From assembly GCA_043805415.1 (NCBI GenBank), contig JAZDHZ010000034.1, forward strand, positions 101,478 through 165,477: 64,000 nt of DNA, written 5' to 3'. Origin of the DNA: Candidatus Omnitrophota bacterium (GTDB taxonomy: Bacteria > Omnitrophota > Gorgyraeia > B26-G9). The position numbers and the translations under genes are program-made. The notes beneath the pieces are model-generated. The model was not told where the DNA came from and did no database searches. It worked only from the letters and a program-made list of their open reading frames with translations. This document shows positions 1-64,000 of this stretch, one piece after another (position 1 is the first letter of the stretch; the number at the start of each line of letters is the position of its first letter).

Positions 1-2
1 AG

Positions 3-614
3 CAGGCGGGAGTTAATAGAATTAATAAAATATTTTTTAAGAAAAAAGCGGATAATTTCATTAAAAGTGTTTACAGAGAATATGATTTGCTAACTGATGA
101 TTATTTTAAAGAGGCAATCCAATGCGCTAAAAAAAATGAGCTGACATTATTAGAAAACAGAAAGTTGCAGGAGGAGGAATTTAGAAAACCATTTAATATC
201 CTTAAGCTGGGCCTAAAAAAATTTATAGTTGAAAGAAAAAGCATTATGCGGATAAAAGCTGAAATCATTGCCGATATTTTAGCAGCTATAGCTCAACCGG
301 ATATTTCTAATATTATTACGTATTATCATATTTTCTATAATAAATTAAATCTATGCAGGACTGTTTTAGCTGTAAAATTATATAAATCAGCTAAAGGAAG
401 CTTGCCGGATAGTTTAGCCTTGCTTGTGCCGGAGTATTTAGAAGAAATTCCCATGGATACCTATAATGACTTCAAGCCATTATCATATATTAAAACAGAA
501 AATACAGCTAAAATATACAGTATTGGACCGGACAGAAAAGATGATTCAGGAGCAATCGAGTTTAAAGAGGAGGATCTCTCTAAGGGAGGAGATATCCTGA
601 TTTCTGTTGAATGA
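3..614 (+). CDS. hypothetical protein, 5' end outside the window
   Basis: The frame is open from nt 3, with no in-frame stop upstream of the TTG at 87 used by the ORF track. Stop TGA 612-614. The C-terminal 'SIGPDRKDDSG' weakly recalls GspG-type pseudopilin tails. Confidence 0.45.
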   Translation, partial: QAGVNRINKIFFKKKADNFIKSVYREYDLLTDDYFKEAIQCAKKNELTLLENRKLQEEEFRKPFNILKLGLKKFIVERKSIMRIKAEIIADILAAIAQPDISNIITYYHIFYNKLNLCRTVLAVKLYKSAKGSLPDSLALLVPEYLEEIPMDTYNDFKPLSYIKTENTAKIYSIGPDRKDDSGAIEFKEEDLSKGGDILISVE

Positions 615-727
615 AAATAAAGAGAAACATTTCTGTAAAATTTTTAAATCAGGAAAACATGATCTTAAAAAACAGCCGGAGCAGTATTTACTTGTAGTTT
701 GATTAAGGAAAATAAATAGGAGAAAGC

Positions 728-1858
728 ATGAAAAATTGTCCAAAGTGCGCGAAAAAGTATGATGATTCATGCGAGGTGTGTCTTAATTGCAATGTGAAAT
801 TAGTCGATGTCAATGTCAGGCTTGCTCAGCTTGAAGCACAGGCCGATGCCCTGCGCCAAGAGGATCAAGGCATTGCTCGGGTGTCAGCAGTTGACCGCAA
901 CTCGTACCTTATCAGGAATGAGCTCAGAGAGATTCCAGCTGAGCTTGCCGGGAAGTTCTATTTCCAGGTTGAATCCCCGGTTGATCTGCCATGTGTCGGC
1001 GATTGGGTAACTGTGCGATATCACAGTAATGACACTGCGGCAATTATCCACGATGTGTTTCCGAGAAAGACCTTTCTCCGCCGTAAATCCGCTGGTGAAA
1101 AGGTGGATTTCCAGATGATTGGAGCCAACATTGATATTGCTTTCATTGTCCAGTCGTGCCATTTTGATTTTAACATGCAGAGAATGGATCGGTACCTGGT
1201 GATGGCAGCAGACGGGGGTGTTGAACCGATTGTTGTTCTTACTAAGACGGATTTGATTAGTTCCGAAGAACTGGAACACAAGCTTGTTGCCATTAAATCA
1301 AGCACCAGTACAGCCAGAGTCCTTGCTCTCAGCAATATCACGGGCAATGGTTTTGACGAATTTCAGCAGGTATTAGTTCCGGGAAAAACATATTGTCTTC
1401 TCGGTTCATCAGGAGTCGGCAAGACTACTCTGATCAACCGCTTGATTGGGCAGGACGCCTTTGACACAAAGGCAGTGAGTGGAACAGGAGAAGGTACGCA
1501 TACAACTGCGCGCCGCCAGCTTATTGTGCTTAAGCAAGGCTCCATGCTTATTGACACCCCAGGAATGCGGGAGCTGGGCCTTCTCGGTGCAGGCGCAGGG
1601 GTCAATCAAGGTTTTCAAGAAATCTTCCGGCTTTCGCTGGATTGTCGTTATCTGAATTGCGGCCATACCCATGAACCCGGTTGCGCGGTTCGAGCCGCGG
1701 TATCAAACGGGGGATTGAATGAAGAGCGCTATTCCAGCTTTATGAAGCTCAAGAAAGAGTCGGAGTTTCACGACATGTCTTACCTGGACAAACGGAAAAA
1801 GGACAGGGCATTCGGACGCTTTGTTAAGACCGCAAAAAAGAATATGAAAAATAAATGA
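728..1858 (+). CDS. rsgA: ribosome small-subunit-dependent GTPase A (RsgA/YjeQ) with an extra N-terminal zinc ribbon
   Basis: Walker A 'GSSGVGKTTLINRL', 'DTPGMRE', and the C-terminal Zn knuckle 'CRYLNCGHTHEPGCAV' are typical of the circularly permuted GTPase RsgA. The N-terminal 'CPKC...CLNC' is an add-on. Confidence 0.9.
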   Translation: MKNCPKCAKKYDDSCEVCLNCNVKLVDVNVRLAQLEAQADALRQEDQGIARVSAVDRNSYLIRNELREIPAELAGKFYFQVESPVDLPCVGDWVTVRYHSNDTAAIIHDVFPRKTFLRRKSAGEKVDFQMIGANIDIAFIVQSCHFDFNMQRMDRYLVMAADGGVEPIVVLTKTDLISSEELEHKLVAIKSSTSTARVLALSNITGNGFDEFQQVLVPGKTYCLLGSSGVGKTTLINRLIGQDAFDTKAVSGTGEGTHTTARRQLIVLKQGSMLIDTPGMRELGLLGAGAGVNQGFQEIFRLSLDCRYLNCGHTHEPGCAVRAAVSNGGLNEERYSSFMKLKKESEFHDMSYLDKRKKDRAFGRFVKTAKKNMKNK

Positions 1859-1925
1859 CGTGTGTCGAACAATCAGCTCCAGCGGACGCGCGCGGCTGAC
1901 CCATGTTTCTTAAACGAGAAAATAA

Positions 1926-2903
1926 ATGATGAAAACAAAAACAATTACAGTATTAGTAATGGCTTTTATCTTTGTTTCTGCAGGATTAGTTTTTCCTGAT
2001 TCTACCCAGGTAAAAGGAAAACCGCTTCCAGGTAAAATATTACTGATTGTGGGCCAGGACAACAAAACAATAGATGCGTATATTGAATCAACGGGAATAG
2101 TGCCCGGGGGATTCATGGGATATACTTCTATTCAGAAAATGGAAGGGCTCAATAGTCCTTCACCAGACTATGGGTCAGGTATTTTTTACGCGGATGAACT
2201 TATTCAAAAATACCCCAATACGGTTTTGCAGATCGGCTTATATATGGTAGATGGCCTGGAATCAACGTACCAGGGAGTATATGACGATAATATTAAAATA
2301 TTGGCAGATTGGTTGAAAAAAATAAATATCCCGGTATTCTTACGTATTGGCTATGAATGTGAAGGAATGCATAACCATTATGATCCCGAAAACTATAAGA
2401 AAGCTTACTGTTACTTGGTAGATAAATTGAAAGCTGCCGGCATTGGTAACGCGGTGTATGTATGGCATTTGCACGCGCACAGGACAGATACCAACCTTGA
2501 TCTTTGGTACCCGGGAAAAGATTATGTTGATTGGGTAGGTATTTCTTACTTCGCGCAAGACCCTAAAGCAATGGAACATGTAGTTAACTTCGCGAGAAAA
2601 GAGAATAAACCTGTGATGATTGCTGAATCTACCCCCTTAGGAGTAGGAACTATATGGGGAGAAATGTCCTGGAAAAGATGGTTTGAACGTTTTTTCCAGC
2701 TTATCGACGAATATGACATTAAAGCAGTCAGCTATATTAACAGCAATTGGGAAGAACAATCTATGTGGAAAGATCAAGGCTGGGGTGACGCGCGGATTCA
2801 AGCTAATTCCTATATAAAAGAACAGTGGCTCAAAGAAATCAGCAAAGATAAATATCTTAAATCATCCAAAGATTTATTTAGAAACCTGGGATTTGCTAAT
2901 TAA
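1926..2903 (+). CDS. secreted glycoside hydrolase, GH26-like
   Basis: N-terminal signal-like segment. 'RIGYECEG', 'WYPGKDYVDWVGISYF' and 'KPVMIAESTP' follow the GH26 pattern (R.G.E..., YYPGD.YVDW.G.D.Y, kP..i.E), recalled from memory. Confidence 0.6.
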   Translation: MMKTKTITVLVMAFIFVSAGLVFPDSTQVKGKPLPGKILLIVGQDNKTIDAYIESTGIVPGGFMGYTSIQKMEGLNSPSPDYGSGIFYADELIQKYPNTVLQIGLYMVDGLESTYQGVYDDNIKILADWLKKINIPVFLRIGYECEGMHNHYDPENYKKAYCYLVDKLKAAGIGNAVYVWHLHAHRTDTNLDLWYPGKDYVDWVGISYFAQDPKAMEHVVNFARKENKPVMIAESTPLGVGTIWGEMSWKRWFERFFQLIDEYDIKAVSYINSNWEEQSMWKDQGWGDARIQANSYIKEQWLKEISKDKYLKSSKDLFRNLGFAN

Positions 2904-3056
2904 ATATCGAACAATTTTATCCGCCTGACTTTTTCCGCGTTTTCTTTGCTCCAAAAACAGAGAAGACTTGCTAACCCTAATCATTGGCATAAATTAGAGA
3001 AATAGTGTATAGTTAGGCAATATGTTTTGCGGATTACTTTAGAAAAAGCGGGAATC

Positions 3057-3809
3057 ATGGTTATGAAAAATATTGTTATAGGCTTTATTTTGCTGATTAG
3101 TGTGTGTGTTGGCAACTGCTTTGCCCTGGATGCTCTGTCTCCGCGTTTGAGTCTGGATAAAACTACTTTTCAGGGATACTTGCTTAAACCTCAATTGGAG
3201 CTGCTAAAAACCGCTCAGGAATTTACCGCGGAATCTCCGAGTCCGGCGGATAAACTGGGTAAAGTTATTTTTCGAGTAAATCTTAATGGAGAAAAACTAA
3301 TTGTCCGCAAGCGCGTAGAAGATTACGGCGATGAGGTGGAAGTTCATCATGCCTTGACCCGGGTAGAGGCCAAGGGCAGGGAAAAATACTTAGGACAATG
3401 CTGGTACACTATTGATGATGTTCAGGCTGTGTTGCAGGAATCCTATGATATGACTCCTGCTGTGCGGATTGAAGACAAAGACAAAGGCAAAGGATATGGC
3501 AGCGTGCTTTTTGCCGCGGTTATTGAAAACGCTGGGCAAAATGGAATTAATCGCTTTCTTATTTACCAGCCGACAACTTCTTTGTACGAAAAATTCGGAT
3601 TTGAGGAAATTGGTGATTATGGCCTGTCTTATAAAAACCTCAAGCCAGATGATCCATCCGCGTTTAGCATAGCGCGGGATTTGGCTGGGCAGCGCGGCAA
3701 ATTACTTAGTGTTGAAGGCATGTTTTTATTTGCCTTAAAAACCGCGCGGCAGCCGATAGCTAAGTTGCAGTTTGAGATAGTAAATGATGTTCTCGATGGT
3801 TCAGTCTGA
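3057..3809 (+). CDS. terminal-signature family member with GNAT acetyltransferase motif
   Basis: Leader 'MVMKNIVIGFILLISVCVGNCFA', N-box 'ALSPRLSLDKTTFQGYL', tail 'LDGSV-stop'. GNAT motif A 'KGKGYGSVLFAAVIENAGQNG...LYEKFGFEEIG'. ATG 3057 preferred over TTG 3027. Confidence 0.7.
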   Translation: MVMKNIVIGFILLISVCVGNCFALDALSPRLSLDKTTFQGYLLKPQLELLKTAQEFTAESPSPADKLGKVIFRVNLNGEKLIVRKRVEDYGDEVEVHHALTRVEAKGREKYLGQCWYTIDDVQAVLQESYDMTPAVRIEDKDKGKGYGSVLFAAVIENAGQNGINRFLIYQPTTSLYEKFGFEEIGDYGLSYKNLKPDDPSAFSIARDLAGQRGKLLSVEGMFLFALKTARQPIAKLQFEIVNDVLDGSV

Positions 3810-3959
3810 TCCACGCCTTGTGCTGGTTCAAGCAGTAAGATATAATCAAAGTTTTCCTTCCGCGATGATTTTCCAAAGCAAAACAAGCCAGTTTCCTTTT
3901 ATCGGTTTTTAAGGTAAAATAAGATTAACCAGCGGAGAAGTCGGACGGGTCAAAAAAAT

Positions 3960-4424
3960 ATGCTGATGAACCTATACATTGACGGCGATGCTTTTCCCAA
4001 TAGTCTGAAGCAAATTTTATTTCGGGCGATTGAACGCTTTGCTTTGCCGACATTTGTAATCTCAAACAAGCGGATCAATATTGGAAATTCAAAGCACATA
4101 AATTATATTATTGTTGACGCTGGACCTGATGAAGCTGACCAGCGGATTGTGGAAATGGCTGAAGAAGGGGATCTGATCATTACCGCGGATATTCCTTTAG
4201 CTGACAAAGTGATAACAAAAAAAGCTTATGCCTTAGACCACCGCGGAAAGTTTTTCAGCGAGGATAATATCAAATACTATTTATCCATGCGTAATCTGAT
4301 GCAAGAGATCCGGGATAATGGGATGATGACTAAAGGCCCGGCGGCTTTTAGCCAAAAAGACGCGCATGAATTTGCTAATCAATTGAACCAATTTTTAATA
4401 GAGCAAAAACAGCTTAGGGGATAG
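3960..4424 (+). CDS. yaiI: UPF0178/YaiI (DUF188) family protein
   Basis: 'LYIDGDAFP...IVEMAEEGDLIITADIPLA' matches the YaiI/YqxD family pattern. Confidence 0.75.
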   Translation: MLMNLYIDGDAFPNSLKQILFRAIERFALPTFVISNKRINIGNSKHINYIIVDAGPDEADQRIVEMAEEGDLIITADIPLADKVITKKAYALDHRGKFFSEDNIKYYLSMRNLMQEIRDNGMMTKGPAAFSQKDAHEFANQLNQFLIEQKQLRG

Positions 4425-4484
4425 AAGCTGGAAGAATAGAAATGTGCTAAGCATTGAATGTAATAATAATTGAAAGGGACAAAA

Positions 4485-5399
4485 ATGTCAGCAGAATGCG
4501 TGTATCCTCTGGACAATGAGACGCTTGAGTTATTTGCGGGAACACAGAATCCACAGGGTTTTAATCCTAATGCAGTTAAGATAAGACGGATTATGCAGAT
4601 TACCCGCGACTTGGCAAAAAAGCCTTTTGATCAGCTAAAGATTCTGGACTTAGCCTGCGGCCAGGGTGTTTATGCTATTGAAGCAGCATTGCGAGGCGCA
4701 AAGGTATTAGCCATTGATGCCAGAACTGAGCGGATGAACCAAGGAATAAAAATCGCGGAAAGTCTTAAACTTAAGAATCTTAAGTTTGAGCAGGTTGATG
4801 TCCGCGAGGTTAATCTTGCCTTAAAGGGAAGTTTTGATGTTGTGTTTTTCCTGGGGATTTTGTATCATCTTGATAAAAGCGATATATTTACTGTTTTAAA
4901 GAATATTTATGATATCTGCCAAGAGTTTATGATTATTGATACGCATATCTCCTTAAACGGAGAGCAGACAGTTGAGTATAAGGGACAGATATACTATGGT
5001 AAACAGGTGCGTGAGCATGATAATCGGGATTCAGCTGATATCCGGAGAAACAGATTATTATCTTCATTGGATAATGAAATGAGTTTCTGGTTTACCAAAC
5101 AGTCTTTATTTAAACTGCTTAATGATCTTGGGTTCACTAGTGTCTGTGAGTGCATGGTGCCGCTGGAACCGCTTAAGCCGCAAGATAGGATTTCGCTTAT
5201 TGCTTTTAAGGGAGAACCAGTAAAAATTTCCGCATATCCCTGGATCAATGGAAAAAGCGAGGATGAAATAAAGCGGATTCTCGCTGATGCGGAGGACATG
5301 TCTCGCGGGAAAAATAAAAAAACCGGGGTCAAAGGATTTATTAAATCCTTAATCAATGGGATATTGAATTGGTTTGGACTGGAGATTAGGCGGCTGTAA
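4485..5399 (+). CDS. class I SAM-dependent methyltransferase
   Basis: Motif I 'ILDLACGQGVYA' and post-I 'VLAIDAR'. The AAAGGGA Shine-Dalgarno sequence sits 5 nt before ATG 4485. The ORF track starts at TTG 4470. Confidence 0.75.
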   Translation: MSAECVYPLDNETLELFAGTQNPQGFNPNAVKIRRIMQITRDLAKKPFDQLKILDLACGQGVYAIEAALRGAKVLAIDARTERMNQGIKIAESLKLKNLKFEQVDVREVNLALKGSFDVVFFLGILYHLDKSDIFTVLKNIYDICQEFMIIDTHISLNGEQTVEYKGQIYYGKQVREHDNRDSADIRRNRLLSSLDNEMSFWFTKQSLFKLLNDLGFTSVCECMVPLEPLKPQDRISLIAFKGEPVKISAYPWINGKSEDEIKRILADAEDMSRGKNKKTGVKGFIKSLINGILNWFGLEIRRL

Positions 5400-5455
5400 G
5401 ATTGAATGGATCGCAACCCGCTGCAAAATAGCGTTGATCAAATATTATCTGAGCG

Positions 5456-5926
5456 GTGAGACCTTTGAGCTTGTCGGCATTTCAGAACCTTGCTCAGAAA
5501 ATCGGAATTAAAACCACGCGGCTGTGGATTAAAAAAATCAGCTATGGCAATCAGGATATATCCGCGGGAATCGACTGTTTCTGGCTTGCAGCCAAAGCTA
5601 GGAAGACGATTCTTATTTCGCCAATGGAACAGGCGCAGTTAATGTCTAGGCTTATTTCCGGGAACACGGCTTTTTCCGCTAAATCAATCGCTGTACTCAA
5701 GGAAATGATGCGAACTAAACAGACAGAACAGGGAACTGTTTATGGAAAAACCGGTTCTGGTGTAAATGAAACCGGCAGCTATGATTTGGGATGGTATGTT
5801 GGTTTTGTGGAAAACAAACAAAAAACATATGCCTTTGCTTGTCTGGTCAAAGGGGATAATCTTATGGGAAAAGACGCCAAAGAGATTGTGGAAACAGTTT
5901 TTTTCAACAAGGCTGATTATAAATAA
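5456..5926 (+). pseudogene. class D (OXA-like) beta-lactamase / BlaR-sensor-type penicillin-binding domain, C-terminal remnant
   Basis: 'YGNQDISAGIDCFWL...ISPMEQAQLMSRL', the 'GKTGSG' KTG box and 'GWYVGFVE' match the C-terminal ~60% of class D enzymes. The STFK active-site region is absent, and only 56 nt separate this ORF from the upstream gene. Confidence 0.6.
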
Positions 5927-6156
5927 TCGCGGAAAATATTGTTTCGCTGATTTTTAATATCTGCAAATATGGAAAAAAGATGTATTTTGATTAATAATTG
6001 TTTTATTATCCTTGCCTGAAAATACCCTGGAGTTAATAAAAACAGCAAAGAACAATAAACCCAGCCATGTTTTACTCTTATAATAAACCTAATACCTTAG
6101 TCATAACTAACTAAAAATAAAAGAGTAGTGTTTATTATAAAAAGCTCGCTAGTCCA

Positions 6157-6185
6157 TTGAAAAACATTGTTTTATGTGGTATACT
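6157..6185 (+). promoter_or_regulatory. extended -10 promoter for the 6256-15142 operon
   Basis: TTGAAA (6157-62), 17-nt spacer, TGg TATACT (6180-85). A second TATAAT lies at 6196-6201. Confidence 0.6.
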
Positions 6186-6255
6186 TTCACGGTTTTTATA
6201 ATTTTTTATAACTCTAAATATGTCGGCTTGTTAGGTTAAGGTCAAAGGAGTAAAA

Positions 6256-9200
6256 ATGTTTTTTAGAAAAAGAAATAGTTATCGCGTTAAAATCACAACT
6301 TTTATTATTTTACAGTGTTTTATAATTATAAATAGTCAAAGTATTTTTGCCCAGGAACAGCGGATTGTTTTAAGCCGCCAGCAAACAAGTACTCTTTCTC
6401 CGCACTTAAGCATCGGAATGAACTTGATTCAAGCAATTTTTTCCGAAAAAAGTCAACAGCCGATTGCCGCATCCAATCTTCCCGGAACACTGATATCATT
6501 GCGTGATACCGGAAGTATCAAAGAATTATTAAGCGGCAAAGACGTATTTTTGAATGACCTTTGGGCTAGAAAAACCTTAGGAGTACCCACGGCAATCAGT
6601 AGCCTGCGCAGTGAAGATAATAATTTTGATTTATGGGATTGGGGAAAAGGGGACATGGGTGAATCCAGCCGCCAGCATATTTTATGGTTAGCCAAGAATG
6701 GCTTTTCCCGCTGGATGCGCTTACCTAACCGGAAAACCCGGGCTTTATTCGGAGACCCCAGCCCCTATGCTTCACGCAGCGCGTTTGCCGGGGAAGATTC
6801 GGATATTGCTGTGCCGGAAGTGGAGGAATTTATTAATTCAAAACAAGCGCAGGCTTGGTATGAGCAAAATAAAAACCGGATTAAGGATTTACATAATGCG
6901 AATAGAGTAAATGGAATGGAAGTAGCGAGATTGAAAAATGAGGCTTTGTGGCTGGCAATGGAGTATTTTAAAGAAAATCATTTAAATAAAAATACTTCGC
7001 GCGGTAAAGCTTTTGATAGTTTTTTAAATGATAAAGATAATGACTGGGTAAGTGAATACGCGGAATATATGGCCATAAGCGAATATTACTGGGATACAAA
7101 AAAAGCTGTTTTTTTTGAGATAAATGAAGATATCTGGTCAAACATCGACCAAAAATTAAAAGGCCTGGTGCATGACCTGAACGTGGCCATAAGCACTGAT
7201 AAAATTAAAGATGTCGGGCGTTTATATGAAATGATTGATGATTTTTTCGCGCAGTATTACCAGAATAGTATTGTGGCAAACGAAACCGATATCTTTAGAT
7301 TGAATATTTATCAGTCATTGCTGGACAAAATAAAACAGGGAATTTTAAAAGACCTTGTGCGGGGCAATATTAAATCGCTTGTTGAGGCAGATGAACCGGA
7401 ATGCGCGAAAATACTTTTGGATGGTTATGAGCGTTCCAAACAAGCGTTTCGCTATGATATCAAAGACGCGATTGGCCAGGAATGTATGGCTGACTGGAGA
7501 AATTGGGACAATGCCGGATTGGTGGAGCGCGATCCTATTGTTTTAGCCCAATTCCGGGAAAAACTGGAAGATAAAATATTGTTTCATAAGTACGCGCAGT
7601 TTATTTTTAATGAGCAGGAAAAAAACATGAAAGAATTTGCCAACAGCAATGGCATTGCCATAGAAGGAGATATTCCTTTTTATGTGTCAACCATAAGCTG
7701 TGAAACCTGGGTGTATAAAGATAAGATATTCCGGCTTGATCCGAAAAACCGCTATCAGCAGATGGCTGACAGCGGAGCGCCGCCAGACCAGTATGACCGC
7801 GAATACGGACAAAACTGGGGCGGGACTCCTTATTATATAAATGCGGCGTTTAAGCAATTTTTCTATAAACGCACAAAACATGAATTAAAGAACGCGGATG
7901 GTATCAGGATTGATCACTTCCGGGCGCTTAATGATTTCTGGGTAATTCCTCATGGCAAGCTTGGCCGGGACGGTAAGTTTGAAGATGGGCCAAAAGATGA
8001 ATTATTGCAGCCTTTGCTTAATCTGGCATTGGGACAGTTTAAACGTTTTTTTGCCGAAGATCTGGGCTCATATCTGGAAGGAGTCTGGGATCTGATGCGG
8101 GATAATGAAGTTAAGGGCTTTCGGGTAGCGATATTCGGCCATGGTGATGATGATGACATAGTTCATCGGCAATATTCCGGGCAGATTGCTTTTTCCGGCA
8201 CGCATGATACTCAGACCTGGTTTGGCGCTTGGAATCAATGGGATAGTGTTAAACGGAGAATATTCCTGGACAGGTTTACGCATGATGATATTCCGGAGAT
8301 TTGGCAGCGCTTAACATCTGAACAGAGAAAAGGGTTTTTAAAATACCTTAATTATTTAGTAAAGCAGTTAAAAGCAGATACAGCAAACATAAACAAACAT
8401 AGCGAGTTTCAATCTGAAAGCAAAGATTTTTTCACAGAGAATAATTTTAAAACGCAGTTGAAAAAAGTCCGCGTTATTACAAGGAGTTTGGTTGATCTTG
8501 AAGAATTGCCATTTGGCGTGCAAACCGCTGTTTTCGGAATCCTGGCTTTTTCCGAAGCAGATACAGTATTTCTGCCGATGCAGGATATATTCCGGCAGGG
8601 TGAAGAGTTTCGGATAAATGTTCCGGGCAGGCCCGGAGATTGGGGCTACCGCCATCCTTATACCGGACAGGAATTGAATAAAGCAATAAATGAAGAAATA
8701 AAAAAAGCTGATGAATTAATGCGGCTGCTGGCGCAAACTTCCGGCCGGGATGTTAGCGTGCCTTTGTACAAAAAAGGCCAAGGCGTGCATATTCTGGGTG
8801 TTTCTCCGGGTGTTAATGCCAAGAAGATGTGCAAACCAGGCGAGGAGTTTATTATCTGGGCGGCAGTACAGGGTGATAAACCAGCTAAGGTTAATCTGCT
8901 GACAAATATGCCTGAGCATAATGGCGCGTATCCTAAAGAACAGGCAGTGGCCATGGAATTAGTAAAAGAATTAAAGAGCGGAACCTATCTTTATGGAGTA
9001 AGAATAAGAGCAACACAGCCAGGCAAATGGGGAGTCGCGGTTGAGGCGGATAATGTAAGAGCCGGAGAGGTTAAGGAGAATACCAGTCTGGTTGTAAGCG
9101 CTTTGGATAAAATAGCGCCTTTGGCTAAAGAACAAGAAGCTGTGCTGCGGATCGCGGCCGGGATTTCCAAGGAAAAACTGCAAAGGATTTTAAATGAGTT

Positions 9201-11184
9201 GAATCCTGATTTGGCGCAGGCCCTGCGGCAGGCATTAAAAAATTATCAGGTAGAATATGCCGGTAATGATGAGGAAAAAATCATTAATCCCAGCGGACTG
9301 GATAAAGATTTATTATATGCGAATGTGAATTTAATCCGCGAAAAATTACTTAACCTTGATTACCAACAGTTAATCAAGGAAAATTATCCTGCTTTGAATA
9401 ATAAACTTATTGCTGAGTATATGAACAGGTCGGGATGGTATTCCGCGGCAGTGCCAAATAAAATAGCGCAGACTTTGCTTAATATCGCGGTTTTACCTGG
9501 AAATCCAGAGTCTGTTATGGAAAGTCTTACCACTATTCTTGGCCACGACAACACTATTAGCGGGGAAAAGCGGGTATTATTAGATCAGGCGTTTGCCAAT
9601 GCCGCCGCGATTGCTCATGACTCGGTATTTAGAAAAGGAGATTTGTTTGTCTTAAACAAGTTTAATGATCCTGAAGCTAATCAGAAGGTGCTGTCTTTTG
9701 CCCGGTATATGGGAAATGGCAGAAAGGCGATGGTAATCAGTAATTTCAATGACTCGCGCATTAACGGAACCCTTTTGCTCAATCAGCATAATTTTGACAA
9801 AATATTTAATATCTCCAGCACTCCAGGCAGTTATTATGCTTTGATTGACAGGGTAAGCGGAGAAATATACCTGCGTGAAGGAAAAGATTTGATCGCGCAT
9901 GGTTTGTATTTTGATCTTCCGGCTCAGTCCACGCATGTTTTTATGGTTCAGAGTTTACAGGATAATACAGCCAATGTTTTGCGGTCTAAATGTAATTATT
10001 ATAATGGCAAATCTCTGCCGCTGGAAGAAATTCTTTCGCTATTAAATAATTTTGGGCTGACTTTGGATTTTCCCTGTGTGGGAAAAACAGCGCGGGCTTT
10101 TGTTCTCCAGGGTCTTTTAAACAATGTTCCGGCAAATCAATTGATCCAGGCTTTTAAAAACAATCCGGAAATCAAGATAATCGAATTTGGGTTAAACCCG
10201 GCGGAAATCGCCGCTGAGATTAGCAAATTAGCGCAAGAGTATCAAGCTGATAAGCAAGTTCAGGCTTTATGCCAGGGCCTGCGGTTTTTAAATCAAAGAG
10301 GAGCATTAAATGAAATAAATCTTGTCCTGGTTTTAAATCAGGACAAAACATCAGTTGAGGCTGTTCAGTATTTTGATCATGGTTCAAAAAGCAGGAAAAG
10401 TTATTTGTATGTTAATTTGTCGCGGCTGAATCTGGATTCAAATAATAATTCTGAAACTAAACTTTCCGCCGCGTTAATAATCGGCGCGCGGATATCACGC
10501 CAAGGGTCGATCGCGGATTATGAATTAAGCCGAACCCTTAAAGCATTTTTAGCGCTTTGGGCGCGAGACGACGCGACTTTGCCAGGGTTAATCGACAGTG
10601 AACACAAAAGGATAAAAGGCATGTTGGAATATCTTGAAACAAATCTTAATTCAGTAATAGATGAATGGAAGCTGCCGTTTCATTATAACCTGGGACATGA
10701 TACGCTGTTAAGCCACTCTTTAAGGCGCGTAGTCATGGATTTGTTTTTAAAACAAAATACTGATAATCAAGTCAGTTTAGCCACTGTGCATAATTTTGCT
10801 TATTTCTTGGCGTATTATTTGGCTGATTCCGGACAGGCAGATAAGCTTCGCGATATTTTGCTTCAAGGATTTTCTGGAAAAAAAGCATCTTTTTATGAAC
10901 AATATTTTCTTACCAGCTTTATCTCCGGAGCACTGGTTTTAAGGGACAGCAGCATAGACGCGATTTTTATTGATTTACTGGAAAATCCTTTGCCGCAAAC
11001 GGATCTTGCCTTGCGGGAAAAAATTATAAAAACAATGTGCGGTCTAAACCGTTTTGATTTAAAATTAAACAAAATCTCAGTCAAAGAGTTGGGGGCGGTT
11101 CTCCAATCCGGCAAAGCTATTGAATCACTTCCTGAGGCAACAGTCGCGATCAGGCAGTATCAGGCGATTGGACAGGCGATTTAA
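6256..11184 (+). CDS. giant terminal-signature family protein carrying a GH77 4-alpha-glucanotransferase (amylomaltase) domain
   Basis: Leader 'FIILQCFIIINSQSIFA', N-box 'TLSPHLSIGMNLIQAIF', tail 'GQAI-stop'. GH77 blocks 'GDIPFYVS', 'GAPPDQYDREYGQNWGGTPY', 'GIRIDHFRA', 'FAEDLG' and 'GTHDTQTW' lie at nt 7666-8220. AAAGGAG Shine-Dalgarno sequence. Confidence 0.9.
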   Translation: MFFRKRNSYRVKITTFIILQCFIIINSQSIFAQEQRIVLSRQQTSTLSPHLSIGMNLIQAIFSEKSQQPIAASNLPGTLISLRDTGSIKELLSGKDVFLNDLWARKTLGVPTAISSLRSEDNNFDLWDWGKGDMGESSRQHILWLAKNGFSRWMRLPNRKTRALFGDPSPYASRSAFAGEDSDIAVPEVEEFINSKQAQAWYEQNKNRIKDLHNANRVNGMEVARLKNEALWLAMEYFKENHLNKNTSRGKAFDSFLNDKDNDWVSEYAEYMAISEYYWDTKKAVFFEINEDIWSNIDQKLKGLVHDLNVAISTDKIKDVGRLYEMIDDFFAQYYQNSIVANETDIFRLNIYQSLLDKIKQGILKDLVRGNIKSLVEADEPECAKILLDGYERSKQAFRYDIKDAIGQECMADWRNWDNAGLVERDPIVLAQFREKLEDKILFHKYAQFIFNEQEKNMKEFANSNGIAIEGDIPFYVSTISCETWVYKDKIFRLDPKNRYQQMADSGAPPDQYDREYGQNWGGTPYYINAAFKQFFYKRTKHELKNADGIRIDHFRALNDFWVIPHGKLGRDGKFEDGPKDELLQPLLNLALGQFKRFFAEDLGSYLEGVWDLMRDNEVKGFRVAIFGHGDDDDIVHRQYSGQIAFSGTHDTQTWFGAWNQWDSVKRRIFLDRFTHDDIPEIWQRLTSEQRKGFLKYLNYLVKQLKADTANINKHSEFQSESKDFFTENNFKTQLKKVRVITRSLVDLEELPFGVQTAVFGILAFSEADTVFLPMQDIFRQGEEFRINVPGRPGDWGYRHPYTGQELNKAINEEIKKADELMRLLAQTSGRDVSVPLYKKGQGVHILGVSPGVNAKKMCKPGEEFIIWAAVQGDKPAKVNLLTNMPEHNGAYPKEQAVAMELVKELKSGTYLYGVRIRATQPGKWGVAVEADNVRAGEVKENTSLVVSALDKIAPLAKEQEAVLRIAAGISKEKLQRILNELNPDLAQALRQALKNYQVEYAGNDEEKIINPSGLDKDLLYANVNLIREKLLNLDYQQLIKENYPALNNKLIAEYMNRSGWYSAAVPNKIAQTLLNIAVLPGNPESVMESLTTILGHDNTISGEKRVLLDQAFANAAAIAHDSVFRKGDLFVLNKFNDPEANQKVLSFARYMGNGRKAMVISNFNDSRINGTLLLNQHNFDKIFNISSTPGSYYALIDRVSGEIYLREGKDLIAHGLYFDLPAQSTHVFMVQSLQDNTANVLRSKCNYYNGKSLPLEEILSLLNNFGLTLDFPCVGKTARAFVLQGLLNNVPANQLIQAFKNNPEIKIIEFGLNPAEIAAEISKLAQEYQADKQVQALCQGLRFLNQRGALNEINLVLVLNQDKTSVEAVQYFDHGSKSRKSYLYVNLSRLNLDSNNNSETKLSAALIIGARISRQGSIADYELSRTLKAFLALWARDDATLPGLIDSEHKRIKGMLEYLETNLNSVIDEWKLPFHYNLGHDTLLSHSLRRVVMDLFLKQNTDNQVSLATVHNFAYFLAYYLADSGQADKLRDILLQGFSGKKASFYEQYFLTSFISGALVLRDSSIDAIFIDLLENPLPQTDLALREKIIKTMCGLNRFDLKLNKISVKELGAVLQSGKAIESLPEATVAIRQYQAIGQAI

Positions 11185-11185
11185 T

Positions 11186-14100
11186 ATGTCAGGAATTTTT
11201 AAAACTAAAATTTTAAATAGATTTCTCTGTCTGGTTATTTTGCAGATATTTCTTGTTTCCAATTTTTCCTGGGCCGCGGATGATTTGCGCGCGAATGATT
11301 TAGTTTATTCCAGCGCAACGCTTTCTCCTTCGCTTCAAATCAGCGCTGATGCGCTAAAACAATATTTTGCCCAATCCTTTGATTTAAAAACCGCGGCAAA
11401 TATAGATCCGGTTATAAAAGATATTTGCTTAGAGCTGTATAAGGCCAAGGATAAAACCACAAAAATAGAAGTTCTGGCCCTTGAGCAAGGCTATAGAGTA
11501 AAGATCAGGACTCAGAGCAATACGCCGCTTGTTTTACATTGGGGGTTTAATAATTGGCAAAAGCCTTTTAAGGAAATCTGGCCCCAGGCAGAGAATATCC
11601 GCACTTATTTTGATGAGCAGACCAAAGCAATGCGGACCATAGTCGAGGCTTCAGCTGAGGGAGATTATGTTTTTAATATTGATATCCCCTGGGAATTAGT
11701 TTCAGGAATAAACAATATTGATTTCACCTTCTTTTGCCCAGAAACCAAAGAATATAAGAAAGCAATTGAAAATAAGGATTATGTTGTGCCGGTTTCTAAT
11801 GTCTTGAACCTGGCCTTGGCGCGCTTGGCTGAAAATGCCGGGGCAGATGATCCTGAAAAAAAGCACGATCTGCTTAATTTGATAAACAAAAGGCTGGCTG
11901 CGGCCAAAGATTCAGCGGAAATAGATGAAAACAATATTCCTTTGTTTTATGACGCGCATGAAAATATTATTACCCAGATTGTGAAAAACAAAGCAGGAAT
12001 CAGAATTGATTTCTGGGTTGTAAGTAATGAGCCGCTGGTTTTACATTGGGGAATAAATGATTGGCAGTTGCCGCCAAAAAGCATTTGGCCGGACCGGACA
12101 TTATATAAAACCCGGGCTTATGAAAAAAAAGCAGTGCAAACTCAGATGCATTTGGCTTCTAAAGACGGTTTGTACCAGACCTCGATTTACATCCCTAACC
12201 AGAATTTAAAAGAAGTTAAAAACATCAAGTACAATGTACATTATCCAAATAATGGGTATTGGGATAATAATAATGAAGAGGATTATAGTTTATCGCTGCA
12301 AGCCCAGGATCTTATAGCCGCTTTGCTGCCTTACGCGACAGGCAGATTCGCTGCCCACATAAACGCCAAACAAGCTCGCGGCTTGTTAAAGAACATGGCG
12401 TTTTTCTACGCTGAGAATATGAATTACACTGATTTGTTAAAGCTTTTTCAGGGGATGGAAGGCATTGCCCCTGGGGATGATCTTGAAAAAAAAGATGTTT
12501 TGGGATTAATCCTTATTGCCAAATTAATGAACGAAGGCGCGGTTTGGGATAGTGACAAAGCTAAGATTATTATCAGTAAACAAAAGATCAGCGCCGCGAT
12601 AGCGGAGTTGATTGATAAACTTGACCCCTTAAGTGTGCAGTGGGCATTATATATATTCGGACTGCTTGACCCTTCCTGGGTCTCAATCCTTACGCATCAG
12701 CTTGATTATAAGCAGATATACCAGGATGTGCAAAACAGCAAGATCAAAGACCTGCCGAAATTTATCCAAGGGATAATCAACAGTTATGATGATTTGGAAG
12801 GAGCGCCGCAGGTTCTTTCCGCTGAGAGTATTGATGAAACCTGCCTGATCATAAAATTGAAATTCAATGATCAGATCATCAGTACAAAATGGGGCTATCC
12901 GACAAAACAGCAAAAGTATTATTATCAAAATGGGATTTTTGAACTAAGAGATTTCGGGGGAAATGAATTTTCGCCGGTAGGCCGTAAGCTTTCGCGTTAT
13001 GTGGATAAAGAAGTGATAAAAACCCAGATCTCCAGGCTGCGTGGCAAAGGCAAAAAGGCGATTGTTGACGGAATTTCCTGGCAGTCTCCGGAAGCGCTTA
13101 ATTCGGATAATTATATGTATTATCATCATAGTCTGCTGGAAAAAGACGCGGATGTCAGGAATTTATTGCTTTCCCGTGGTTCTTCCACGATCTTAGAACT
13201 TCCGGACGGGAAAAAAGCCTGGGTATTTCATCGGCCTGATTCATCAGATCAGCTTTCGCCTAATCTTAAATTCGGAACAAAGGCAGCGGAATACTGGAGA
13301 AATTATTGGCTGGAGTATTATAAATATTTTATCAATGAATTTGACGTGGATGGATTCAGGGTGGATTTACCCGGAGAGTTGAATCATCATGGAGATTATT
13401 CGGTATTTAAGAGTGTTTGTTTTGATATAGTGCGGTACGCGGCGGCAAAAGGCAAAAAAATATATTTTATTTTAGAAACATATCATGGGTACGCGAATAT
13501 CTGGGGCTGGGATGAGTTTTCCGCGTTAAATCATGATCCGCAGATAGCGCAATACGGCTATAAACCTTTCCGCTGTTATTATAAGCCGGTAATGACCAGT
13601 ATTTACCGCGGCAGCGCGTTTGATCTAAGAGCTGCTTTTGAACGCATAGCCGGCAGTGTTCAGGAATTGGTTATTTCAATTACTAATTTTGACGAGAAAA
13701 AAGCCGAGGATATTATTCCTGAAAAACAAAGGCTTAAGCGTTATATGGAGCTTTTGTATAATTTTGCCCGCGCGGGATTTGATGTAATGATTTATTTACG
13801 GGATTTAGGTCTGGGCGATATTTTGCCGATGTGCGGCGGAGATCGGGTTCTCTGGGGCGGAAAGCTGAGGGTTGTGGCGCATAAGCCGGCTACTCCGCGT
13901 CAGTTTCGGCAGAGATTGGAGCAAAGCACAGGCGATTTGCTTGAACAATCTCCTTTATATCAGGCGTTTAAAAAATCGCCGCAAAGCCCCTTATCGCGGC
14001 TGTTCTTCCGCGGCAATAAGTTAGTTTTTTATCAGCCGGGAAAAACTCCGGAAGTGTTTGATCTGGATAAGATGGCTAAGCCTGCTCCACCGGTAAAAGT

Positions 14101-15142
14101 TATGGACAGTGAGGAGGATATAAATATTTGGCTGCAGCAGCAGGTTTATTCATTAACAAATAATGAGCCGCAAACCCAAGCCTTAAGAGAAATTGAAAAT
14201 ACTTTAAAACGATTTAAGCATAGTGCAAGTGCAATGGCGGGAAAAGCTGTTTTGGCTCTGGTCTGTTCTGAGACTAAGAATTTCGCGGTTTGGGATCAGG
14301 CAAAAGGCCAAACTCAATGCCTGCGCATGCCGGTAAATAAAGTATTGGCCATAAAAAATGACCATGCTTTTGTTGTGGATATTAAACAAGCTGGCAAAAG
14401 CGAATCCCGCAGAATCCCGGCGCTGCAAATCAAGCAAAGCGGCAAATATTTGGCAATGGTTTTTGGCTTGGCTCCGGGTAAATACAGGTTTAATTTTTTG
14501 TGGCAGGAAAAACATGAAAACCAGGGCTGGGAAGAAGGCAATGGCTATGAGCTTGAAGTCAGTTCTCCGAAGACCGGGCAACCAGAGCTGGCGGTCTATA
14601 TCCCGCGTTTATCCGCTGAATATTTAAGGGATTGGGATGAAATGTTTTATCAGGCAAAAGATGCTGGCCGCAATCTGCTGACCGGAGATATGCTTACAAA
14701 GGGAATGCTTGAAAATATAGAATCCTCGATTGATTTTACCCTGCGTTATGAGTATGGCCGGGAGATTTTAGAACAAATTAAAGACAAAAAGAAAAAGCAG
14801 GTTTTCAATATTTTATATAATCAAATTTCGCAAAACCCGCGAGGCCGATACAGTTTACTGCATCATCACCATGAAAAAGATTTTTTTAAATTAGCGGAAA
14901 CTGTGCTTGAGAGTATCCCGGGTTTAGCAAGACCAGAGGCAGCCCCAATATGGCAATATTTGGACGCGCTCAAACAAGCGGATAATCCTGACCAAGGAGA
15001 ACAAAGCCAAATAGCCGTAAATATAAAACTGCTTGGTTTTATGTCTGGTTTGTTCGCGCAGATCGAAGCCCTGTCCGCGGCTAAACCCCTTGAGCTTTGG
15101 CTTAATATTGAAGCGGAGTTTTTGATTGGACAGGCAATATAG
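11186..15142 (+). CDS. terminal-signature family protein with GH13-like alpha-amylase-family core and two starch-binding-like modules
   Basis: The ATG lies 1 nt after the upstream TAA. Leader 'FLCLVILQIFLVSNFSWA', N-box 'TLSPSLQISADALKQYF', tail 'GQAI-stop'. 'VDGFRVDLPGEL', 'YFILETYHG' and 'ITNFDE' resemble GH13 regions II-IV. Tandem 'PLVLHWG.N.WQ.P' modules. Confidence 0.85.
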   Translation: MSGIFKTKILNRFLCLVILQIFLVSNFSWAADDLRANDLVYSSATLSPSLQISADALKQYFAQSFDLKTAANIDPVIKDICLELYKAKDKTTKIEVLALEQGYRVKIRTQSNTPLVLHWGFNNWQKPFKEIWPQAENIRTYFDEQTKAMRTIVEASAEGDYVFNIDIPWELVSGINNIDFTFFCPETKEYKKAIENKDYVVPVSNVLNLALARLAENAGADDPEKKHDLLNLINKRLAAAKDSAEIDENNIPLFYDAHENIITQIVKNKAGIRIDFWVVSNEPLVLHWGINDWQLPPKSIWPDRTLYKTRAYEKKAVQTQMHLASKDGLYQTSIYIPNQNLKEVKNIKYNVHYPNNGYWDNNNEEDYSLSLQAQDLIAALLPYATGRFAAHINAKQARGLLKNMAFFYAENMNYTDLLKLFQGMEGIAPGDDLEKKDVLGLILIAKLMNEGAVWDSDKAKIIISKQKISAAIAELIDKLDPLSVQWALYIFGLLDPSWVSILTHQLDYKQIYQDVQNSKIKDLPKFIQGIINSYDDLEGAPQVLSAESIDETCLIIKLKFNDQIISTKWGYPTKQQKYYYQNGIFELRDFGGNEFSPVGRKLSRYVDKEVIKTQISRLRGKGKKAIVDGISWQSPEALNSDNYMYYHHSLLEKDADVRNLLLSRGSSTILELPDGKKAWVFHRPDSSDQLSPNLKFGTKAAEYWRNYWLEYYKYFINEFDVDGFRVDLPGELNHHGDYSVFKSVCFDIVRYAAAKGKKIYFILETYHGYANIWGWDEFSALNHDPQIAQYGYKPFRCYYKPVMTSIYRGSAFDLRAAFERIAGSVQELVISITNFDEKKAEDIIPEKQRLKRYMELLYNFARAGFDVMIYLRDLGLGDILPMCGGDRVLWGGKLRVVAHKPATPRQFRQRLEQSTGDLLEQSPLYQAFKKSPQSPLSRLFFRGNKLVFYQPGKTPEVFDLDKMAKPAPPVKVMDSEEDINIWLQQQVYSLTNNEPQTQALREIENTLKRFKHSASAMAGKAVLALVCSETKNFAVWDQAKGQTQCLRMPVNKVLAIKNDHAFVVDIKQAGKSESRRIPALQIKQSGKYLAMVFGLAPGKYRFNFLWQEKHENQGWEEGNGYELEVSSPKTGQPELAVYIPRLSAEYLRDWDEMFYQAKDAGRNLLTGDMLTKGMLENIESSIDFTLRYEYGREILEQIKDKKKKQVFNILYNQISQNPRGRYSLLHHHHEKDFFKLAETVLESIPGLARPEAAPIWQYLDALKQADNPDQGEQSQIAVNIKLLGFMSGLFAQIEALSAAKPLELWLNIEAEFLIGQAI
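11460..12295 (+). repeat. two tandem ~110-aa starch-binding-like modules (intragenic duplication)
   Basis: 'NTPLVLHWGFNNWQKPFKEIWP' (about nt 11520) and 'NEPLVLHWGINDWQLPPKSIWP' (about nt 12029), each followed by 'A(M/V)(R/Q)T...' and a Y/W-rich beta region. Confidence 0.6.
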
Positions 15143-15196
15143 ACTTAGGTTTGTTTTTGTTTGCATTCCGCGCTAGAACTATTTATAATAGTAAAC

Positions 15197-15937
15197 ATGT
15201 CAAATTCTTCTGAGAAAAAACTGATTCCTTTTCCGATTTTAATCATCTCGATTTCCGTCGGGGTGCTGGGCGTGCTCCTGGCTTTTGATCTGCCGCCGGT
15301 GAGCGCTTATGAGCGGCAGCTGCTAAAAGACTTGATCCTGATCCTGCTATTTATAATCTTTTCCTATTTTATTCTGCGCGCACCAATTAAAAAAATCAGA
15401 GAAAAAATTTTTACAATCGTAAATAATAAGCTTTTTGATTCAAAGAAAATCACGGCCTTAATTCCCGAGGATTTTGCTCAGGAGATAGTCAAAGAAAAAG
15501 GATTCGCGTTTTGCTATCCAAAGACTTGGTTTCTTACCGCTGCCTGCGAACCTGGTTTGTATAAAGAAGCCAGAGAACAGCTGCTTGAGCCGGGGATCAG
15601 CGGAACAAGAAATTTTAATATTTCTTATCATGATATCCGGCTTGCTCCGGACCTGGAGAAAATGTTTAAAGCGATTATTAATGCCGTGCTCGAGGTTTTA
15701 AAATCCTCGAAGCTTGAGTTTAAGCAGAGCTTTAAGAATGATCAATTTCTCGGCATGCGCTATAAAGTAGTTTATCGAAATGCGCAAGGATTAGACTTGG
15801 CTTGCTACCAAGTGGTGCTTACAAACCAGCATAAGCGGAATATGCTGATCTTTACCTTTACTTCCCAGACAAATGATTTTGATAAATCAAAGCCTTTATT
15901 TGATAAAATCGCCGGTCTGGCAAAAATCTTCGATTAA
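15197..15937 (+). CDS. hypothetical membrane protein
   Basis: Two N-terminal hydrophobic helices ('FPILIISISVGVLGVLLAF', 'LILILLFIIFSYFIL'). No family recognised. ATG 15197 preferred over 15161. Confidence 0.6.
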   Translation: MSNSSEKKLIPFPILIISISVGVLGVLLAFDLPPVSAYERQLLKDLILILLFIIFSYFILRAPIKKIREKIFTIVNNKLFDSKKITALIPEDFAQEIVKEKGFAFCYPKTWFLTAACEPGLYKEAREQLLEPGISGTRNFNISYHDIRLAPDLEKMFKAIINAVLEVLKSSKLEFKQSFKNDQFLGMRYKVVYRNAQGLDLACYQVVLTNQHKRNMLIFTFTSQTNDFDKSKPLFDKIAGLAKIFD

Positions 15938-16038
15938 ATTTAAATCCGCGGGAACTTTTTGTTTAAAAATTTGTCTAACTATATACAGAGGAAATGAGCC
16001 GGATTAAGGTCAGAGTTTAAGAATTAAAGGAGGCAAAG

Positions 16039-17487
16039 ATGAAGAAAATTCTGGTTTTATTAAGCTTTTGTTTATTGGTTAATCTGAACGCGAATGCGAT
16101 TGCTTTGGCTGGCGAAGAGACAAGCACGGCTTTAGATCAAAAACAAGTGGCGATTACGATTTACAATAATAACCTGGGCTTAGTTAAAGATGTGCGGGAG
16201 ATTAAATTAAGTTCCGGCGTGCATGATCTGAAATTCATGGATGTGGCCAGTCAAATCAGGCCGGTGACAGTGAATATAAAATCATTATCCGCGCCGGATA
16301 AACTCTCTGTGCTTGAGCAGAATTATGAATATGATCTATTGAACGCGCAAAAACTTTTGGATAAATATGTGGGCAAACAGGTAAAACTATTGGATAAAAA
16401 TTATTATACCGGTAAAGAAGAAATAGTAACCGCCGAGCTTTTAAGTAATAATGGTTCGCCAATATACAAAATTAATAATGAGATCCAGGTTAATCCTTTG
16501 GGCCGGATAATTCTCCCGGAGATTCCGGATAACTTAATTGCCAAGCCCACGCTGATCTGGATGTTGAAAAACAGCAATCCCAAGCAGCAGGATATTGAAG
16601 CCTCGTATTTGACTAATGGGATTAACTGGAAGGCTGACTATATCGCGGTGATTAATCAGGATAATACAATCGCGGATTTAAGCGGCTGGGTTACGATTGA
16701 GAATAATAGCGGAGCAACATATAAAAATGCTCAGATAAAACTGGTTGCCGGAGATGTAAACCGGGTGCAGGAAGATCGGGGTTATGCTGGCCGGGCAAAG
16801 GCAAGCAGGATGATGGAACAAGACGCGGTGAAAAGCTTTGCCGAAGAAGCGTTTTTCGAATATCATTTATATACATTGCAAAGACAATCGACAATTAAAG
16901 ATAATCAAACCAAGCAGCTCGAATTATTAAAAGCAATGGATATTCCGATCAATGAAAAATTGATTTATTATGGAGCGGATTATTATTTCCGCAACCAGTA
17001 TACCGGACAGGCGCAGTCAAAGGAAAAAATCGGGGTGTTTTTGGAAATTGAAAATAAGCAGAAAAATAATTTAGGCATGCCGCTTCCGGCCGGAGTTATC
17101 CGCGCTTATAAAAAAGATAAAGAAGGCAGTCTGCAATTTATCGGAGAAGATAAAATCGATCATACTCCTAAAGATGAGAAAATCACAATTAAAATGGGCG
17201 ATGCTTTTGATGTAGTTGGAGAAAGAAAACAGCTGGAGTATCGGATTCTTTCAAAAAACGCCGCGCAGCGTTTTGATACAGAGCAGCAATGGCAGATCAA
17301 GCTGCGCAATCACAAGGAAAAACCAGTGGAAGTGGAAGTTGTTGAGCCGATTCCCGGAGACTGGCAAATAGTTAATGCTTCGGAAAAATATATTAAAACC
17401 GAAGCCAATACCATTAAATTTGTGGTAAAATTAAATAAAGATGAAGAAAAAACAATTGATTATCAAGTAAAAATCAGATACTGGTAA
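16039..17487 (+). CDS. DUF4139 domain protein (MuiA-like), secreted
   Basis: Signal peptide 'LVNLNANAIALA'. 'VAITIYNNNLGLVKDVREI' and the overall beta-rich layout match my recollection of DUF4140/DUF4139. GGAGG Shine-Dalgarno sequence. Confidence 0.7.
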   Translation: MKKILVLLSFCLLVNLNANAIALAGEETSTALDQKQVAITIYNNNLGLVKDVREIKLSSGVHDLKFMDVASQIRPVTVNIKSLSAPDKLSVLEQNYEYDLLNAQKLLDKYVGKQVKLLDKNYYTGKEEIVTAELLSNNGSPIYKINNEIQVNPLGRIILPEIPDNLIAKPTLIWMLKNSNPKQQDIEASYLTNGINWKADYIAVINQDNTIADLSGWVTIENNSGATYKNAQIKLVAGDVNRVQEDRGYAGRAKASRMMEQDAVKSFAEEAFFEYHLYTLQRQSTIKDNQTKQLELLKAMDIPINEKLIYYGADYYFRNQYTGQAQSKEKIGVFLEIENKQKNNLGMPLPAGVIRAYKKDKEGSLQFIGEDKIDHTPKDEKITIKMGDAFDVVGERKQLEYRILSKNAAQRFDTEQQWQIKLRNHKEKPVEVEVVEPIPGDWQIVNASEKYIKTEANTIKFVVKLNKDEEKTIDYQVKIRYW

Positions 17488-17590
17488 GAAAACGTAGGGC
17501 CACGGCGTGACGTGGCCGTATCATTAACCATAATTATTATATCCGTACCCACCATATATTGTGTTTAAAAAGTTTTTTTTAGCAAATATG

Positions 17591-17619
17591 TTGCATATAT
17601 TGCGTTAATCTGATATAAT
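17591..17619 (+). promoter_or_regulatory. extended -10 promoter for smc
   Basis: TTGCAT (17591-96), 17-nt spacer, TGa TATAAT (17614-19). Confidence 0.6.
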
Positions 17620-17668
17620 TTTTCCATGCAAGGGATTGCCCCTGCTTAAGATAATATAGGGATATAAA

Positions 17669-20600
17669 ATGTATTTTAAAAAGCTCGAACTCTTTGGATT
17701 TAAATCTTTCGTTGATAAAACAACTCTTATTTTTGAACCAGGCGTAACCGCGATTGTTGGCCCCAATGGTACAGGAAAAAGTAATATTTCTGACGCGATT
17801 AAATGGGTATTGGGAGAACAAAGTGCCAAGTCTATGCGTGGGGCAAAGATGGAAGATGTTATTTTTAATGGCACAGAAACCCGCCCTCCGGTAAATATGT
17901 CAGAAGTTTCGCTGACGCTTTCTAATGAAGAAAGAGTTTTGGCGATTGATTATGATGAAGTAACTGTAACCAGAAGGCTTTATCGCTCAGGAGAAAGTGA
18001 GTATCTTCTTAATAAAACCCCGGTTAGGTTAAGAGATATAAATGAACTATTAATGGGCACTGGCATAGGCACGGAATCGTATTCTTTGCTCGAGCAGGGC
18101 CGGATTGACGCGATTATTAGTTCCAAGCCGGAAGAACGCAGAGTGGTGTTTGAAGAAGCCAGCGGCATTACCAGATATAAGAAACAAAAAAATGAGGCAA
18201 TGCGCAAGCTGCAGGCAACAGAAGAAAACCTTTTACGGGTTAATGATATAATTGTAGAGGTTAATCGTCAGTTAAATTCCATAGCGCGTCAGGTAAGTAA
18301 AGCGCGCCGCTTTCAGGAAAATTTTGATGAACTTAAAACATTAGATACGCAGTATACATACCTTCAATATAAACAGCTTAAGGAAAAAAATGATTTACTT
18401 GCCAGTGAAGAGACTGCTTTTCATGCTGAGCAGGCGGGATTAGAAAAAGAGCTTGCTGTTTTTTCTGAAGAGTTTGACGCCTTAAAAGTAACCCTTTCTG
18501 AAGTGGAACATAATTACAGTCACTTGAACAATCAATTTGTCAGGACTACTTCGCAGATTGAGCAGAATGTTCACGCTGTGTCCATTAATAATGAACGCAT
18601 CCAGGAATTCAGCCAAAGAGTGCGGGATTATAACCGCGATCTGGAAAACTCCCAAAAGAAAATCAAAGAACTGCAGGAGCAGATAAACCAACTGCAAATC
18701 CGGATTTCCGCTTTTTCCGACGAGAAAAGCGCGAAAGAACTTAATTTAAATTTACGCCAGACAACAATCGCGGAAATTGAAAACCAAATAAAACTCGCGC
18801 AAAAATCCGGAGAAGAAAACCGGATCGTGGCGGTAAAATTACTCAGTGAACACGCGCAGATTAAAAATGAACTGGCCAAGCTTTCGGCGAATATCAGCAA
18901 TGCTAACGCGCGCTTATTGCGGCTTAATCAGGAAAAAGCGAAAACTAATCAGGAACGCGAGAAGATTGACGCGGAATTAAAAAGCAAAATAGCGGAAGTT
19001 GAAAATTTAAGAGGTAAGGTTAATAAAGAAGAAGGCGACGCTCAGAATCTTAAAAATAATTATGAAGAGCTTAATACTCAGATAAAAGAGCTGGAAGTAA
19101 ATATCCAAGACAGCAAGCAAGCTTTAGTCGGCTGTAAATCCCAGCTGGAAATGCTGGAAAGATTGAGCAAGGAATACGAATGGTTTTCCAGCTCAGTGAA
19201 ATCATTTATGCTCCAAAAAGAAAACTATCCCGAAGCTTTTGCCGGAGTCCATGATGTACTGGTAAATCTTATGGAGGTAAAGCCGGGATATGAAGTTTGC
19301 GTGGAAACCGCGCTAGCCGAATACTTGCAGGCCGTTGTTGTTGATAGCCGACAAGTGGCTTTAAGGCTGAGAGAATTTCTTAATCAGCATAATATCGGCA
19401 GAATTCGGTTTATTACTCTGGATTCAATTCCGCAAATAGCTAATCAGCAGTCTCAGATTGAAAATACAAAGAATTTTTTAGAAGTAATTACCTGCGATGA
19501 TAAATACGCGAAAGTTTTAGCGTTTCTGGTTAAGAACACTTTTATTTTACAAGAAAATATTTTTGACAATCCGTCAAATCCTTTGACTAATATCAAAGAT
19601 ACGCTGAGTGCTGAGCCAGATGCTTCTGGCTTGCTTGAAGCTGAGCTTTTGTTTTCTTTTAAAACAAACGCGGCCAATAGCGTTAAAATAGTCGGCGATT
19701 TTAATCGATGGAATGCTTCTTTTGACAGTGATCTGGAACGCAAAGACACGGAGCTTTGGCAAAAGGTTCTAAAGCTCGCGCCAGGACGCTATACTTATAA
19801 GCTGGTGGTTGATGGCCAATGGATCATTGACCCGAACAATCCGCTTAAAGAAATAGATGTAAACGGACATGAAAACTCAGTTATCGAAGTGCTGGCAAAA
19901 TCCCAGGATGCTTTGGTTGCTGAGGCTGATAAGCCGGCGGCATTTGATTTTAATTTTCTGGAAACGCTGGTGAGTATGAGCGGCGAGCTGCATTCAACCG
20001 CGGGATTAATCAGCCGGCCGGTTGCTGACCAGACAACAGGCCTGTTTTATCAAAAAGCAAAAATAAGGCAGCTTAAGCAGGAAAGTGTCGGCCTGGAACA
20101 AGCCGTAGTTAAATATAAACAAGAAATCGACACTAAAATCCAGCAGCTTAAGTTTGTGGAAACAGAATTTACTCAATTAAATGATGCTTTGCACGAAGAA
20201 AAGATTAGTCTGGCGAATCGGGACTCGGAAAAATCCAGTATTGAAATAAACCGGAAAAAACTTGTGGATGAGCTTTTAGTCATTGATCTGGAAATTGATG
20301 AAACAACTCTTGATGTTCAGGAGTTTGAAGAAAAAGAAGCGGCTAAGAGAGCTAGGCTGAGCATTGTGGATCAGGAAATAGTCGGCAATGAACAGACAAT
20401 GGCAAGTAATCATCAATTGATCGGGATAAAAAACAAGGAGCGGGAAGAGCTTTTAGTTATTATCGCGGAAATGAAAACAGAATTTTCTTTGCTCAATGAA
20501 CAGGAAGAATCTTTAAATCAGAGTTTTTCAATGCTGTATAATACGCTCAAAGAATTAACCCTGAACTCGGAAGAATTTGTCCGGTATAAGGATGAGAGTA

Positions 20601-21625
20601 TAAAGCGGATCGAGGCGCTGACGATTCAGGTAAGTGAACTGAATAAATCCACGCTTGTCCTTGAGCAGGAAAAAGAAGAAATCGGCATGTCTTTAGAAGA
20701 ATTTAAAGAAAAACGCGGTCAATTATTAAGTAAATTTGAAGATATCCAGAATAAAATAAAAGAAAAAGAAAACCGATTAAATTATACCAAGAATCGGATT
20801 CGCGATATTGATGTTAAAAAAGTCGAGATGAATTTTAAAACCGAGTCATTGGTAAATTCAGCGAGGCAGGCTTATAAAATCGAACTGGAAACCCTGGAAC
20901 TTGAATTGCCGGAAGATATAGACTGGCAGGCGCGGAAAGAACAGATCGATGGTTTAAAAAATAAGATTGACCGGATTGGGGCAGTTAATCTGGCGGCAGT
21001 AGAAGAAGAGGAAGAATTAAGACAGCGCGCTGACTTTCTTAATAGTCAAAGCGAGGATTTGTTCGCGGCTAAGCAGACATTAATGCAGGCAATCCAAAAA
21101 ATCAACCGCACAACTAAAGCGCTTTTTCTCGAGACTTTTGAGAAATCAAAAATCGCTTTTAAAGAGTATTTCAAGCTTTTATTCAGCGGCGGCGACGCGC
21201 AGCTTCTGCTTACCGAGGGAAAAGATGTTTTAGAATGCGGGGTGGAAATCGTGGTGCGGCCTCCAGGCAAAAGACTGCAAAGCATAACCCTGCTTTCCGG
21301 AGGCGAGAAAACGCTTACGGCAATTGCCTTATTGTTCGCGATTTTTAAGATTAAGCCAACACCGTTTTGCGTATTAGATGAAATGGATGCCCCCTTAGAC
21401 GAATCGAATATTGATCGGTTCACCCGGGTTTTACAGGAATTTTTGAAAAGCTCACAATTCATAATTATTACCCATAATAAAAAGACTATTTCCATGGCGG
21501 ATGTTATGTATGGGGTAACAATGGAGCAGCCGGGTATTTCTCGGCTGGTGAGTGTGAAATTCAGCGAATTTAAAGACTCGGATAAATTAAAACAAGAGCT
21601 TATTCCTGAAGAAGCTATAATCTAG
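17669..21625 (+). CDS. smc: chromosome partition protein Smc, with an inserted CBM48-like module in the hinge
   Basis: N-terminal 'LELFGFKSF...IVGPNGTGKSNISDAIKWVLGEQS', signature 'LSGGEKTLTAIALLFAI', Walker B 'FCVLDEMDAPLD', and long coiled coils. Confidence 0.95.
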   Translation: MYFKKLELFGFKSFVDKTTLIFEPGVTAIVGPNGTGKSNISDAIKWVLGEQSAKSMRGAKMEDVIFNGTETRPPVNMSEVSLTLSNEERVLAIDYDEVTVTRRLYRSGESEYLLNKTPVRLRDINELLMGTGIGTESYSLLEQGRIDAIISSKPEERRVVFEEASGITRYKKQKNEAMRKLQATEENLLRVNDIIVEVNRQLNSIARQVSKARRFQENFDELKTLDTQYTYLQYKQLKEKNDLLASEETAFHAEQAGLEKELAVFSEEFDALKVTLSEVEHNYSHLNNQFVRTTSQIEQNVHAVSINNERIQEFSQRVRDYNRDLENSQKKIKELQEQINQLQIRISAFSDEKSAKELNLNLRQTTIAEIENQIKLAQKSGEENRIVAVKLLSEHAQIKNELAKLSANISNANARLLRLNQEKAKTNQEREKIDAELKSKIAEVENLRGKVNKEEGDAQNLKNNYEELNTQIKELEVNIQDSKQALVGCKSQLEMLERLSKEYEWFSSSVKSFMLQKENYPEAFAGVHDVLVNLMEVKPGYEVCVETALAEYLQAVVVDSRQVALRLREFLNQHNIGRIRFITLDSIPQIANQQSQIENTKNFLEVITCDDKYAKVLAFLVKNTFILQENIFDNPSNPLTNIKDTLSAEPDASGLLEAELLFSFKTNAANSVKIVGDFNRWNASFDSDLERKDTELWQKVLKLAPGRYTYKLVVDGQWIIDPNNPLKEIDVNGHENSVIEVLAKSQDALVAEADKPAAFDFNFLETLVSMSGELHSTAGLISRPVADQTTGLFYQKAKIRQLKQESVGLEQAVVKYKQEIDTKIQQLKFVETEFTQLNDALHEEKISLANRDSEKSSIEINRKKLVDELLVIDLEIDETTLDVQEFEEKEAAKRARLSIVDQEIVGNEQTMASNHQLIGIKNKEREELLVIIAEMKTEFSLLNEQEESLNQSFSMLYNTLKELTLNSEEFVRYKDESIKRIEALTIQVSELNKSTLVLEQEKEEIGMSLEEFKEKRGQLLSKFEDIQNKIKEKENRLNYTKNRIRDIDVKKVEMNFKTESLVNSARQAYKIELETLELELPEDIDWQARKEQIDGLKNKIDRIGAVNLAAVEEEEELRQRADFLNSQSEDLFAAKQTLMQAIQKINRTTKALFLETFEKSKIAFKEYFKLLFSGGDAQLLLTEGKDVLECGVEIVVRPPGKRLQSITLLSGGEKTLTAIALLFAIFKIKPTPFCVLDEMDAPLDESNIDRFTRVLQEFLKSSQFIIITHNKKTISMADVMYGVTMEQPGISRLVSVKFSEFKDSDKLKQELIPEEAII
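19646..19891 (+). other. AMPK-beta/CBM48-type glycogen-binding module inserted in the SMC hinge
   Basis: 'FSFKTNAANSVKIVGDFNRWN...ELWQKVLKLAPGRYTYKLVVDGQWIIDPNNP' follows the CBM48 pattern (V.l.GsFn.W...W...L.pG.Y.YKf.VDG.W..DP). Confidence 0.7.
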
Positions 21626-21657
21626 CCGATTATTTGATTATCCCCGCGAACCGCGAA

Positions 21658-22851
21658 TCAGATAAATTCTGTGCTGAACATGCACACCCGATTTCTTCCG
21701 GTTTCTTTAGCTACATACAGAGCCTTATCAGCAAAAGCAATTAAATCATCTTTGTTCGAGGCATCCTGGGGAAAACTGGCGACTCCGATACTGATCGTGA
21801 TTCTTTTGGAAGGTTGTCCCTCTTTATAATGGCAAGGGTGAGCGGCAGTTAATTTTCTTATTCGCTCAGCAGAGGAATAAGCTTTTTCTTTAAATGTTTC
21901 CGGCAGAATAATCGCGAATTCCTCTCCGCCATAGCGGGCGACCAGATCAACTTCCCGGCAGGTGGACTGGAGAATTTCCGAGATTTCCTGCAATAATTTA
22001 TCTCCGGCCAAATGCCCCAGGCTATCATTAAATTTCTTAAAATGATCGATATCGATCATTAATAAGCTGACATGGCGGTTAAACCGGTTTGCTCTTTTAA
22101 CTTCTTCCGCTAATTGGTGCTGAAAATATCCATAGTTCCAAAGACTTGTCAGGCGGTCGGTGTTGGATAAGATAAGGGTTTTTTCAAATTCCTGAGAGTT
22201 GCCGATTGCCAGTCCGGCATTATTGGCAAACATAGTCAGTTTCCAGATATCATCTTTGGTAAGATCTCTTTTGGAATAGAAATTATCAACCAGCATTACT
22301 CCGAGAACCCGGTTTTTTGCCATTAAAGGAATCGTCAGACCGTATTCCATATTAAATAAGGAGATGATCGGGTCGTTTTTTTAAATTTGTTTTTTATACG
22401 TAGGGGTTATTATCTCAAACTGTTTTTTCTGAAGCACTGTTTGGGCTAAAATTCCCGAACTTGGATTAATCGGCAGCTTGATATTTTTAACATTATTATT
22501 AAAATGCGAATCCTGTTTGCGGCCGAATTCTTTATAATCTTTTAACAGCTCCTCAAGAGTTTTATGCGTGTTTTCAATAAACTCCCAAATATTTTTCGCG
22601 TCAGCTTCTGAATCAGGGCCAATACCCATCCGGCCTTCCAGGATATTTTCTTTCTCATTAACCAGAAAAACCATAGCCCGGTTAAACCCCAGGCCTTCGC
22701 CGGAAGTAACACTGGTAAGAATAATGTATAAAATTTCATCCAGCCTGAGAGTCGAGCTCATGGCCATGCTGATTTCATAAAGCATCAGCAGTTCGGCGTG
22801 ATATTTATCTTGTAGGTTTTTCGGTGTTTCTTCGATTGACATAGCCTTCAT
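21658..22851 (-). pseudogene. GAF-GGDEF diguanylate cyclase interrupted by a single in-frame TAA
   Basis: ORFs 22851-22381 (first half of the GAF domain) and 22350-21658 (rest of GAF plus 'RYGGEEF') share one frame. They are separated by TAA (22383-22381) plus 10 sense codons: '...TYKKQI*KNDPIISLFNMEYG...'. There is no Shine-Dalgarno sequence before ATG 22350. Confidence 0.65.
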
Positions 22852-23060
22852 TGTATAATTAGTGTCTTTAGTTTGTCAATCTCTTAGTTAGAAAATCGAT
22901 TAACTGAAATTAAGCTTTAAACTATTAAAAAAGAATAATTTAAATTTTCGCTTAAACTGTGTAAAATGTAAGCAGGTCAAGGCAGTTTATGCCCGGGCTG
23001 ATAAAGGAATCAATCTTAAGATCATAAGCTGGTTTAACTTTGTTTTGATTGGGGGAATGA

Positions 23061-24440
23061 GTGGTTAAGAAAAAAATAAATTCAGCAGGCATAATATGCG
23101 TGGTTTTTGTATTTCTCGCTTTACTTTTTGCTGCTTCTGGTTTTTGTGAGACTGAAGCGGAGTTTAAAGCTTTGATAAAAGAGTATGAGCAGAAATACGC
23201 TTATGATCCTTATGATGAAAATATTAAAAAACAATTAAGCGTTTTATATCATAATTACGCGATGGAGCTGGCTAATGAGGGTTTATGGGATGAAGCGATA
23301 GAACATGAAAAAAGAGCATTGGATATTGAGCCGGAGATCGCGAGCATAAAGAATGCTCTGGCGTATATGTACAATTGCCGGGGTTTGGAGCGGAAAGACG
23401 AAGGCTTGTATGATAAAGCGATTAGCGATTTAAAATCAGCGATAGAGTATAGCCCAGAAGAGCTGGTGCTTAAAAAAAATATCGCGGCAATTTATTTGGG
23501 CTGGGCTTATCAGTTTTTTGAAAACAATGAATATTCCAATGCTGAACGGATGCTGCTTCAGGTGCAGCATTATGATGATCAGAATCCATATCTCTATGTT
23601 GTCAGGGGAGACATTGCTTATACCCGGGATAGCTATTTTGCTACGCGTGATAATTGGCAGAAAGCTTTAAAGTTAAATCCCAGCCTTTATCAGGTTAGGA
23701 TGAAGCTGGAAAAACTGGAAAAGGAACAGGATGTGGAGAGAAATTTTAGTGTTCGGGAATTTGAGAACTTTAAATTAAAATTTGAAGGCATTGCCAGTGA
23801 GGGCTTAGCGGATAAAGCGGCGGAAATATTAAGAAATGCTTATAAGCAAGTGGGTAAAGACTTTGATCTTTATCCTCGGGCAACTGTTCCGGTTATTATT
23901 TATCCTTTTGTTAAGCTGAAAAAACTCGATTATTTTCCAGATTGGGCAGCTGGTACCTATGACGGGAAAATCAGGTTTGGCGAAGATTTAGGCAAAGACC
24001 CATTGCTGATGCAGGGAGTTTTATATCATGAATATACGCATGTTATTGTCAGGATGCTGGGCGGGGATAATGTTCCGCTCTGGTTAAATGAAGGCTTAGC
24101 GGAATATGAGGCAAAACAATTTAAAACCGCGCTTGTCAATAAATCAAGAAAAGAATTAATATCCAAGGCCATTGAAAAAGGAACAATCTTCCCTTTAGAT
24201 AAATTAGGAACAATGGATTTAAGTAAATTATCCTATCTTGCTCCGCACAGGATCGAGCTGGTTTATGCCCAGTCCGAGGCTTTTGTCCAGTATATTATTA
24301 ATCGCTCATCGCTTTATGACATAAAAAAGCTTTTGCAGGAGCTGGGCAAAGGCACGAATATTTATAAAGCGGTTAAAGATGTGCTGTATGTTGAAGTAGA
24401 GGTTTTGGAAAGAGACTGGAAAAATGAATATCAAAAATAA
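23061..24440 (+). CDS. TPR-repeat protein with C-terminal peptidase-MA-like HExxH domain
   Basis: GTG start, N-terminal TM/signal segment, TPR-like repeats, 'LYHEYTHVIV' plus 'LNEGLAEYEA'. Confidence 0.7.
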   Translation: MVKKKINSAGIICVVFVFLALLFAASGFCETEAEFKALIKEYEQKYAYDPYDENIKKQLSVLYHNYAMELANEGLWDEAIEHEKRALDIEPEIASIKNALAYMYNCRGLERKDEGLYDKAISDLKSAIEYSPEELVLKKNIAAIYLGWAYQFFENNEYSNAERMLLQVQHYDDQNPYLYVVRGDIAYTRDSYFATRDNWQKALKLNPSLYQVRMKLEKLEKEQDVERNFSVREFENFKLKFEGIASEGLADKAAEILRNAYKQVGKDFDLYPRATVPVIIYPFVKLKKLDYFPDWAAGTYDGKIRFGEDLGKDPLLMQGVLYHEYTHVIVRMLGGDNVPLWLNEGLAEYEAKQFKTALVNKSRKELISKAIEKGTIFPLDKLGTMDLSKLSYLAPHRIELVYAQSEAFVQYIINRSSLYDIKKLLQELGKGTNIYKAVKDVLYVEVEVLERDWKNEYQK

Positions 24441-24466
24441 AATGAAATAAGTTTAAAGGATTTTTT

Positions 24467-25600
24467 ATGCAGCCTATTGGTATCTATGTCCACATTCCCT
24501 TTTGTGTTAAAAAATGCGGTTATTGCGGCTTTAATTCTCTGGTTGCCAACAGCGCCGGGCAAATAAAAGCATATCTTAAGGCTTTATTCCTGGATATTCA
24601 ATTATCCGCTAAAAACCGGCAAGCCTTTGCGGTGGAAAGTATTTATATCGGAGGCGGGACGCCTTCTATATTAGAGGCAAAAGACATTGCTCATATCATA
24701 GCTGAAATTAAACAGTGTTTTCCGGTAGCAAGAGAATCAGAGATTACAATTGAGGTAAATCCGGCCAGTGTATCCAGGCAAAAGCTTCTCGAGTATAAAA
24801 AATCCGGGATTAATCGGATCAGCATGGGAGTCCAATCGTTTAAACCTAAGAATTTAAAATTTCTCGGCAGAGCGCACAGCGCTTTGGATGTGTTCAAGGC
24901 GCTTAAAATGCTTAAAAACCTGGAATTTAATAATATCAGTATTGACCTGATTTATGGCTTACCGGATCAGTCTTTAAAAGACTGGGAGGATGATTTAAAT
25001 CAATTCATTGATTGCGAGCTGAGTCATTTATCGCTGTATGATTTAACCATTGAAAAGGGAACGCCTTTTTATGAAATTAAAAATACGCTGTTGATCGCGG
25101 ATAATGATTTGCAGGCTTTAATGTATAAGAAAGCAGATGGTTTATTAAAAAAAAACCAGTTTAACCATTATGAGATTTCCAGTTTCGCTAAAAAAGGCAG
25201 GCAGTCAAAACACAATCTGATATATTGGAATAACTTAGATTATATTGGCTTGGGAGCAGGCGCTTATTCATATATTAATCGCCAGAGGTTTAGCAAAGCA
25301 AATGATCTTTATCTTTATGAACAGCAGGCAAAAAAAAACAAGTTTGAGCATTATGATTCAGAAAAGCTTAGTTTGGTAAAGCTGATGCAAGAAACATTAA
25401 TCCTCAGGCTAAGGCTGTTAAAAGGCTTTAGGCTTAAGGATATAGAGAATAAGCTGAATCATAAGATCAGGCAGGATAGTATGAACATTTTAAATGAATT
25501 TGTTAGGCAGGGCTTTATTTTGCTTCATAATAATCACTATAAACTGAGCAAAAAAGGTTTATTGCAATATGATACTATTGCCAGTGAACTATTATCATAG
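24467..25600 (+). CDS. hemW: radical SAM heme chaperone HemW (HemN-like)
   Basis: 'IYVHIPFCVKKCGYCGF' CxxxCxxC cluster motif, 'YIGGGTPS', and a HemN_C-like tail. Confidence 0.9.
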   Translation: MQPIGIYVHIPFCVKKCGYCGFNSLVANSAGQIKAYLKALFLDIQLSAKNRQAFAVESIYIGGGTPSILEAKDIAHIIAEIKQCFPVARESEITIEVNPASVSRQKLLEYKKSGINRISMGVQSFKPKNLKFLGRAHSALDVFKALKMLKNLEFNNISIDLIYGLPDQSLKDWEDDLNQFIDCELSHLSLYDLTIEKGTPFYEIKNTLLIADNDLQALMYKKADGLLKKNQFNHYEISSFAKKGRQSKHNLIYWNNLDYIGLGAGAYSYINRQRFSKANDLYLYEQQAKKNKFEHYDSEKLSLVKLMQETLILRLRLLKGFRLKDIENKLNHKIRQDSMNILNEFVRQGFILLHNNHYKLSKKGLLQYDTIASELLS

Positions 25601-25613
25601 AGCAAATAAATTC

Positions 25614-25641
25614 CAAATGACAAATGTCAAATGACAAAAAT
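25614..25641. repeat. heptamer tandem repeat (CAAATGA)x4, degenerate
   Basis: caaatga caaatgt caaatga caaaaat, directly after the hemW stop. Confidence 0.8.
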
Positions 25642-25806
25642 TGAAAGCAGAGAACAGAAACCGAGGGATGATCCTCCTTTGCCAAGGCTATGGAGGACAG
25701 ATGGACGATTGATGTGTTAGGATGAAGGACGAAAGAGCAGAAACAGAGAGTAGAAATTTGTTATTGTCCTTGTGTCTTGTGACTTTGTGTCTTGAGTCTA
25801 AATTGC

Positions 25807-25835
25807 TTGATATTTTTTTTGGTTCATGGTATAAA
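25807..25835 (+). promoter_or_regulatory. sigma70-type promoter for tRNA-Leu
   Basis: TTGATA (25807-12), 17-nt spacer containing TGg, then TATAAA (25830-35). About 18 nt upstream of the tRNA 5' end. Confidence 0.55.
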
Positions 25836-25853
25836 TAGAACACTCAATATTTT

Positions 25854-25939
25854 GCGGGGATGGTGGAATGGCAGACACGCTAGCTTGAGGGGCTAGTGGG
25901 AGCAATCTCGTGAGGGTTCAAATCCCTCTCTCCGCACCA
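25854..25939 (+). tRNA. tRNA-Leu (anticodon GAG), type II with long variable arm, CCA encoded
   Basis: Manual fold: acceptor GCGGGGA/UCUCCGC, D stem GUG/CAC, anticodon stem CUAGC/GCUAG, loop UUGAGGG, 15-nt variable arm, T arm GAGGG-UUCAAAU-CCCUC, ACCA. Confidence 0.9.
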
Positions 25940-25966
25940 AAAAACTCCTGAAATGGAGTTTTTTTG
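25940..25966 (+). terminator. intrinsic terminator after tRNA-Leu
   Basis: AAAAACUCC-UGAAAU-GGAGUUUUUUU hairpin plus U tract. Confidence 0.7.
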
Positions 25967-26023
25967 CTATTTATGATGATTTTTTCCTCGAAGCAAGTTT
26001 TTTTAAAAAATTCTTTGCCAGCC

Positions 26024-26052
26024 TTGTAATTTAAAAAAACCTATGGTATACT
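26024..26052 (+). promoter_or_regulatory. extended -10 promoter for the 26245 gene
   Basis: TTGTAA (26024-29), 17-nt spacer, TGg TATACT (26047-52). Confidence 0.6.
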
Positions 26053-26110
26053 TGCACTCCGTTGTAGCTGAATCTCAATATGTAACTATTAGTTAAAATG
26101 AAATATTAAG

Positions 26111-26193
26111 GGAATGCGAAGTTGAAACGTTCTTATTTATTAAGGCGTTTACGAAGACCCCTACTTCCCCCGTTCTTCGCATTCCTTTTTTTT
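26111..26193 (+). promoter_or_regulatory. structured 5'-leader element, copy 1 (long hairpin, C-rich internal loop, U8)
   Basis: GGAAUGCGAAG (26111-21) pairs perfectly with CUUCGCAUUCC (26175-85). Inner CUUA-N5-UAAGG hairpin, unpaired CCCCUACUUCCCC, then U8 (26186-93). Lies between the promoter and ATG 26245. Confidence 0.65.
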
Positions 26194-26244
26194 ATTTGTT
26201 TGAGATCTAACACATTTAAACCAAAGTATTTATCCAGATAAGCT

Positions 26245-27012
26245 ATGAAAAATCCGCTGCATAACAAAATAATCTGTATGGTTTGCTTATTTATTGCAAT
26301 CAGCAATACTGCTTTACCGGTTTTTGCTTTGAATAATCCGGAATCAAGCCGAAAATATTGCCTTTCCCCGTTTTTACGTATAATCAATTCTGATTTTCAA
26401 TCCAGATTTGAGAGTCTAAACTCTGACTTATTAGACAATAATTTAAACATGCCAGGGGATCTGAAAAGCCGCGCGCTGGTAGTTGGCAGGACAAGCATAA
26501 TTTTTAATAACAAAGAAATGAGCTTTTTTGAATTAACAAAAAGCCTAAACCTTTTACTTGCCAATGATCGATTTACTTACTTTGCCAGAATTGAAAAAGA
26601 TATGGTTAAATATGCGGCATTAAGCACTGTAGAGCAGCTTTTACTTGCTTTAAAGCAGTCAGAATTATCAGAATATGCTGAGCAAATTGATATTATTCTG
26701 GCAATTTTGCATCTTTCCGCTGAAGACGCGGCAATTATCCTTAGCGGCATTGAACCTTTGCAGCAAAAATCAATTACTAATCTTACTGATAAGGCCTGGA
26801 CGAATAAATTCAGAATGAAACGATTCAGCTTAACCATGGGCTATGAGCTTGATATTGCTAAAGCTTGGTATGTTAAAACATTGGAAACAGAGGCTGAGGA
26901 AAGACAGTGGTGGCATGCTATGTGCCGCAATTCAATGCCTATGAATATGTTTAAGGGTTTGAATGCTGATTTGCAGAAAAAAAATCATGGCTTAATTGAT
27001 GCTTCAATTTAA
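26245..27012 (+). CDS. terminal-signature family protein, function unknown
   Basis: Leader 'IICMVCLFIAISNTALPVFA', N-box 'CLSPFLRIINSDFQSRF', tail 'DASI-stop'. Confidence 0.7.
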   Translation: MKNPLHNKIICMVCLFIAISNTALPVFALNNPESSRKYCLSPFLRIINSDFQSRFESLNSDLLDNNLNMPGDLKSRALVVGRTSIIFNNKEMSFFELTKSLNLLLANDRFTYFARIEKDMVKYAALSTVEQLLLALKQSELSEYAEQIDIILAILHLSAEDAAIILSGIEPLQQKSITNLTDKAWTNKFRMKRFSLTMGYELDIAKAWYVKTLETEAEERQWWHAMCRNSMPMNMFKGLNADLQKKNHGLIDASI

Positions 27013-27045
27013 TTCTATTCATGGCTTAAAAAAATCCTCTGAACA

Positions 27046-27074
27046 TTGAAATTCCTGGAATAATATGGTATAAT
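27046..27074 (+). promoter_or_regulatory. extended -10 promoter for the 27275 gene
   Basis: TTGAAA (27046-51), 17-nt spacer, TGg TATAAT (27069-74). Confidence 0.6.
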
Positions 27075-27176
27075 TCTAATGAAGTAAGGAAGTTATGGAA
27101 AAACGGGGGTTTTGGGGCTTTTTTATCGTCTAAAATTAAACAATTTTAAAAAGTAATTTAAAACTATATGTAAAAT

Positions 27177-27258
27177 AGGGATACGAAGACCAGAATCGCC
27201 TTATCCCCTAAGGTGATTATTGGCCCCTACTTCCCCTGTCTTCGTATCCCTATTTTTT
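27177..27258 (+). promoter_or_regulatory. structured 5'-leader element, copy 2
   Basis: AGGGAUACGAAGAC (27177-90) pairs perfectly with GUCUUCGUAUCCCU (27238-51). Inner 14-bp hairpin 27190-27223 with apical CCUUA-UCCCC-UAAGG, unpaired CCCCUACUUCCCCU, then U6. The AAGGAAGG ribosome-binding site follows at 27263-70. Confidence 0.65.
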
Positions 27259-27274
27259 AAAAAGGAAGGTTTAA

Positions 27275-28969
27275 ATGCATTGTATTTTTTTAAAAAACTT
27301 AGCAAGAGGATTGTTAGTTAATACTGGTTTGCTTGGTTTGCTGGTATTAGCGCAGCTGGTATTACCAGCAAGTTATTTGCACGCGCAGCAAAGCACTAGT
27401 TTTCTCAGCACCAAGATAGAAACATTGGAAGGCCCGAAGCTAAAGAAAACCGCCAAAGTAGAGCAAGTACTGAGGAACCTGGATATTCCCGCGGAATTAG
27501 GGTTTATTAAAGAAATCCACGTGCCCAAGACTCCGACAGAAAAAATGATCATCAATATCCAGGATCTGCATTGTAATTATAAAGCCCAGAAAAACATAGC
27601 CGGCATACTTGAATATTTAACCCAGACCTATGGCTTAAAACTAATCAGCGTAGAAGGCGGATCCGGGAAAATTGATACCAGTTTTTATCAGGATTTACCG
27701 GATGAAAAAATCAAAGAACAAGTCGCGGATTATTTTTTACGCGAAGCCAGAATAAACGGCACAGAATACTTTGCCATTACCACTGATCGGTTGATCCGCT
27801 TATATGGAGCGGAAGATGAAAAATACTATGATAAAAACCTGGACGCGTTTATGCGGGCCCTGCCGGCAAGGGAAATTATTCTGGAGACAATCGCTGTATT
27901 AGAAAATGATCTGAACATTCTAAAAAACAAAAGCTATAATAAAAAGCTCAGAGAACTTGATGATCATATCGTGGCCTATGACAATGGAGAAATGGGATTT
28001 GAAGACTATATCCAATACATATCCAGATTATCCGCGGAACAAAACGTAAAGCAGGAATTTGACCAGGTAAACCAGCTGGTAGAAAGCATTAAATTCAAAG
28101 ACTCGATAAGCATAGAAAAAGCCGAAGCCCAGAGAAAAGAACTGATTGATCATCTGACCAGTAATTTGTCTCGATACGAGATGGAAGAATTTTTAAAAGC
28201 AACCGTAGAATATAAAGCAAAAACCATGGACAATCTGACCTATCACAGCACCTTGCAGAAACTATACAATCAAATGGATAAAAAGAGCCTGACTTTAGAT
28301 CGGAAATGGCCGGATTTAAATGGATACATTGAATACTTAAAAAGACATGAGACCTTGGATAAATTCGCTTTATTTACCCAGATCGACAAACTAGTGGAAC
28401 GGATAAAAAACAGTTTATATACCAGCTATACGCAAAAGACATTAGATTATAATTTAAAGATCGTCAGACTAGCCAGAAGCTTATTTTCCACCAAGCTGCT
28501 GAATAAAGATCTAACTTTAGTCAGCAAATACCACACAGACTTTAATGCTAAAAAGATGAAGACATATATTCAAAAAGAAGCCAAGCGGTTAAAGCTTGAT
28601 TTAGCTATACCGGATGATGAGCGGTTAAAGCAAATGGAAGAGACTTTACCGGCAGTAGAAGATTTTTATCGCTATGCTTCGAAGCGCAATGATATCCTGG
28701 CCAATAATACTTTGGACGGCATGGCTAAAGAAAACGAAGACATCGGAATCCTGATCACCGGAGGATTTCATACTGATGGTATAACCGATTACTTAAAAGA
28801 CAAAAGAATAACTTATATTGTAATCGTGCCCAAGATCGAAGAGCTGGAAACAGATGATACCCGCTATATTAATGCTTTGCAGGGCAAGAAAACGCCGTTT
28901 GAGGAAATGATTGAAAAAGAAGATAAATCAGCAGTAACTCCAGAAACTGCTGATTCAGCAACCCCTTGA
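27275..28969 (+). CDS. secreted hypothetical protein (possible Tiki/TraB/ChaN-like fold)
   Basis: Signal-like 'LLVNTGLLGLLVLAQLVLPASYLHA' and a weak N-box 'SFLSTKIETL', but the tail 'DSATP' is not the family tail. 'IINIQDLHCNY...ISVEGG' and 'ILITGGFHTDG' weakly recall GxxH-type Tiki/ChaN motifs. Confidence 0.65.
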   Translation: MHCIFLKNLARGLLVNTGLLGLLVLAQLVLPASYLHAQQSTSFLSTKIETLEGPKLKKTAKVEQVLRNLDIPAELGFIKEIHVPKTPTEKMIINIQDLHCNYKAQKNIAGILEYLTQTYGLKLISVEGGSGKIDTSFYQDLPDEKIKEQVADYFLREARINGTEYFAITTDRLIRLYGAEDEKYYDKNLDAFMRALPAREIILETIAVLENDLNILKNKSYNKKLRELDDHIVAYDNGEMGFEDYIQYISRLSAEQNVKQEFDQVNQLVESIKFKDSISIEKAEAQRKELIDHLTSNLSRYEMEEFLKATVEYKAKTMDNLTYHSTLQKLYNQMDKKSLTLDRKWPDLNGYIEYLKRHETLDKFALFTQIDKLVERIKNSLYTSYTQKTLDYNLKIVRLARSLFSTKLLNKDLTLVSKYHTDFNAKKMKTYIQKEAKRLKLDLAIPDDERLKQMEETLPAVEDFYRYASKRNDILANNTLDGMAKENEDIGILITGGFHTDGITDYLKDKRITYIVIVPKIEELETDDTRYINALQGKKTPFEEMIEKEDKSAVTPETADSATP

Positions 28970-29064
28970 TTTATTTTTTAAGGCTTATGAATATATCTTT
29001 ATATTTAGCAGTAAGTTAAGCGTTTTAAGCTAAAGAGTAAATACTGGCGGGAAATTTAATAATG

Positions 29065-29073
29065 TGGTATAAT
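29065..29073 (+). promoter_or_regulatory. extended -10 element upstream of the 29258 gene
   Basis: TGgTATAAT. No good -35 at 17-nt spacing. A second TATAAT lies at 29096-29101. Confidence 0.45.
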
Positions 29074-29257
29074 TTACCAGCTTTTTTACGGTTTTATAAT
29101 AGTGCAAGTAATTGAATATTAAAAATTAACAGCATTTTATTGCTGAAATAGTGATTATTTTATATTGCTACTTGTAGTGATTCTAAAAAAAAATAGAATG
29201 ACGAAAAGGTAGTGATTTATTCATTTTTATTTATTTACTTACCAAAAGCAAGGGAAA

Positions 29258-32200
29258 ATGAATTATAAACAGAAATCAAAATTCAGGCTGATATTTAGAG
29301 TCATTGCCAGCGTGCTTTTACAGGCATTTTTATTTACAAATTTTGCCTGGTGCGGTGCTGATCAGTTTATTCAAGGCAATACTGTTTGCGCGCCGGCAAT
29401 TAGCAGTACAACTATTTCTCCCGCGATCCAAGTCACTGAAGCTTCAATTCAAACTCTTTTTGTTCAATCCGCCGCGTTCCAAATGGGCAAAAGAGCAGAG
29501 TTTAAAGGCCTTGATTCTTTAAAGCAGGCAGAAGTGGAAAATGCTTTAGGCGATAAATTTAGTTTAAGCCTGAATCTAAAAGGAAAGCTAAACACCGCGT
29601 CAGTTATTCAAAATATCGAAAAAAGAACAGATATCAAAGCGGATTATAAGAAGATCCTAAACGCGATGATCCTTGAATTCGGCAAACTGGATGTTAAGTT
29701 CTATTCATATGAGACATTAGTTGAGGACTTGTTCGGGTTTGCTTCTGCTGGCAATAAGATGATCGCGATTCATTCCTCGGTATTCAGTAATCCGATTGCT
29801 CAGACGCATGAAATCGGGGAATTCTTAGCGCAAGCAGGAATGCTGAATTTTTCGCTTGGCCAGGATGACCAGCTATTGATCAGCTTAAATGGCAGTTTAA
29901 TCGGCAGGATAAAATTATCGGAAGATGCTTTGGCAATCGCGAAGAAAGATCCGTCCAGTAACCATTATTTGCTGCGGGCTTTTCAACGGGAGGTTTTTCA
30001 GGATAAGGATCGGGCTTTAACCGCTGGGATTAAAAACAAGCAGGGGGATTTATCTTCCGCGATGAAAATTTTTCTTAAAACCATAAATGCTGAGACTGGA
30101 AACAAAGTTGAAGCAAGTATGTCTTTGTCTAAACTTAATGACCCGATGTTCGAGGCGCTGTTTAAAGATATTGAGTTTAATCGGTTTTCCGAAAACGATG
30201 CGGCAAAATTAAAGATAGCGATACTATTGCAGAATAACATTGCTATTGAGCCTATTGCTGAACCCTTGCTTCAAGAGTGCGGGATGCTGAATAAGGAATC
30301 CGCTGATCTTTATGAAACCATATTCCCGGCTGCGGGAACTCCTGGTTTTAGCCCAAAAAAATTATTCGCGAAAGAAAATGTTAATCCGGATAATCTGCAT
30401 CTTATCTTTGAATTAGCTAAGCGCTATAGTCCGATTAAAGCGTTTAGCGATAAGTTAGACAGAATCTACCGCGAGCTTGCCTTATACACATTGCCGGTAA
30501 GTCCGGGAGCAAGATATCATATATCTTTGCTTAAAGATCTAAACAGTATTTTATTGTCCGGAGGACGGATTAAAGAATCAAAGCACTCGCTTAGCGGTCA
30601 GGGTGTTTATTTCTTTGAAATGGGAAATTCCGGCTTAGTCAATGCGCAGACACGCTTAGCTGAGTTTTTCCCTTTTATCTCCAGCTCGCCGCATGATCTG
30701 GCAGATGCGGATTATGTGGTTAAGGCGTTCAGGCAAAAGATTGCCCGAGACGCGAAAGATAATGCCCGGATATTCCCGGTTGTAATCCAGGTTGCTGAGG
30801 ATATCCCGGCTGAAGCTGCGATGGGCTGGGCTTTTCGTGAGGATTATAAAAAGGCGGGAAAGCTTATCCGCGATGAACTTAATGCCCAAGAGTATGAATT
30901 TTTAATCAACCTGAATTATTTATATCTTAGCGAGAACCAAGCGGTTAAAAACCATTTGCTCGCGAAAAATATTATTAGAGAAGAAAACGGGATAATCAGG
31001 CTGGTTGATGCTTCGCGGGCGATTCAGGATGAAAACAAAAAGAATACGGGTTGGGCCAGAATGAGATTTGCTGACTTGCGTTATGAAGTGATCAATCTTT
31101 CCTACACAAAGCTGGATAGTGATATCCAGAAGCTTAGCGCCAAGATGGCTCAATTACTCCAGAATCTTCTCGCTGATAAAATGAGCGTATCTTCGGTTGT
31201 GGATACAGGCTCATCAAATCGCGGGCTTACTGTGGAAAATCCGGATTTTGATTTTCTGATTAAAATTAATTCCCCAGAGGATTTTACGGCAATTGTTAAG
31301 CTGCTGCTTGATGAAAAAATATTAGAAAATTTTCTCAAGGAGCATAAAGCTGCTTTTGAAGCGATCTATGGCGATAAGTCCGTGAGTATTGTCACCGAAC
31401 AGCCGCATGCCGTAGGCAAAGGCAATTTATATTTGTTTCCGTTTAAATTTGTCGCGGCTAACCGGATTGTCGGCGGGGTTGATTTTAATTTTTCCAAGCT
31501 TTCAGCGGGAAAAGCCGAGACTTTGAGCTATCACGAGACAGCGCGGCAGCAGCTGCAAGCCATACTGGATAAAGTTCCCGAAGCAGAACAAAAACAGCTT
31601 TCCCGCTATCTTGCCGGAGAAATTAAAACCCTTAAAAAATTAATTATAAATCAGGGTTTATATAAAGATAAGGATACAAAACGAAATAGATTTATCGGCG
31701 TGGCAGTAGAACAAATGATCTACAATCTCAGCGATTATCTGTCTATGCCAAGCAATATTTCCACTGCTGAAATTAAGAGCATATTTTCAATAAAAACCGC
31801 GCTTTATTTAATCAGCCGGATGGAAAGCGAAAGATTAAATGGTCTGTCATTTTCTCTGTATCAAAGAGCAAATGGAAGCGGGTTTTCTAATCAATCGGTA
31901 AAATACGATTTAAGGGATAATGAAAAATCAGTTATCCCTAAAGTTGGGACGGCTTTTGCCGGTTTTAAAGAGTTTTCAGAAGCGGAAAATGCCGGAGTGA
32001 AAAATAAAATTAAAGGATTAATAACTGATTTTATTAGCCGGCCGGGGAATAAGGTAAAAATTATTGAGTTTTTTGCCAGGTACAATAATGAAGTTGACGC
32101 GGCGATTGCTTTAGGTCAGGCGAAACCTTTTAGTAACTGGGAATTTTTTGAAAGATGGGAATTCACGCACCGGTTTTTTACTCTGCATAAAACAGAGATT

Positions 32201-32560
32201 GATATATTCGCGATAGATAAGACTGATATGTCTCAGGACGCGAAGCTGAAAATAGCGGAAATGATCAACGGATTAAAAGCCGGGATAACTGAGTCAATGG
32301 GTGTGAGTGAAGATAAAATTACCGGTCGGGAAATCACGCGGTGGTTTAAAACTCCTTCTTCGCGGAATAAGCAGCTGAGAGATTTTTATTTTCAATATGG
32401 GGCAATAACAGCAGAACCTATATCCATCCTGGGTTTTGCTGGGTTTTTAATGAATATTCCGGCATTGCGTTCGGCAGCTGATGCTGAGCGAAAAGCGGCG
32501 CCTTTAAGCGGTATTATAAACCGCAAGCCGCTCGAACAATTAGTCGGACAGTCAATATGA
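29258..32560 (+). CDS. terminal-signature family protein with PARP-like ADP-ribosyltransferase motif and Pol-beta-type nucleotidyltransferase motif
   Basis: Leader 'MNYKQKSKFRLIFRVIASVLLQAFLFTNFAWC', N-box 'TISPAIQVTEASIQTLF', tail 'GQSI-stop'. Internal 'YHIS..LNSILLSGGRI...SGQGVYFFEM' and 'DTGSSNRGLTVENPDFDFLI'. Confidence 0.85.
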   Translation: MNYKQKSKFRLIFRVIASVLLQAFLFTNFAWCGADQFIQGNTVCAPAISSTTISPAIQVTEASIQTLFVQSAAFQMGKRAEFKGLDSLKQAEVENALGDKFSLSLNLKGKLNTASVIQNIEKRTDIKADYKKILNAMILEFGKLDVKFYSYETLVEDLFGFASAGNKMIAIHSSVFSNPIAQTHEIGEFLAQAGMLNFSLGQDDQLLISLNGSLIGRIKLSEDALAIAKKDPSSNHYLLRAFQREVFQDKDRALTAGIKNKQGDLSSAMKIFLKTINAETGNKVEASMSLSKLNDPMFEALFKDIEFNRFSENDAAKLKIAILLQNNIAIEPIAEPLLQECGMLNKESADLYETIFPAAGTPGFSPKKLFAKENVNPDNLHLIFELAKRYSPIKAFSDKLDRIYRELALYTLPVSPGARYHISLLKDLNSILLSGGRIKESKHSLSGQGVYFFEMGNSGLVNAQTRLAEFFPFISSSPHDLADADYVVKAFRQKIARDAKDNARIFPVVIQVAEDIPAEAAMGWAFREDYKKAGKLIRDELNAQEYEFLINLNYLYLSENQAVKNHLLAKNIIREENGIIRLVDASRAIQDENKKNTGWARMRFADLRYEVINLSYTKLDSDIQKLSAKMAQLLQNLLADKMSVSSVVDTGSSNRGLTVENPDFDFLIKINSPEDFTAIVKLLLDEKILENFLKEHKAAFEAIYGDKSVSIVTEQPHAVGKGNLYLFPFKFVAANRIVGGVDFNFSKLSAGKAETLSYHETARQQLQAILDKVPEAEQKQLSRYLAGEIKTLKKLIINQGLYKDKDTKRNRFIGVAVEQMIYNLSDYLSMPSNISTAEIKSIFSIKTALYLISRMESERLNGLSFSLYQRANGSGFSNQSVKYDLRDNEKSVIPKVGTAFAGFKEFSEAENAGVKNKIKGLITDFISRPGNKVKIIEFFARYNNEVDAAIALGQAKPFSNWEFFERWEFTHRFFTLHKTEIDIFAIDKTDMSQDAKLKIAEMINGLKAGITESMGVSEDKITGREITRWFKTPSSRNKQLRDFYFQYGAITAEPISILGFAGFLMNIPALRSAADAERKAAPLSGIINRKPLEQLVGQSI
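30509..30640 (+). other. PARP/H-Y-E-clade ADP-ribosyltransferase-like signature
   Basis: 'ARYHISLLKDLNSILLSGGRIKESKHSLSGQGVYFFEMGNS' parallels the PARP1 sequence '[20 protein letters not shown]...GKGIYFADMVSKS'. This is pattern recall, not a search. Confidence 0.4.
31190..31265 (+). other. Pol-beta superfamily nucleotidyltransferase signature (GS-x9-12-DxD)
   Basis: 'VVDTGSSNRGLTVENPDFDFLIK'. Confidence 0.45.
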
Positions 32561-32602
32561 ATATTCTCTAGGGCAATATGATTGGGTAAATGGAACAAGA
32601 TA

Positions 32603-35600
32603 ATGAATTATAAAAAATCAAAATTCAGGCTAATCTTTAGAATAATCTCATTAGTGCTTATCCAGGCATTTCTGGTGCTTGATTTTGCCTGGGCAATAGG
32701 CGGAGAATTTCCTATTGCTGATAAAATTTCTCAGGCTGCTACGCTTGCCCCGAAAATTAGTTTAAACACTCAGGAAGTCTGGGATGCTTATGTTTACAGT
32801 TCGCAAAATTCAGCTAAGATCAATGAACTTTCCTTACCTTCTGATCAGCCGATGGTTAATATTCCCAACCAATCTCCCCTGATCAGCCGGAGAGCGTTTT
32901 TCAAAACTGTTGGGCAAAAGGTTATTGGGGCTGCCGCGGTATTAACCGGAGCGGATCTGATATTGTCGGCGCCGGCAGAAGCCAGAGACTTAACCGTGGC
33001 TTTAAGCGATTTAGTGATCAATTTTGATAAAGGGGTTGCTGAAGCGGAGTTAAATAAATATATCGCGATTATTGAAGCTCAGGGTTTTAAAGAGTTATAC
33101 AGTTTAGAAAAAAAACAAGCGCAGACATTAATCAGAATTAAGGGGTTATTCCCGCTGAACGCGGAAAAATTATCTTACGCGCTTAATGCTCAGGCTAAAG
33201 CCAGAGGTCTGGCCAAAGGGTTTGTGGTCACAGCTAGTGACGCGAGCTGGAAGCAATCGCTTACTTATCGGAGCATGCAGGCTTTTGCGAATAAAGTAGC
33301 GCGTCTTTCAGCCAGCCTGGGATTCGGGGAGATCGATTCTCCGCAGCTTATTGGGCTTTATGAGGGGATTACCTGGGTTGAGAGTAAATTTAACCAATGG
33401 GAAACCGATGCCCAGGGCAGAATCAGACCAGTAAGGTCATATACCAATGCTATCGGAGTTACCCAGGTTATAGAATCTCAGGCTGTTAAGCAGATTGCCA
33501 GGTGGATAGTAACGCATAAGGGTGGAATATCCCGCTACGCGGAAATCATGAATGAGCTGGAAAGAATGATTTCCTCTGATAGTGAAAAGCTAAAGAAATC
33601 ACTCAAGGCGAATAAGAAATTCGGGGAAGAAGCCGAAGCCCTGAAACAGTTTAATGTCTATGCTGATTTCGCGGCTTATAAAAATGCCGGATCAGATATT
33701 GAAAAACAAAAACAGATAATTCAACGAATTCACAGAAAGATCAATAGTAATCCTAAGCTTATCGGCGTGAATTTATATTACGCGCTTGCTGTTTGGCAGT
33801 ATTTACAAAACAGGAATAATCTGCGAGCGGGAGTTACCGCTGAGCTTGCCGAATCAATGGGGCAAACCGGACAAGGGCTGACCAGAAAAAATCTTCCGCT
33901 TATTGAATCCGGTTCCGGGGCATATCAGCCAATGGATCTGGAAAAAGCCGGCTTGCAGTTTGAGAGTGATTATTTCCGCTTAAATCTGCTTTATCAAATG
34001 ATTAATCCCGAGAAGATTGCTGAGCTTTTGCAAGGCGCGGAAAGTAAAATATTAGTCAACACCATGGAATACTTATCGCGGCAGATGATGACAAAAATAG
34101 GCAACCAAAAGCTTGGCTATACTTATCTTACGCTGAACTGGGATCGATACCGCCGCCTGGAACTAAGGAAAAATAAAAATAATCAATATGAGTTTACCGA
34201 AAGGCCTTTAAGTTATTTTCAAAATAAGCCTAATGGTTTTTCCGTGAGTCTTGCCGCGGCAGCTTCATATAATTCCGGGACTGGCAGTGTGGACGATGCT
34301 TTGCTGAATTTTGGTAATGCCGTAGACGCGAATAATCTTCCCTTATGGATTAAAAATATGATCGGAGCCAATCCCCAAAATATTCGGGAGCCGATAAATT
34401 ATTTAAGGGTTTTTCTGGAAGATAAGTTTAATAATACCGGAGATCTCTCGGCCCAAGAGCAAAAAATTAAAAACGAGCTTATTGCCGAACGCTATAAACG
34501 CGTTTATAAAATCCAAGACCGATTGCTGGAAAAAAGAGCTTTAATCCACAAAAACAAGGTTCGGATATACGCGGCTTATCGGCGCGATGATGGTTTTGAT
34601 TATAAGCTGGCTGCCTGGGTTGCCCAGATCGCGGGCAGTGATTATGTGGATAGTTTTTTAAGAACCCATGGATTGGATAAAAAATGGCAAGAGGAAATTC
34701 TTAAATCTTCCCAGACACTTGATATTTTAGCACCGGCTTTGGCAGATGTGAATTCGCCGGGATATGCTGCCGCGGTAAATATCCGGCGGTATTTAGATTC
34801 AAAACAGCTGGCTTCTTTGGCTAAGCGGCAAGAAGCCTTTAAGTCTAAAGAACAGGCCCGGATCGCGAGAATTGAACTGGCTAAACAAATATCTAAGGAA
34901 AAACAATGGCAGAAAACCCTGGAGGGAATGACCAGCTGGGCAATGCGTTCCACGGTCGGGGTTGCTTCGCTTGGCGCGGCCGGCGCGATTGCCTGGATTA
35001 TAAACCGCAGGGTCAAGCTGGGTAAAAAACCAGTGCCTTCGCTTATCTATCGGCTGCCATTGCAGGGTTTTTGGATTCTGGGATTTGTTACTGTCCGGCT
35101 GTTCGCGATAGTTGGAAAAATTCTGTTTGGAACCGGTAAATATGTATTCAGCTTTTTTGCTAAAGCAAAACCGCGGATAAATAAACCAAGAAGCGCGCTT
35201 CTTGCCGATCAAAAGGTAGTTAGAAATAACCGGGTTAAACAAGCGGAAAACAGATATAAAAATAAGAACCGCTTTTTTTCAATAGCTAATTTAAAAAAAC
35301 TGATTCTGGGATCAATCTTACTGGCAATAATTGCCTGGCCTTTTGCTTCCCCGGCTTTTTCTCACGCGTCGCAAAAGCAGGCACAAGCTCCTCCGGCAAT
35401 TAGTTTAAGCCAAGAATTTAAAAAAGGCTTAATTGAAATCAGTAAGAAAAGTGACCATAAGCAGCTGAATGCTCAGGGCGAGCTTACCACAATAAAAGCT
35501 AATTTAAAAAAGAATCTTGAATTCAGCAATAGCAAAGCCCGGGAAAGGGTAGAGCAGATCAATCAGTTAGCGGAAAGAAATTGGCAAAAAGCGTATGTTA

Positions 35601-38600
35601 ATGGCGAATTAGATGAATACATAACAAAAAGAGGGCAGTCAGAAGATGCTCTTGCGATTGGCAAGGCGCTGTTTATTTTGCAAAGCGCTGCTCCGGAAAT
35701 TTATCAAGGTTTAAAAAAATATAATGCTTCTATATATCTGGCAGAGATCCCCTTCTATGGTTACGCGCGCGGTTCACGAGTATTTGGGCTTGGCGGCAAA
35801 CCAATGGTATTTGTAAATAAAGATTTTCTGAATAATCCTTTCAAAATCGCGCTTGTTTTATCTCACGAAGGTCATCACGCGATTCTTTTGCCCAAAGATT
35901 TACTGGAATCCGCGCTGCGGTATAATTTTTTTACTTTTATCAGGGATGTATTGTACAGTATTCCCCAGGGGGAAAAAGAAGCTTTCGAGATCCAGGCGGG
36001 AGTGGCCAGAGTTTTTTATATTGAGCCGATAAAAGGAAATATGTCTTATGACCCGCTTGATGTGGAAATTGCTTATGGTAGTCAGAAATGGCAAATAGTT
36101 GGGTTGGATATTTTAGGTACCGGCTTGTTCAATGTTATTCCTTTGATTGCCGGATGGTTAATCCTAAAGTTTTTTATGAATAGCAGCCGCGCTGGAAAAA
36201 GCCGAGATTATCAAAGATCAGGCAGCGGGGGATTGTCTAATCTGATAAACAGCAATTCAAGAAATAACAAGCGTCTGATTAGAAAAGGACGCGGTAAACG
36301 CAAAGGGAATTTCTTTTGGTCAATTATTTTAATCCCTTTGCTTGCTTTTCAATTCAGCAGTTTTCTTAGTCCCGCGATTACTCAAGCAAGTGATGTTTTT
36401 ATCCAGCCTCAGGAGAAAACAGAAATAACCGAGTATAAAAATGAACAGATTATAAATCCGATCCTTGGCACTGATCTTAAAGTAAACTCCCATTTTGGCC
36501 CACAGGAAGGAAAGCATAATAACGCGTTAGCTGATTGGTCCGAGGCGGTGATCAGAGGAGTTATTCAGCCCAACGCGGATATAATCCATGTTGATTTTCA
36601 TGCTGATGATTCCGGCGCGGTAATGGACGCGGATATGCTGGCCTTGAACGAAGTTAAGAATTTAAAAACTTCTCAGGAAAAAATCCAGGCAGTGCGGGAT
36701 ATCGCGGCTCATCTGAGAATAGATTCGTTTTATTACCCGGCTTATTTAACCGGACCAACCGGTCAATCAATATTGGGCACAACCTTTTGGGTTCGTCCGG
36801 AAGCAGAATGGCAGGGCGCGGCGAAAGAGCAATATATTGTCAGTGCTCCCTATGGAACGTTCCCCACGGATCATCCTGAGAAATATCCAAATGACAAGAG
36901 GATCAAAAGGTATGAGCTTAATGCCGATGATTTATCTTTAGTCGGGAAAAATGCTCAGTTAAAAAATGGGTTTATTCTGGACATTGATCTGGATTATTTT
37001 ACTTTGCATCGGGAAGATATGAATTGGGTTTATATGCGGGAGCTGCTTGAAAGAAAAGATGAAGCTTCTCAGAAATTAGCAAAGTCGATTCTTAAGACAG
37101 TCCACTATCAGCCGACCAGGCAGCAGCTGCAAAAAAATATTGATTTGTTTATTGACCAGCTCGCGAAGCTGCATGAACGCGGTATAGACCCGGGAATCAT
37201 TTCTGTTTTTGAATCACCGAATTTTACAGCTTATGCTGATGCTAAATGGGTAAATGACCAGTTAGTAAAGGGGTTCAAAGCTATTTACGGCAAAGGCTCT
37301 GCTTTAGCCGCGAAAGACCAGAAACCAAAGAGCGCGGCAAGCTCTGGCTGGAAAAAAATCTCAATCATGGGATTGGTGTCTGTAATCTCCGCGTCTTTTG
37401 CTAATTTGTTTTCCGTGGCTAATCTCTGGGCCATGGAAAATGGAGCGGATAAGGCTTTTGCTTCCTCTGATTTTAAATCAATAGTAACCTACCTTATCAC
37501 AATCGCCTTAATTGGCTTTTTAGTTAAATCGGGATTAAAAGCGCTTAGTTTAGCTAAACAAAAAAACGCGGAACAGCAGGCCGCGGTGATTGTTCCCAGC
37601 CAGGCGGCTTTGGATAAATTAAAAAAATTAGACACTGACATCAGCGCTTTATTTGCTCAAGGGAAAACTCAGGTTATTATCGCCTTTGACGGTCCCTCCG
37701 GCGCGGGCAAGACAACATTGGCTAATTATATTAAGGCAGTTGGTATTGCCGGAATACAGCCATCTGAAATACAGGTATTGTCGCGTGATGATTACGCGGT
37801 TGGCGGTGATTATAATGAGGCGAATATCGTGATTTTAGAAAAAATCTGGCATCGCGGAAAATTAGTTATTGTTGAGGGCAATGGAATCCAGTGGGCCAGT
37901 GCGGTATTAGCAGCAGATGCCGCGTATGCTAATCCGGATATATTTGTTAAAATAACCGCTGCTGAACAGCTGCGCAAACAAAGGCTATTAGAAAAAGGCT
38001 TGTCAGAGTCAGCGGCAAGTGAGCGGATTAGAACAGCATCTGGTCCTGATTCCGGTTTGTTTGATATTATTATTCAAGATCCTTATATCGAGGTTAACAG
38101 CTTGCGCAAGTCCGCGGAATATATAAAGGCTGAGAGCATATTGCGTTCATATCCTAATGACTCCGGCCTTGCTTTAATTCGTGAATTTGTCTTAGATCAA
38201 ATGCTTAGTTCTGATCGGCGCGGTATTATTGTTTATCATAATGAGCGCCATCTTAATGAGTTGTTTGAGTTTTTTGATGCAATATCAAAGCATTTACCGT
38301 TTAAAAATAAAGCCAGCGCCGAGCGTTTGATCCGCATGGCGATTTATCTGCATGATCTGGGCTACTTTTATTCAGAAGATGGATTGCTTATTCCTGGGCA
38401 TGAACAAAGAAGTAAAGATGAGGTTCTTGAATTTGTTAAGAAAAATCCCGGAATATTGTCCGCGGTTGAAGTCCAGTCGATTATGTATCTGATTGATAAA
38501 ACGCAGCTTAAAACCGGTGACGCGATTAAAAATGAAATCAGCGATGATAATAAAACCTATGACTTGCTGGATCGAATTAATAACGCGCAAGAATCAGGTT

Positions 38601-41542
38601 TAACTGCTGAGGATCAACAGTTTTTAGCAAGTTTTATGGAAAAAAACTTTCCGGACGCGAATCCGCGGAATCCGCGAGACCGGCAGCTGGTGCTGGATAC
38701 TATTTTGGGTGGCAAAGCCTTGGCTTTAGCGGATATCTGGGGCCAGGACCAGACATATCTTTATCAGGTTGCTTTATTAAGTCAGGAATTCCGTTATGAT
38801 AAACAGATAATGCTGAATAATAATGATCCTAACGCAGCCAAAAGCCCGGCAGCTATGAGCAATCTGGAACAGGTCGGGGGAAGCAGCGGATTCCAAAGCT
38901 TTGCTCAAGACATGAGGTTTGTTTTCTTTTTAAATAGCGCGGATTATCCGATGCTGGGCATGCAGCAGTATCTTGACGCGGAACAAAAGGAAAAACAAGC
39001 AAAAGGGGAAAAAGAAAAAGCGCTTATTGACCGCAGAACAGCGATGATTGAAAAGAGCAATCAGGTTCAATCTTTAACCAATGTTTTGACCAGCGGAGTT
39101 GATGAAAACCTTAATATCATCGGCCTGGCTAAAGACACTGATCAGCTTCCTCAGGTTATAGCTTTAAAAGAATTTATCGATGAAGGCCTTGGATTAGGCA
39201 TATACGATGACGCGCAAAAAGCGCAGTTAATCTCGGAAATAAACAGCAGAAACGGACTGATTTTCCGGGGAATAGACAATCAGTTTGATCTAGCGGTAGA
39301 CGCTGCTTACATCGCGGAGCTTGCTCCGACTGTTGATGATATATTAATCAGTTCAAAATTTGCTGAAATTTTAAGTGAGCAGGAATTAGCGGAATTGACT
39401 TCTTCCTGGGAGATTAAGAAGTTTTCTCCTGGTCAAGCGATTGTCCAACAGGATATTCCTGATGCGCAAGGGGTTTTTCTGATCCTATCCGGAAATCTGG
39501 ATGTTTTTGTCAATGGATATCATGTGGGGGAAATTCCTCAGGGTGAGCTGTTTGGGGAAATGTCAGTGCTTGATAGTGCTTTGCGCAGCGCCACTGTAAG
39601 AGTTTCTCAGCTTGCCAGCCAGCAGGCGGTAATCGCGGAAATACCAGCGCCTGTATTCACTAAATTATTCGGGGCAAACCGACAGCTGAAACAAAAGATT
39701 AAAGCCCTGATTCAGACAAGAAAAGAAAATTCGCGAAAGGTTTTGGACGCGGAAGAAGAAAAAGATGATGAAGTAAAATTAAAACATAAATTTGAAAGCG
39801 GCCAGCTGGATACAGTGGTTTTTGTTGATGTTGATCTGATGCGTTTAACCAATCAGTATGTTGCCAAGAAAAATGTGAATGTTTTGCTTGATGTTCTGGA
39901 AACAGAATTTGAAAAAGTGATAAAAGCTCTGGGCGCTGAAAATGCCGTAAGCCTGCGCCGCGGAGGAGATGAATTTATTCTGGCAATTAATTCCCGCGAA
40001 AATAAGCAGCAAGCGATTGATATTGCCGCAAAACTTAAAAATAATGTTCAGAGCGCGAAATTTTCGCTTGCTTCAATCGGAACTGACAGGCTTTCTCAGG
40101 AAAGAATCGCGGAAATCGAAAGTTTTGGATGCGGCATAGACACGATCGGTAAGCATAATATTATAATTGTTGGGCAGAAAACAGGCGGTAAAACAGGCCG
40201 GGCTTGTGTGCAGGAATTTCTCGATACAGTCAATGCCATTAGCAGCTTAAAAAATCCGGAAAACCCGGAAGCGGAAGTTTTAAGCATTCAAAGCTCTTGG
40301 CTGGACCAGCCGGCTGTTAACAATGAAGTTAGTTTTACCTTGTCAATCGGCTTGGCAAATGTATCTGAAATTGACAATGTGCCTGGATCTAATCTTTATG
40401 AAAAAGCGCGCAACTTCGCGGCGCAAAGAAAAGATAAATCAAAAGAAATATTTAAAAAACTCGGAGATGGACATATTGAAGCTGTTTCCAGTTTCGCGCC
40501 CTTGGGCGTGGCTGGGGAGAGTATTCTTTTGACTGAGCAAGCAATTGCTGAGCACGCAGATTTCGAACAGCTGCAGGCTGAAGCTAATCGCCTGGAAGCT
40601 GAGCAAATGGAAGCTGAGCAAATCCCGACAGGCATCAGGCATAAGTTTGCCGAAGGTGAGGAGGTATTGTATTTTTCTTCAGAAAATGCCGCGCGGAGTC
40701 ATCTTAACGCGATGCGAGACAATCAGGAACTTAATGCGGCGATTGCTTTTTCGCTGCAAGGATTGGGTTATTATGATCAGGAAGGAAAGATTGATCAATA
40801 TAAAGCGGAATACTACACTTCCCCTGGGGCAGTTAAAGATAATCGGATAGATATCCGTGATTTTAAAGTGGTTAATGAAGCGCATGGCTATGTGGCGGGT
40901 GATGAAATTATCGCGCGCCTGCGCATCGGCGCGATGCGCTTTGCCAGGTTATTTGAGAACTTTGATCTGGTATTTGCCCGCGGCCCTCCGGCAGGACCAA
41001 ATGGATTTCTTATTCCAAAAACAAAACAAGCCGCTGAAATGAACCCAACAGAAGTGCAGGTAATGTTTGTTGAATATATGCGGCAAATAAGAGATTATTT
41101 TAATAAACCGAATGAATCGGCTGTAAAAGTCGGGCAGTTAAGAGTTGTTTGGGATCGAGTTAGCCAAGAGGATAAAAATATCGGAAATGTGATCGAGCGG
41201 ATTAGTCAGACACGCGCGGTTTATGAACAAAAAACTAAACCGAAAAAAGGCAGAAACATGGTTTTAAGATATGATCCTAGTATCCCGGATAAGTGGAGCT
41301 CATTAGCGGAACTTAATGCCCCGGATGCTGTCGCGCAGCTTGAGAATCTTAAAATTATATGGCAGCAAAATAAGCAGCAGTTAGATGCTTTTGCTAATTC
41401 CCGGAAAGTTAGCGGAACCCTGAGACTTGGCACAAAGATTGATTCCATAGATCCTGGATTGCGCGGACCTGCGTTTTCTCTGCAAGGTGATAATCTTAAT
41501 CAGCAATCAAAAAATATCTCTCTTCTGGAACAAGCGATTTAA
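32603..41542 (+). CDS. 2,979-aa mosaic terminal-signature family protein (SLT / HExxH / arginase-fold-like / P-loop / HD / cNMP-binding / GGDEF x2) with multiple TM segments
   Basis: Leader 'MNYKKSKFRLIFRIISLVLIQAFLVLDFAWA', N-box 'TLAPKISLNTQEVWDAY', tail 'EQAI-stop'. ATG 32603 preferred over TTG 32582 by homology to the 29258 leader. Confidence 0.9.
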   Translation: MNYKKSKFRLIFRIISLVLIQAFLVLDFAWAIGGEFPIADKISQAATLAPKISLNTQEVWDAYVYSSQNSAKINELSLPSDQPMVNIPNQSPLISRRAFFKTVGQKVIGAAAVLTGADLILSAPAEARDLTVALSDLVINFDKGVAEAELNKYIAIIEAQGFKELYSLEKKQAQTLIRIKGLFPLNAEKLSYALNAQAKARGLAKGFVVTASDASWKQSLTYRSMQAFANKVARLSASLGFGEIDSPQLIGLYEGITWVESKFNQWETDAQGRIRPVRSYTNAIGVTQVIESQAVKQIARWIVTHKGGISRYAEIMNELERMISSDSEKLKKSLKANKKFGEEAEALKQFNVYADFAAYKNAGSDIEKQKQIIQRIHRKINSNPKLIGVNLYYALAVWQYLQNRNNLRAGVTAELAESMGQTGQGLTRKNLPLIESGSGAYQPMDLEKAGLQFESDYFRLNLLYQMINPEKIAELLQGAESKILVNTMEYLSRQMMTKIGNQKLGYTYLTLNWDRYRRLELRKNKNNQYEFTERPLSYFQNKPNGFSVSLAAAASYNSGTGSVDDALLNFGNAVDANNLPLWIKNMIGANPQNIREPINYLRVFLEDKFNNTGDLSAQEQKIKNELIAERYKRVYKIQDRLLEKRALIHKNKVRIYAAYRRDDGFDYKLAAWVAQIAGSDYVDSFLRTHGLDKKWQEEILKSSQTLDILAPALADVNSPGYAAAVNIRRYLDSKQLASLAKRQEAFKSKEQARIARIELAKQISKEKQWQKTLEGMTSWAMRSTVGVASLGAAGAIAWIINRRVKLGKKPVPSLIYRLPLQGFWILGFVTVRLFAIVGKILFGTGKYVFSFFAKAKPRINKPRSALLADQKVVRNNRVKQAENRYKNKNRFFSIANLKKLILGSILLAIIAWPFASPAFSHASQKQAQAPPAISLSQEFKKGLIEISKKSDHKQLNAQGELTTIKANLKKNLEFSNSKARERVEQINQLAERNWQKAYVNGELDEYITKRGQSEDALAIGKALFILQSAAPEIYQGLKKYNASIYLAEIPFYGYARGSRVFGLGGKPMVFVNKDFLNNPFKIALVLSHEGHHAILLPKDLLESALRYNFFTFIRDVLYSIPQGEKEAFEIQAGVARVFYIEPIKGNMSYDPLDVEIAYGSQKWQIVGLDILGTGLFNVIPLIAGWLILKFFMNSSRAGKSRDYQRSGSGGLSNLINSNSRNNKRLIRKGRGKRKGNFFWSIILIPLLAFQFSSFLSPAITQASDVFIQPQEKTEITEYKNEQIINPILGTDLKVNSHFGPQEGKHNNALADWSEAVIRGVIQPNADIIHVDFHADDSGAVMDADMLALNEVKNLKTSQEKIQAVRDIAAHLRIDSFYYPAYLTGPTGQSILGTTFWVRPEAEWQGAAKEQYIVSAPYGTFPTDHPEKYPNDKRIKRYELNADDLSLVGKNAQLKNGFILDIDLDYFTLHREDMNWVYMRELLERKDEASQKLAKSILKTVHYQPTRQQLQKNIDLFIDQLAKLHERGIDPGIISVFESPNFTAYADAKWVNDQLVKGFKAIYGKGSALAAKDQKPKSAASSGWKKISIMGLVSVISASFANLFSVANLWAMENGADKAFASSDFKSIVTYLITIALIGFLVKSGLKALSLAKQKNAEQQAAVIVPSQAALDKLKKLDTDISALFAQGKTQVIIAFDGPSGAGKTTLANYIKAVGIAGIQPSEIQVLSRDDYAVGGDYNEANIVILEKIWHRGKLVIVEGNGIQWASAVLAADAAYANPDIFVKITAAEQLRKQRLLEKGLSESAASERIRTASGPDSGLFDIIIQDPYIEVNSLRKSAEYIKAESILRSYPNDSGLALIREFVLDQMLSSDRRGIIVYHNERHLNELFEFFDAISKHLPFKNKASAERLIRMAIYLHDLGYFYSEDGLLIPGHEQRSKDEVLEFVKKNPGILSAVEVQSIMYLIDKTQLKTGDAIKNEISDDNKTYDLLDRINNAQESGLTAEDQQFLASFMEKNFPDANPRNPRDRQLVLDTILGGKALALADIWGQDQTYLYQVALLSQEFRYDKQIMLNNNDPNAAKSPAAMSNLEQVGGSSGFQSFAQDMRFVFFLNSADYPMLGMQQYLDAEQKEKQAKGEKEKALIDRRTAMIEKSNQVQSLTNVLTSGVDENLNIIGLAKDTDQLPQVIALKEFIDEGLGLGIYDDAQKAQLISEINSRNGLIFRGIDNQFDLAVDAAYIAELAPTVDDILISSKFAEILSEQELAELTSSWEIKKFSPGQAIVQQDIPDAQGVFLILSGNLDVFVNGYHVGEIPQGELFGEMSVLDSALRSATVRVSQLASQQAVIAEIPAPVFTKLFGANRQLKQKIKALIQTRKENSRKVLDAEEEKDDEVKLKHKFESGQLDTVVFVDVDLMRLTNQYVAKKNVNVLLDVLETEFEKVIKALGAENAVSLRRGGDEFILAINSRENKQQAIDIAAKLKNNVQSAKFSLASIGTDRLSQERIAEIESFGCGIDTIGKHNIIIVGQKTGGKTGRACVQEFLDTVNAISSLKNPENPEAEVLSIQSSWLDQPAVNNEVSFTLSIGLANVSEIDNVPGSNLYEKARNFAAQRKDKSKEIFKKLGDGHIEAVSSFAPLGVAGESILLTEQAIAEHADFEQLQAEANRLEAEQMEAEQIPTGIRHKFAEGEEVLYFSSENAARSHLNAMRDNQELNAAIAFSLQGLGYYDQEGKIDQYKAEYYTSPGAVKDNRIDIRDFKVVNEAHGYVAGDEIIARLRIGAMRFARLFENFDLVFARGPPAGPNGFLIPKTKQAAEMNPTEVQVMFVEYMRQIRDYFNKPNESAVKVGQLRVVWDRVSQEDKNIGNVIERISQTRAVYEQKTKPKKGRNMVLRYDPSIPDKWSSLAELNAPDAVAQLENLKIIWQQNKQQLDAFANSRKVSGTLRLGTKIDSIDPGLRGPAFSLQGDNLNQQSKNISLLEQAI
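32882..32986 (+). other. internal twin-arginine (Tat)-like signal motif
   Basis: 'ISRRAFFKTVGQKVIGAAAVLTGADLILSAPAEA' has SRRxF(F/L)K, an h-region and AxA, about 95 aa after the protein's own Sec-type leader. Confidence 0.5.
33347..33505 (+). other. lytic transglycosylase (SLT) catalytic motif
   Basis: 'ITWVESKFNQ...SYTNAIGVTQVI' follows the E-S ... GLMQ-type SLT signature. Confidence 0.65.
35251..35440 (+). other. internal copy of the family leader plus N-box module
   Basis: 'RYKNKNRFFSIANLKKLILGSILLAIIAWPFASPAFSHA-SQKQAQAPPAISLSQEFKKGL' has a basic n-region, hydrophobic core, AxA-like site and an 'PAISLSQEF' box. Compare 'DFAWA...TLAPKISLNTQEV' at the true N-terminus. Confidence 0.5.
35864..35878 (+). 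other. HExxH zincin-like motif
   Basis: 'LVLSHEGHHAILLP'. Confidence 0.4.
37691..37717 (+). other. P-loop (Walker A) of a nucleoside/nucleotide-kinase-like domain
   Basis: 'IIAFDGPSGAGKTTLANYI'. Confidence 0.7.
38240..38560 (+). other. HD phosphohydrolase domain
   Basis: 'NERHLNELFEFF ... AIYLHDLGY'. Confidence 0.6.
39421..39610 (+). other. cyclic-nucleotide-binding domain
   Basis: 'FSPGQAIVQQDIPDAQGVFLILSGNLDV...GELFGEMSVLDSALRSATVRV'. Confidence 0.8.
39814..40340 (+). other. GGDEF domain (intact RGGDEF at 39959-39976)
   Basis: 'VVFVDVDLMRLTNQY...SLRRGGDEFILAI'. A second, degenerate GGDEF-like region lies at about 40850-41010 ('FKVVNEAHGYVAGDEIIARL'). Confidence 0.75.
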
Positions 41543-41620
41543 ATTATTCCTAATTTATAAGTAATTACTTGCCAAGCACTTACAATCCTGGAAAACCCTG
41601 CGCCAAAACCCCTGATTTGC

Positions 41621-41649
41621 TTGTAAAACCATAAGCTTTATGGTATACT
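41621..41649 (+). promoter_or_regulatory. extended -10 promoter for the 41723 gene
   Basis: TTGTAA (41621-26), 17-nt spacer, TGg TATACT (41644-49). Confidence 0.6.
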
Positions 41650-41722
41650 TAAAACCTTTTTAAATTAATACAAAAGTGTGTAACATCTTTATTTACTATT
41701 AGTTAATGTTTAATGCGAGGAG

Positions 41723-43429
41723 TTGATTTTGAACTTAAAATTTCTTAAATGCGCAATGATTTTATTTATGGTTTTTCTCCTGAATACAAAAAATTGCTTT
41801 GCTGATTTGCTTTCTGAATCTTTTCTTAGCCCGGTATCAAATATTGATCTGGGATCATTGCAAAAAACATTTACCTATTTAGTAAATGAGCAAACTTATT
41901 CAGAATATAAAGCAATCTTTGAAATCAATGATCAGGATAAACCGCGGCGCGATCTTAAAGCGCGGGATTTAGAAGATTTTTTACAAGTCATAACCGATAT
42001 TCGCTTGATCCTGGAAATGTTTTCCCAGGGAAATGCGTTTAAAGGAATTATGAACCAGGCAGATAAAGAAACAATAGATGATTTCCTGAGCAATCATCCG
42101 GATGAGATTGAGCTGCTGAAAGATTCAGGAATTAAACCTGTTCTTAGCGCTATCCTTGAGCGCGCTTTGGCGCAGCTGGCTGCAAGGCAAAGAGCGGTCC
42201 CGTCTTTGGCTGAAACCATGTATAAGGAATTAATTTTTAGATTAAAAACAAAGCTGGAAACAGCCGCGGGAATGCTTAAGACAGGCATGCCGATTAAATC
42301 AATCAATTTTAATCAGGAAATACTTTCCTATCTAAAACCAGAAACCCTTAACCGGATAATCGAAAACATTAACTGGCAAAATCAAGACCCTGATGATTAT
42401 AGCGGGCAAAGAAAGATTATTTTAAACCTGGATAAACCAATTGTTTTGGAAAACGGTAAAATAATCAACTCAATTGAAATCAAAGGAGTTGTTTACCGAA
42501 AAGATGAGGTTGCGGTTACTCCTTTACAGGAGAGGTTTAACACAATAAAAGTTCCAAGATTAGACAAAAACAATCTAACTGCTTTGAAAAAAAGAGTACA
42601 TTTAAAAGGCGGAATGCCTTTTGCCGCGGCTAAAAGAGAATATATGATTTTAGAAAAACTTTACGCGCAAGGTAATTACCAGTATGATTATCCCATCGGA
42701 TACGGCAGGTATAAGAATTATACGTTCCAGGGCAAACAATTTGGATTTATCATCACAGGTGTGGAAAATTCAAGGCGAACAAGAATGGGCGACTGGTTTT
42801 TTGATAACTATCAGGAGATTTTTGATTTACTCACGATTGATAAAGTCAGATTCGCTAATTTAGCAGTAGAACTCTTTGAGGTTCATGAAACTTTTCTCAG
42901 GCATTATGGCCGGGAGTTGCGGAGGTTTCATGACAGCGGATTTTATCATGGTTATCCGCATACTTTAAATGTAAGCTGGGATAAAGAATTTAAAAATATC
43001 GTGCTTAATGATTTTGAAGCCAGCAAGCTGATTTCCCATTTGCCTGTTGAAAAAAGAGTTGGCTACCGATTGATAGATCTAAGCTCGGCTTATGCCCATT
43101 TTATTTACTTTCTTACCAATGATCGGGATTTAATGGAACTAGCGGCGTTTTCCGAAGGCATGAATCATCTGAATAATCCTTTTCGCTATTTTCTTCAGGG
43201 GTATTTTGGCAATGATTTGCCAAATTTTAATTTTGATGGTTTTATGAGTGAAGCTATTTATCCGGCGGTTGTGTCCGGGGTAGATGTGATTAATGACCTG
43301 GATCAGGATATTGTGAGTAAACTTTTGAATATTGAAGGCGCGGATTATAAGCGAGTTAAGTATATTGATCAAATTGTTTTTGATGCGCAGGGCTTTGTAA
43401 ATGAACTTGCCTGTCAAGAAGCGATCTAG
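41723..43429 (+). CDS. terminal-signature family protein with atypical protein-kinase-like (Kdo/WaaP-like) motif
   Basis: Leader 'FLKCAMILFMVFLLNTKNCFA', N-box 'FLSPVSNIDLGSLQKTF', tail 'QEAI-stop'. 'FHDSGFYHGYPHTLNV...VLNDFEAS' resembles the HGD.H..N / DF(G) kinase core. The start is TTG 41723 or 41729, after a GAGGAG Shine-Dalgarno sequence. Confidence 0.75.
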   Translation: MILNLKFLKCAMILFMVFLLNTKNCFADLLSESFLSPVSNIDLGSLQKTFTYLVNEQTYSEYKAIFEINDQDKPRRDLKARDLEDFLQVITDIRLILEMFSQGNAFKGIMNQADKETIDDFLSNHPDEIELLKDSGIKPVLSAILERALAQLAARQRAVPSLAETMYKELIFRLKTKLETAAGMLKTGMPIKSINFNQEILSYLKPETLNRIIENINWQNQDPDDYSGQRKIILNLDKPIVLENGKIINSIEIKGVVYRKDEVAVTPLQERFNTIKVPRLDKNNLTALKKRVHLKGGMPFAAAKREYMILEKLYAQGNYQYDYPIGYGRYKNYTFQGKQFGFIITGVENSRRTRMGDWFFDNYQEIFDLLTIDKVRFANLAVELFEVHETFLRHYGRELRRFHDSGFYHGYPHTLNVSWDKEFKNIVLNDFEASKLISHLPVEKRVGYRLIDLSSAYAHFIYFLTNDRDLMELAAFSEGMNHLNNPFRYFLQGYFGNDLPNFNFDGFMSEAIYPAVVSGVDVINDLDQDIVSKLLNIEGADYKRVKYIDQIVFDAQGFVNELACQEAI

Positions 43430-43570
43430 GCTCAAATATTAAAATTTTTAAAAAAATTGTAATCTTTATACTTATTCAAAAGAGGTTGTTTTTTTTAGTG
43501 GCTGTTCTGCCGCGGGTAGTGAGCTTATTGAGTTTTTTGTGGCTCAATCAATATAGTCGAAGTATTTATC

Positions 43571-43599
43571 TTGCCTTGTTGTTTCTCCCTTGCTAAAAT
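43571..43599 (+). promoter_or_regulatory. extended -10 promoter for the GH116 gene
   Basis: TTGCCT (43571-76), 17-nt spacer, TGc TAAAAT (43594-99). An AAGGAGG Shine-Dalgarno sequence follows. Confidence 0.55.
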
Positions 43600-43625
43600 G
43601 ATATTTATCAAGGAGGACACTAAAA

Positions 43626-45791
43626 ATGCCTTTATATAATTCCCAGCAAAAAGTACAATCCGGAATGCCTTTGGGCGGTATCGGCGCCGGCAAATTCGAA
43701 ATCACGCCTTATGGGACCATTGATTATATAACCTATCAAAATAACTGGAGCCGGCCGATAGCCAATCAAAGTAATAAAGCCCAAGGTAAGGCTCTGGGAA
43801 TTACGGGTTTTCACTTTGCCTTATATGTTAATACGCAGGCAGCGGCGATCTGCAAGCTTCTGCAAACCGAACCCATCAGCGCTTATAATACAATTCAAGC
43901 CATAGATTTCTTTGGAAAGTTTCCCTTGGCGCGGCTGGTATATAAAGACGATAATCTGCCGGTGGACATATCGCTGACTGTTTATTCCCATCTTATTCCC
44001 GGGGATATTAAAAACTCCAGCTTGCCAGGGGCGGTGTTTGAATTTGATCTTAGCAATAAACTGGATAAAAATATTGAAGTGGCAATAATGTTTATCGGCC
44101 GAAATCTTGTTTCAAGAAATTCCGTGGGCAGAATTAATAATTTTAAGCAGGAACATGATTTGGCTGGTCTGGAGTTTACCCACACAAAACCTTTAAGCCA
44201 TGATGAACAAGCTGGAGATACTTTTATCTGTTTGCCCAAAGACATTGGTAAAATCAGTTTTTTAAGCGGCTGGAACATGCAAAAGGAAAACTTTATTTTT
44301 GAGCCAAAAGTCGGGCTGGATGCTTTGGATTATTTTAGCAGTCATGGCAGATTGCCGAATATTAAAATGAAAGAACCGACCCAAAGCCAGAGCATTGAAT
44401 TAGGCGGGGCATTAGCAGTTAGTTTTAATTTAGCGGCGCGGCAGAATAAAAAAGTTCCGTTTATTTATTCTTGGCATTTCCCCCAGCATTTTCAAGGCCA
44501 TGTTTATGAAAAGTATTTTAAAAAAAGCCGCGATGTCGCGGTATATATTAATCGCAACAAAGATGAGCTTTTTAAAAAAACCGCTTGCCTGCCGAATATA
44601 TTGGAGCGCATGGGCTTAGAAGACTGGCTGTCTGACGCCTTATTAAATAATCTATATACCTTGTTTTCTTCGAGCTGGCTTACCCGCAAAGCTGACTTTA
44701 CCATGTATGAGGCCCCGATAATCTGTCCTTTAATGGGTACGCTGGATGTTTATTTTTACGCTTCAACGGCAATTGGTTTATTGTTTCCTTCATTAGATAA
44801 AAAAGCATTGAGTTTATTTAAACAGCATATTCGTAAATCAGGATATGTGCCGCATGATATTGGTTTAGAGCGGATTGATCTTCCTTCTAATGGGACTACG
44901 ATGGTATTGTGGAAAGATTTAAATCCCAAGTTTATTCTTTCCTGTTACCGCGCTTTCTGCGAGACAAAGGACCTTAAGTTTTTAAAAGAAGTTTATCCGG
45001 TTATGAAAAAAGCCTTTGAATATAGTTTAAAACTGGATAAAGACGGAGATGGTTTGCCGGATAATGAAGGTTTTGACACCACCTTTGATACTTGGGGATT
45101 TAAAGGCGCCAGTGCTTATAATGGCGGAGTGTTTCTGGTCAGCCTTTTGGCTTTAAGACGCGTGGCTGAGCAGTTTAATGATAAAAAACTGGCGAAAAGA
45201 TGCATTGATCTATTTAGCAAAGGAAGAAAGAGTTTTGAGCAAAAACTCTGGAACGGCAAATATTATATTACTGCCAAAAGCGCGGAGCAAAGTTATGAAT
45301 CCTGCATTCTTGGCCAGCTGACGGGCCAATGGTACGCTTATTTACTCGGCCTGGGCAGAATTTTCCCTGAAGAAAATATTAAAAGCGCGATAAAGTGGAT
45401 TTTAAAATTAAATGAAAAAGATTCAAAATACGGCGCGACCAATTCAGTATTTATGGATAAAAAAAGAGATCTGGAATCTTATCACTCCCAGAATATCTGG
45501 CCTGGAGTGTGTTATTCTTTTGCTGCTTTAGCCATATATGAGGGATTTGTTAAAGAAGGTTTGAAATTAACTAAAAAAGTCTGGAATACAATATCAGTAA
45601 AAAATAAAAATCCCTGGAACCAGTCGGATGTGATTATTGCTAAAGACGGCAGTTATGGTTTTGGCGATTATTATATGCGCAATTCAGTTATTTGGGCTGT
45701 GCTGATTGCTTTGGCTGAGAATAATCCCGCAGTTGCCAGCGGAATAGCTGAGATCCGGAAAATGGTTCAGTCTTCAGAGCCAAAAGGATAG
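43626..45791 (+). CDS. GH116 family glycoside hydrolase (GBA2-type beta-glucosidase-like)
   Basis: N-terminal 'MPLGGIGAGKFEITPYGTI...QNNW' and C-terminal (alpha/alpha)6 block 'GLPDNEGFDTTFDTWGFKGASAYNGGVFLVSL'. No signal peptide. Confidence 0.75.
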   Translation: MPLYNSQQKVQSGMPLGGIGAGKFEITPYGTIDYITYQNNWSRPIANQSNKAQGKALGITGFHFALYVNTQAAAICKLLQTEPISAYNTIQAIDFFGKFPLARLVYKDDNLPVDISLTVYSHLIPGDIKNSSLPGAVFEFDLSNKLDKNIEVAIMFIGRNLVSRNSVGRINNFKQEHDLAGLEFTHTKPLSHDEQAGDTFICLPKDIGKISFLSGWNMQKENFIFEPKVGLDALDYFSSHGRLPNIKMKEPTQSQSIELGGALAVSFNLAARQNKKVPFIYSWHFPQHFQGHVYEKYFKKSRDVAVYINRNKDELFKKTACLPNILERMGLEDWLSDALLNNLYTLFSSSWLTRKADFTMYEAPIICPLMGTLDVYFYASTAIGLLFPSLDKKALSLFKQHIRKSGYVPHDIGLERIDLPSNGTTMVLWKDLNPKFILSCYRAFCETKDLKFLKEVYPVMKKAFEYSLKLDKDGDGLPDNEGFDTTFDTWGFKGASAYNGGVFLVSLLALRRVAEQFNDKKLAKRCIDLFSKGRKSFEQKLWNGKYYITAKSAEQSYESCILGQLTGQWYAYLLGLGRIFPEENIKSAIKWILKLNEKDSKYGATNSVFMDKKRDLESYHSQNIWPGVCYSFAALAIYEGFVKEGLKLTKKVWNTISVKNKNPWNQSDVIIAKDGSYGFGDYYMRNSVIWAVLIALAENNPAVASGIAEIRKMVQSSEPKG

Positions 45792-45798
45792 AAAACTT

Positions 45799-46215
45799 AT
45801 GCGCCGGTTCAGAGTTCCCGATAGCTTATCAATGCTTACGGTTTTTATTTATAAATATCCGCTGTTTTGTTTGTTTGTGTTTTTAAGCGTGGTTTTAATG
45901 CTCATAACCATGGCCTTATCTTTTGGCGCGATAAATTATAAATGGGAAAAACGCTGCGCCAGAATGCTGATTTTTTGCATGATTCCGGTTTGCAGCTGGA
46001 TGGCGTATTTTCTTCAGCCGGTTTTCTCTCCTTGGTTAATTACTGCGCTGCTCTGGCTGATTTTTCCTTTGAGTTTTCTTAAAAACAAAATCAAAGCCAA
46101 AATAGAAAAAAATATTCAGGTTTCTAAAATAAAAGGCTGGGTATGCAAGCAGTGTAAAACTGTTAATGAAGATCTGTTTCTGGTTTGCAAAAAATGTAAA
46201 GTTCCTAAGCAATAA
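45799..46215 (+). CDS. small membrane protein with C-terminal zinc ribbon
   Basis: Three hydrophobic helices and 'WVCKQCKTVNEDLFLVCKKCK'. Confidence 0.55.
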   Translation: MRRFRVPDSLSMLTVFIYKYPLFCLFVFLSVVLMLITMALSFGAINYKWEKRCARMLIFCMIPVCSWMAYFLQPVFSPWLITALLWLIFPLSFLKNKIKAKIEKNIQVSKIKGWVCKQCKTVNEDLFLVCKKCKVPKQ

Positions 46216-46238
46216 CTTGTTTGTCAGCAGTGAAGTAA

Positions 46239-46267
46239 TTGCAAACATATCGCTACTGTGGTATAAT
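46239..46267 (+). promoter_or_regulatory. extended -10 promoter for smpB (predicts a leaderless or near-leaderless mRNA)
   Basis: TTGCAA (46239-44), 17-nt spacer, TGg TATAAT (46262-67). ATG at 46276 with no Shine-Dalgarno sequence. Confidence 0.55.
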
Positions 46268-46275
46268 CCTCGTCT

Positions 46276-46731
46276 ATGGAAAAAAAAATCATTGCGTCTA
46301 ATAAGCGGGCAGCGCATCGCTATGAGATTATTGAAAAAATCGAAGCTGGCATTGAATTGCAAGGCACAGAGGTTAAATCACTCAGAGCCAATCAGGTTGA
46401 CTTAAAAGACAGCTTTGCCAGAATTGACGGCGGACAGATTTTTTTGCATAGTTTATACTTAAGTCCCTATGAAAAAGCAAGTTATAATAATGCTGATCCC
46501 AAAAGAGTCAGAAAGCTTTTACTGCATAAAAAGCAGATTACCAAGCTGTTTGCGAAAATGCGGGAAAAAGGCTATACTTTAATAGCTTTGAATATTTACT
46601 TTAATGATAAAGGCCGGGCAAAAGTCGAACTGGCTTTGGCCAAAGGCCGCAAATTGTACGATCAGCGGGAAAAGATTAAAGATAAAGAAACTGAACAGCG
46701 TTTGCGCAAGATAAGCAGCATTCGGAAATAA
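46276..46731 (+). CDS. smpB: SsrA-binding protein SmpB
   Basis: 'NKRAAHRYEIIEKIEAGIELQGTEVKSLR' and a basic C-terminal tail. Adjacent to tmRNA. Confidence 0.95.
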   Translation: MEKKIIASNKRAAHRYEIIEKIEAGIELQGTEVKSLRANQVDLKDSFARIDGGQIFLHSLYLSPYEKASYNNADPKRVRKLLLHKKQITKLFAKMREKGYTLIALNIYFNDKGRAKVELALAKGRKLYDQREKIKDKETEQRLRKISSIRK

Positions 46732-46765
46732 ATGGCTAATGGTCAATGGTCGATAGTCAATAGTT
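46731..46765. repeat. heptamer tandem repeat (AATGGTC)x5, degenerate
   Basis: aatggct aatggtc aatggtc gatagtc aatagtt, directly after the smpB stop. Confidence 0.8.
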
Positions 46766-46813
46766 TTTACTTTAAACTATAAGCCATAAGCTATTAGCTA
46801 TCGACTTTTTTTT
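46750..46813 (+). terminator. long-loop hairpin plus U8 between smpB and ssrA
   Basis: UCGAUAGUCAAUAG (46750-63) pairs with CUAUUAGCUAUCGA (46791-804) at 13 of 14 positions. A C and then U8 (46806-13) follow. Confidence 0.5.
46777..46804. repeat. heptamer tandem repeat (CYATWAG)x4
   Basis: ctataag ccataag ctattag ctatcga. Confidence 0.75.
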
Positions 46814-46819
46814 AGATTG

Positions 46820-47252
46820 GGGGGTGAAGGGTTTCGACTTATGTGGATGTTATAAGGGCAGCATGTCGAGGTGGTCGGGAGGCCTCGTTAAACACCTGGC
46901 AAAATAATAAATGCTGAAACTAAAGTTCCAGTAAGTGTAGATGCACTTCTTGAGAGAATTGGATCGGGCATTGCTCATCCGACTTTCACAGGATTTGTAC
47001 CTGCAGCAGTGTTACTTTAATAAAATAAAGTAACCCGTTTTTTGGCCTTTTGTCTGGGGGGTCAGAGAACGTCATTTACAGGCTCGCTTTACCTGGTTGG
47101 TTTTTGACAGGTAAGGTTAAACACTCAAAAGCTGCCTGTTTAAGTACCTCGCCTATTGGGGATTTAAACAGAAAGATAAACAATAGGCTAAACATGTAGA
47201 TACTCTTATTTGTCGCTTAAGGACGCGAGTTCGATTCTCGCCACCTCCACCA
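46820..47252 (+). ncRNA. ssrA: tmRNA (SsrA), about 433 nt
   Basis: 5' GGGGGUGAAGGGUUUCGAC. The 3' end is the tRNA-like GGACGCGAGUUCGAUUCUCGCCACCUCCACCA, and the acceptor GGGGGUG/CACCUCC pairs. Internal tag frame GCU(46913)...UAAUAA(47018-23). Confidence 0.9.
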
Positions 47253-47261
47253 AATAAACAA

Positions 47262-47298
47262 AAACCTCTGTTCTGAGAAATCAGGGCAGGGGTTTTTT
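47262..47298 (+). terminator. conserved terminator-like repeat, copy 1 (immediately 3' of tmRNA)
   Basis: AAACCUCUGUUCUGA-GAAA-UCAGGGCAGGGGUUUUUU. The stem uses G-U pairs, so it folds only in the + sense. Confidence 0.7.
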
Positions 47299-47469
47299 GT
47301 GTGCGGAGATCAGGGAGATTTCTCCTGTTTTAAGAGAATAAATTTGGTTTTTAATCAGCAGAGATTAATCGTTTTAACGGTTTTTTTATTTAGCTTTTTT
47401 AAATAAAAAGAGTATAATTATAATGTGGAAAATTTAATTTAAACTTAAACAGTCAAAAAGGGGGGGGGT

Positions 47470-47886
47470 ATGAACAAAATTAAGGCAAAGCTTATTCTGG
47501 GTATTTGTGTTTGTTTTCTTCTGTTTGCGGCCTCAGTGGTTAAAGCCGAAGAGGGATCAACAATTGTTAATCAGCTGAGCAATGAACTGCAGCATGAAGG
47601 TAAGATTACGTCTGATGAGGCAAAGGCGCTAGAGCCTTCGATTCAAGAGATGATTGAAAAAGGGGAAAGTAAGCAAGAAATAAAAACTTTTATTGCTCAG
47701 GCAGTAGCCCAGGCTCATGCCCAAGGACTTAAAGGCAAAGATTTGGCAGCTAAAGTTCATGTTGCAATTCAGGAGCGCAAAATGCAGAGGACTGAAGCTA
47801 AAACAGCGGCTAAAGATAAAAGTAGTAAAACGGACGGAGCAACTAAAGGAAAAAGCAGCAAAAAGAATAGTAAAGGAAAAAAATAG
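47470..47886 (+). CDS. small secreted Lys/Ala-rich protein
   Basis: Signal peptide 'LILGICVCFLLFAASVVKA', then a low-complexity basic tail. The ribosome-binding site is a G9 run. Confidence 0.6.
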   Translation: MNKIKAKLILGICVCFLLFAASVVKAEEGSTIVNQLSNELQHEGKITSDEAKALEPSIQEMIEKGESKQEIKTFIAQAVAQAHAQGLKGKDLAAKVHVAIQERKMQRTEAKTAAKDKSSKTDGATKGKSSKKNSKGKK

Positions 47887-47936
47887 TTTAAATAGTTAGA
47901 GATTGTTCTGGAAACGCTTATGCTTGCGGAGGAATT

Positions 47937-48470
47937 GTGAAGTATTTACTAGTTTGTGTTTTTTTTGTTTGCTTTGTCTGCGGCTGCGCCGGAGCAATAC
48001 AACCGTATATACTTTATTCCGATGCCGGGGTATCGCCGGAAGACATTGTGGTATTAACATCAAAAAACAATGCTGAGGTTAAAGAATTAGTTTGCCAAAA
48101 AATAGGATCATCTGCTGGGCAGCTAATCTCTATGGCGGTTGTTAAATCTGTCGATGGAGAGACCGGAGATTCTACGTTGCCGTATATGGGGCAGGTTTTT
48201 AACAGTGGGTTTAATTGTCAGTTTGAAATTCAATTAATGCCTGGGAAGCATCAATTAGTAGTATTGCCGAATTGTTATCTGGCAAGCGGAAGAGATTCCG
48301 TGCCTATGACTATCAATGCCCTTGCCGGTCATCACTATTTTATCGGGAATATTCTCGAGATTCTTCAAGTTCCGAGCCTGGGTGTACGCGGAAAATACCG
48401 CTGGCGGCCGTTTATTGTTGATATGACAACAAATGAAATGGTCAGTCTTTATCCATTTATATCTCACTAA
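47937..48470 (+). CDS. putative lipoprotein
   Basis: GTG start after a GGAGG Shine-Dalgarno sequence. 'LLVCVFFVCFVCGCAGA' is lipobox-like (VCGC). Confidence 0.6.
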   Translation: MKYLLVCVFFVCFVCGCAGAIQPYILYSDAGVSPEDIVVLTSKNNAEVKELVCQKIGSSAGQLISMAVVKSVDGETGDSTLPYMGQVFNSGFNCQFEIQLMPGKHQLVVLPNCYLASGRDSVPMTINALAGHHYFIGNILEILQVPSLGVRGKYRWRPFIVDMTTNEMVSLYPFISH

Positions 48471-48482
48471 TCAGTGGGGTAT

Positions 48483-48504
48483 AAGGCAGCACAATACTTA
48501 ATTA
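48483..48504 (+). repeat. 22-nt dispersed element 'AAGGCAGCACAATACTTAATTA'
   Basis: The reverse complement recurs at 48779-48800 (AAGGGGACACAATACTTAATTA, 19 of 22 identical with a 15-nt perfect core). An interrupted copy lies at 52848-52887. Confidence 0.7.
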
Positions 48505-48525
48505 ACCGATTATGCTTTTTAAACT

Positions 48526-48566
48526 AAACCTTTGTTCTGATAATTTATCAGGGCAGGGGTTTTTTT
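48526..48566 (+). terminator. conserved terminator-like repeat, copy 2
   Basis: AAACCUUUGUUCUGA-UAAUUUA-UCAGGGCAGGGGUUUUUUU. Confidence 0.7.
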
Positions 48567-48778
48567 GTTTTGGGCGGGGATTATCGCAAAAATAATAGCA
48601 GTATTTCGAGACCTTTTTAGGGAGCCAATTAAAAATCCAAACTTTTTATGCTTACTTTCTGTAATATGATGTGGGTATAATGTATCTTAAGTGGACTATG
48701 GAAATAGTTCGGATATTAGAGGCAATTGAGGTAGTTAATTAGAATTAATGTCCCAATACCTGATCTTACCCTGTTAAG

Positions 48779-48800
48779 TAATTAAGTATTGTGTCCCCTT
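48779..48800 (-). repeat. inverted copy of the 22-nt element
   Basis: The + strand reads TAATTAAGTATTGTGTCCCCTT. It sits 15 nt upstream of the -35 of the 48991 gene promoter. Confidence 0.7.
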
Positions 48801-48814
48801 ATATGATGTTAACG

Positions 48815-48843
48815 TTGTAAATTATTGAATTATATGGTATATT
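48815..48843 (+). promoter_or_regulatory. extended -10 promoter for the 48991 gene
   Basis: TTGTAA (48815-20), 17-nt spacer, TGg TATATT (48838-43). Confidence 0.55.
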
Positions 48844-48990
48844 TTACAGTCCAAGTTGAGGCTAATTAATAAAGTTATTATAAATATAAGAACAGGTTAT
48901 AGCATTTAATTGCTGGTTTGGACTTTAAAGATATAAGTTGTTTTCTCAAAACTTATTAGACGAAATTAATTTTTTCTGGAATAGGCAGGT

Positions 48991-51357
48991 ATGAGAAAGT
49001 TTAAAAATATTTTCATAAAGGTACTTATAGCAGCGTTTCTGTTGCAGACGCCATCTGCTTTTGCGTTGAAAAGTGCCCAAGACAGTGTATGTGCCAACGC
49101 GGGTACAGTTTTTCTGGCGCCTTATCTGACCATTGATGCCACATCAATTCAAACGAGTGCCTCCAAACTATATGATTTTTCCCAACAGGCTGCTTTACAA
49201 CCTGTTCTCGAAACTCTTACAGATAATTTCGGATGGCCGGAAGAGATTGCTGTTTCTGTTAGCCAGCGAGTGGCGTTTACACTCAGTCAAACAGAGACAT
49301 CAGTAGATTATCGGCCGGATATTGCCATTATTGCTACCGCGACTACGTCAGATCAACAGTATATCCGTTATGTTTTTCCGTTAAACCAGGAAAATTCTAT
49401 TAGCGTGGTTGATCAAGACATGAGGATAATCCGTTTTGTCTGGAATGGAAACGAGTTATCAATCGCGGAAATTGGAACAGGGGATCGAGGAACTGTGCGC
49501 TATGCGGATCAACAGATGCTTTTATCGCTTAAGGATCACATTAAAGATAGAATGGAAGAACTGCTTAAAAGAGATTCTGTAACATTAGAAGACTTGCAAG
49601 AATTATTGTGGATGGACCCCCTAACTTTTTTAAAAGACCAAGACTATGAGCCGCGACCCTTAGAAAACGACGAAATATTTTTTCTCATGAAGCGTTTAAA
49701 CGATTTATTCTTTGAATTGAAGGTTGATGATCCATGGGTTCTTCCCAAGATTAACGATCCTAATGCTTTGGCGGCAGATGATCCGTATCACCTGTTAACC
49801 TCCAGACGACGTGTCCAGATTGATGAGCGTGTTGTTGATCATGGAATTTTGTTTGAAGCAATGAAGTTAGAAGCTGATGAGTTTGCTCTGTTTCTCGCTC
49901 GGGATGCGATGAGCGCGCATGAATTTATCACCCATCTGCAAACCTTACAAGGCAACTCACAAGCCCTGTCAGGATTAGTTTATCAGCCAGGGCTTCGCAG
50001 CGCGTTTCAAACTGATTTTGACAAGAAACATAAGCGGACAGCATATGTGGATGAGGAAAGTTTAGAACATACCATGAGAAGAATAACCCAGGCTTTTCAG
50101 GGCACTTTGCAAAAATTGGGAAAGCCTGTTCAGAGAATAACCCGAGGCGAGGCTGATAATAAAGAATTTAACGCTGATGAATACAATGAGTTTTATTCGC
50201 TTTTTAAGCAGAAAATAATCGAGCTGATTAATTCCGAAGAGCATGTTCGCAAAGAATCGGAACTTATATTGAACCAGATAAAAAGAGCGATTCATGGAGA
50301 TTTTAAGAAGATCCGGGTTATTGATTTGGATGCGACAGGGAAAACAGCGCTTTATGTAAGAGCGGTTATTGAGTATTATGCTGAGAAGGGAGAGCTTGAT
50401 GTGGAGAGCGCTGAAGTATTTATCGGCAACGGACGTGGAAGCTCGGTAAATGTTCCCAAGGTGCGTCAAGGCGCGACAGACCCTCAGGTGAGTTTTGTTG
50501 ATTTGAACTGGCCATTTATTGCTGAGCAAAGAGATGCTGCTACGGGAATGGTTAACTTTAGAGTTACTAAGTCTCGCTATCGCTTCCTTGAGCTTACGTA
50601 TCAGAGTTTGCGTTTGTACAATGAAGCAATCAGTTTTTTTGAAAACGGGCAGAAAGGCTCAGTGTCCAGGCTTTCAAAGAAAGAGAATGCGAAGGCGTCC
50701 AAAGCTAAACCAAATAATATACTGGATATGACAAAGTATGAATTTTTAAACCAGTATCAGAGAAACGGGTTTTTCCGTCCAGGGTTTTATGGAAGCAAAC
50801 GATTGGCAATTGAAGCGCGGCTCAATGAGTGGTTTGGAAAAGGTAATTGGCAGGAGCGTTATGCGATCAATGGGAATCTTAGTACTAAGGATGAGATGCT
50901 TGTGTTTTATGAAGATGCCTATGTCGCGTATTTACGGGATAATAGTCCTCTAGCCACTTGGTTGGAAGAAACAGCAATCGACGTATTTGATAATAGTACA
51001 TCTAATCTGGATAGCAGGATGGATTATTCCATTCAGGAAACGACAAGCAACCATTACCAGGATATTGCTATACGCAGAGCATTTGATCGTTTAGGCAAAA
51101 GTTTTGGAGGTTCTGAACTGATTCAAGTTCGCGGAAAGGATTCGAAAGGGGCTAAATTAAGTCCAGGGGTGGTACCTTTTAATAAGCCGTATCTGCTTTT
51201 CAATCCTCCGCTCAAAGGTTGGTGGAACAAAGGTTCTATCGAAGAATTTTTGCAAAGCTCAAAAGTTATTGTTATCCTGCCGGCTACCTTTAATATTGAA
51301 ATAAAAAGTGCTGTTCAATACAGCAGAGAGCAGTTTGTTATCGAGCATTCGATATAA
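48991..51357 (+). CDS. terminal-signature family protein, function unknown
   Basis: Leader 'IFIKVLIAAFLLQTPSAFA', N-box 'FLAPYLTIDATSIQ', tail 'EHSI-stop'. Confidence 0.8.
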   Translation: MRKFKNIFIKVLIAAFLLQTPSAFALKSAQDSVCANAGTVFLAPYLTIDATSIQTSASKLYDFSQQAALQPVLETLTDNFGWPEEIAVSVSQRVAFTLSQTETSVDYRPDIAIIATATTSDQQYIRYVFPLNQENSISVVDQDMRIIRFVWNGNELSIAEIGTGDRGTVRYADQQMLLSLKDHIKDRMEELLKRDSVTLEDLQELLWMDPLTFLKDQDYEPRPLENDEIFFLMKRLNDLFFELKVDDPWVLPKINDPNALAADDPYHLLTSRRRVQIDERVVDHGILFEAMKLEADEFALFLARDAMSAHEFITHLQTLQGNSQALSGLVYQPGLRSAFQTDFDKKHKRTAYVDEESLEHTMRRITQAFQGTLQKLGKPVQRITRGEADNKEFNADEYNEFYSLFKQKIIELINSEEHVRKESELILNQIKRAIHGDFKKIRVIDLDATGKTALYVRAVIEYYAEKGELDVESAEVFIGNGRGSSVNVPKVRQGATDPQVSFVDLNWPFIAEQRDAATGMVNFRVTKSRYRFLELTYQSLRLYNEAISFFENGQKGSVSRLSKKENAKASKAKPNNILDMTKYEFLNQYQRNGFFRPGFYGSKRLAIEARLNEWFGKGNWQERYAINGNLSTKDEMLVFYEDAYVAYLRDNSPLATWLEETAIDVFDNSTSNLDSRMDYSIQETTSNHYQDIAIRRAFDRLGKSFGGSELIQVRGKDSKGAKLSPGVVPFNKPYLLFNPPLKGWWNKGSIEEFLQSSKVIVILPATFNIEIKSAVQYSREQFVIEHSI

Positions 51358-51458
51358 CAAGCCATGACTGAGCCTGGATGCAGTTGCTTGAGACTATTTT
51401 GTTTATGTGTAATCCCCTTTTTGCTTAAGTAATAATCGCTAACTTTCTTTGGATATAG

Positions 51459-51493
51459 CCCCAGTTACCTATCGTAGCTGGGGATTTTTATTT
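51459..51493 (+). terminator. intrinsic terminator candidate
   Basis: CCCCAG-13 nt-CUGGGG followed by AUUUUUAUUU. Confidence 0.5.
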
Positions 51494-51737
51494 GTTTAAT
51501 AATTAAAGTATAATGAGTTATAATATATTTATTATAGATTGAAAAATTTTGGATATTTGGGTCACTTGAGAAAGGAATCGAAAATTAAAACTTCCTGAAT
51601 AAGGAAATGCGCTAAAGCATTTTTTGAGTAAATATGCCTATTTAACGTTGGATATGAGAATTGAAAATATAGGCGGATTTTGACTCGTGCGGTTTTAGTG
51701 TTTGTGATGTATTCGGGAATATTATTGGGAAATAAAT

Positions 51738-52823
51738 ATGATTAAATTAAAAATAAAATTTAGCATATTGCTTTTAGCTTTATGCCTTGTGTTTATCATC
51801 GGCTCTAAGGTTAACGCGGCGGATAACACTCCTTTTGGTGTCGGCACATTCCTTTCTTGGAACCATGAGTGGAATAATTATATGTACAATAATGAAGAGG
51901 AAGTAGATAAGGCTGTAGCGATCCTAAAAAAGCTCGGAGTTTCCATTATTAGAAATGAATTCTCTTGGAATGAAATAGAATCAAATCAAGGGGTTTTTAA
52001 CTTTGAGCGATATGATTATATTGTAAAGGTCTGCCAGGAGAAGGACATTGAAATATTAGCTATATTAGGATTTTCAGCTCCATGGACAGGAAAACAGTGG
52101 AATGATGCTCCGACCGATGAAACAGCATTCCTGAATTATGTGAAGGTTGTTGTGCGACGCTATAAAAATTCAATAAAATATTGGGAATTTTGGAATGAGC
52201 CGGATACAAACCTATACTGGAATCCGCAGGACAAAATGAAAACATATACACAAATGCTAAAGAAAGTGTATAAAACTATTAAAGAAATTGATCCCTCCGC
52301 CGTAGTTGTTTTAGGTGGATTAGCAAACAGTCCCTATTTTTCCTTAAAGAATGTATTGAAAAATGACGGGGCTGACTACTTTGACATTGTTAATATCCAT
52401 CCCTATGTAAGCCCGAATAATGGCGAGGGGATAAAGCAGGTGAGATCTTTACTGAATAGTATAGATAAGGAACTAGTTAAACGTAATCTTAATAAAAAGA
52501 TCTGGATAACCGAAATAGCATGTCCTGGCATAGACCAATCCAGCGCAAGCAAATGGTGGCTTGGTGAATCTCAAAATGAGCAGCAACAAGCTCAATTTTT
52601 AAATGAAGTCTATTCTTTAATAGATACGCATAAAAATGTAGAAAAAATATTTTGGTCAATGTTTCGGGATACAGATCATTTTAAGGATGGGGTTGATTAT
52701 TTTGGATTGCTGTCTTGGGATTATGGCCCCAAGACAGCATATTTTGCCTATAAGCAGCTGATTGATGATGCTTATAAAAAAAGTGAAACAGGTCTTACCC
52801 CGAATAATAAAATATATAAATAG
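51738..52823 (+). CDS. secreted clan GH-A glycoside hydrolase (GH5/GH39-like)
   Basis: Signal peptide. 'YWEFWNEPD' (acid/base NEP) and 'IWITEIACPG' (nucleophile TE). Confidence 0.65.
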   Translation: MIKLKIKFSILLLALCLVFIIGSKVNAADNTPFGVGTFLSWNHEWNNYMYNNEEEVDKAVAILKKLGVSIIRNEFSWNEIESNQGVFNFERYDYIVKVCQEKDIEILAILGFSAPWTGKQWNDAPTDETAFLNYVKVVVRRYKNSIKYWEFWNEPDTNLYWNPQDKMKTYTQMLKKVYKTIKEIDPSAVVVLGGLANSPYFSLKNVLKNDGADYFDIVNIHPYVSPNNGEGIKQVRSLLNSIDKELVKRNLNKKIWITEIACPGIDQSSASKWWLGESQNEQQQAQFLNEVYSLIDTHKNVEKIFWSMFRDTDHFKDGVDYFGLLSWDYGPKTAYFAYKQLIDDAYKKSETGLTPNNKIYK

Positions 52824-52913
52824 TCAAATCCTCTTGCCTGGATATACGGGGGCACAATTGAAAATGCATGGATGCAATCCTTAATTATCCAATCATGTTT
52901 TTTTAACAAACTA

Positions 52914-52951
52914 AAACCTCTGTTCTGAGAATTTATCAGGGCAGGGGTTTT
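52914..52951 (+). terminator. conserved terminator-like repeat, copy 3
   Basis: AAACCUCUGUUCUGA-GAAUUUA-UCAGGGCAGGGGUUUU. Confidence 0.7.
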
Positions 52952-53146
52952 CTGGTTTTAGGCTTCAGAAAGTTAATTAGCCGGATTATTTGCTTTTTTA
53001 GCTGAATTCAGGTATATTTTTGGTAGTTTTTGTTAGGCTGATTTTGCTGTTTATCGTTAATTTTCAAATGGTTGCGTTCCTGGCAGCTGTTTATACGCTA
53101 ATTTTCAGACATATCCGCCTTATTCATAATTAAGAAAGCAAAAAAA

Positions 53147-55489
53147 ATGATTTATCAAATAAGAAAATTTATTTTATTGCTCCGATTTATATGCCTAATC
53201 CTGGGACAGTTATTGCTGATTAATGGCTTTGCCTGGGCAGGGCAGATGAATACTTTGTCTCCGGTAGCAGTTGTAAGCAATGCTAATTTTAAAAAAGCTT
53301 TTGATGATAATTTAGACGAGATATACGCGCTTAATAATAAAATTAAAAGCATCAAACAGGTTTATAGCATGATCACGGAATTAGATGCTTATCCGGGTTT
53401 TACCCGAATGCTTGATTCAGATGATGGATACAGAGATATCGGCATTTTTCTGGTTTCTGATCTTGATGAGGTAAATAAAATTATAAACATATTGCCAGTA
53501 GATAAACATTCTGAGGTTTGTGAGCTGGGCAGCGGCATTGGTAATGTCAGTGCTTTATTTGCCGCCAGAGGGGCAAATGTAATTGGTTATGAAATTGACC
53601 AAAAGCTGGTATGGTTAAGTAATAATATAGCGCAAATTGATTTAAAAGATATTCTTGCTCCGGAAAGAATAAAGTTTGAGCGCGCGAATTTTTTAAGCAA
53701 GGATCTTTCTAAATTTGACATTATATTCTATTACTGGAACAGCATGGTTTCTGAATATAAAGATGAGCTGCAGAATAAAATTTTAAAAGAACTTAAGCCC
53801 GGTGCTTTATTGGTATTGTTCGGGGTGAGCAAGGATAAAGCATATTTCTCGGGATTAAAAGAGATGACTGGCTTACCGGGCTATGAATCAATAAGCGCGT
53901 ATGCCAAGGTATATGCGCAGCCGGATAAACCTATTGCCCAAACCAATGAACAATCAAAGCTGCAATCATTTCGCGATGATTTAGATTCGCCGGATACAGA
54001 GGCGCGTTTGCAGGCAGCGCTTGCTTTAGCGCAAAGCAAGCATGCTGATGATAAAGCATACGCGATTATTAAGGAATCAGCAATTAATAAAAACTTAACG
54101 CTGAATGAAAGAATAAGAGCGGCGAGATTCTTAAGCGATTCAGACCGGATGGAATATGCCGGGCAGCTTATAAGCGATGAACAACAGTTTGCCAGAATAG
54201 AACGCGACGATAAAAAAGACTTTGACAGTTTGGAGCTATCAGCGGCAAGTCTAGAGCAAGTTCAAGGGCAAATAAAAATGATATCAGGCATAGATAAGCA
54301 AGTTGCTGATGAACTTATGCTCAAGGCGGGTAAACTTGCTTTTTTAAGTGAGGAGCTTTCCCGGCTTAGTAACGCGATAAGATATTTTGAGGGAAATTGG
54401 CATGCGCTTTTAGAGGAAAAACTGGATAGCGAATATGGCTATGCCAAAGAAGTAAATGAGGCAATGATCGCGGACGATATGCTAGGGGTTGAGCTTTTTA
54501 ATGCCGTAGATTATGTAAAAGCTTATTTGGTTTGCCAAAAGTTAATATCCCGGCTTAGAGATAAAGGGATAATAGTTATGGGCGGAGATAGAGAATGGTT
54601 TTTGCTTGAGGCTTTTCAGTATATTTTTAAGAGAAATTATACAATGGAACAAGCAGAAAAGATGCTGGAAAATAAATGGGAAGTATCAACAGCGGCAATA
54701 AGAGCAAAAGAAATATTTAAAGATTTAATAACAATTGGCCTTAGCCCGAGTGGGTTTATGTCAGAAGTGAAAATAGGATTTTTCGCTAATACGGCGCAGC
54801 AGTTCATCTATCGGGGTTATGACGACGCGAATCATCTTGAATACGCGCCCGGCCCGAATTATGATGCCAGAAATATTTCCATTGGAGTGGAGAACAATAT
54901 TGGTTCAGTAAATGCCATGCACATTAATCTTGGGGTGCCCTGGGCCTCAAAATATATCTGGGCATCATATTTGGCATTGCATAATTTTATTGATTCAAAT
55001 ACTATGGCCAAAGGTTATTATGATTATTTTTATGATCAGCAAATCAAAGACAGCAGTCAATTATTCCCCGGCCAGCGCAGGGTTTCTTATATCGGGGTTT
55101 GGACCGAAGACCTTGATGATCTGGATTCAATAATCGAGACTTTTGTGCCCTTGAGCATTGGTTTAAATAATTATATGTCAAAAGAAAATCCGGAAATAGC
55201 GGAAATCTGGAAAACTTTTAGAATCGAATTTGAAGAGATTATAAATTCGCAAAATGATCAACAGTTAAAAACGGAATTTTTTGAACAAGCCAGGATGGTA
55301 AGATTCGTGGAATTGATATCGGAAAAAAATCGCGGCAATATTTTTTACCAGCAAGTTGAAAATCTTATTCAAAAAACAATCAAACAAATTAATCATAATC
55401 TCGCGAATCAAAACAAGAATCAGGCTTTAATCAAACATTCCCCGGAATTTCTTCAATTTCCAGAAACCGCGGTACTTAATTCAATTTAG
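53147..55489 (+). CDS. terminal-signature family protein with SAM-dependent methyltransferase domain
   Basis: Leader 'FILLLRFICLILGQLLLINGFAWA', N-box 'TLSPVAVVSNANFKKAF', tail 'LNSI-stop'. Motif I 'VCELGSGIGNVSALFAARGANVIGYEID' at nt 53518-53600. Confidence 0.8.
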   Translation: MIYQIRKFILLLRFICLILGQLLLINGFAWAGQMNTLSPVAVVSNANFKKAFDDNLDEIYALNNKIKSIKQVYSMITELDAYPGFTRMLDSDDGYRDIGIFLVSDLDEVNKIINILPVDKHSEVCELGSGIGNVSALFAARGANVIGYEIDQKLVWLSNNIAQIDLKDILAPERIKFERANFLSKDLSKFDIIFYYWNSMVSEYKDELQNKILKELKPGALLVLFGVSKDKAYFSGLKEMTGLPGYESISAYAKVYAQPDKPIAQTNEQSKLQSFRDDLDSPDTEARLQAALALAQSKHADDKAYAIIKESAINKNLTLNERIRAARFLSDSDRMEYAGQLISDEQQFARIERDDKKDFDSLELSAASLEQVQGQIKMISGIDKQVADELMLKAGKLAFLSEELSRLSNAIRYFEGNWHALLEEKLDSEYGYAKEVNEAMIADDMLGVELFNAVDYVKAYLVCQKLISRLRDKGIIVMGGDREWFLLEAFQYIFKRNYTMEQAEKMLENKWEVSTAAIRAKEIFKDLITIGLSPSGFMSEVKIGFFANTAQQFIYRGYDDANHLEYAPGPNYDARNISIGVENNIGSVNAMHINLGVPWASKYIWASYLALHNFIDSNTMAKGYYDYFYDQQIKDSSQLFPGQRRVSYIGVWTEDLDDLDSIIETFVPLSIGLNNYMSKENPEIAEIWKTFRIEFEEIINSQNDQQLKTEFFEQARMVRFVELISEKNRGNIFYQQVENLIQKTIKQINHNLANQNKNQALIKHSPEFLQFPETAVLNSI

Positions 55490-55737
55490 CAGAAAGATTA
55501 TAAAGGATAATAACCGCGAGCTTGTTGTTAACCTAAATGGATATATTTTTTTTAGTGTAAATATCGCCTATTTTAAACAGGGAATATGGTGAGCAAAGAG
55601 TAAATTAAGTGCGGGAAATAAGGGGAAATCCCGGTTTATTTGCGCGATGTTTGTTTTCTACTGGAGAATAATAAGTTTGCATGATATAATACATTTTACA
55701 TAATAAAACTATGACAGATAATTAGTGAGCAGGATTT

Positions 55738-56805
55738 ATGCTTTTTAAGAAGAAAATAGAGATAATATTATTAGTAGTGCTTTTTTGTGTTTTATCAGGA
55801 TGTGCTGGTTCTCAAAAGGGGCTAAGGTTAAACAAGGACAAATATCGATCTATTGCTCAGGTTTGTGCTGATATTAATTTAACCTGGGATTGGGACGGTT
55901 TTTCCAATATTATCACTGTTAAAAATCTTAAAGTCAGCGCTAAGTTGTATCCGGGCAGCAGCTTAGTTCTCTATGATAATCAAGTATGTGATTTAAAAAG
56001 CCCGGTAATAATAGACCAGGGTATAATCAAGGTGCCAGCGTCTTTTGCTAGGTTGTTTGCTGGAAAAGTAGTGCCTTATAGAGAAACAAAAGCAAAGCCA
56101 AGCAATTTCAGTATTCGGAAAATTGTAATTGATCCTGGCCATGGATCCCAAGACCCCGGAGCGATTGGGACCAAAGGAATTCAGGAAAAAGATATTGTCC
56201 TGGATATTGCCCTGCGTTTAAAAAAAGAACTGGTTGCTGATGGAATGGAAGTTGTCTTAACCCGGCAAACAGATGTTTTTCATGCTTTGGAAAAAAGGGC
56301 GGAAATCGCTAATCAGGCAAAAGCGGATTTTTTTATCAGCATCCATGCTAATGCCGCGGAAGCAAAATCCGCCAATGGCTTTGAGGCCTACTTTTTATCA
56401 ACAGCTTATGATGATTTTAGCAAAGCCGTGCAGATCAGGGAAAACGCGGTTATTAAATATGAAGAAAACGCGGATTATAATAAAGCCGATGACTTAAATG
56501 CCACGCTTTGGGATATGATCTTGTCGGAAAATAGAATCGAGTCAATTGAAATGGCAAACTCGATTGCCGAAGAATTAAGAAAAAGCTTAAAGTTAAGAAC
56601 CCGCTTTGTAAAAGGCGCGAAGTTTTTAGTGTTAAAAGGAACGCGGATGCCGGCGGTATTACTGGAAGCCGGGTATTTGAGTAATCCGGAAGAAGGGGCG
56701 AAATTAAATAACCCTTATTATCGTCAGATGCTTGCTGAGTCAATTGCTCAGGGAATTATAAGTTATAAAAAAATGTTTGAACTAAGTGATGGGTTTAGCA
56801 GATGA
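55738..56805 (+). CDS. N-acetylmuramoyl-L-alanine amidase (Amidase_3), lipoprotein
   Basis: Lipobox 'VLSGCAG'. 'IVIDPGHGSQDPGAIG', 'FISIHANA'. Confidence 0.85.
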   Translation: MLFKKKIEIILLVVLFCVLSGCAGSQKGLRLNKDKYRSIAQVCADINLTWDWDGFSNIITVKNLKVSAKLYPGSSLVLYDNQVCDLKSPVIIDQGIIKVPASFARLFAGKVVPYRETKAKPSNFSIRKIVIDPGHGSQDPGAIGTKGIQEKDIVLDIALRLKKELVADGMEVVLTRQTDVFHALEKRAEIANQAKADFFISIHANAAEAKSANGFEAYFLSTAYDDFSKAVQIRENAVIKYEENADYNKADDLNATLWDMILSENRIESIEMANSIAEELRKSLKLRTRFVKGAKFLVLKGTRMPAVLLEAGYLSNPEEGAKLNNPYYRQMLAESIAQGIISYKKMFELSDGFSR

Positions 56806-57611
56806 ATGATCCAAGGCCAATTGGAATTTTTGATTCAGGAATGGGCGGGTTGACTGTGGTTAAAGAAGTCATGCGCAATCTTCCCAATGAAAAGATTGTT
56901 TATTTCGGCGATACAGCGCGGGTGCCTTATGGTCCGAAATCCAAAGAAACAGTTATCCGCTTTTCGATTGAAAATATTTTATTTTTGCTGAAAAATAATG
57001 TAAAACTGATTATTGTCGCCTGTAATACCGCCTCGAGCGTAGCTTTATCGGCTATAGAGAAAAACTTTAAAGTGCCGATAATGGGAGTAATCGAGCCCGG
57101 GGTCAGTGAAGCAATCCGGATAACGAAAAATAAACGCATTGGGATCATCGGCACAAAAACCACGGTTAATAGTCTGGCTTATGAAAAACAAATAAAAAAA
57201 ATTGACCCCAGGATCAAAGTTTATAGCAGCGCCTGTCCTTTATTTGTGCCTTTGGTTGAAGAAGGCTGGCTTAAGACAAAGATCACCAAAGAGATTGTGG
57301 CTAAGTACTTATTGCCGCTTAAAAACAAAAATATTGATACAATTGTTCTGGGATGCACGCATTATCCCTTGCTTAAACCAGTGATAAAAGATGTTTTAGG
57401 GCCAAACGTTAAGCTGATTGACTCAGCAAGACAAGTAGCTTATCAAGCAAAATACATTCTTGAAACCCAGGGTTTATTAACAACTAAAAAAAATACTAAG
57501 CAACCCAATGTTTATTTTTATGTCAGTGATGAACCTGACAATTTTGCCCATCAGGGTCAAAAATTCCTTGGTTTTGCCTTGAAAAATGTAAGGAAGGTAG
57601 CTAATGTTTGA
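56802..57611 (+). CDS. murI: glutamate racemase
   Basis: 'IGIFDSGMGGLTV', 'VACNTAS', 'LGCTHYP'. 4-nt overlap with the amidase gene. Confidence 0.95.
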   Translation: MNDPRPIGIFDSGMGGLTVVKEVMRNLPNEKIVYFGDTARVPYGPKSKETVIRFSIENILFLLKNNVKLIIVACNTASSVALSAIEKNFKVPIMGVIEPGVSEAIRITKNKRIGIIGTKTTVNSLAYEKQIKKIDPRIKVYSSACPLFVPLVEEGWLKTKITKEIVAKYLLPLKNKNIDTIVLGCTHYPLLKPVIKDVLGPNVKLIDSARQVAYQAKYILETQGLLTTKKNTKQPNVYFYVSDEPDNFAHQGQKFLGFALKNVRKVANV

Positions 57612-57972
57612 AATCAGCGTGATTATGGATTTTAGCGCGGCGCATAATTTAAGAGATTATAAAGGCAAGTGTGAGAATCTGCATGGACATAACTGGCAGG
57701 TAGAAGCGGTTTTTGCCGCAGAACAGCTGGCTAAAGGCGATATGGTAATGGATTTTAATGCGGCAAAGAAAATGCTGAAAAAGCTGCTGCAGTATTTTGA
57801 CCATGGCTATATTAATGAAACTGAATATTTTAAAAAATATAACCCGACTTCGGAAAACATTGCCAAATTTATTTTTCAAACTCTGGTTAAAAAAGTAAAA
57901 AAATATAAATGTATTGTTAAGCAAGTTAGCGTTTGGGAAAGCCCGCGGAGTAAAGCAACATACTACGAGTAA
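57604..57972 (+). CDS. queD: 6-carboxy-5,6,7,8-tetrahydropterin synthase
   Basis: 'FSAAHNLRDYKGKCENLHGHNW'. Confidence 0.9.
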   Translation: MFEISVIMDFSAAHNLRDYKGKCENLHGHNWQVEAVFAAEQLAKGDMVMDFNAAKKMLKKLLQYFDHGYINETEYFKKYNPTSENIAKFIFQTLVKKVKKYKCIVKQVSVWESPRSKATYYE

Positions 57973-57986
57973 TGGGGATTACTCGT

Positions 57987-58021
57987 AAATGACAAATTAC
58001 AAATGACAAATTACAAATTCA
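57987..58021. repeat. heptamer tandem repeat (AAATKAC)x5
   Basis: aaatgac aaattac aaatgac aaattac aaattca. It contains the queC ATG (58003). Confidence 0.8.
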
Positions 58022-58692
58022 AAAAAAACAGAAAAAAGAAGGCTGTTGTTCTATTGTCCGGAGGATTGGATTCTTCGGTCAGCTTGTATTATGCCTTAAG
58101 TAAAGGTTATGAGGCGCATTGCCTGACTTTTGATTATGGCCAAAGGCATAAAAAAGAGATTGAGTTAGCGCGGCAAATCGCCAAAAAAGCGAAAAGTAAA
58201 TGGCAGCTGGTAAAAATCGCGTTGCCCTGGAAAGGCTCATCTTTACTGGATCGAAAACAAAAGATTCCCCAGCAGAGAAAAATTGACGCGGCAGTGCCAT
58301 CGACTTATGTTCCGGCAAGAAATATTATTTTCTTAAGTTTTGCCGCCTCTTTTGCTGAGAGCGTAAATGCCCAGGCGATTTTTATCGGCGCAAATGAAAT
58401 TGATTATTCCGGTTATCCTGATTGCCGGGAGGAATTTTTAAATGCTTTTTCCCTGGCTTTGGAAAAAGGCACAAAATGCGGAATACAGGGATTTAAGACG
58501 AGAATTCGCGCTCCCCTGGTTAAAAAGAATAAACAGCAGATTGTGAAATTAGCTGTGCGTTTAGGAGTGCCGCTGGAATTAACCTGGTCTTGTTATCTGG
58601 GCGGTAAAAAACCCTGCGGCGTGTGTGACAGTTGCCGTTTGCGGCAAAAGGGTTTTGCCCAAGCAAAAACGAAAGACCCGGCAGGATGTTAA
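58003..58692 (+). CDS. queC: 7-cyano-7-deazaguanine synthase
   Basis: 'AVVLLSGGLDSSV' and the C-terminal 'CGVCDSCRLR' Zn cluster. Confidence 0.9.
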   Translation: MTNYKFKKNRKKKAVVLLSGGLDSSVSLYYALSKGYEAHCLTFDYGQRHKKEIELARQIAKKAKSKWQLVKIALPWKGSSLLDRKQKIPQQRKIDAAVPSTYVPARNIIFLSFAASFAESVNAQAIFIGANEIDYSGYPDCREEFLNAFSLALEKGTKCGIQGFKTRIRAPLVKKNKQQIVKLAVRLGVPLELTWSCYLGGKKPCGVCDSCRLRQKGFAQAKTKDPAGC

Positions 58693-59366
58693 AAGCTAAA
58701 ATATCGGAAATATTTTTTAGTCTTCAGGGCGAAGGGATTTACGCCGGCACGGCGCATGTTTTTATCCGGTTTTTCGGCTGTAATATTAAGTGTCGATATT
58801 GCGACACAAATAAAAACAGTTTTAAAGAATATAGTGTTGCCCAACTGATTGCCCGGGTCCGGAAACTAGTAAAAGAGCATAAGGCAAAGTATATTACCCT
58901 AACCGGCGGCGAACCGCTTTTACAAGCTGATTTCATTAATCGGTTTTTAATTAAATCGCAATCAAATAAAACTCGGATTTATCTGGAAACAAATGGGCTG
59001 CTGTGTTCTGAGTTTTTAAAAATAAAAAATCAGGTTGATCTTGTGGCAATGGATTTTAAGCTGCCTGGGGCAACCGGGCTGAGTGATTTTTGGGCTGAGC
59101 ATGAGCGGTTTTTAAAATTATGCAAACCAAAGTCGGTATTTATTAAAGCAGTTATCAGTCTGAAAACAAAAGCAGCGGAAATAAAAAAAGCAGCGGAATT
59201 AATCAGCCAGGTAAATAAGGATATAGTTTTGGTATTACAGCCAAATCATGATGAATTATCTCCTGAGCTGATAAAAAAAGCCATGCTTTGGCAAACAAAT
59301 AGCCAGCAGTATTTAACTGATGTCAGAGTAATTCCGCAGATGCATAAACTTATAGGAGTCCGTTAA
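58686..59366 (+). CDS. queE: 7-carboxy-7-deazaguanine synthase (radical SAM)
   Basis: 'ISEIFFSLQGEGIYAGTAHVFIRFFGCNIKCRYCDT'. ATG 58686 overlaps the queC stop. Confidence 0.85.
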   Translation: MLKAKISEIFFSLQGEGIYAGTAHVFIRFFGCNIKCRYCDTNKNSFKEYSVAQLIARVRKLVKEHKAKYITLTGGEPLLQADFINRFLIKSQSNKTRIYLETNGLLCSEFLKIKNQVDLVAMDFKLPGATGLSDFWAEHERFLKLCKPKSVFIKAVISLKTKAAEIKKAAELISQVNKDIVLVLQPNHDELSPELIKKAMLWQTNSQQYLTDVRVIPQMHKLIGVR

Positions 59367-59779
59367 TGAAAAAGCAAACACAAAAGAAAAGCTTGTATGA
59401 GAATCTGCAAAAAGACATTCGCGACTTAAAACTGCCGGATATTGAAGTTTGGCAGAATATGTACGCGGATAAAGATTATTTGATTCAAATGGATGTGCCG
59501 GAATTTACCTGTATCTGTCCCAAAACCGGATTGCCGGATTTTGCTAAGATCACGATCGCGTACACTCCGGATAAATCCTGTCTTGAGTTAAAATCATTCA
59601 AGCTGTATATTAATGCCTATCGTGATGTCGGGATTTTTCATGAACATGTGGTTAACAAGATCTTAGATGATTTAGTCATAGCTTGTAAACCCCGTTCAAT
59701 CAGCGTTAAGGGTGAATTTAATCTCCGCGGGGGAATTAAAACCAGTGTCTCGGCTGAGTATAAAACAAGGAAAAAATAA
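59366..59779 (+). CDS. queF: NADPH-dependent 7-cyano-7-deazaguanine reductase
   Basis: 'EFTCICPKTGLPDFAKITIAY', 'FHEHV'. Confidence 0.9.
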   Translation: MKKQTQKKSLYENLQKDIRDLKLPDIEVWQNMYADKDYLIQMDVPEFTCICPKTGLPDFAKITIAYTPDKSCLELKSFKLYINAYRDVGIFHEHVVNKILDDLVIACKPRSISVKGEFNLRGGIKTSVSAEYKTRKK

Positions 59780-59783
59780 TAGG

Positions 59784-60623
59784 ATGAGAAAAATATCATC
59801 TGAATTAATTAAAAATAAAGTGACAAAACTGGCTATTGAGGCAAATACCAAATTGCGTTCAGACGTATTGGTATTGCTTAAAAAAGCATTATTAAAAGAA
59901 GACCGGGCTTTATCCAAAAAAGCGATTGCCGCGATTATTGAAAATGCCAGGATTGCTTTAAGCCGGAAATTGGCGATTTGCCAGGATACCGGCATGCCGG
60001 TAGTATTTGTCGAAATGGGAAGCAATGTTTATATTAAAGATAATATTAATCAGCTTATCACTCAAGGCATAAGCCTGGGCTATAAGCAGGGCGGCTTAAG
60101 GGCATCGATTCAAAAAGATCCGATATTCAGACAAAGTAAATTAGCTTATGACCCGATTATTACGCATATTGATATTGTAAAAGGGGATAAACTTAAAATA
60201 ACTGTTTTGCCTAAAGGATTTGGCAGCGAAAATAAAGCGCAGGTTAAAATGCTCAATCCCACTGCTTCTATCGCGGAGATTGAGGATTTTATTGTTCAGG
60301 CTGTGAAAGTTGCCGGAGCTGGAGCTTGTCCGCCTTATATTATCGGCGTGGGCATTGGCGGCACTCAGGATTATGCTTGTTTGCTGGCAAAAAAAGCATT
60401 ATTAAAACCAATTACAGCTAGAAACAGGAATAAAGAATTAGCGGGATTAGAGCAAAGCTTACTTGAAAAAATCAATAAACTTGATATCGGGCCATTTGGC
60501 TTTGGGGGTAAGGCAACCGCGCTTAAAGTAAATATTTTAACTTATCCCACGCATATAGCAGGATTGCCGGTCAGCGTTAATATCAGCTGTCATGCTTTGC
60601 GCAGCGCGAGTATTATTATTTAA
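59784..60623 (+). CDS. class I fumarate hydratase / Fe-S hydro-lyase, alpha subunit
   Basis: 'ICQDTGMPVVFVE', 'GVGIGGT'. ATG 59784 preferred over the track start at 59712. Confidence 0.85.
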   Translation: MRKISSELIKNKVTKLAIEANTKLRSDVLVLLKKALLKEDRALSKKAIAAIIENARIALSRKLAICQDTGMPVVFVEMGSNVYIKDNINQLITQGISLGYKQGGLRASIQKDPIFRQSKLAYDPIITHIDIVKGDKLKITVLPKGFGSENKAQVKMLNPTASIAEIEDFIVQAVKVAGAGACPPYIIGVGIGGTQDYACLLAKKALLKPITARNRNKELAGLEQSLLEKINKLDIGPFGFGGKATALKVNILTYPTHIAGLPVSVNISCHALRSASIII

Positions 60624-60647
60624 ATTAAAAAACTGATATAGGATAAA

Positions 60648-61178
60648 ATGAATAAATTAAATGTAAGTTTAACCAAAGAAAGCATAAAAGACCTGGTTGT
60701 CGGTCAGGAAATTCTGTACACTGGAGTTTTATATACAGCCCGCGATCAGGCGCATAAGCGTTTGATTGAGCTGATTGATACAGGTAAAAAACTCCCTTTT
60801 GATATTCAGGATAAAATAATTTATTACTGCGGTCCGACTCTTGGCCTGAAAGGCCAGATAGTGGGTTCCTGCGGGCCGACAACTTCCAGCCGCATGGATA
60901 TGTTTACTCCCAGGCTTTTGGAAAACGGATTATTAGCCACTGTGGGCAAAGGAGAGCGGTCGCTTGAGGTTATTAACGCGATCAAAAAAAACAAGTCAGT
61001 TTATTTTTCCACTTATGCCGGCTGCGGCGCGCTTTTAGCTCAATATGTGATAAAAAAACAGCTGGTTTGTTTTAAAGACTTAGGCGCGGAAGCTGTTTTC
61101 GCGTTTACGGTCAAAGATTTTCCATTAATTGTGGCCATTGATTCCAAGGGGGGTAATATTTATGCCAAGAACAGCTAA
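60648..61178 (+). CDS. class I fumarate hydratase / Fe-S hydro-lyase, beta subunit
   Basis: '[11 protein letters not shown]', 'GPTTSSRMD'. Confidence 0.85.
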
Positions 61179-61896
61179 AAAAAAGCCGGATGCTTTGCGC
61201 AAGGTTTGCATTACCCGAAATTATATGAAATATGCCGAGGGTTCCTGTTTGATTGAAGTCGGCAATACAAAAGTTATCTGCACTGCTTCGGTTGAAGATA
61301 AAGTGCCGGCTTTTTTGCGGGATAAAGGTACCGGCTGGATAACTGCCGAGTACTCAATGCTGCCCAGATCCTGTCTTACCCGCAGTCCGCGGGAATCAAG
61401 CAAAGGCAAGGTCGGCGGCCGGACGCATGAAATTCAGCGCTTGATCGGCAGATCGCTGCGCACAGTAGTTGATTTAAAAAAATTAGGAGAACGCACGATT
61501 TGGATTGATTGTGATGTTATTCAAGCAGACGGCGGCACACGCACAGCCAGTATTACCGGCAGTTTTGTCGCGCTGGTAGATGCTTTATACGCTTTGCAGA
61601 AAGCAGGCAAAATACAGTTATTTCCAGTAAAGAAATATGTCGCGGCAACTAGTGTCGGGATTGTTGCCGGAACGCCGACATTAGACCTTGATTATGAGCA
61701 GGATTCTAACGCTGATGTGGATATGAATGTTGTCATGACCTCATCCGGAGAATTCATCGAACTGCAGGGAACAGCAGAGCGCGTGCCGTTTAATCAAAAG
61801 CAGCTTATCCAATTAACCAAACTGGCGAAAAAAGGCATTGATAAACTGATCAAGCTGCAGAAAAAAGCCTTGGATGATTTACCATTTAACATATAG
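61162..61896 (+). CDS. rph: ribonuclease PH
   Basis: '[24 protein letters not shown]', '[16 protein letters not shown]', '[18 protein letters not shown]'. ATG 61162. Confidence 0.95.
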
Positions 61897-61906
61897 AATA
61901 ATTATT

Positions 61907-61934
61907 AATGACAAGTTATGAATTATGAGTTTAA
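61907..61934. repeat. heptamer tandem repeat (ARTTATG-like)x4
   Basis: aatgaca agttatg aattatg agtttaa, just after the rph stop. Confidence 0.6.
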
Positions 61935-62020
61935 AAATAAAGAAGGTAAAAGTATTCAGCATATATAAAAAATTAAAAAACGCGCAAACACGATAACTCT
62001 AAAACTTTTTGTTATCAATT

Positions 62021-62048
62021 TGACTATAGACTATTAGCTATTAACTGT
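62021..62048. repeat. heptamer tandem repeat (WRACTAT-like)x4
   Basis: tgactat agactat tagctat taactgt. It shares the 10-mer CTATTAGCTA with 46791-46800. Confidence 0.65.
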
Positions 62049-62083
62049 GATCTGGCAACCGGTGAACTGGAGAACTCTTAGAA

Positions 62084-62713
62084 ATGGAAGTTATCGTATC
62101 AACGAGAAATAAAAATAAGTTTCAGGAAATAAGCAAGATCTTATCTGATGCCAAGATCAAAGCGCTTAACTTGCAAGGATTTCCGCTTGCGCCTAAAAGA
62201 ATAAAAGAAGACGGCGATACTTTTAGCGCTAATGCTTGTATCAAAGCTTTAAAAATTGCCCGCAGTACCAAGCGGTTAACCGTGGCAGATGATTCGGGTT
62301 TGGAAGTAAAATCCTTAGCCGGCGCTCCCGGGGTTTATTCCGCGAGATTTTCCGGACAAGGGGCTACCTATCAATCAAATAATACTAAATTGCTGAAACT
62401 TTTAAACCATTTGCCGAATAAAAAGGACCGCAAGGCCAGGTTTGTCTGCGCTGTGGCGATTGCCGATGCTAAGGGGATTATTGCTGTAGTCGAAGGAATT
62501 TGCCCTGGCTATATCGCTCTGGAAGAAAAAGGGACAAAAGGATTTGGCTATGATCCATTGTTTGAAGTCAGCCGATATAAAAAAACATTCGCTCAATTGA
62601 GTCCTAAGCTTAAAAACCAAATAAGCCATCGGGCAAAAGCGTTTGCCAAAGCAAAAAAAGTTGTTCTGAGATATATCAATAAAGCTCAAAGAACAAATAA
62701 AATTTTTACTTAG
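62084..62713 (+). CDS. rdgB: dITP/XTP pyrophosphatase (RdgB/HAM1)
   Basis: 'VSTRNKNKFQEI', 'DDSGLEV', 'GFGYDPLF', 'SHRAKA'. Conserved rph-rdgB pairing. Confidence 0.9.
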   Translation: MEVIVSTRNKNKFQEISKILSDAKIKALNLQGFPLAPKRIKEDGDTFSANACIKALKIARSTKRLTVADDSGLEVKSLAGAPGVYSARFSGQGATYQSNNTKLLKLLNHLPNKKDRKARFVCAVAIADAKGIIAVVEGICPGYIALEEKGTKGFGYDPLFEVSRYKKTFAQLSPKLKNQISHRAKAFAKAKKVVLRYINKAQRTNKIFT

Positions 62714-62730
62714 TCTGGAAAGGTGATTTC

Positions 62731-64000
62731 ATGAAACTGTATTACCGCTTATTAAAAAACTTTATTGGGCCGCACTTATTCACATTGGGGCTTTCGGTGC
62801 TGTTTATGTTTTTATCAGCTATTTTTGACAGCGCGTCCTTAACTATGCTCGTTCCTTTAAGTGATAAAGTTCTTGGACAAAATAAGATTGTTTTTGATAA
62901 GCCGCTGCCGGAGTTTTTGGCAAAAATTGTTGAACAGATAAATGAAACTCCTCCTTTAGAAATGCTGAATATAATTGTAGTTATAATTCTAGTGGTATTT
63001 ATCTTAAAGGGAATATTTTCTTTTGGCCGGACATATTTAGTAACTAAATTAAGTCAATTGGTTATTCGGGATATTAGAGATACGATTTACCGAAAAATAC
63101 AGAATTTTTCTCTGGATTATTTTACCCAAAGCGTTACCGGGCATTTGGTTTCCCGGATTACTTATGATGTTGATATTTTAAAAGGCACAATATCCGTTGG
63201 CTTGACAATGATCTACAATTGCCTGACCATGGTTTTTTTGGCAGCGATTGTATTTTATATAAATTGGAAATGGGCGCTGATGTCCGTGGCGCTTGTGCCT
63301 TTAGTTGCTTGGCCAATTGTTAGCATCGGACGGATGATAAAGAAAATCAGTACGCAAGCGCAGGAAAAAATGGGAGATTTAAATCGGAAATTATTTGAAA
63401 CAATTTCCGGAGTGAGAATTGTAAAAGCTTTTTCCATGGAAGATAAGGAAATTATTAAAGTCGGTAATCATAATCTTTCTTTTTATAAAATAATGATGAG
63501 ACTGGAAAAAAGGTCTCAAATCCTTGGGCCGTTTACTGAATTTATCGGTGCCTGTGGCGGTCTGGCTTTTCTTTATTATGGAGGCAGGAGTGTTATTAAC
63601 GGCAATATGTCTTTTGGAATTTTTGTGCTTTTTCTTACTGCTTTATTGTCATTAATTAAGCCGTTTAGGCGATTAAGTGAAATCCACAGCATAAATCAAC
63701 AGGGCTTGGCAGCGGCAAAAAGGGTTTTTGATGTTTTAGATTCGCCGATAAAAGTAGCGGAAGCTAAAAACGCGATCAAATTGCCGGGGTTTAAAAAGGA
63801 TTTGGTGTTTACCAACGTGAGTTTTGGTTATGACGAAACAATGATTTTAAATCAGATTAATTTAACCGTAAGCAAAGGTGATATTATTGGCTTGGTGGGA
63901 GCCAGCGGTGTGGGAAAAACTACTTTAGTTAATTTAATCCCCAGATTCTATGACCCGACTCAAGGTTCAATAAAGCTGGATGGAATAGACATAAAGGATG
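62731..64000 (+). CDS. ABC transporter permease/ATPase (MsbA-like), 3' end outside the window
   Basis: My own translation from ATG 62731 gives 'MKLYYRLLKNFIGPHLFTLGLSVLFMF...' through to Walker A 'LVGASGVGKTTLVNLIPRFYDP' at the window edge. It is not in the ORF track because no stop is reached. Confidence 0.85.
   Translation, partial: MKLYYRLLKNFIGPHLFTLGLSVLFMFLSAIFDSASLTMLVPLSDKVLGQNKIVFDKPLPEFLAKIVEQINETPPLEMLNIIVVIILVVFILKGIFSFGRTYLVTKLSQLVIRDIRDTIYRKIQNFSLDYFTQSVTGHLVSRITYDVDILKGTISVGLTMIYNCLTMVFLAAIVFYINWKWALMSVALVPLVAWPIVSIGRMIKKISTQAQEKMGDLNRKLFETISGVRIVKAFSMEDKEIIKVGNHNLSFYKIMMRLEKRSQILGPFTEFIGACGGLAFLYYGGRSVINGNMSFGIFVLFLTALLSLIKPFRRLSEIHSINQQGLAAAKRVFDVLDSPIKVAEAKNAIKLPGFKKDLVFTNVSFGYDETMILNQINLTVSKGDIIGLVGASGVGKTTLVNLIPRFYDPTQGSIKLDGIDIKD

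Follow-up and report, generated by a model that had tools for sequence, protein, structure and literature searches.

A three-part terminal signature on unrelated cargo suggests a lineage-specific sorting label in Omnitrophota

We describe a terminal signature shared by nine proteins encoded in one Candidatus Omnitrophota genome segment and by a much wider family, which is best explained as being marked by a putative three-part address label, with no shared domain: a conserved leader, a short box following it (N-box) and a hexapeptide tail at the free carboxyl end. The signature appears to be undescribed, and no match to it was found in Pfam, NCBIfam, the PDB or the literature. We tentatively propose, at just under an even chance, that it serves as a lineage-specific sorting signal directing proteins into a post-Sec route of export, surface display or delivery, and it resembles an address label borne by a large and rapidly evolving set of exported enzymes.

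Data and methods

The window, meaning throughout the whole 64,000-nt stretch of a Candidatus Omnitrophota MAG that was analysed, holds nine members spanning positions 3057-55489. Six-frame stop-to-stop open reading frames (ORFs) of at least 80 aa were extracted from it (n=113), and the Fisher test on the window was limited to ORFs of at least 100 aa. For the wider search, a profile built from the nine N-termini only was run against 1.84e9 (1.84 billion) proteins from public metagenomes. Tail frequencies were compared in ~170 kb of other Omnitrophota loci, and inspection for receptors and PDZ proteins covered ~280 kb of sequence. Leaders were assessed by simple measures (charge, h-region length, small-x-small site), and cleavage sites are predicted ones.

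Results

An earlier note on this DNA had reported a leader, a box and a tail on nine ORFs, and the translations agree: leader, N-box and [AS][IV]-COOH end are present in 9/9 (Table 1). The content of its lists of leaders and boxes is correct, although their order is not that of its ORF list. The marks co-occur in the nine and in no other gene, as had been claimed (Fisher test 9/0/1/54, p = 3.6e-10): the N-box regular expression matches only the members, and ten of the 113 ORFs end in [AS][IV], nine of them members and the tenth a 111-aa ORF antisense within the GH116 gene. Among the window's real genes outside the family none has the signature marks, and seven carry ordinary signal peptides or lipoboxes with neither mark (GH26, DUF4139, TPR-peptidase, 27275, lipoprotein 47937, GH at 51738 and AmiC). 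Members occupy 45% of the window. Their stop codons (TGA, TAA, TAG) and flanking DNA differ, so that conservation lies at the protein level, and no DNA-level motif explaining it was found among them. All-against-all BLASTP of the nine confines similarity to residues 1-72, with no cargo match at E < 0.01; both protein-level conservation and unrelated cargo had been correctly noted.

Table 1. Members of the family and a conserved non-member in the window.
Feature	Coordinates	Strand	Product	N-box	Tail
Member 1	3057..3809 (leader + linker 3057-3131)	+	250 aa, GNAT acetyltransferase cargo, stop TGA	3132-3182 ALSPRLSLDKTTFQGYL	3789-3806 VLDGSV
Member 2	6256..11184	+	1642 aa, GH77 4-alpha-glucanotransferase cargo	6391-6441 TLSPHLSIGMNLIQAIF	11164-11181 AIGQAI
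Member 3	11186..15142	+	1318 aa, glucan-water-dikinase-type Ig N-domain	11318-11368 TLSPSLQISADALKQYF	15122-15139 LIGQAI
Member 4	26245..27012	+	255 aa, without Pfam domain	26359-26409 CLSPFLRIINSDFQSRF	26992-27009 LIDASI
27275 gene	27275..28969	+	Conserved non-member, 564 aa, with leader		none
Member 5	29258..32560	+	1100 aa, NCBI V1747_07845	29411-29461 TISPAIQVTEASIQTLF	32540-32557 LVGQSI
Member 6	32603..41542	+	2979 aa	32741-32791 TLAPKISLNTQEVWDAY	41522-41539 LLEQAI
Member 7	41723..43429	+	568 aa, TTG start, without Pfam domain	41822-41872 FLSPVSNIDLGSLQKTF	43409-43426 ACQEAI
Member 8	48991..51357	+	788 aa, without Pfam domain	49111-49161 FLAPYLTIDATSIQTSA	51337-51354 VIEHSI
Member 9	53147..55489	+	780 aa, SAM-methyltransferase-like cargo	53252-53302 TLSPVAVVSNANFKKAF	55469-55486 AVLNSI

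Across the family, conservation is limited to the first ~60 residues and the last six. The leader, which the earlier note overlooked as part of the signature, follows a consensus of a K/R-rich start and then ..LIQAFL..D.AWA, made up of a K/R-rich n-region, an h-region of ~13 residues (..IIALVLIQAFLLL..) and a c-region D-[FI]-A-W-A/C; the ..LIQAFL.. element is present in 105/119 family members. With a net n-region charge of +3, this h-region length and a small-x-small site near residue 27, the geometry fits a Sec/SPase I-type signal peptide, and the Sec-type leader proposed earlier matches it by simple measures only. Common descent of a mobile N-terminal module could by itself account for the conservation of the leader. 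The N-box is a 17-residue linear motif, [SD]TL[SA]PxΦx[IL][ND]xxxΦ[QK]xx[FY], lying 6-26 residues past the predicted cleavage site. The tail is not the tripeptide first described but a hexapeptide, ΦΦxx[AS][IV], of exactly six residues (L-[IV]-[EG]-Q-[AS]-I-COOH) ending at the free carboxyl; information content falls to background on the upstream side of position -6.

The observation extends far beyond the window. The N-terminal profile retrieved 122 proteins, and the tail is present in 82/114 independent matches (80/93 among those of at least 300 aa) against a chance rate of ~3% (binomial p ~1e-97 at 3% background); matches lacking it are mostly short and therefore probably truncated. In the other Omnitrophota loci the tail ends 26/27 complete ORFs matching the N-terminal profile versus 5/153 others (p = 2.8e-25). 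Two checks set by the original proposal left it standing: the tail occurs in 35/36 ORFs with the N-terminal signature versus 6/208 without, and orthologues at 37-63% identity keep leader, box and tail, the tail residues varying (DGSV, DASI, DQSI; GQSI). P0006 (TLSPRLNL.., ..PDQSI) and P0005 (..IDASI) are orthologues of member 1; in P0002, the orthologue of member 5 at 37% identity, leader, box (HLSPKVAF..) and tail (LLGQSI) are all retained; and member 6 has partial orthologues in L001, L003 and L006. The signature is retained in orthologues and in >100 other protein clusters, and the evidence supports a genuine, protein-level one under selection, carried by unrelated cargo. The family is best explained as large and specific to Omnitrophota.

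Member lengths range from 139 to ~3000 aa across the family, and the cargo, in a feature the earlier note had missed, is largely of cytoplasmic-enzyme type. It comprises GNAT, methyltransferase, GT1/TreT, MalQ, dikinase-type, PGI and Glu-dehydrogenase-type domains, together with ATP-grasp, GGDEF/cNMP and HTH domains and many unknowns. Member 2 (MalQ/GH77) keeps its catalytic Asp/Glu/Asp triad; member 6 combines UPF0489/arginase-like, P-loop kinase, cNMP-binding and GGDEF-like domains with several internal hydrophobic segments; and residues 75-258 of member 5 form a module found in three copies in P0003. Many cargo domains require ATP, GTP, SAM, acetyl-CoA or NAD(P), none of them available outside a cytoplasm, and from this dependence we infer, indirectly, a possible delivery into another cell. 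Extra hydrophobic segments follow the N-box in 56% of family members, and in one sub-family another segment resembling a signal peptide lies 30-60 residues past it. A crude count of the extra segments reveals no bias toward even numbers, so the tail may be cytoplasmic in many members, a location that agrees poorly with one shared periplasmic reader.

Members are found in tandem, 4-6 to an array, in L011, L012, L013, L017 and L020, and in the window member 3 starts 1 nt past the stop of member 2. Members are much less conserved than adjacent genes and diverge far faster: one related genome shows 45% identity for the GNAT member versus 71-88% for its neighbours, lacks members 2 and 3 and has no orthologue of other members. 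Directly 5' of the hypervariable member array, in every related genome examined, lies the family of the 27275 gene, whose product is possibly an accessory or machinery protein; both AF2 models were of low confidence, that of the 27275 product being too poor to use. Except for this family, no recurrent machinery gene was found beside arrays in the loci examined, nor could a receptor, peptidase, secretin or PDZ/TPR partner there be linked to the family, and no PDZ protein or other tail receptor was found in the ~280 kb.

Discussion

If the signature directs sorting, as we tentatively propose, the leader would carry the protein over the inner membrane via Sec, and the exposed N-box and free C-terminal hexapeptide would be read by a dedicated receptor or translocon, committing full-length proteins to a route that the genome's ordinary periplasmic and secreted hydrolases do not use. 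This route could be cell-surface display, or secretion or delivery toward a prey or host cell, and a motif at each end would make it accept complete polypeptides only, of whatever size or fold. In composition the cargo is reminiscent of an effector or 'surface multienzyme' repertoire, and the rapid divergence of members, their gain and loss and their tandem arrangement are also consistent with such a repertoire. Published work proposes predation or parasitism for Omnitrophota and describes secretion loci in them (PMC10066038; 10.1101/2023.11.21.568195).

The tight co-directional arrays, with spacers of 1-40 nt, and the restriction of conservation to the very termini of the mature protein would also suit head-to-tail docking, with the hexapeptide of one member binding the N-box of another, directly or via a scaffold. 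Array products exported separately would then build a surface matrix or non-covalently linked chains of several enzymes, and would be the equivalent, encoded by split genes, of the giant multi-domain proteins for which Omnitrophota are typical. The domain palette overlaps that of these giant proteins (10.1101/2023.11.21.568195), and cargo modules fused in one genome are separate members in another; part of the 2979-aa member, for instance, aligns with a 651-aa member in L013. Docking nonetheless seems unlikely: the motifs are nearly uniform and so lack a pair-specific code, stable complexes rarely arise from a pair of short linear motifs when no folded receptor domain is involved, and a search for relic tail-leader junctions inside long members found none.

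We judge it rather improbable that the leader escapes cleavage, or is cleaved only slowly, and so serves as an inner-membrane anchor, with the hexapeptide acting as a degron or activation signal for a tail-specific protease, either periplasmic of PDZ type (Prc/Ctp/DegP) or cytoplasmic (ClpXP/FtsH), serving turnover control or the clearing of export-failed molecules. The non-polar terminus in -A-I does resemble known carboxyl-end degrons (ssrA ends in ..LAA and MuA in ..KKAI), many members have additional membrane segments, and a gene for a periplasmic TPR-metallopeptidase (23061-24440) is conserved close by. However, a degron leaves the equally conserved N-box and leader sequence unexplained, the organism's predicted tmRNA tag is unlike the tail, and the ~13-residue h-region with the small-x-small site after it suggests cleavage more than stable anchoring.

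That both termini merely survive from a single ancestral gene, having persisted while it was duplicated and its cargo exchanged, with no specific sorting role beyond that of a generic signal peptide, agrees with BLAST similarity only in the N-terminal ~70 residues and with array clustering as expected of tandem duplication, but is highly improbable, since box and tail are fixed with sharp boundaries in >100 clusters despite diverged cargo and orthologues only 37-45% identical, which requires strong purifying selection on those residues, and since the tail sits at the exact carboxyl end, with only one tail-like hexapeptide found internally among the family proteins.

The proposed sorting signature invites comparison with known export signals, and the earlier remark that it could not be matched to PEP-CTERM, LPXTG, GlyGly-CTERM, T9SS-CTD or OMP signals was borne out when their defining features were tested. 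LPXTG, PEP-CTERM, GlyGly-CTERM-rhombosortase and PGF-CTERM systems likewise combine an N-terminal signal peptide with a short C-terminal tag on many unrelated cargoes, and sortase/exosortase tags, too, are restricted to particular lineages and borne by many paralogues in each genome. Every such tag is built from a motif, a transmembrane helix and a basic cluster and is removed by cleavage, whereas the Omnitrophota motif is the last six residues with a free carboxylate, accompanied by N-box and conserved leader; a C-terminal helix was seen in 2/87 proteins (borderline) and an LPXTG or PEP motif in 0/87, with no NCBIfam/Pfam match. The T9SS CTD similarly follows a Sec leader and directs very heterogeneous cargo through a second, outer-membrane step, but it folds as an Ig-like domain 70-100 residues long, while Omnitrophota conservation ends six residues from the C-terminus; it belongs to a different phylum and gave no model match.

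Dot/Icm type IVB effectors resemble the family as a large, fast-evolving set of cytoplasmic-type enzymes (acetyl-, methyl-, glycosyl- and nucleotidyl-transferases, kinases) recognised C-terminally, although their signals are degenerate stretches of 20-35 residues that are not paired with Sec leaders; the loci examined offered no type IV system with a link to the family. PTS1 (-SKL, Pex5 TPR), KDEL and PDZ ligands (OMP -YxF read by DegS, Prc/Tsp substrates, the type II secretion GspC PDZ) are likewise motifs of 3-6 residues working only at the extreme C-terminus, also on unrelated enzymes and with a hydrophobic final residue. L-[IV]-[EG]-Q-[AS]-I nevertheless fits no described free-carboxyl class: Gln at -2 relative to the final residue suits neither class I nor class II PDZ ligands, and PTS1 and KDEL are eukaryotic and lack an accompanying N-box. 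Finally, YSIRK-G/S, the ESPR of autotransporters, Tat SRRxFLK and type IV prepilin signals also mark an exported subset by a motif in or near the leader; the family shows none of these motifs (0/119 members for the Tat, prepilin and YSIRK patterns), and the Omnitrophota leader differs from all these in its own motif, ..LIQAFL..D.AWA, and in being coupled to a C-terminal tag.

Results

Translation bore out the earlier note's description of nine open-reading frames (ORFs) in the window (members, a term also applied here to relatives sharing their marks). All nine begin with a Sec-type leader, in which a basic N-terminus is followed by a hydrophobic stretch closing in a small-x-small site, carry, a few residues past the leader, a box that reads xL[SA]PxxxΦ....Φ[QK]xx[FY] (the N-box), and end in [AS][IV] directly before the stop codon, within a C-terminal hexapeptide (the tail). 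Together these genes fill 29,067 nt (45%) of the window, where base composition is ~39% G+C and the + strand holds nearly all genes. The claim that these marks are specific to the nine also held. Six-frame translation gives 113 stop-to-stop ORFs of 80 aa or longer; among them, the box pattern matches the nine members only and an [AS][IV] ending is found in 10, the tenth being a 111-aa ORF antisense within a GH116 gene. When window ORFs of at least 100 aa are scored with a refined HMM, nine carry both marks, none the N-terminus only, one the tail only and 54 neither (p = 3.6e-10). Neither mark occurs in the window's classical extracytoplasmic enzymes, whose signal peptides or lipoboxes are of the ordinary sort; the window's mark-free exported proteins include a GH26 protein, a GH-clan enzyme, an AmiC amidase and two lipoproteins.

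The members' stop codons (TGA, TAA, TAG) and up- and downstream DNA vary from one to another, and conservation is therefore at the protein level, as had been proposed; with stop codons and flanks not shared, a terminator, RBS or recombination site is ruled out as the source of the tail. The tail as a mimic of the tmRNA tag is likewise ruled out, since the tag predicted by ARAGORN, which is unusually long (ALLERIGSGIAHPTFTGFVPAAVLL), ends in ..PAAVLL. All-against-all BLASTP of the nine members confines similarity to residues 1-72 and detects none among their cargos (the sequence between N-box and tail), in agreement with the contention that these are unrelated.

Coordinates of members and other features in the window
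Feature	Position	Strand	Description
GNAT member (member 1)	3057 (start)		
Member 2	6256 (start)		
Member 3	11186 (start)		
Member	26245 (start)		
1100-aa member	29258 (start)		
2979-aa member	32603-41542		Second hydrophobic segment at residues ~95-125
Member	41723 (start)		
Member	48991 (start)		
Member	53147 (start)		
Penicillin-binding protein	5456-5926	+	156-aa fragment only, transpeptidase domain, profile positions 106-296 of 299
Membrane protein	15161-15937		
SMC protein	17669-21625	+	Inserted AMPK1_CBM/CBM48 glycogen-binding module, residues 667-744, adjoining hinge
GAF+GGDEF gene	21658-22851	-	Split into ORFs 22381-22851 and 21658-22350
TPR-metallopeptidase	23061-24440		Conserved
Gene 27275	27275-28969	+	564 aa, mostly helical; leader, no tail; also in Omnitrophota loci L001-L007 and L020
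tmRNA	46820-47252	+	Rfam 176 bits; adjoins smpB
Intergenic	47253-47936		684 bp
Intergenic	48471-48990		520 bp

Across 119 family members the leader (consensus KKNKIIFKIIALVLIQAFLLLDFAWAGG) has a median net n-region charge of +3 (minimum +1), an uncharged core of 13 residues and, in 105 of them, a mid-helix Gln (..[LIVM][LIVM]Q..); its first small-x-small site, near residue 27, is AWA, AWC or xFA. By a measure that is heuristic only, the leader conforms to Sec/SPase I geometry (charged n-region, h-region of ~10-15 residues, small-x-small at -3/-1). The 17-residue N-box starts 6-26 residues (median 16) past the predicted cleavage site and reads [SD]-T(64%)-L(93%)-[S55/A36]-P(96%)-x-[LIV]-x-[IL]-[ND]-x3-[FLIV]-[Q50/K21]-x2-[F72/Y13], with no conservation past its position +16. 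The tail follows the pattern L(-6) [I/V](-5) [E/G](-4) Q(-3) [A/S](-2) I(-1); positions -30 to -7 carry no more than background information content, the increase being confined to -6 to -1. The last residue is Ile in 82 of 87 proteins and Val in the other 5, and a terminal Leu is rare in the family. Because conservation ends at +16 and at -6, N-box and tail are short linear motifs, not domains. The tail motif has its fixed place at the free carboxyl end, and only one tail-like hexapeptide occurs at an internal position among family proteins.

The pattern generalises beyond the window. Searching 1.84 billion representative proteins with a 65-column profile built from the nine N-termini only (A2) yielded 122 matches at E <= 1e-3, nearly all aligning at target residues 1-65. 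Removal of five proteins of the window itself and three internal-repeat artefacts left 114 independent matches, of which 82 have an [AS][IV] tail, as do 80 of the 93 that are at least 300 aa long; against a 3% background, the binomial p for the tail rate is ~1e-97. The 32 tail-less matches, with a median length of 220 aa, are probably truncated. The sole named cluster member and all titled assemblies among the matches are Omnitrophota or Omnitrophica; one MAG is labelled Planctomycetia. The word index is too insensitive for a motif of 60 residues, and a search of it with an N-terminal alignment (A1) came back empty where exhaustive profile search worked; a metagenome scan with the nine-sequence leader alignment gave only 5 loci.

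Orthologues were found to keep both termini. The 1100-aa member has an identical counterpart in a hypothetical protein from a Candidatus Omnitrophota MAG. Its sole clear homologue among 5.8 billion clustered sequences (database protein P0002, 37% identity) retains leader (..AILIQVLLFSN..), box (HLSPKVAF....F..NF) and tail (LLGQSI). Two homologues match the GNAT member: P0006 (45% identity), which carries TLSPRLNLDRTAFQTYL and ends in ..PDQSI, and P0005 (63% identity), which ends in ..IDASI; from these termini, tail residues drift while the pattern is kept. Using gene 27275 as query, six loci were recovered from other Omnitrophota MAGs. True matches (> 11 bits) and noise (< 7 bits) are kept apart by a local HMM built on the nine N-termini, and all 8 held-out complete matches in related Omnitrophota loci end in [AS]I. 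Applied to stop-to-stop frames of 100 aa or more from all loci recovered, the refined HMM gave 26 non-window ORFs with both marks, 1 with the N-terminus only, 5 with the tail only and 148 with neither (p = 2.8e-25). The tail, whose frequency in proteins lacking the N-box the earlier note had singled out for scrutiny, thus accompanies 26/27 ORFs with the N-terminal signature vs 5/153 others. The lone N-terminus-only ORF is a 9-bit false match in a DUF4139 protein. Four of the five tail-only ORFs, three antisense and one on the + strand of locus L011, are short and probably spurious frames; the fifth is a divergent member in locus L006 (756 aa, ..LLEQAI).

Cargo domains assigned with Pfam/NCBIfam comprise GNAT acetyltransferase, GH77 MalQ with its catalytic D/E/D kept, glucan-water-dikinase N-domain, PEP-utilizers_C, Glycos_transf_1, TreT_GT1, PGI, CBM48, ELFV dehydrogenase, ATP-grasp, several SAM methyltransferases, LOG/lysine-decarboxylase-like, cNMP-binding with GGDEF, HTH/sigma-70 region 4 and HEAT; 14 of 20 sampled family matches lack a Pfam domain. 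Several cargos (MalQ, dikinase N-domain, CBM48, TreT) are alpha-glucan-related, like the module inserted in the window's SMC protein, and the SMC orthologue of locus L008 shares that insert.

In the MAG JAHITY, neighbouring genes (DUF188, DUF4139, SMC, GGDEF, TPR-peptidase, 27275) share 61-88% identity with those of the window and the GNAT member only 45%; this genome lacks members 2 and 3, and orthologues of the window members downstream of gene 27275 are undetectable there. In L008 (10960-12709, corresponding to window 6256-15142) the order of the other genes is kept (GNAT member ... DUF4139, SMC) but giant members 2 and 3 are missing, small genes of 181 and 123 aa taking their place; members thus act like inserts that vary within a stable backbone. 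The 246-aa gene adjacent to the small genes is the orthologue of the window's membrane protein. Turnover of members is fast, and cargo modules are reshuffled as well, a 651-aa member in L013 aligning with part of the 2979-aa member. No tail-leader junctions, as relics of gene fusion, were found inside long members.

The family of gene 27275 (65-85% identity) always lies directly upstream of a hypervariable member array, and in database protein P0003 its domain (IQDxHCNY ... ITGGFHT) is fused to three repeats of a module of the 1100-aa member (residues 75-258). The protein has no Pfam match; a Tiki/TraB-like protease, prompted by IQDxHCN and TGGFHT, was dropped for lack of Pfam support even at E <= 10. 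This family and the TPR-metallopeptidase are only candidates for machinery serving the members.

Elsewhere in the window, the split GAF+GGDEF gene, whose orthologue in L008 is a single protein of 394-405 aa, reflects a frameshift, pseudogenisation or misassembly, and the penicillin-binding-protein fragment is probably a truncated gene or pseudogene. In the two intergenic regions, neither an ORF of 150 aa or longer nor an Rfam match at gathering threshold occurs.

Discussion

The alignments and counts demonstrate, at the sequence level, a three-part terminal signature that is conserved under purifying selection and sits on unrelated, fast-evolving, often enzyme-bearing Omnitrophota proteins, distinct from the genome's ordinary secretome. 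We tentatively read it, with appreciable doubt, as an address label for a dedicated post-Sec step (display at the surface, or secretion and delivery) that would recognise the N-box and the free C-terminal hexapeptide. There is a realistic, if minor, possibility that the label marks substrates of an unrecognised Omnitrophota post-Sec export or delivery pathway that checks both polypeptide ends and exports cytoplasmic-type enzymes of nearly any size; the destination would then be the surface of the ultra-small cell or the prey interior, and the label would define the phylum's effector set straight from sequence. Of the dedicated pathway proposed in the earlier note, a conserved signature distinct from the ordinary secretome and from the listed known signals is supported, and the pathway step itself is what we infer.

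Members form tight, co-directional arrays, with 4-6 of them in loci L011, L012, L013, L017 and L020 and at least 16 within three short stretches of GCA_004196255.1. The array products might join by head-to-tail docking into multi-enzyme assemblies, which we consider unlikely. AF2 models of the GNAT member (3 sequences; pLDDT 59, both termini < 50) and of the 27275 protein (2 sequences; pLDDT 50) are of too low a quality for inferring contacts or fold. Membrane tethering combined with tail-dependent proteolysis or quality control seems decidedly unlikely. A simple, crude hydropathy scan detects extra hydrophobic segments in 56% of family members and none in 7/9 window members, with noisy counts that show no bias to even values; the tail may therefore not lie beyond the membrane in every member. 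In a sub-family of 29/119, including the 2979-aa member, database proteins P0010, P0012, P0014, P0023, P0042, P0052 and P0056 and L001 3098-4462, a second signal-peptide-like segment (..[RK]N.V....LF....PFASPAL..) lies 30-60 residues past the N-box, and may be a hairpin returning cargo to the cytoplasm or a second processing site; QAPPA often follows it. Shared ancestry alone, without a specific role, is very improbable for marks kept at both ends of unrelated cargos.

Omnitrophota, a phylum of ultra-small bacteria that is widespread but uncultivated, are suspected predators or parasites. An address label would allow their exported or effector proteome to be listed from genomes alone and provide a handle for tracing the machinery. 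It also sharpens the puzzle of cytoplasmic-type enzymes behind signal peptides, already noted for giant proteins of the phylum. Previous studies report traits of predation or parasitism in the phylum, type II/Tad-like loci for secretion, and giant proteins that mostly have signal peptides or transmembrane segments and whose domain palettes overlap the family's cargo; none of these studies refers to the signature motifs (PMC10066038; 10.1101/2023.11.21.568195; 10.64898/2026.06.07.730766). Full-text literature searches on the motif strings and on Omnitrophota sorting signals returned nothing relevant, and the signature appears to be undescribed. Whole-protein searches of Pfam and NCBIfam gave no curated match to the N-terminal module or the tail; the N-terminal consensus has no match in NCBIfam at E <= 10, and a PDB search gave only a spurious one, to a designed protein.

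The earlier note could not match the signature to PEP-CTERM, LPXTG, T9SS-CTD, GlyGly-CTERM or OMP signals, and the defining features of these systems, checked in turn, do not describe the family. Exosortase substrates combine a C-terminal PEP motif, a transmembrane helix and an Arg-rich cluster, whereas the PEP motif occurs in 0/87 members and a hydrophobic 17-mer in the last 45 aa in 2/87, both borderline, and neither NCBIfam nor Pfam gives a match. Sortase substrates carry LPXTG, a hydrophobic helix and a basic tail, and rhombosortase substrates Gly-Gly followed by a transmembrane helix; the family has no C-terminal helix, LPXTG in 0/87 and GG in the last 45 aa in 6/87. T9SS cargo bears a folded C-terminal domain of ~70-100 aa, whereas here conservation is restricted to the last six residues and no Pfam/NCBIfam CTD matches. 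The BAM beta-signal of outer-membrane beta-barrels is an amphipathic beta-strand with an aromatic end, usually Phe/Trp, while the family's end is never aromatic (0/87). At the N-terminus, the lipobox [LVI][ASTVI][GAS]C that closes lipoprotein leaders is found in 3/119, the common ending ..AWC.. having Trp at position -1, and Tat (twin-arginine), type IV prepilin (G|F-T-L-x-E) and YSIRK patterns each in 0/119. Ligands read by PDZ or TPR domains pair a short free-carboxylate motif with a cognate reader; the family tail is fixed at the carboxyl end, and no PDZ/TPR reader for it was identified in the ~280 kb examined. We rate the signature as falling under the known kind 'N-terminal leader plus C-terminal sorting tag', to which it would add a bacterial class defined by a free-carboxyl hexapeptide and a post-leader box, a recognition logic at the free carboxyl end best known so far from PDZ ligands and the eukaryotic signals PTS1 and KDEL.

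Follow-up and report, generated by a model that had tools for sequence, protein, structure and literature searches.

Giant membrane-associated multi-enzyme proteins ('Archaeovorin'-type) have been described in the phylum Omnitrophota (West-Roberts et al. 2023, bioRxiv 10.1101/2023.11.21.568195; 2026 preprint, 10.64898/2026.06.07.730766). They share with the family reported here the phylum and a repertoire of methyltransferase, GNAT, GGDEF, AAA_5, PGM, GT1, SecA_DEAD, Lysine_decarbox and HEAT domains, and both groups raise the question whether the enzyme content faces inwards or outwards. PilZ genes flank the loci of our tagged relatives, which agrees with the literature on the giant Omnitrophota genes, and one protein of 7,410 aa has both tags. 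In contrast, the window (the whole stretch of 64,000 nucleotides analysed, from an Omnitrophota MAG contig) codes for family proteins of only 255–2,986 aa, eight of nine without an internal transmembrane segment, and contains neither an upstream T2SS-like locus nor a PilZ gene. In the portions of the two papers reached by term searches, neither mentions a bipartite terminal signature.

Known export signals offer further comparisons. Like classical Sec/SPase I signals, the family leaders show a basic n-region, a 13-residue hydrophobic core, a polar c-region, small residues at −3/−1 and an acidic early mature region. They differ in that proteins with unrelated cargos share a core of conserved sequence (Q, F, L, D/N, W) and length, in a further conserved motif located a semi-fixed distance downstream, in the cytoplasm-type cargo, and in the downstream topology of multi-pass members, which conflicts with translocation. 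The accessory Sec (SecA2/SecY2) substrates of Gram-positive bacteria carry a special long signal peptide and an AST domain. Our family likewise combines a conserved, family-specific signal with a motif at the beginning of the mature part and includes a SecY/SecA paralogue, here a tagged SecY-SecA fusion, but it lacks the KxYKxGKxW motif, the serine-rich repeats and the glycosylation-island context and has an additional C-terminal tag; we regard the relation as an analogy only. The phosphoglycosyl transferase PglC contains a monotopic re-entrant N-terminal helix which predictors mistake for a membrane-spanning one. Here, too, a basic stretch and a hydrophobic helix are predicted as N-in/C-out, and the catalytic domain of PglC is nonetheless cytoplasmic. 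However, the PglC helix is broken by an internal Ser-Pro and long enough to dip and return, whereas the 13-residue core of the tagged leader is unbroken, with Ser-Pro about 20 residues downstream.

The two terminal tags and the nine window members

Nine genes on the + strand, making up about 45% of the window, belong to one Omnitrophota-specific family, whose defining feature is not the cargo but the tags at its two ends: an N-terminal module and a C-terminal tail of six residues. The features are as follows:

3027..3809 (+): member 1, 260 aa; true start probably 3057
nt 3135-3182 (+): LSP motif downstream of leader
nt 3456-3611 (+): GNAT-like region (FR47)
nt 3789-3806 (+): C-terminal tail VLDGSV
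6256..11184 (+): member 2, 1642 aa, with leader
nt 6394-6441 (+): LSP motif
nt 7486-8658 (+): GH77 4-alpha-glucanotransferase, catalytic triad intact
nt 11164-11181 (+): tail AIGQAI
11186..15142 (+): member 3, 1318 aa from Met at 11186 (about 1 nt past the stop of member 2; ORF opens at 11120), with leader; tail LIGQAI
nt 11321-11368 (+): LSP motif
nt 11984-12295 (+): Ig_N_CWD1 domain, starch-binding type
26245..27012 (+): member 4, 255 aa, with leader; tail LIDASI
nt 26362-26409 (+): LSP motif
29258..32560 (+): member 5, 1100 aa, with leader; tail LVGQSI
nt 29414-29461 (+): LSP-type motif ISPAIQV
nt 30509-30640 (+): claimed PARP-like stretch, unsupported
about nt 31175-31312 (+): Pol-beta-type nucleotidyltransferase motif
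32582..41542 (+): member 6, 2986 aa, likely start Met at 32603; multi-pass membrane protein; tail LLEQAI
nt 32744-32791 (+): LSP-type motif after leader
nt 32885-32986 (+): twin-arginine-like signal SRRAFFK, hydrophobic stretch and AEA
nt 35132-35299 and 36167-36310 (+): very basic loops (16 and 14 Lys/Arg) flanked by hydrophobic pairs
nt 35864-35878 (+): HExxH
nt 36512-37000 (+): UPF0489
nt 37691-37714 (+): Walker A
about nt 38351 (+): HD (E=0.05)
nt 39416-39670 (+): cNMP-binding
nt 39800-40069 (+): GGDEF domain, GGDEF motif at 39962-39976
41723..43429 (+): member 7, 568 aa (566 in the NCBI call), with leader; tail ACQEAI
nt 41825-41872 (+): LSP motif
nt 42926-43030 (+): kinase-like HGYPH...NDFE stretch, without catalytic Asp
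48991..51357 (+): member 8, 788 aa, with leader; tail VIEHSI
nt 49114-49161 (+): LAP-type motif
53147..55489 (+): member 9, 780 aa, with leader; tail AVLNSI
nt 53255-53302 (+): LSP motif
nt 53501-53818 (+): class I SAM-methyltransferase

The N-terminal module consists of a basic tail, a hydrophobic core of 13 residues, a spacer and the motif TL[SA]PxLxI...Q..F. The core (consensus IIALVLIQAFLVM-D-x-AWA-GG) contains near-invariant Gln and Phe residues and is preceded by a Lys/Arg-rich tail; downstream follow D/N-x-[AS]-W-[AC]-G/A, a spacer of about 15–22 residues and the near-invariant T-L-[SA]-P-x-[LI]-x-[IL]...[QK]..[FY]. Column statistics gave Q and F in 119 of 132 sequences each and L-[SA]-P in 131 of 132, and the core is exactly 13 residues long in 102 of 114 members. 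The C-terminal tag, L-[IV]-[EG]-Q-[AS]-I-COOH, is present in 99 of the 112 members of at least 300 aa and in all nine window members, and was absent by eye from all of the approximately 30 other ORFs of the window. When searched with the window members, no Pfam or NCBIfam model covered either tag.

Proteins of the window bearing classical exported domains carry neither tag and were used as a contrast set:

1926..2903 (+): GH26 protein, ordinary signal peptide
16039-17487: DUF4139 protein, ordinary signal peptide
23061-24440: TPR plus Peptidase_MA_2 protein, ordinary signal peptide
51738-52823: glycoside hydrolase, ordinary signal peptide
55738-56805: Amidase_3 lipoprotein

The leader HMM scored 43–96 bits with family members, as opposed to at most 4.6 bits with the ordinary signal-peptide proteins of the window. 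A profile built from the nine leaders matched 139 proteins at E≤1e-3 among 1.84e9 representatives, about 136 of them genuine family members, and the named sources were mostly Omnitrophota. The matches begin at residue 1 in almost all relatives and belong to proteins of 55–3,711 aa (up to 7,410 aa in one cluster relative), while proteins with cargo between both tags are from 250 to over 7,000 residues long. Their genes form tandem arrays with fast turnover at a syntenic hot-spot, and two of the window members have only 2–3 homologues in 5.8e9 proteins.

Cargo domains in the window and among relatives

An earlier note on this DNA had described the cargo as dominated by cofactor-requiring enzymes behind export-type leaders. 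It considered both signal anchors of unexpected topology and effectors delivered into another cell, and preferred the latter. Every motif it had named was found at its position and within a leader-bearing protein. The GH77 assignment of member 2 (6256-11184) is firm, with a Pfam match at E=4e-77 and an intact catalytic Asp/Glu/Asp (IRIDHF, AEDLG, THD) in an alignment with PDB 1tz7. Equally confirmed were the cNMP-binding domain (E=3e-9, with PKG structures matched at 2e-15 over two stretches), the GGDEF domain (30.1 bits vs. a cut-off of 23.8 in a sub-region search, with an exact GGDEF at aa 2461) and the P-loop, whose Walker A sequence GPSGAGKT starts exactly at nt 37691 (AAA_18, E=0.0025). 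The SAM-methyltransferase of member 9 matches NCBIfam BchM (3.6e-8), has the motif I ELGSGIG and hits six Pfam methyltransferase models (Methyltransf_31, _12, _11, _23, _25 and RrnaAD), all slightly under cut-off.

Weaker hints were obtained for the proposed GNAT (FR47 at 22.7 bits vs. a cut-off of 22.1, motif A KGKGYG, NCBIfam N-acetyltransferase matches at E of about 2e-3), nucleotidyltransferase (NTP_transf_2, E=0.006, with GS...DFDF kept in orthologue P0017) and HD domains. The PARP-like motif found no Pfam or PDB match, even with a profile query, and its proposed His is a Gln in the orthologue. The kinase-like core looks degenerate or unproven: its sole profile match is Bud32 at E=0.019, and the stretch reads HGYPH, with Tyr at the position of the catalytic Asp, in three of four orthologues and HGYAH in the fourth. 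Profile searches with Pfam and NCBIfam assigned no fold to the cargo of member 4 and detected no family in that of member 8. The nine window cargos comprise four with a supported cofactor-dependent domain, two alpha-glucan enzymes needing no cofactor and three that are degenerate or without known family.

Calling this set dominated by cofactor enzymes was generous for the window alone, but a Pfam census covering 105 relatives from the database bore the description out: the same domain classes came back with strong E-values. The census cargo includes GT1/TreT, methyltransferases, GGDEF (exact in 10 members), cNMP-binding, AAA and nucleotidyltransferases, as well as HD, glutamate dehydrogenase, NAD-epimerase, UDPGP, HTH_3 and Pkinase, and there are fusions of PGM+PGK+UDPGP (P0114), TAL+PGI (P0113) and SecY+SecA (P0081). 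The best 25 families of each of the three census lists (of 47, 30 and 36 families) did not include a classical secreted-protein family. The housekeeping-type domains (PGK 96 bits, PGI 28 bits, SecY 126 bits) are divergent paralogues, which do not show that core metabolism relies on them. The PGM-PGK-UDPGP, TAL-PGI, glutamate dehydrogenase, HTH and SecY-SecA cargos are poor effector candidates.

If the cargo motifs were due to chance or decay, there would be no cofactor paradox. The PARP-like motif without profile support, the kinase-like core without its catalytic Asp and the several Pfam matches under cut-off would fit this reading, but we consider it highly improbable and largely refuted by the intact GH77 triad, GGDEF, Walker A, methyltransferase motif I and cNMP-binding domains and by the strong E-values of the same classes across the relatives. 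Judged from the sequences, the observation of cytoplasm-type cargo behind export-type leaders is confirmed in part and stands on the whole.

Leader design, topology and destination of the cargo

The leaders carry on average 3.2 Lys and Arg residues before the core vs. 1.0 after it (higher before the core in 115 members, higher after it in five), conserve small residues at −3/−1 ([AS]-W-[AC]), and are followed by an acidic or neutral early mature region. In design, the leader resembles a cleavable Sec/SPase I signal of the textbook kind. It may therefore truly export the cargo, possibly via a dedicated SecY-SecA pair, with the LSP motif and the C-terminal tail as signals for a second sorting step and with the periplasm, the surface coat or a cofactor-containing host or prey cell as the place of action. 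We regard this as a serious but less likely rival to retention of the cargo on the cytoplasmic side. Besides the canonical signal and the acidic mature N-terminus, it is favoured by the lack of a second transmembrane segment in eight of the nine window members, the very basic short loops of the 2,986-aa member, Tat-like signals implying export of folded cargo for some members, and the likeness of conserved signal, mature-region motif and dedicated translocon to accessory-Sec substrates. The fast gene evolution in tandem arrays, the host-dependent or predatory traits of Omnitrophota, the T2SS/Tad-like loci adjoining giant genes and the DeepTMHMM placement of the multi-enzyme content of SP+TM giant proteins on the outside point in the same direction. 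Effectors typically have activities such as GNAT, methyltransferase, nucleotidyltransferase, kinase-like, glycosyltransferase and patatin. Cholera toxin and exotoxin A are Sec-dependent toxins using host cofactors, and the Chlamydia glycogen enzymes and microsporidian hexokinase are metabolic enzymes secreted into host compartments; they resemble the tagged family in combining an export signal with an enzyme whose cofactor or substrate occurs only inside another cell, including alpha-glucan enzymes such as GH77.

These systems possess delivery parts (B subunits, T3SS), however, whereas none was found for the tagged family, and they lack the GGDEF, SecA or HTH cargo which it has. Inspection of the gene content revealed no secretion machinery in the window or in nine related loci, and among the top census families, modules for translocation or receptor binding are absent and classical toxin domains almost so. 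An extracellular role is also hard to explain for intact GGDEF, cNMP-binding, AAA, SecA ATPase and HTH cargo.

The tag module also heads multi-pass membrane proteins with intact GGDEF, cNMP-binding, AAA and SecA domains (transmembrane calls by Kyte-Doolittle windows, not a trained predictor). The GGDEF/HExxH subfamily shows the order h1, LSP, basic stretch, h2 and HExxH domain, followed by a transmembrane segment, a 45-aa loop with 14–17 Lys/Arg, a second segment, a neutral 20-aa loop, a third segment and GGDEF. Only with h2 running in-to-out is this arrangement free of contradiction, and the LSP module is then cytoplasmic. The next hydrophobic segment past the module has a basic N-flank, including a twin-arginine consensus in five proteins; of the six occurrences of [ST]RRxF[FL] in 133 kaa, five directly follow the module, at residues 65–102. 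The n-region of a Tat signal must be cytoplasmic, and with an in-to-out segment behind it, the module is cytoplasmic as well. Among 73 multi-pass members, positive-inside scoring of the later segments gave the module as 'in' for 50 and 'out' for 17. In the SecY-SecA fusion, a probable hairpin (aa 205-223 and 238-256, the second helix being borderline at 1.58 on the Kyte-Doolittle scale) precedes SecY TM1 (aa 325-343), which puts the module on the cytoplasmic N-terminal side of SecY. In the 2,986-aa member, loops of 48–56 aa with 14–16 Lys/Arg argue that the adjoining large domains face outside, and no single arrangement meets all topology signals. Overall, charge distribution, twin-arginine motifs and SecY orientation suggest a cytoplasmic tag module in the multi-pass relatives. 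With a translocating leader these would be inconsistent: GGDEF and the basic loops of 45 aa would face outside, and the n-region of the Tat signal would lie on the wrong side.

Our best explanation, held tentatively, is a bipartite-tagged family whose enzymes stay on their own cytoplasmic side, with the tags as recognition handles. Comparison with about 130 relatives makes this side more likely than injection as effectors: the premise of the earlier note, cytoplasm-type cargo behind an export-like leader, holds, while its preference for effectors over signal anchors runs against the family-wide evidence. The leader would then not export its cargo, and in multi-pass relatives the tag module would precede the first true membrane crossing, on its cytoplasmic side; homology suggests that the leader-only members (eight of nine in the window) would also keep their cargo on the cytoplasmic side, with access to ATP, GTP, SAM, acetyl-CoA and UDP-sugars. 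The tags may serve as handles for membrane targeting or for docking to a common partner, for which the SecA-like signal-peptide-binding domains of the SecY-SecA member and of giant Omnitrophota proteins are candidates. The textbook shape of the leader (charge, −3/−1, mature region) counts against cytoplasmic retention, as does the 13-residue core, which is too short for a stable anchor, and the conserved AxA-type site is hard to explain without a signal peptidase on the outer face. The 17 oppositely scoring multi-pass members and the eight window members without another hydrophobic segment also stand on this side.

In an unlikely alternative, a chaperone, quality-control or assembly system of the cytoplasm recognises the tags, whereas the downstream segment sets the location: cytoplasmic or peripheral if nothing follows, exported behind a second Tat- or Sec-type signal, or integrated with several transmembrane segments. 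Mixed destinations of this kind would accommodate the tail both after cytoplasmic GGDEF regions and in proteins with a Tat-like signal as sole later hydrophobic segment (P0040), the loose parity of later transmembrane segments and the split of 50 to 17 members. The tag-recognising factor is only postulated, however, the small residues at −3/−1 are left unexplained, and sequence data alone barely separate this model from cytoplasmic retention. If retention on the cytoplasmic side is true, the family would represent small and mid-sized relatives of the known membrane-associated multi-enzyme giant proteins of the phylum.

A family of proteins with two conserved ends

The window lies on a contig of 169,549 bp from the MAG of a Candidatus Omnitrophota bacterium, and its proteins correspond to NCBI entries MFH1062764-785 by exact look-ups. 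Its GC content varies around 0.39-0.42, and nearly all genes lie on the + strand, including the following group:

Starts at 3027, 6256, 11120/11186, 26245, 29258, 32582, 41723, 48991 and 53147, + strand: nine genes sharing a leader, together ~45% of the window

In an alignment of the nine N-termini, a basic tail precedes a hydrophobic core that ends with F-[AS]-W-A or F-A-L, and a spacer of variable length leads to the conserved motif TL[SA]PxLxI....Q..F (LSP motif). This shows that the shared N-terminus is more than a signal peptide. A profile of this leader recognized the family members with 43-96 bits, compared to at most 4.6 bits for the ordinary signal-peptide proteins of the window. An exhaustive search of 1.84 billion representative proteins (E<=1e-3) returned 139 matches, including three obvious false positives, in proteins of 55-3,711 aa, and the matches begin at residue 1 in almost all cases. 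The conservation of single columns is high, with Gln and Phe present in 119/132 members each and L-[SA]-P in 131/132, and the uncharged hydrophobic core is exactly 13 residues long in 102/114 members.

The same proteins carry a second tag, the C-terminal sequence L-[IV]-[EG]-Q-[AS]-I-COOH, which ends all nine window members (last six codons, e.g., at 11164-11181, 15122-15139, 32540-32557 and 41522-41539) and 99 of the 112 database members with 300 aa or more, and was found by eye in none of the ~30 other ORFs of the window. This hexapeptide may serve as a tag for sorting, docking or completeness. Usual tmRNA tags consist of about 10 residues and end with ...ALAA. The tag predicted from the tmRNA gene of the window (46820-47252) is unusually long, with 25 residues according to ARAGORN and up to 35 if read from an upstream GCU, and ends with ...PAAVLL, so we rejected the idea that the C-terminal tail imitates the degradation tag of the tmRNA. 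Neither terminal tag is covered by a Pfam or NCBIfam model, and term searches in two papers on the giant proteins of Omnitrophota retrieved no mention of either one (10.1101/2023.11.21.568195; 10.64898/2026.06.07.730766).

All named source organisms of the relatives are Omnitrophota, apart from three mislabelled MAGs, which are probably binning errors. Scanning a genome collection with a 10-sequence leader alignment yielded nine loci, and the family genes form tandem arrays in other MAGs. Because one of the related loci (L006) is syntenic with the window (genes for SMC, GAF-GGDEF, TPR-peptidase and HemN-like proteins) and carries different family members, the family genes appear to turn over rapidly. 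The largest run of family genes in the window begins directly after tRNA-Leu(GAG) (25854-25939), 3' of this conserved block, and the same place is occupied by different members in the other MAG (L006, 9926-18300), suggesting a hot-spot of gene turnover.

Three further genes of the window deserve a comment. The GAF-GGDEF gene (21658-22851, - strand) contains an in-frame TAA at 22381-22383, and its L006 orthologue (4651-5844) is one uninterrupted ORF of 397 aa with 88% identity across the stop; the interruption results from a nonsense mutation, marks a pseudogene or stems from an error in the assembly. The gene at 27275-28969, located between family genes, codes for a 564-aa protein with a hydrophobic N-terminus and neither tag. 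Its N-terminal region resembles by eye the start of a protein of 1,843 aa (P0018, from locus L001 with a PilZ gene upstream), including a common ...IQD.HCNY.AQ... stretch; P0018 also repeats a module from aa 75-270 of the 1100-aa family member. Finally, the similarity of a GTG-started ORF of 156 aa (5456-5926) to a penicillin-binding transpeptidase/beta-lactamase domain is limited to the C-terminal two-thirds of the latter (positions 106-296 of 299 in the Pfam model); the ORF may be a gene fragment.

Cargo domains in the window and among the relatives

The earlier note had described the proteins behind the leader as dominated by enzymes requiring cytoplasmic cofactors. All motifs listed there are indeed present at the positions given, each inside one of the nine tagged proteins. 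The GH77 domain (6256-11184) scored 260 bits vs. a cut-off of 25 (E=4e-77), and its catalytic Asp/Glu/Asp residues align with those of PDB 1tz7. Equally clear were the cNMP-binding domain (E=3e-9 with Pfam, 2e-15 with PKG structures over two stretches), the P-loop with an exact Walker A sequence GPSGAGKT at nt 37691, and the GGDEF domain of the 2,986-aa protein (32582-41542), which contains an exact GGDEF at aa 2461 and reached 30.1 bits vs. 23.8 in a sub-region search and 22.9 bits on the full protein. The proposed SAM-methyltransferase is adequately backed by its motif I, an NCBIfam match (3.6e-8) and matches to six Pfam methyltransferase models, all just below their cut-offs. The assignments as GNAT (22.7 bits vs. 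22.1, motif A present), nucleotidyltransferase (E=0.006, GS...DFDF kept in an orthologue) and HD domain (E=0.05) are more tentative.

Two of the proposed domains did not withstand the analysis. The PARP-like stretch (29258-32560, aa 418-461) gave no Pfam, NCBIfam or PDB match, either as single sequence or as profile, and the proposed His is replaced by Gln in the orthologue P0017 and is thus not conserved. With neither a profile or structural match nor an H-Y-E or R-S-E triad, it would not qualify as a PARP/ADP-ribosyltransferase. For the kinase-like stretch (41723-43429, aa 402-436), Bud32 at E=0.019 was the sole match, and all four orthologues contain Tyr at the position of the catalytic Asp (HGYPH in three, HGYAH in one), so its assignment to a protein-kinase-like fold seems degenerate or unsupported. 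Homologue searches for these two cargos retrieved 2-3 relatives each, and the AlphaFold2 models were unusable, with pLDDT values of 35.3 (PARP-like) and 38.9 (kinase-like), because the alignments held only 2-4 sequences. PDB searches by sequence and profile with the 1100-, 568-, 788- and 1318-aa members returned nothing significant. Because GH77 and the starch-binding Ig_N_CWD1 domain of its neighbour are cofactor-independent, the claimed dominance of cofactor-dependent enzymes is only moderately true inside the window.

To survey the whole family, 105 database members were split by Kyte-Doolittle hydropathy into proteins with the leader only (36), with a second hydrophobic segment within 170 residues (41) or with later segments only (28), and each class was scanned against Pfam. 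The leader-only proteins carry GT1/trehalose-synthase domains, PrmA-type and other methyltransferases, DUF294/NTP_transf_2, HD, glutamate dehydrogenase, NAD-epimerase/GDP-mannose dehydratase, GH77, CBM48, UDPGP, Pkinase, HD_4 and HTH_3. The other two classes add GGDEF, cNMP-binding, several AAA families, HEAT, PGM, PGI, PGK, transaldolase, patatin, SecY, SecA_DEAD and SecA_PP_bind. Scans of individual proteins revealed multi-enzyme fusions, namely P0114 (leader, PGM, PGK and UDPGP), P0113 (PGM-like, transaldolase and PGI), P0072 (leader and glutamate dehydrogenase) and P0081, in which the leader precedes a fusion of SecY and SecA. The latter protein (1,527 aa) contains the SecY channel domain at aa 382-704 and the DEAD and preprotein-binding domains of SecA at aa 1006-1524 in one polypeptide; therefore, translocon and motor are fused and tagged like their possible clients.

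No classical exported-protein family appeared among the best 25 families of each of the three class lists, which comprised 47, 30 and 36 families. The window proteins with an ordinary signal peptide, by contrast, contain GH26, a GH catalytic core, Peptidase_MA_2, DUF4139 and Amidase_3. In view of this difference, the generalisation on the cargo is correct for the family as a whole. As a caveat, the "housekeeping" domains have low bit scores and are divergent paralogues, not the main glycolytic enzymes of the cell. That the cargo motifs are meaningless would agree with the loss of the PARP- and kinase-like assignments, but against the GH77 and cNMP-binding matches and the census this explanation is essentially excluded. 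Direct observations cover the family with both tags, the range of its cargos and where it occurs, whereas the location of the cargo is inferred.

Orientation of the leader module

Several features of the leader speak for true export, including the idea of the earlier note that the proteins may act as effectors in another cell. As in Sec-dependent signal peptides cleaved by SPase I, the n-region is basic, with on average 3.2 Lys and Arg residues before the core vs. 1.0 after it (more before in 115/128 members, more after in 5). Position -3 is A or S in 100/132 and position -1 A or C in 113/132 members, and the 13-residue core, which falls into the expected range of about 7-15 residues, is of a length typical for signal peptides and too short for an anchor. 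Moreover, the early mature region is acidic, and eight of the nine window proteins contain no other hydrophobic segment. Other types of leaders were considered and rejected. For a double-glycine leader of C39-peptidase (PCAT) substrates, the helix is uniformly hydrophobic instead of amphipathic, and the GG is not conserved and is missing from most window members; Gly is the commonest residue in all three columns after AW[AC], and its counts of 55/101, 60/124 and 36/128 indicate that a Gly-Gly pair is not universal. A lipoprotein signal does not fit the Trp at -1 with Cys in a minority only, the G-F-T-L-x-E motif of a prepilin-type leader is missing, and the core is too short and lacks the internal break of a re-entrant PglC-type helix.

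The multi-pass relatives point in the opposite direction, based on crude transmembrane (TM) calls from Kyte-Doolittle hydropathy instead of a trained predictor. In a well-defined subfamily comprising P0031, P0022, P0047, P0023, P0042 and others, the leader and LSP motif are followed by a basic stretch, a second signal-like segment (...LPFASPA), the sequence QAQAPPAI and a HExxH domain of ~260 aa. Then follow a TM segment, a 45-aa loop with 14-17 Lys/Arg, a TM segment preceded by a charge of +8, an uncharged 20-aa loop, another TM segment with a subsequent charge of +4 to +8, and GGDEF. Because the positive-inside rule and a cytoplasmic GGDEF domain are fully consistent only with an in-to-out orientation of the second segment, the leader/LSP module should be cytoplasmic in these proteins. 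Scoring 73 multi-pass members by the positive-inside rule placed the module inside in 50 and outside in 17 cases.

Twin-arginine sites lead to the same orientation. The n-region of a Tat signal must be cytoplasmic. In 133,293 residues, the strict Tat consensus [ST]RRxF[FL] was found at six sites. Five of them lie at residues 65-102, where they directly follow the module and precede a hydrophobic stretch, and one of these five belongs to the 2,986-aa window protein:

32885-32986, + strand: twin-arginine segment at aa 102-135 of the 2,986-aa protein, consisting of SRRAFFK, then VIGAAAVLTGADLILSAPA, then AEA

This segment is a near-perfect match to a Tat signal, in which [ST]-R-R-x-F-L-K is followed by an h-region of mild hydrophobicity and an AxA site, but it is preceded by ~100 residues with the leader and LSP motif instead of forming the N-terminus of the precursor. 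P0020, P0134, P0040 and P0097 show the same arrangement. In the SecY-SecA fusion P0081, TM1 of SecY (aa 325-343) has a cytoplasmic N-side and is preceded by an apparent hairpin (aa 205-223 and 238-256, the second helix being borderline), which would also place the module inside. Thus, the order of segments in the subfamily, the Tat sites and the SecY-SecA fusion would all three argue against export. In addition, an effector of a dedicated T2SS, T3SS, T4SS or T6SS would be expected to come with encoded secretion machinery or with a recognised secretion signal or delivery domain, and none of these genes turned up in the 64-kb window or in 12 related loci. Export is a serious but less probable alternative. 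Our preferred reading, which is itself tentative, takes the leader for something other than a conventional export signal. The cargo would then work at the cytoplasmic face of the producer's own membrane, with the two tags serving as recognition handles for a putative partner. More speculatively, the proteins might dock onto SecA-like signal-binding domains.

The 2,986-aa member itself gives signals that fit neither model. Its two strongly basic loops (14-16 Lys/Arg in 48-56 aa; nt 35132-35299 and 36167-36310) imply that the large flanking domains are outside. The C-terminal block of P-loop, HD, cNMP-binding and GGDEF domains should nonetheless be inside, and given the crude TM calls, no single topology agrees with all of these signals. 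A repeated internal module of this protein consists of a hydrophobic segment, a basic loop of 48-56 aa and a signal-peptide-like segment ending with WPFASPA or FLSPAI. One copy precedes QAQAPPAI and the HExxH domain (HExxH at 35864-35878), and in smaller relatives the module directly follows the leader; it may represent internal signal-peptidase sites or a marker of a periplasmic metalloprotease domain. The parity of TM segments was considered as a test for both tags lying on the same side, and too few members were free of ambiguous segments. Mixed destinations, set by whatever follows the module, might accommodate both the 50 inside and the 17 outside scores, but we regard them as rather improbable.

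Relation to the giant proteins of Omnitrophota

Omnitrophota are widespread, uncultured and very small bacteria suspected to live off other cells. The tagged proteins resemble the giant "Archaeovorin"-type proteins of this phylum in their membrane association and in a domain repertoire that overlaps with our census, and a relative of 7,410 aa carries both family tags with no convincing TM segment in between. They differ in size and genetic context. The giant proteins are encoded by tens of kb and contain many TM helices, whereas the window members comprise 255-2,986 aa and include one multi-pass protein; furthermore, the giant genes have a T2SS-like locus upstream and PilZ downstream, whereas the window contains neither a T2SS nor a PilZ gene. 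PilZ genes do adjoin relatives in three other loci (L001, L003 and L011). An ambiguity between inside and outside is reported for the giant proteins as well, and the published topology predictions disagree (10.1101/2023.11.21.568195; 10.64898/2026.06.07.730766).

A further-reaching proposal, which we consider unlikely, would be an as yet undescribed sorting or assembly system of Omnitrophota. Its bipartite signature of a fixed-length signal-like helix plus TL[SA]PxLxI and a terminal LIEQAI-COOH would place nucleotide-, SAM- and sugar-nucleotide-dependent enzymes either in a cofactor-bearing non-cytoplasmic space (for example the interior of a host or prey cell, or a contact zone that is sealed) or on a cytoplasmic scaffold of giant proteins with SecA-like signal-binding domains. 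Either placement, if true, would amount to a mode of enzyme organisation that is new for bacteria.

With this window, the puzzle over the role of the huge, membrane-associated multi-enzyme proteins of Omnitrophota extends to proteins of ordinary size. Two terminal tags common to ~130 protein clusters and not covered by existing Pfam or NCBIfam models provide a sharp sequence handle, which makes the question of inside or outside directly testable. Should the proteins be exported, they would constitute a large system for sorting or of effectors that is new. Otherwise, they would be a warning that signal-peptide predictors assign the wrong label to an entire class of cytoplasmic enzymes in Omnitrophota.

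Follow-up and report, generated by a model that had tools for sequence, protein, structure and literature searches.

The open reading frame (ORF) at positions 17669..21625 (+) of the window (the whole 64-kb stretch of DNA that was analyzed) encodes 1,318 aa followed by a stop codon, the length given in the first-pass annotation, and its product is identical to NCBI entry MFH1062768.1, named there only "AAA family ATPase [Candidatus Omnitrophota bacterium]." The protein matched TIGR02168 (SMC_prok_B) along its full length with 960.2 bits (cutoff, 567.35), in two stretches split at an insert in the hinge. Pfam identified SMC_N at aa 3 to 1291 (E value, 1.6e-71) and the hinge domain PF06470 (SMC_hinge) with 84 bits across profile positions 2 to 106 of 116. 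The Walker A (GPNGTGKSN, aa 31-39), LSGGEK (1209-1214), Walker B (VLDEMD, 1235-1240), and H-loop (THN, 1268-1270) motifs were invariant in a 38-sequence alignment (A2), where the invariant columns of the C-terminal head were L1209-E1213, D1237/E1238/D1240, and T1268-N1270. The gene order plsX-fabD-fabG-acpP-fabF...DUF4139-smc-GAF/GGDEF-Peptidase_MA-HemN was kept in four loci (L081, L082, L083, and L089), and the synteny around smc was common to insert-bearing and insert-free orthologues. In B. subtilis, smc likewise lies downstream of fatty acid synthesis genes, the order there being plsX-fabD-fabG-acpA-rnc-smc. Neither ScpA nor ScpB was found among the ORFs scanned within the window. Sequence and gene order identify the locus as the housekeeping smc orthologue, which encodes a condensin-type chromosome-organizing ATPase with no other disruption of its ATPase, arms, or hinge fold (Table 1). 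With the bacterial Smc of Smc-ScpAB (B. subtilis and T. maritima) it shares the equivalog match, the ATPase motifs, arms of 329 and 350 aa, and a predicted hinge that can be superposed on 5h69 and 1gxl; it differs in carrying a CBM48 insert for the peripheral helix and Ser-[Lys/Arg]-Pro for the terminal Gly-Gly.

Table 1. Features of the smc product and their positions in the window; identity is the mean pairwise value within the clade.
Feature	Residues (aa)	Position	Strand	Evidence
ATPase head, N-terminal half	1-165	17669..18163	+	Walker A; identity 0.91
Ascending arm, assigned coiled-coil	166-494	18164..19150	+	TIGR02168 alignment; 329 aa throughout clade, identity 0.54
Hinge part a	495-627	19151..19549	+	SMC_hinge aa 525-627; pLDDT mostly >90; Foldseek matches 5h69 and 1gxl, E ~1e-10
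N-linker	628-657	19550..19639	+	Variable, acidic, and probably flexible: identity 0.12, 6-33 aa, mean charge -2; pLDDT <50 at aa 637-650
CBM48/AMPK-beta-type core	658-745	19640..19903	+	PF16561; AF2-predicted beta-sandwich, pLDDT >90; 86-88 aa, identity 0.46
Sugar-contact equivalents	W681; K711; W718; N736	19709-19711; 19799-19801; 19820-19822; 19874-19876	+	Mapped onto rat AMPK beta1
C-linker	746-765	19904..19963	+	Variable and acidic; identity 0.12, 13-25 aa; pLDDT <50 at aa 749-758
Hinge part b, closing strands LVSMSGELHSTAGLISRP	766-790	19964..20038	+	Aligns with 1gxl residues 166-210
Descending arm, assigned coiled-coil	791-1140	20039..21088	+	TIGR02168 alignment; 350-353 aa, identity 0.54
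ATPase head, C-terminal half	1141-1318	21089..21622	+	LSGGEK, Walker B, H-loop; identity 0.87

The insert lies between 'AKVLAFLVKNTFILQENIF' and the hinge-closing 'LVSMSGELHSTAGLISRP', a placement already proposed in the first-pass annotation and in agreement with the translation. It occupies a loop of the second hinge subdomain, where ~88 aa of CBM48 and ~50 aa of linkers replace a peripheral helix. The first hinge part takes in the first subdomain and the bulk of the second one, its last strand being TFILQ, and two stretches of the T. maritima hinge 1gxl (chain residues 10 to 124 and those aligned with hinge part b) flank the insert. In canonical SMC hinges, the C-linker site is taken by a short helix (DLxDAxxLL). 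Positions 19646-19891, the span first noted, translate in frame to 'LLFSFKTNAANSVKIVGDFNRWN...VNGHENSVIEV' (aa 660-741), and the opposite strand contains stops; the refined limits of the core and of both linkers are those of Table 1.

The proposal that this segment is a CBM48 module of the AMPK beta type was upheld by profile and structure searches and by comparison across related SMCs. AMPK1_CBM (PF16561; cutoff, 26.8 bits) gave significant matches to the whole protein (50.0 bits; E value, 3.4e-13) and to the excised segment (54.2 bits; E value, 1.7e-14), compared with 21 to 25 bits for the generic CBM_48 family PF02922 (25 bits on the excised segment). Using phmmer against PDB, the insert matched the CBMs of AMPK beta1 and beta2 (E value, ~1e-6). 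The predicted module superposed on the AMPK beta1 CBM 1z0m_C with a target-normalized TM score of 0.90 (rmsd, 1.5 A over 84 columns; 31% identity) and on 4yef_C with the same target-normalized score of 0.90. No Pfam match to AMPKBI, the C-terminal alpha/gamma-interaction domain of AMPK beta, was identified; downstream of the CBM lie hinge strands and coiled coil. Judged from these domains, the smc product is not an AMPK beta subunit and has the CBM type alone in common with one. The likeness to AMPK beta CBMs (PF16561; 1z0m, 2f15, and 4yef) extends to the fold and to the equivalents of W100, K126, W133, and N150, whereas the kinase complex and the alpha/gamma-binding domain have no counterpart, and the module is a loop insertion in place of the N-terminal or internal linear domain of the AMPK type.

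AlphaFold modeling (pLDDT, 87.8; pTM, 0.61) predicted an independently folded beta-sandwich carried on two unconstrained acidic linkers. Because the linkers had pLDDT values below 50 and the pTM was 0.61, the model does not dock the module against the hinge in any fixed way.

The source is a metagenome-assembled genome and the database name of the protein is uninformative, which could point to a chimeric contig, a case that the first-pass annotation had warned of, or to a paralogous SMC-like protein. Either artefact is scarcely credible. An in-frame insert at the same site was identified in 23 distinct Omnitrophota SMCs (48 to 79% identical) from independent assemblies drawn from NCBI, JGI, ENA, and Logan, and the composition of the insert matches that of the host gene (GC, 0.42 versus 0.40; GC3, 0.38 versus 0.41), so the insert is not a chimera; the orthologous synteny and a TIGR02168 score well above its cutoff speak against a paralogue.

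The clade was monophyletic in 200/200 bootstraps, and divergence of the CBM was correlated with that of the rest of the SMC (r = 0.80; Mantel, 0/2000). At the level of these comparisons, the module has been passed down vertically with the SMC across a deep clade. The insert-free P0024 was nested within the clade in 200/200 bootstraps, and the branch position of P0026/27/29/30 was recovered in 6 to 15 of 200. The module was lost secondarily, with the smc locus kept, from one lineage at minimum and perhaps from a second; two or more losses, as in the first neighbor-joining tree, were not retained, since the bootstraps firmly back one (P0024). The module is dispensable, given that at least one lineage dropped it and retained the same smc locus. 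A different Omnitrophota SMC, P0091, contains an intein.

Among the 80 GTDB SMC loci listed, which were mostly non-Omnitrophota, none carried this CBM in a check that had a positive control. Unusually long Verrucomicrobiota SMCs were considered as carriers and rejected, as the canonical helix was present and the loop was free of insertion. Homologue searches with the hinge plus insert, and with a 23-sequence profile (A3) spanning strand, linker, CBM, linker, and hinge, returned short CBM48 proteins only; these searches missed even the identical P0007, their index seems biased to short proteins, and they are silent on CBM-bearing SMCs outside Omnitrophota. A representative-sequence search with the insert gave 6,895 matches, the best 150 of which were tandem-repeat CBM48 proteins with no SMC among them. 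This SMC probably falls in a 50%-identity cluster represented by a relative that lacks the insert, which would make that search uninformative on spread beyond Omnitrophota.

A second peculiarity of the hinge concerns the glycine motif G-x6-G-x3-GG, a hallmark of the dimer interface that is not strictly defining, which was absent from the clade. The clade motif reads G772-x6-[E/G]779-x2-S782-[K/R]783-P784, and S782-R783-P784 (20012-20020) stands where the canonical terminal Gly-Gly would be. Within the clade, Ser was found in 25/28 sequences, Lys or Arg in 23/28, and Pro in 25/28; outgroup Omnitrophota SMCs have GG. Insert-free members of the clade share the loss of Gly-Gly, which is therefore independent of the CBM, and with the whole clade lacking this dimer-interface motif, hinge behavior may be unusual. 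Loss of the basic DNA-binding patch that follows the hinge in B. subtilis was also considered and rejected, the net charge of the segment being, by inspection, like that of the outgroups.

Four AMPK beta1 residues that contact sugar were conserved in the module, as the first-pass annotation had suggested should be checked for Trp and Lys: the equivalents of W100 (W681) and K126 (K711) were kept in 23/23 sequences, that of W133 (W718) in 22/23, and that of N150 (N736) in 23/23. N150 is reported to be a carbohydrate-contact residue of AMPK beta1 (Polekhina et al. 2005). The published contact list comprises W100, K126, W133, L146, and T148, and mutating W100, K126, and W133 markedly lowered glycogen binding (PMC2642990). 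Equivalents of L146 (V731) and T148 (H734) were variable in the clade, the latter position being His, Asn, or Ile, and the ligand may for this reason be glycogen, maltodextrin, or another glucan. Autophosphorylation of T148 is reported to control the release of AMPK from glycogen (PMC4416872).

The loops of the B. subtilis Smc hinge accept peptide insertions, and the hinge itself can be replaced by the Rad50 zinc hook (PMC5344682). A mobile CBM48 could thus have landed once in a permissive hinge loop and persisted with little or no function, a scenario to which the intein in P0091, showing that insertions happen in Omnitrophota smc, and the loss of the module from at least one lineage whose locus otherwise looks unchanged would lend weight. 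This account is improbable, as the 88-aa domain has kept its length, a mean pairwise identity of 46%, and invariant ligand contacts, with linkers down to 12%, and has co-diverged with the SMC across the deep clade. The alignments point clearly to purifying selection on the module, comparable to that on the hinge. An insertion kept while the SMCs fall to ~50% identity also amounts to an evolutionary test of how far the hinge can be modified.

Glycogen tethering and repurposing for protein or DNA binding had been put forward in the first-pass annotation, and of these DNA binding is disfavored. SMC hinges bind DNA by positive residues near the hinge/coiled-coil transition (PMC4306524), and aromatic platforms are able to stack on bases, so the module might have come to serve the hinge as an additional surface for DNA. 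A negative net charge of the module in 20/21 sequences (mean, -5), together with the acidity of the two linkers, argues against this, and Pfam and NCBIfam scans gave no resemblance to a nucleic-acid-binding family; such a role is even less probable than a functionless insert. Tethering was the best supported of the functions proposed, with the contact residues kept in 22 to 23 of the 23 sequences.

The preferred reading, given a probability of roughly 0.45, is that an ancestor of this Omnitrophota lineage gained a complete CBM48 in a surface loop of the hinge and that the module acts as a flexible, bivalent alpha-glucan anchor, coupling SMC-held chromosomal DNA to cytoplasmic glycogen. An SMC dimer would present two flexibly tethered glycan sites at its hinge end, distal from the DNA-clamping heads and at the tips of arms ~47 nm long (the length of B. 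subtilis Smc). The affinity of a single CBM48 site for alpha-1,4/1,6-glucan would be weak (sub-mM to mM), but many chromosome-loaded dimers on one glycogen particle could provide high avidity. Chromosome-loaded SMC, and with it the nucleoid, would then be coupled to glycogen, and granules would stay and partition with segregating chromosomes and not phase-separate to one pole. Untethered E. coli glycogen builds up preferentially at the old pole, accompanied by asymmetry of both nucleoid position and division (PMC12706056).

Since the AMPK CBM48 also makes protein contacts and takes part in regulation, the module could alternatively be a sensor or an adaptor. As a sensor, the hinge CBM would bind glycogen or a branched oligosaccharide and thereby exert allosteric control over SMC, whether on arm opening, the hinge-DNA interaction, the ATPase, or loading, so that the carbon reserve would gate chromosome compaction or segregation, comparable to the inhibition of AMPK by glycogen via the beta CBM. 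The module belongs to the AMPK-beta subtype by its PF16561 score, its sugar-contact residues are kept, in AMPK the CBM has a regulatory, glycogen-sensing role (PMC2642990), and hinge DNA binding is tied to Smc arm opening (PMC4306524). Against this, the long linkers lack sequence constraint and the model has no confident hinge contact, a poor design for allosteric transmission; besides the sugar site no conserved surface was identified, and there is no kinase-like partner. A sensor is thus unlikely as the primary role, though it would be compatible with tethering.

An adaptor would recruit a protein partner, such as a glucan enzyme or a CBM48 repeat protein, or bind a non-glycogen ligand via its conserved aromatics. 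The AMPK CBM also packs on the kinase domain (4cfe and 5iso were among the fold matches), thousands of CBM48 proteins have varied architectures (tandem repeats and thioredoxin, esterase, and ParA fusions), and the variable equivalents of L146 and T148 would fit such a use. The invariant residues are nevertheless exactly the carbohydrate-stacking and hydrogen-bonding set, the most economical sign that sugar binding has been retained, and no candidate partner gene was kept beside smc across the clade. An adaptor seems slightly less likely again than a sensor.

SMC complexes are usually seen as pure DNA machines, with the hinge as a dimerization and DNA-contact element. Literature searches found no description of a CBM48 in an SMC hinge, in line with the impression recorded in the first-pass annotation. 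If functional, the module would make this the first natural SMC with a cargo-binding domain for something other than nucleic acid and, if the anchor reading is true, the first molecular candidate for a connection between glycogen granules and the nucleoid in bacteria. It would also suggest a route to reliable inheritance of storage granules in the uncultured and poorly understood Omnitrophota.

The anchor proposed here has precedents in architecture only. Bifunctional proteins tether polyhydroxybutyrate (PHB) and polyphosphate granules to the nucleoid, with granule-binding and chromosome-associating parts in one polypeptide (PhaM, PhaF, and PhaH for PHB; AlgP for polyphosphate) (PMC3556143; PMC13052382). 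The smc product matches this layout, joining a CBM48 with its sugar site kept to a complete SMC. A 2025 review of bacterial organelle positioning covers these nucleoid tethers and no glycogen positioning system (PMC13052382). PhaM, PhaF, PhaH, and AlgP bind DNA nonspecifically via histone-like or HhH tails, whereas here an ATP-driven, DNA-entrapping SMC ring would hold a putative glycogen cargo. Pfam and NCBIfam scans of the smc product identified no phasin-like N terminus, no histone-like or HhH tail, and no homology to these four proteins. Plant PTST is similar in carrying a CBM48 on a long coiled-coil scaffold and positioning alpha-glucan granules at a specific structure within the cell. 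It is a eukaryotic, plastidial protein unrelated to SMC, with a C-terminal CBM48, and recruits starch synthases without organizing DNA. PTST2, MFP1, and CBM48 are reported to act in starch granule initiation.

Three fusions of a ParA/MinD-type ATPase with CBM48 (P0279, P0282, and P0004) were also identified, each with a ~250-aa deviant-Walker-A ATPase and a C-terminal CBM that is 42 to 45% identical to the SMC module and has the same Trp/Lys/Trp triad. They resemble the SMC in joining a partitioning-family protein to a related CBM48 and differ in scaffold and in the terminal position of the CBM. The shared triad suggests glycogen as a cargo of nucleoid-based machinery, and the fusions hint at a wider glycogen-nucleoid link. 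More tentatively than the anchor itself, the SMC hinge may grip glycogen granules such that the chromosome machinery carries and partitions the store, or glycogen load feeds back on chromosome organization, and together with the ParA/MinD fusions it may represent an unrecognized class of nucleoid-based glycogen positioning.

Omnitrophota metagenome-assembled genomes generally encode glycogen synthesis (PMC8542988). Two to three genes upstream of smc in the window lie genes for a giant GH77 4-alpha-glucanotransferase and for a protein with two glucan-water-dikinase-type Ig/CBM domains; a 1,340-aa upstream protein had no match in the PDB sequence search. Linkage of smc to these glucan genes was considered as functional evidence and kept as context only, because it holds in the closest relative alone: the same genes adjoin smc in the 79%-identical relative and are absent from deeper clade loci, an adjacency at about the genus level.

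Using NCBIfam, the SMC of the window matched TIGR02168 (SMC_prok_B) at 960 bits (cutoff, 567), and the Pfam SMC_N profile spanned aa 3 to 1291. The SMC_hinge match covered aa 525 to 627, reaching only profile positions 2 to 106 of 116. AMPK1_CBM (PF16561) matched aa 667 to 744 (E value, 3.4e-13; 50 bits; cutoff, 26.8), and CBM_48 (PF02922) also exceeded its cutoff when the segment was excised. In phmmer searches of the PDB, residues 10 to 124 and 166 to 210 of the T. maritima hinge (1gxl) aligned N-terminal and C-terminal of the insert, respectively, and the AMPK β1/β2 CBMs 1z0m, 2f15, and 4yef aligned to the insert itself. The first-pass annotation had read a CBM48/AMPK-β-type module within the SMC hinge; both its position and its family assignment were borne out by the translated ORF and these profile matches. 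No open frame was identified on the opposite strand across the flagged interval, which contained stops. By all tests run, the protein is a bacterial SMC, with the hinge glycine motif as the one classical hallmark that it lacks. Both profile and fold place the insert in the CBM48/AMPK1_CBM group; as the C-terminal interaction domain is absent, it is not an AMPK β subunit.

Features of the smc region and neighboring genes in the window
Feature	Position (nt)	Strand	Residues or product	Remark
GH77 4-α-glucanotransferase protein	6256-11184	+	1,642 aa	GH77 domain only aa 411-801
Protein with glucan-water-dikinase-type domains	11120-15142	+	1,340 aa	two Ig/CBM domains (PF23166)
DUF4139 protein	16039-17487	+	482 aa	signal-peptide-like N-terminus; directly upstream of smc
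smc	17669-21625	+	1,318 aa	
N-linker			aa 628-657	
CBM core			aa 658-745	
Flagged interval	19646-19891	+	aa 660-741	in-frame translation LLFSFKTNAANSVKIVGDFNRWN...DVNGHENSVIEV
C-linker			aa 746-765	
Site of missing peripheral helix	19904-19963			
Ser-[Lys/Arg]-Pro	20012-20020		aa 782-784	replaces terminal Gly-Gly
GAF-GGDEF diguanylate cyclase gene	21658-22851	-	397 codons on readthrough	downstream of smc
In-frame TAA in GAF-GGDEF gene	22381-22383			single
ORF	29258-32560	+	1,100 aa	without Pfam match
ORF	32582-41542	+	2,986 aa	follows the 1,100-aa ORF

Alignment of SMC sequences placed the insertion point after the second-subdomain strand TFILQ (aa 624 to 627) and before the closing strands (LVSMSGE...), where canonical SMCs carry a short helix (DLxDAxxLL). 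The ATPase motifs were invariant (Walker A, GPNGTGKSN; signature, LSGGEK; Walker B, VLDEMD; H-loop, THN), and the coiled-coil arms were constant in length at 329 and 350 to 353 aa. An AlphaFold2 model of aa 495 to 815, built from a 45-sequence alignment (mean pLDDT, 87.8; pTM, 0.61), predicted two confidently folded bodies with connectors at pLDDT <50 (aa 637 to 650 and 749 to 758). The modeled hinge body resembled the solved SMC hinges 5h69 and 1gxl as well as cohesin and condensin hinges (E value, ~1e-10). The inserted body superposed on the AMPK β1 glycogen-binding domain 1z0m_C with a target-normalized TM score of 0.90 and an rmsd of 1.5 Å, sharing 31% identity over 84 columns.

A full-length SMC query against 5.8 billion proteins identified an identical entry on a 169.5-kb contig (MFH1062768.1, AAA family ATPase [Candidatus Omnitrophota bacterium]) and 22 more SMCs with PF16561 that were 48 to 79% identical, from NCBI, JGI, ENA, and Logan assemblies. 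All insert-bearing Omnitrophota are uncultured organisms. Their SMCs were 1,280 to 1,336 aa in length (two were partial), and MAFFT alignment found the module at an identical position in 23/23. An artefactual insert is contradicted by the same in-frame site recurring in 23 SMCs from several assembly sources and by a base composition matching the host gene (GC, 0.42 versus 0.40; GC3, 0.38 versus 0.41), and its probability is negligible. NCBI names most of the insert-bearing proteins AAA family ATPase, whereas relatives that lack the insert are called chromosome segregation protein SMC. The insertion seems to defeat the automatic naming, in part explaining why the architecture was overlooked.

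In a tree built from insert-free columns with 200 bootstraps, the insert-bearing SMCs and five insert-free relatives of ~1,200 aa were monophyletic (200/200). One of the latter, P0024, was sister to the insert-bearing P0014 and P0016 to P0020 (200/200). At least one secondary loss is therefore firm, and at least one lineage can dispense with the module. For P0026, P0027, P0029, and P0030, which also lack the insert, placement was supported by just 6 to 15 of 200 bootstraps, and a second loss is possible. Pairwise identity of the CBM tracked that of the rest of the SMC (r = 0.80; Mantel, 0/2000). Regarding the age of the insertion, which the first-pass annotation had left to alignment with related SMCs, this codivergence fits a single ancient gain and vertical inheritance thereafter. 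Among the matches listed, 80 SMC loci, mostly of other phyla, and their 10-kb flanks gave no match to a CBM HMM that, as a positive control, scored 128.9 bits on the SMC of the window. Within the loci and proteins that could be sampled, CBM-bearing SMCs thus appear confined to the clade. Long Verrucomicrobiota SMCs were considered as further carriers and rejected, having a loop without the insertion.

The hinge of the clade has further peculiarities. Throughout, insert-free members included, the classical motif G-x6-G-x3-GG has become G-x6-[E/G]-x2-S-[K/R]-P, with the second Gly usually Glu; GG was retained in outgroup Omnitrophota SMCs. The short peripheral helix has likewise gone from the entire clade, including P0024, P0026, P0027, P0029, and P0030. 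As both changes extend to insert-free members, the clade hinge is derived independently of the CBM. In B. subtilis Smc, hinge dimerization is essential, and peptide insertions in hinge loops, even a Rad50 zinc hook as replacement hinge, are tolerated (PMC5344682). Intein and LAGLIDADG domains (PF14890, PF14528) are present in another Omnitrophota SMC, P0091 (1,756 aa); insertions in SMC genes of the phylum are therefore of more than one kind.

Residue equivalences to rat AMPK β1 were taken from an HMMER alignment. The sugar-binding Trp and Lys residues, whose conservation the first-pass annotation had raised as a question, are conserved across insert-bearing sequences: W681 (W100 in AMPK β1) and K711 (K126) in 23/23 and W718 (W133) in 22/23. 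N736 (N150) was also present in 23/23, and V731 (L146) and H734 (T148) were variable. In AMPK β1, W100, K126, W133, L146, and T148 touch bound cyclodextrin, mutants bind glycogen markedly less, and the KD for β-cyclodextrin is ~0.3 mM (PMC2642990). The CBM core had a constant length of 86 to 88 aa and a mean pairwise identity of 46%, comparable figures being 40 to 53% for the hinge and 54% for the coiled coil. The linkers shared 12% identity and varied from 6 to 33 and from 13 to 25 aa. A constant core between drifting linkers identifies a selected domain on unconstrained tethers. This pattern contradicts a tolerated passenger, which is accordingly quite improbable. A glycogen-sensing regulator akin to AMPK is weakened by the unconstrained linkers and is unlikely, as is, slightly more so, a role as an adaptor for proteins or another ligand. 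Mean net charge was -5 for the core and about -2 for each linker; this acidity argues against a module that binds DNA, a very remote prospect. By weight, the alternatives thus rank as sensor, adaptor, passenger, DNA binding, and artefact.

Taken with the model, these data show an SMC and a CBM48 that are both complete, the CBM48 being flexibly attached at the hinge and looking competent to bind sugar. The module probably binds an α-glucan. All functional claims derive from the sequence and from a predicted model of the monomer. The favored reading, to which we assign a probability of roughly 0.45, is that the hinge CBM may link the chromosome to glycogen granules. Each SMC dimer would offer two weak α-glucan sites at arm ends distal to the DNA-clamping heads (B. 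subtilis Smc arms are reported at ~47 nm; PMC5344682), and a glycogen particle would be held through the avidity of many chromosome-loaded dimers. Glycogen and nucleoid could thereby be kept and partitioned together. Such a link would offset old-pole build-up of the type seen in E. coli, where glycogen collects preferentially at the old pole and both nucleoid position and division are asymmetric (PMC12706056).

Granule-nucleoid tethers include PhaM, PhaF, and PhaH, which act on PHB granules, and AlgP, which acts on polyphosphate granules (PMC3556143; PMC13052382). The CBM-SMC may share their tethering logic without homology to these proteins, and may act like the plant coiled-coil-CBM48 PTST proteins, to which it is related by domain only. 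An independent parallel comes from ParA/MinD-type ATPases of ~340 to 366 aa, among the nearest relatives of the insert, which combine a deviant Walker A motif (KGG[VC]GKT) with CBM48 at the C terminus (P0279, P0282, P0283, and P0004; loci L084 to L088). Their CBM48 was 42 to 45% identical to the SMC insert and kept the Trp/Lys/Trp sugar-contact triad. One cluster had 12 members on contigs of up to 346 kb; JGI calls it chromosome partitioning protein. Such fusions, on which no literature was found, suggest a ParA-type system that may position glycogen granules. Among the matches listed, the closest relatives were very numerous tandem CBM48-repeat proteins (P0001, P0127 to P0276), which are candidate donors of the module. 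These typically had four repeats in ~480 aa; one protein of 1,812 aa had 17 repeats, and another of 6,207 aa had 17 matched stretches. CBM48 was also fused to thioredoxin (P0278) and esterase (P0006) domains. The first-pass annotation knew of no carbohydrate-binding fold in an SMC hinge, and full-text literature searches likewise yielded no paper on CBM48/AMPK1_CBM in an SMC; neither glycogen nor SMC comes up in a 2025 review of how bacterial organelles are positioned (PMC13052382). What is new is an SMC carrying a cargo-type accessory domain, its function being proposed from sequence and model.

The surrounding gene order was plsX-fabD-fabG-acpP-fabF, acyl-CoA dehydrogenase, ETF, DUF4139, smc, GAF-GGDEF (opposite strand), Peptidase_MA, and HemN. 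It was common to insert-bearing P0023, P0021, and P0008 and insert-free P0024, identifying an orthologous housekeeping smc locus rather than a stray SMC paralogue. Bearing on the availability of an α-glucan substrate, both giant predicted α-glucan genes lie two to three genes upstream of smc, before DUF4139. There is a 65-bp overlap between the two ORFs, and for the 1,340-aa ORF the TTG start is uncertain. The 79%-identical relative (L089) has two giant GH77 genes at the same place; these were absent beside smc in the loci of deeper relatives. Glycogen synthesis is reportedly encoded by Omnitrophota MAGs (PMC8542988). The 1,340-aa protein had no sequence match in the PDB, and a GH13-like motif (GFRVDLPGE) was recognized by eye.

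The DUF4139-smc adjacency also occurs in the relatives' loci L082, L083, and L089 and is kept throughout the clade, whether or not the CBM is present. The GAF-GGDEF gene, broken by a TAA in the window, is one intact gene of ~394 to 397 aa in L081, L083, and L089; the TAA could reflect a nonsense mutation or a pseudogene, or else an error of sequencing or assembly. Further downstream lie the 1,100-aa and 2,986-aa ORFs, giant genes being among the traits reported for Omnitrophota (bioRxiv 10.1101/2023.11.21.568195).
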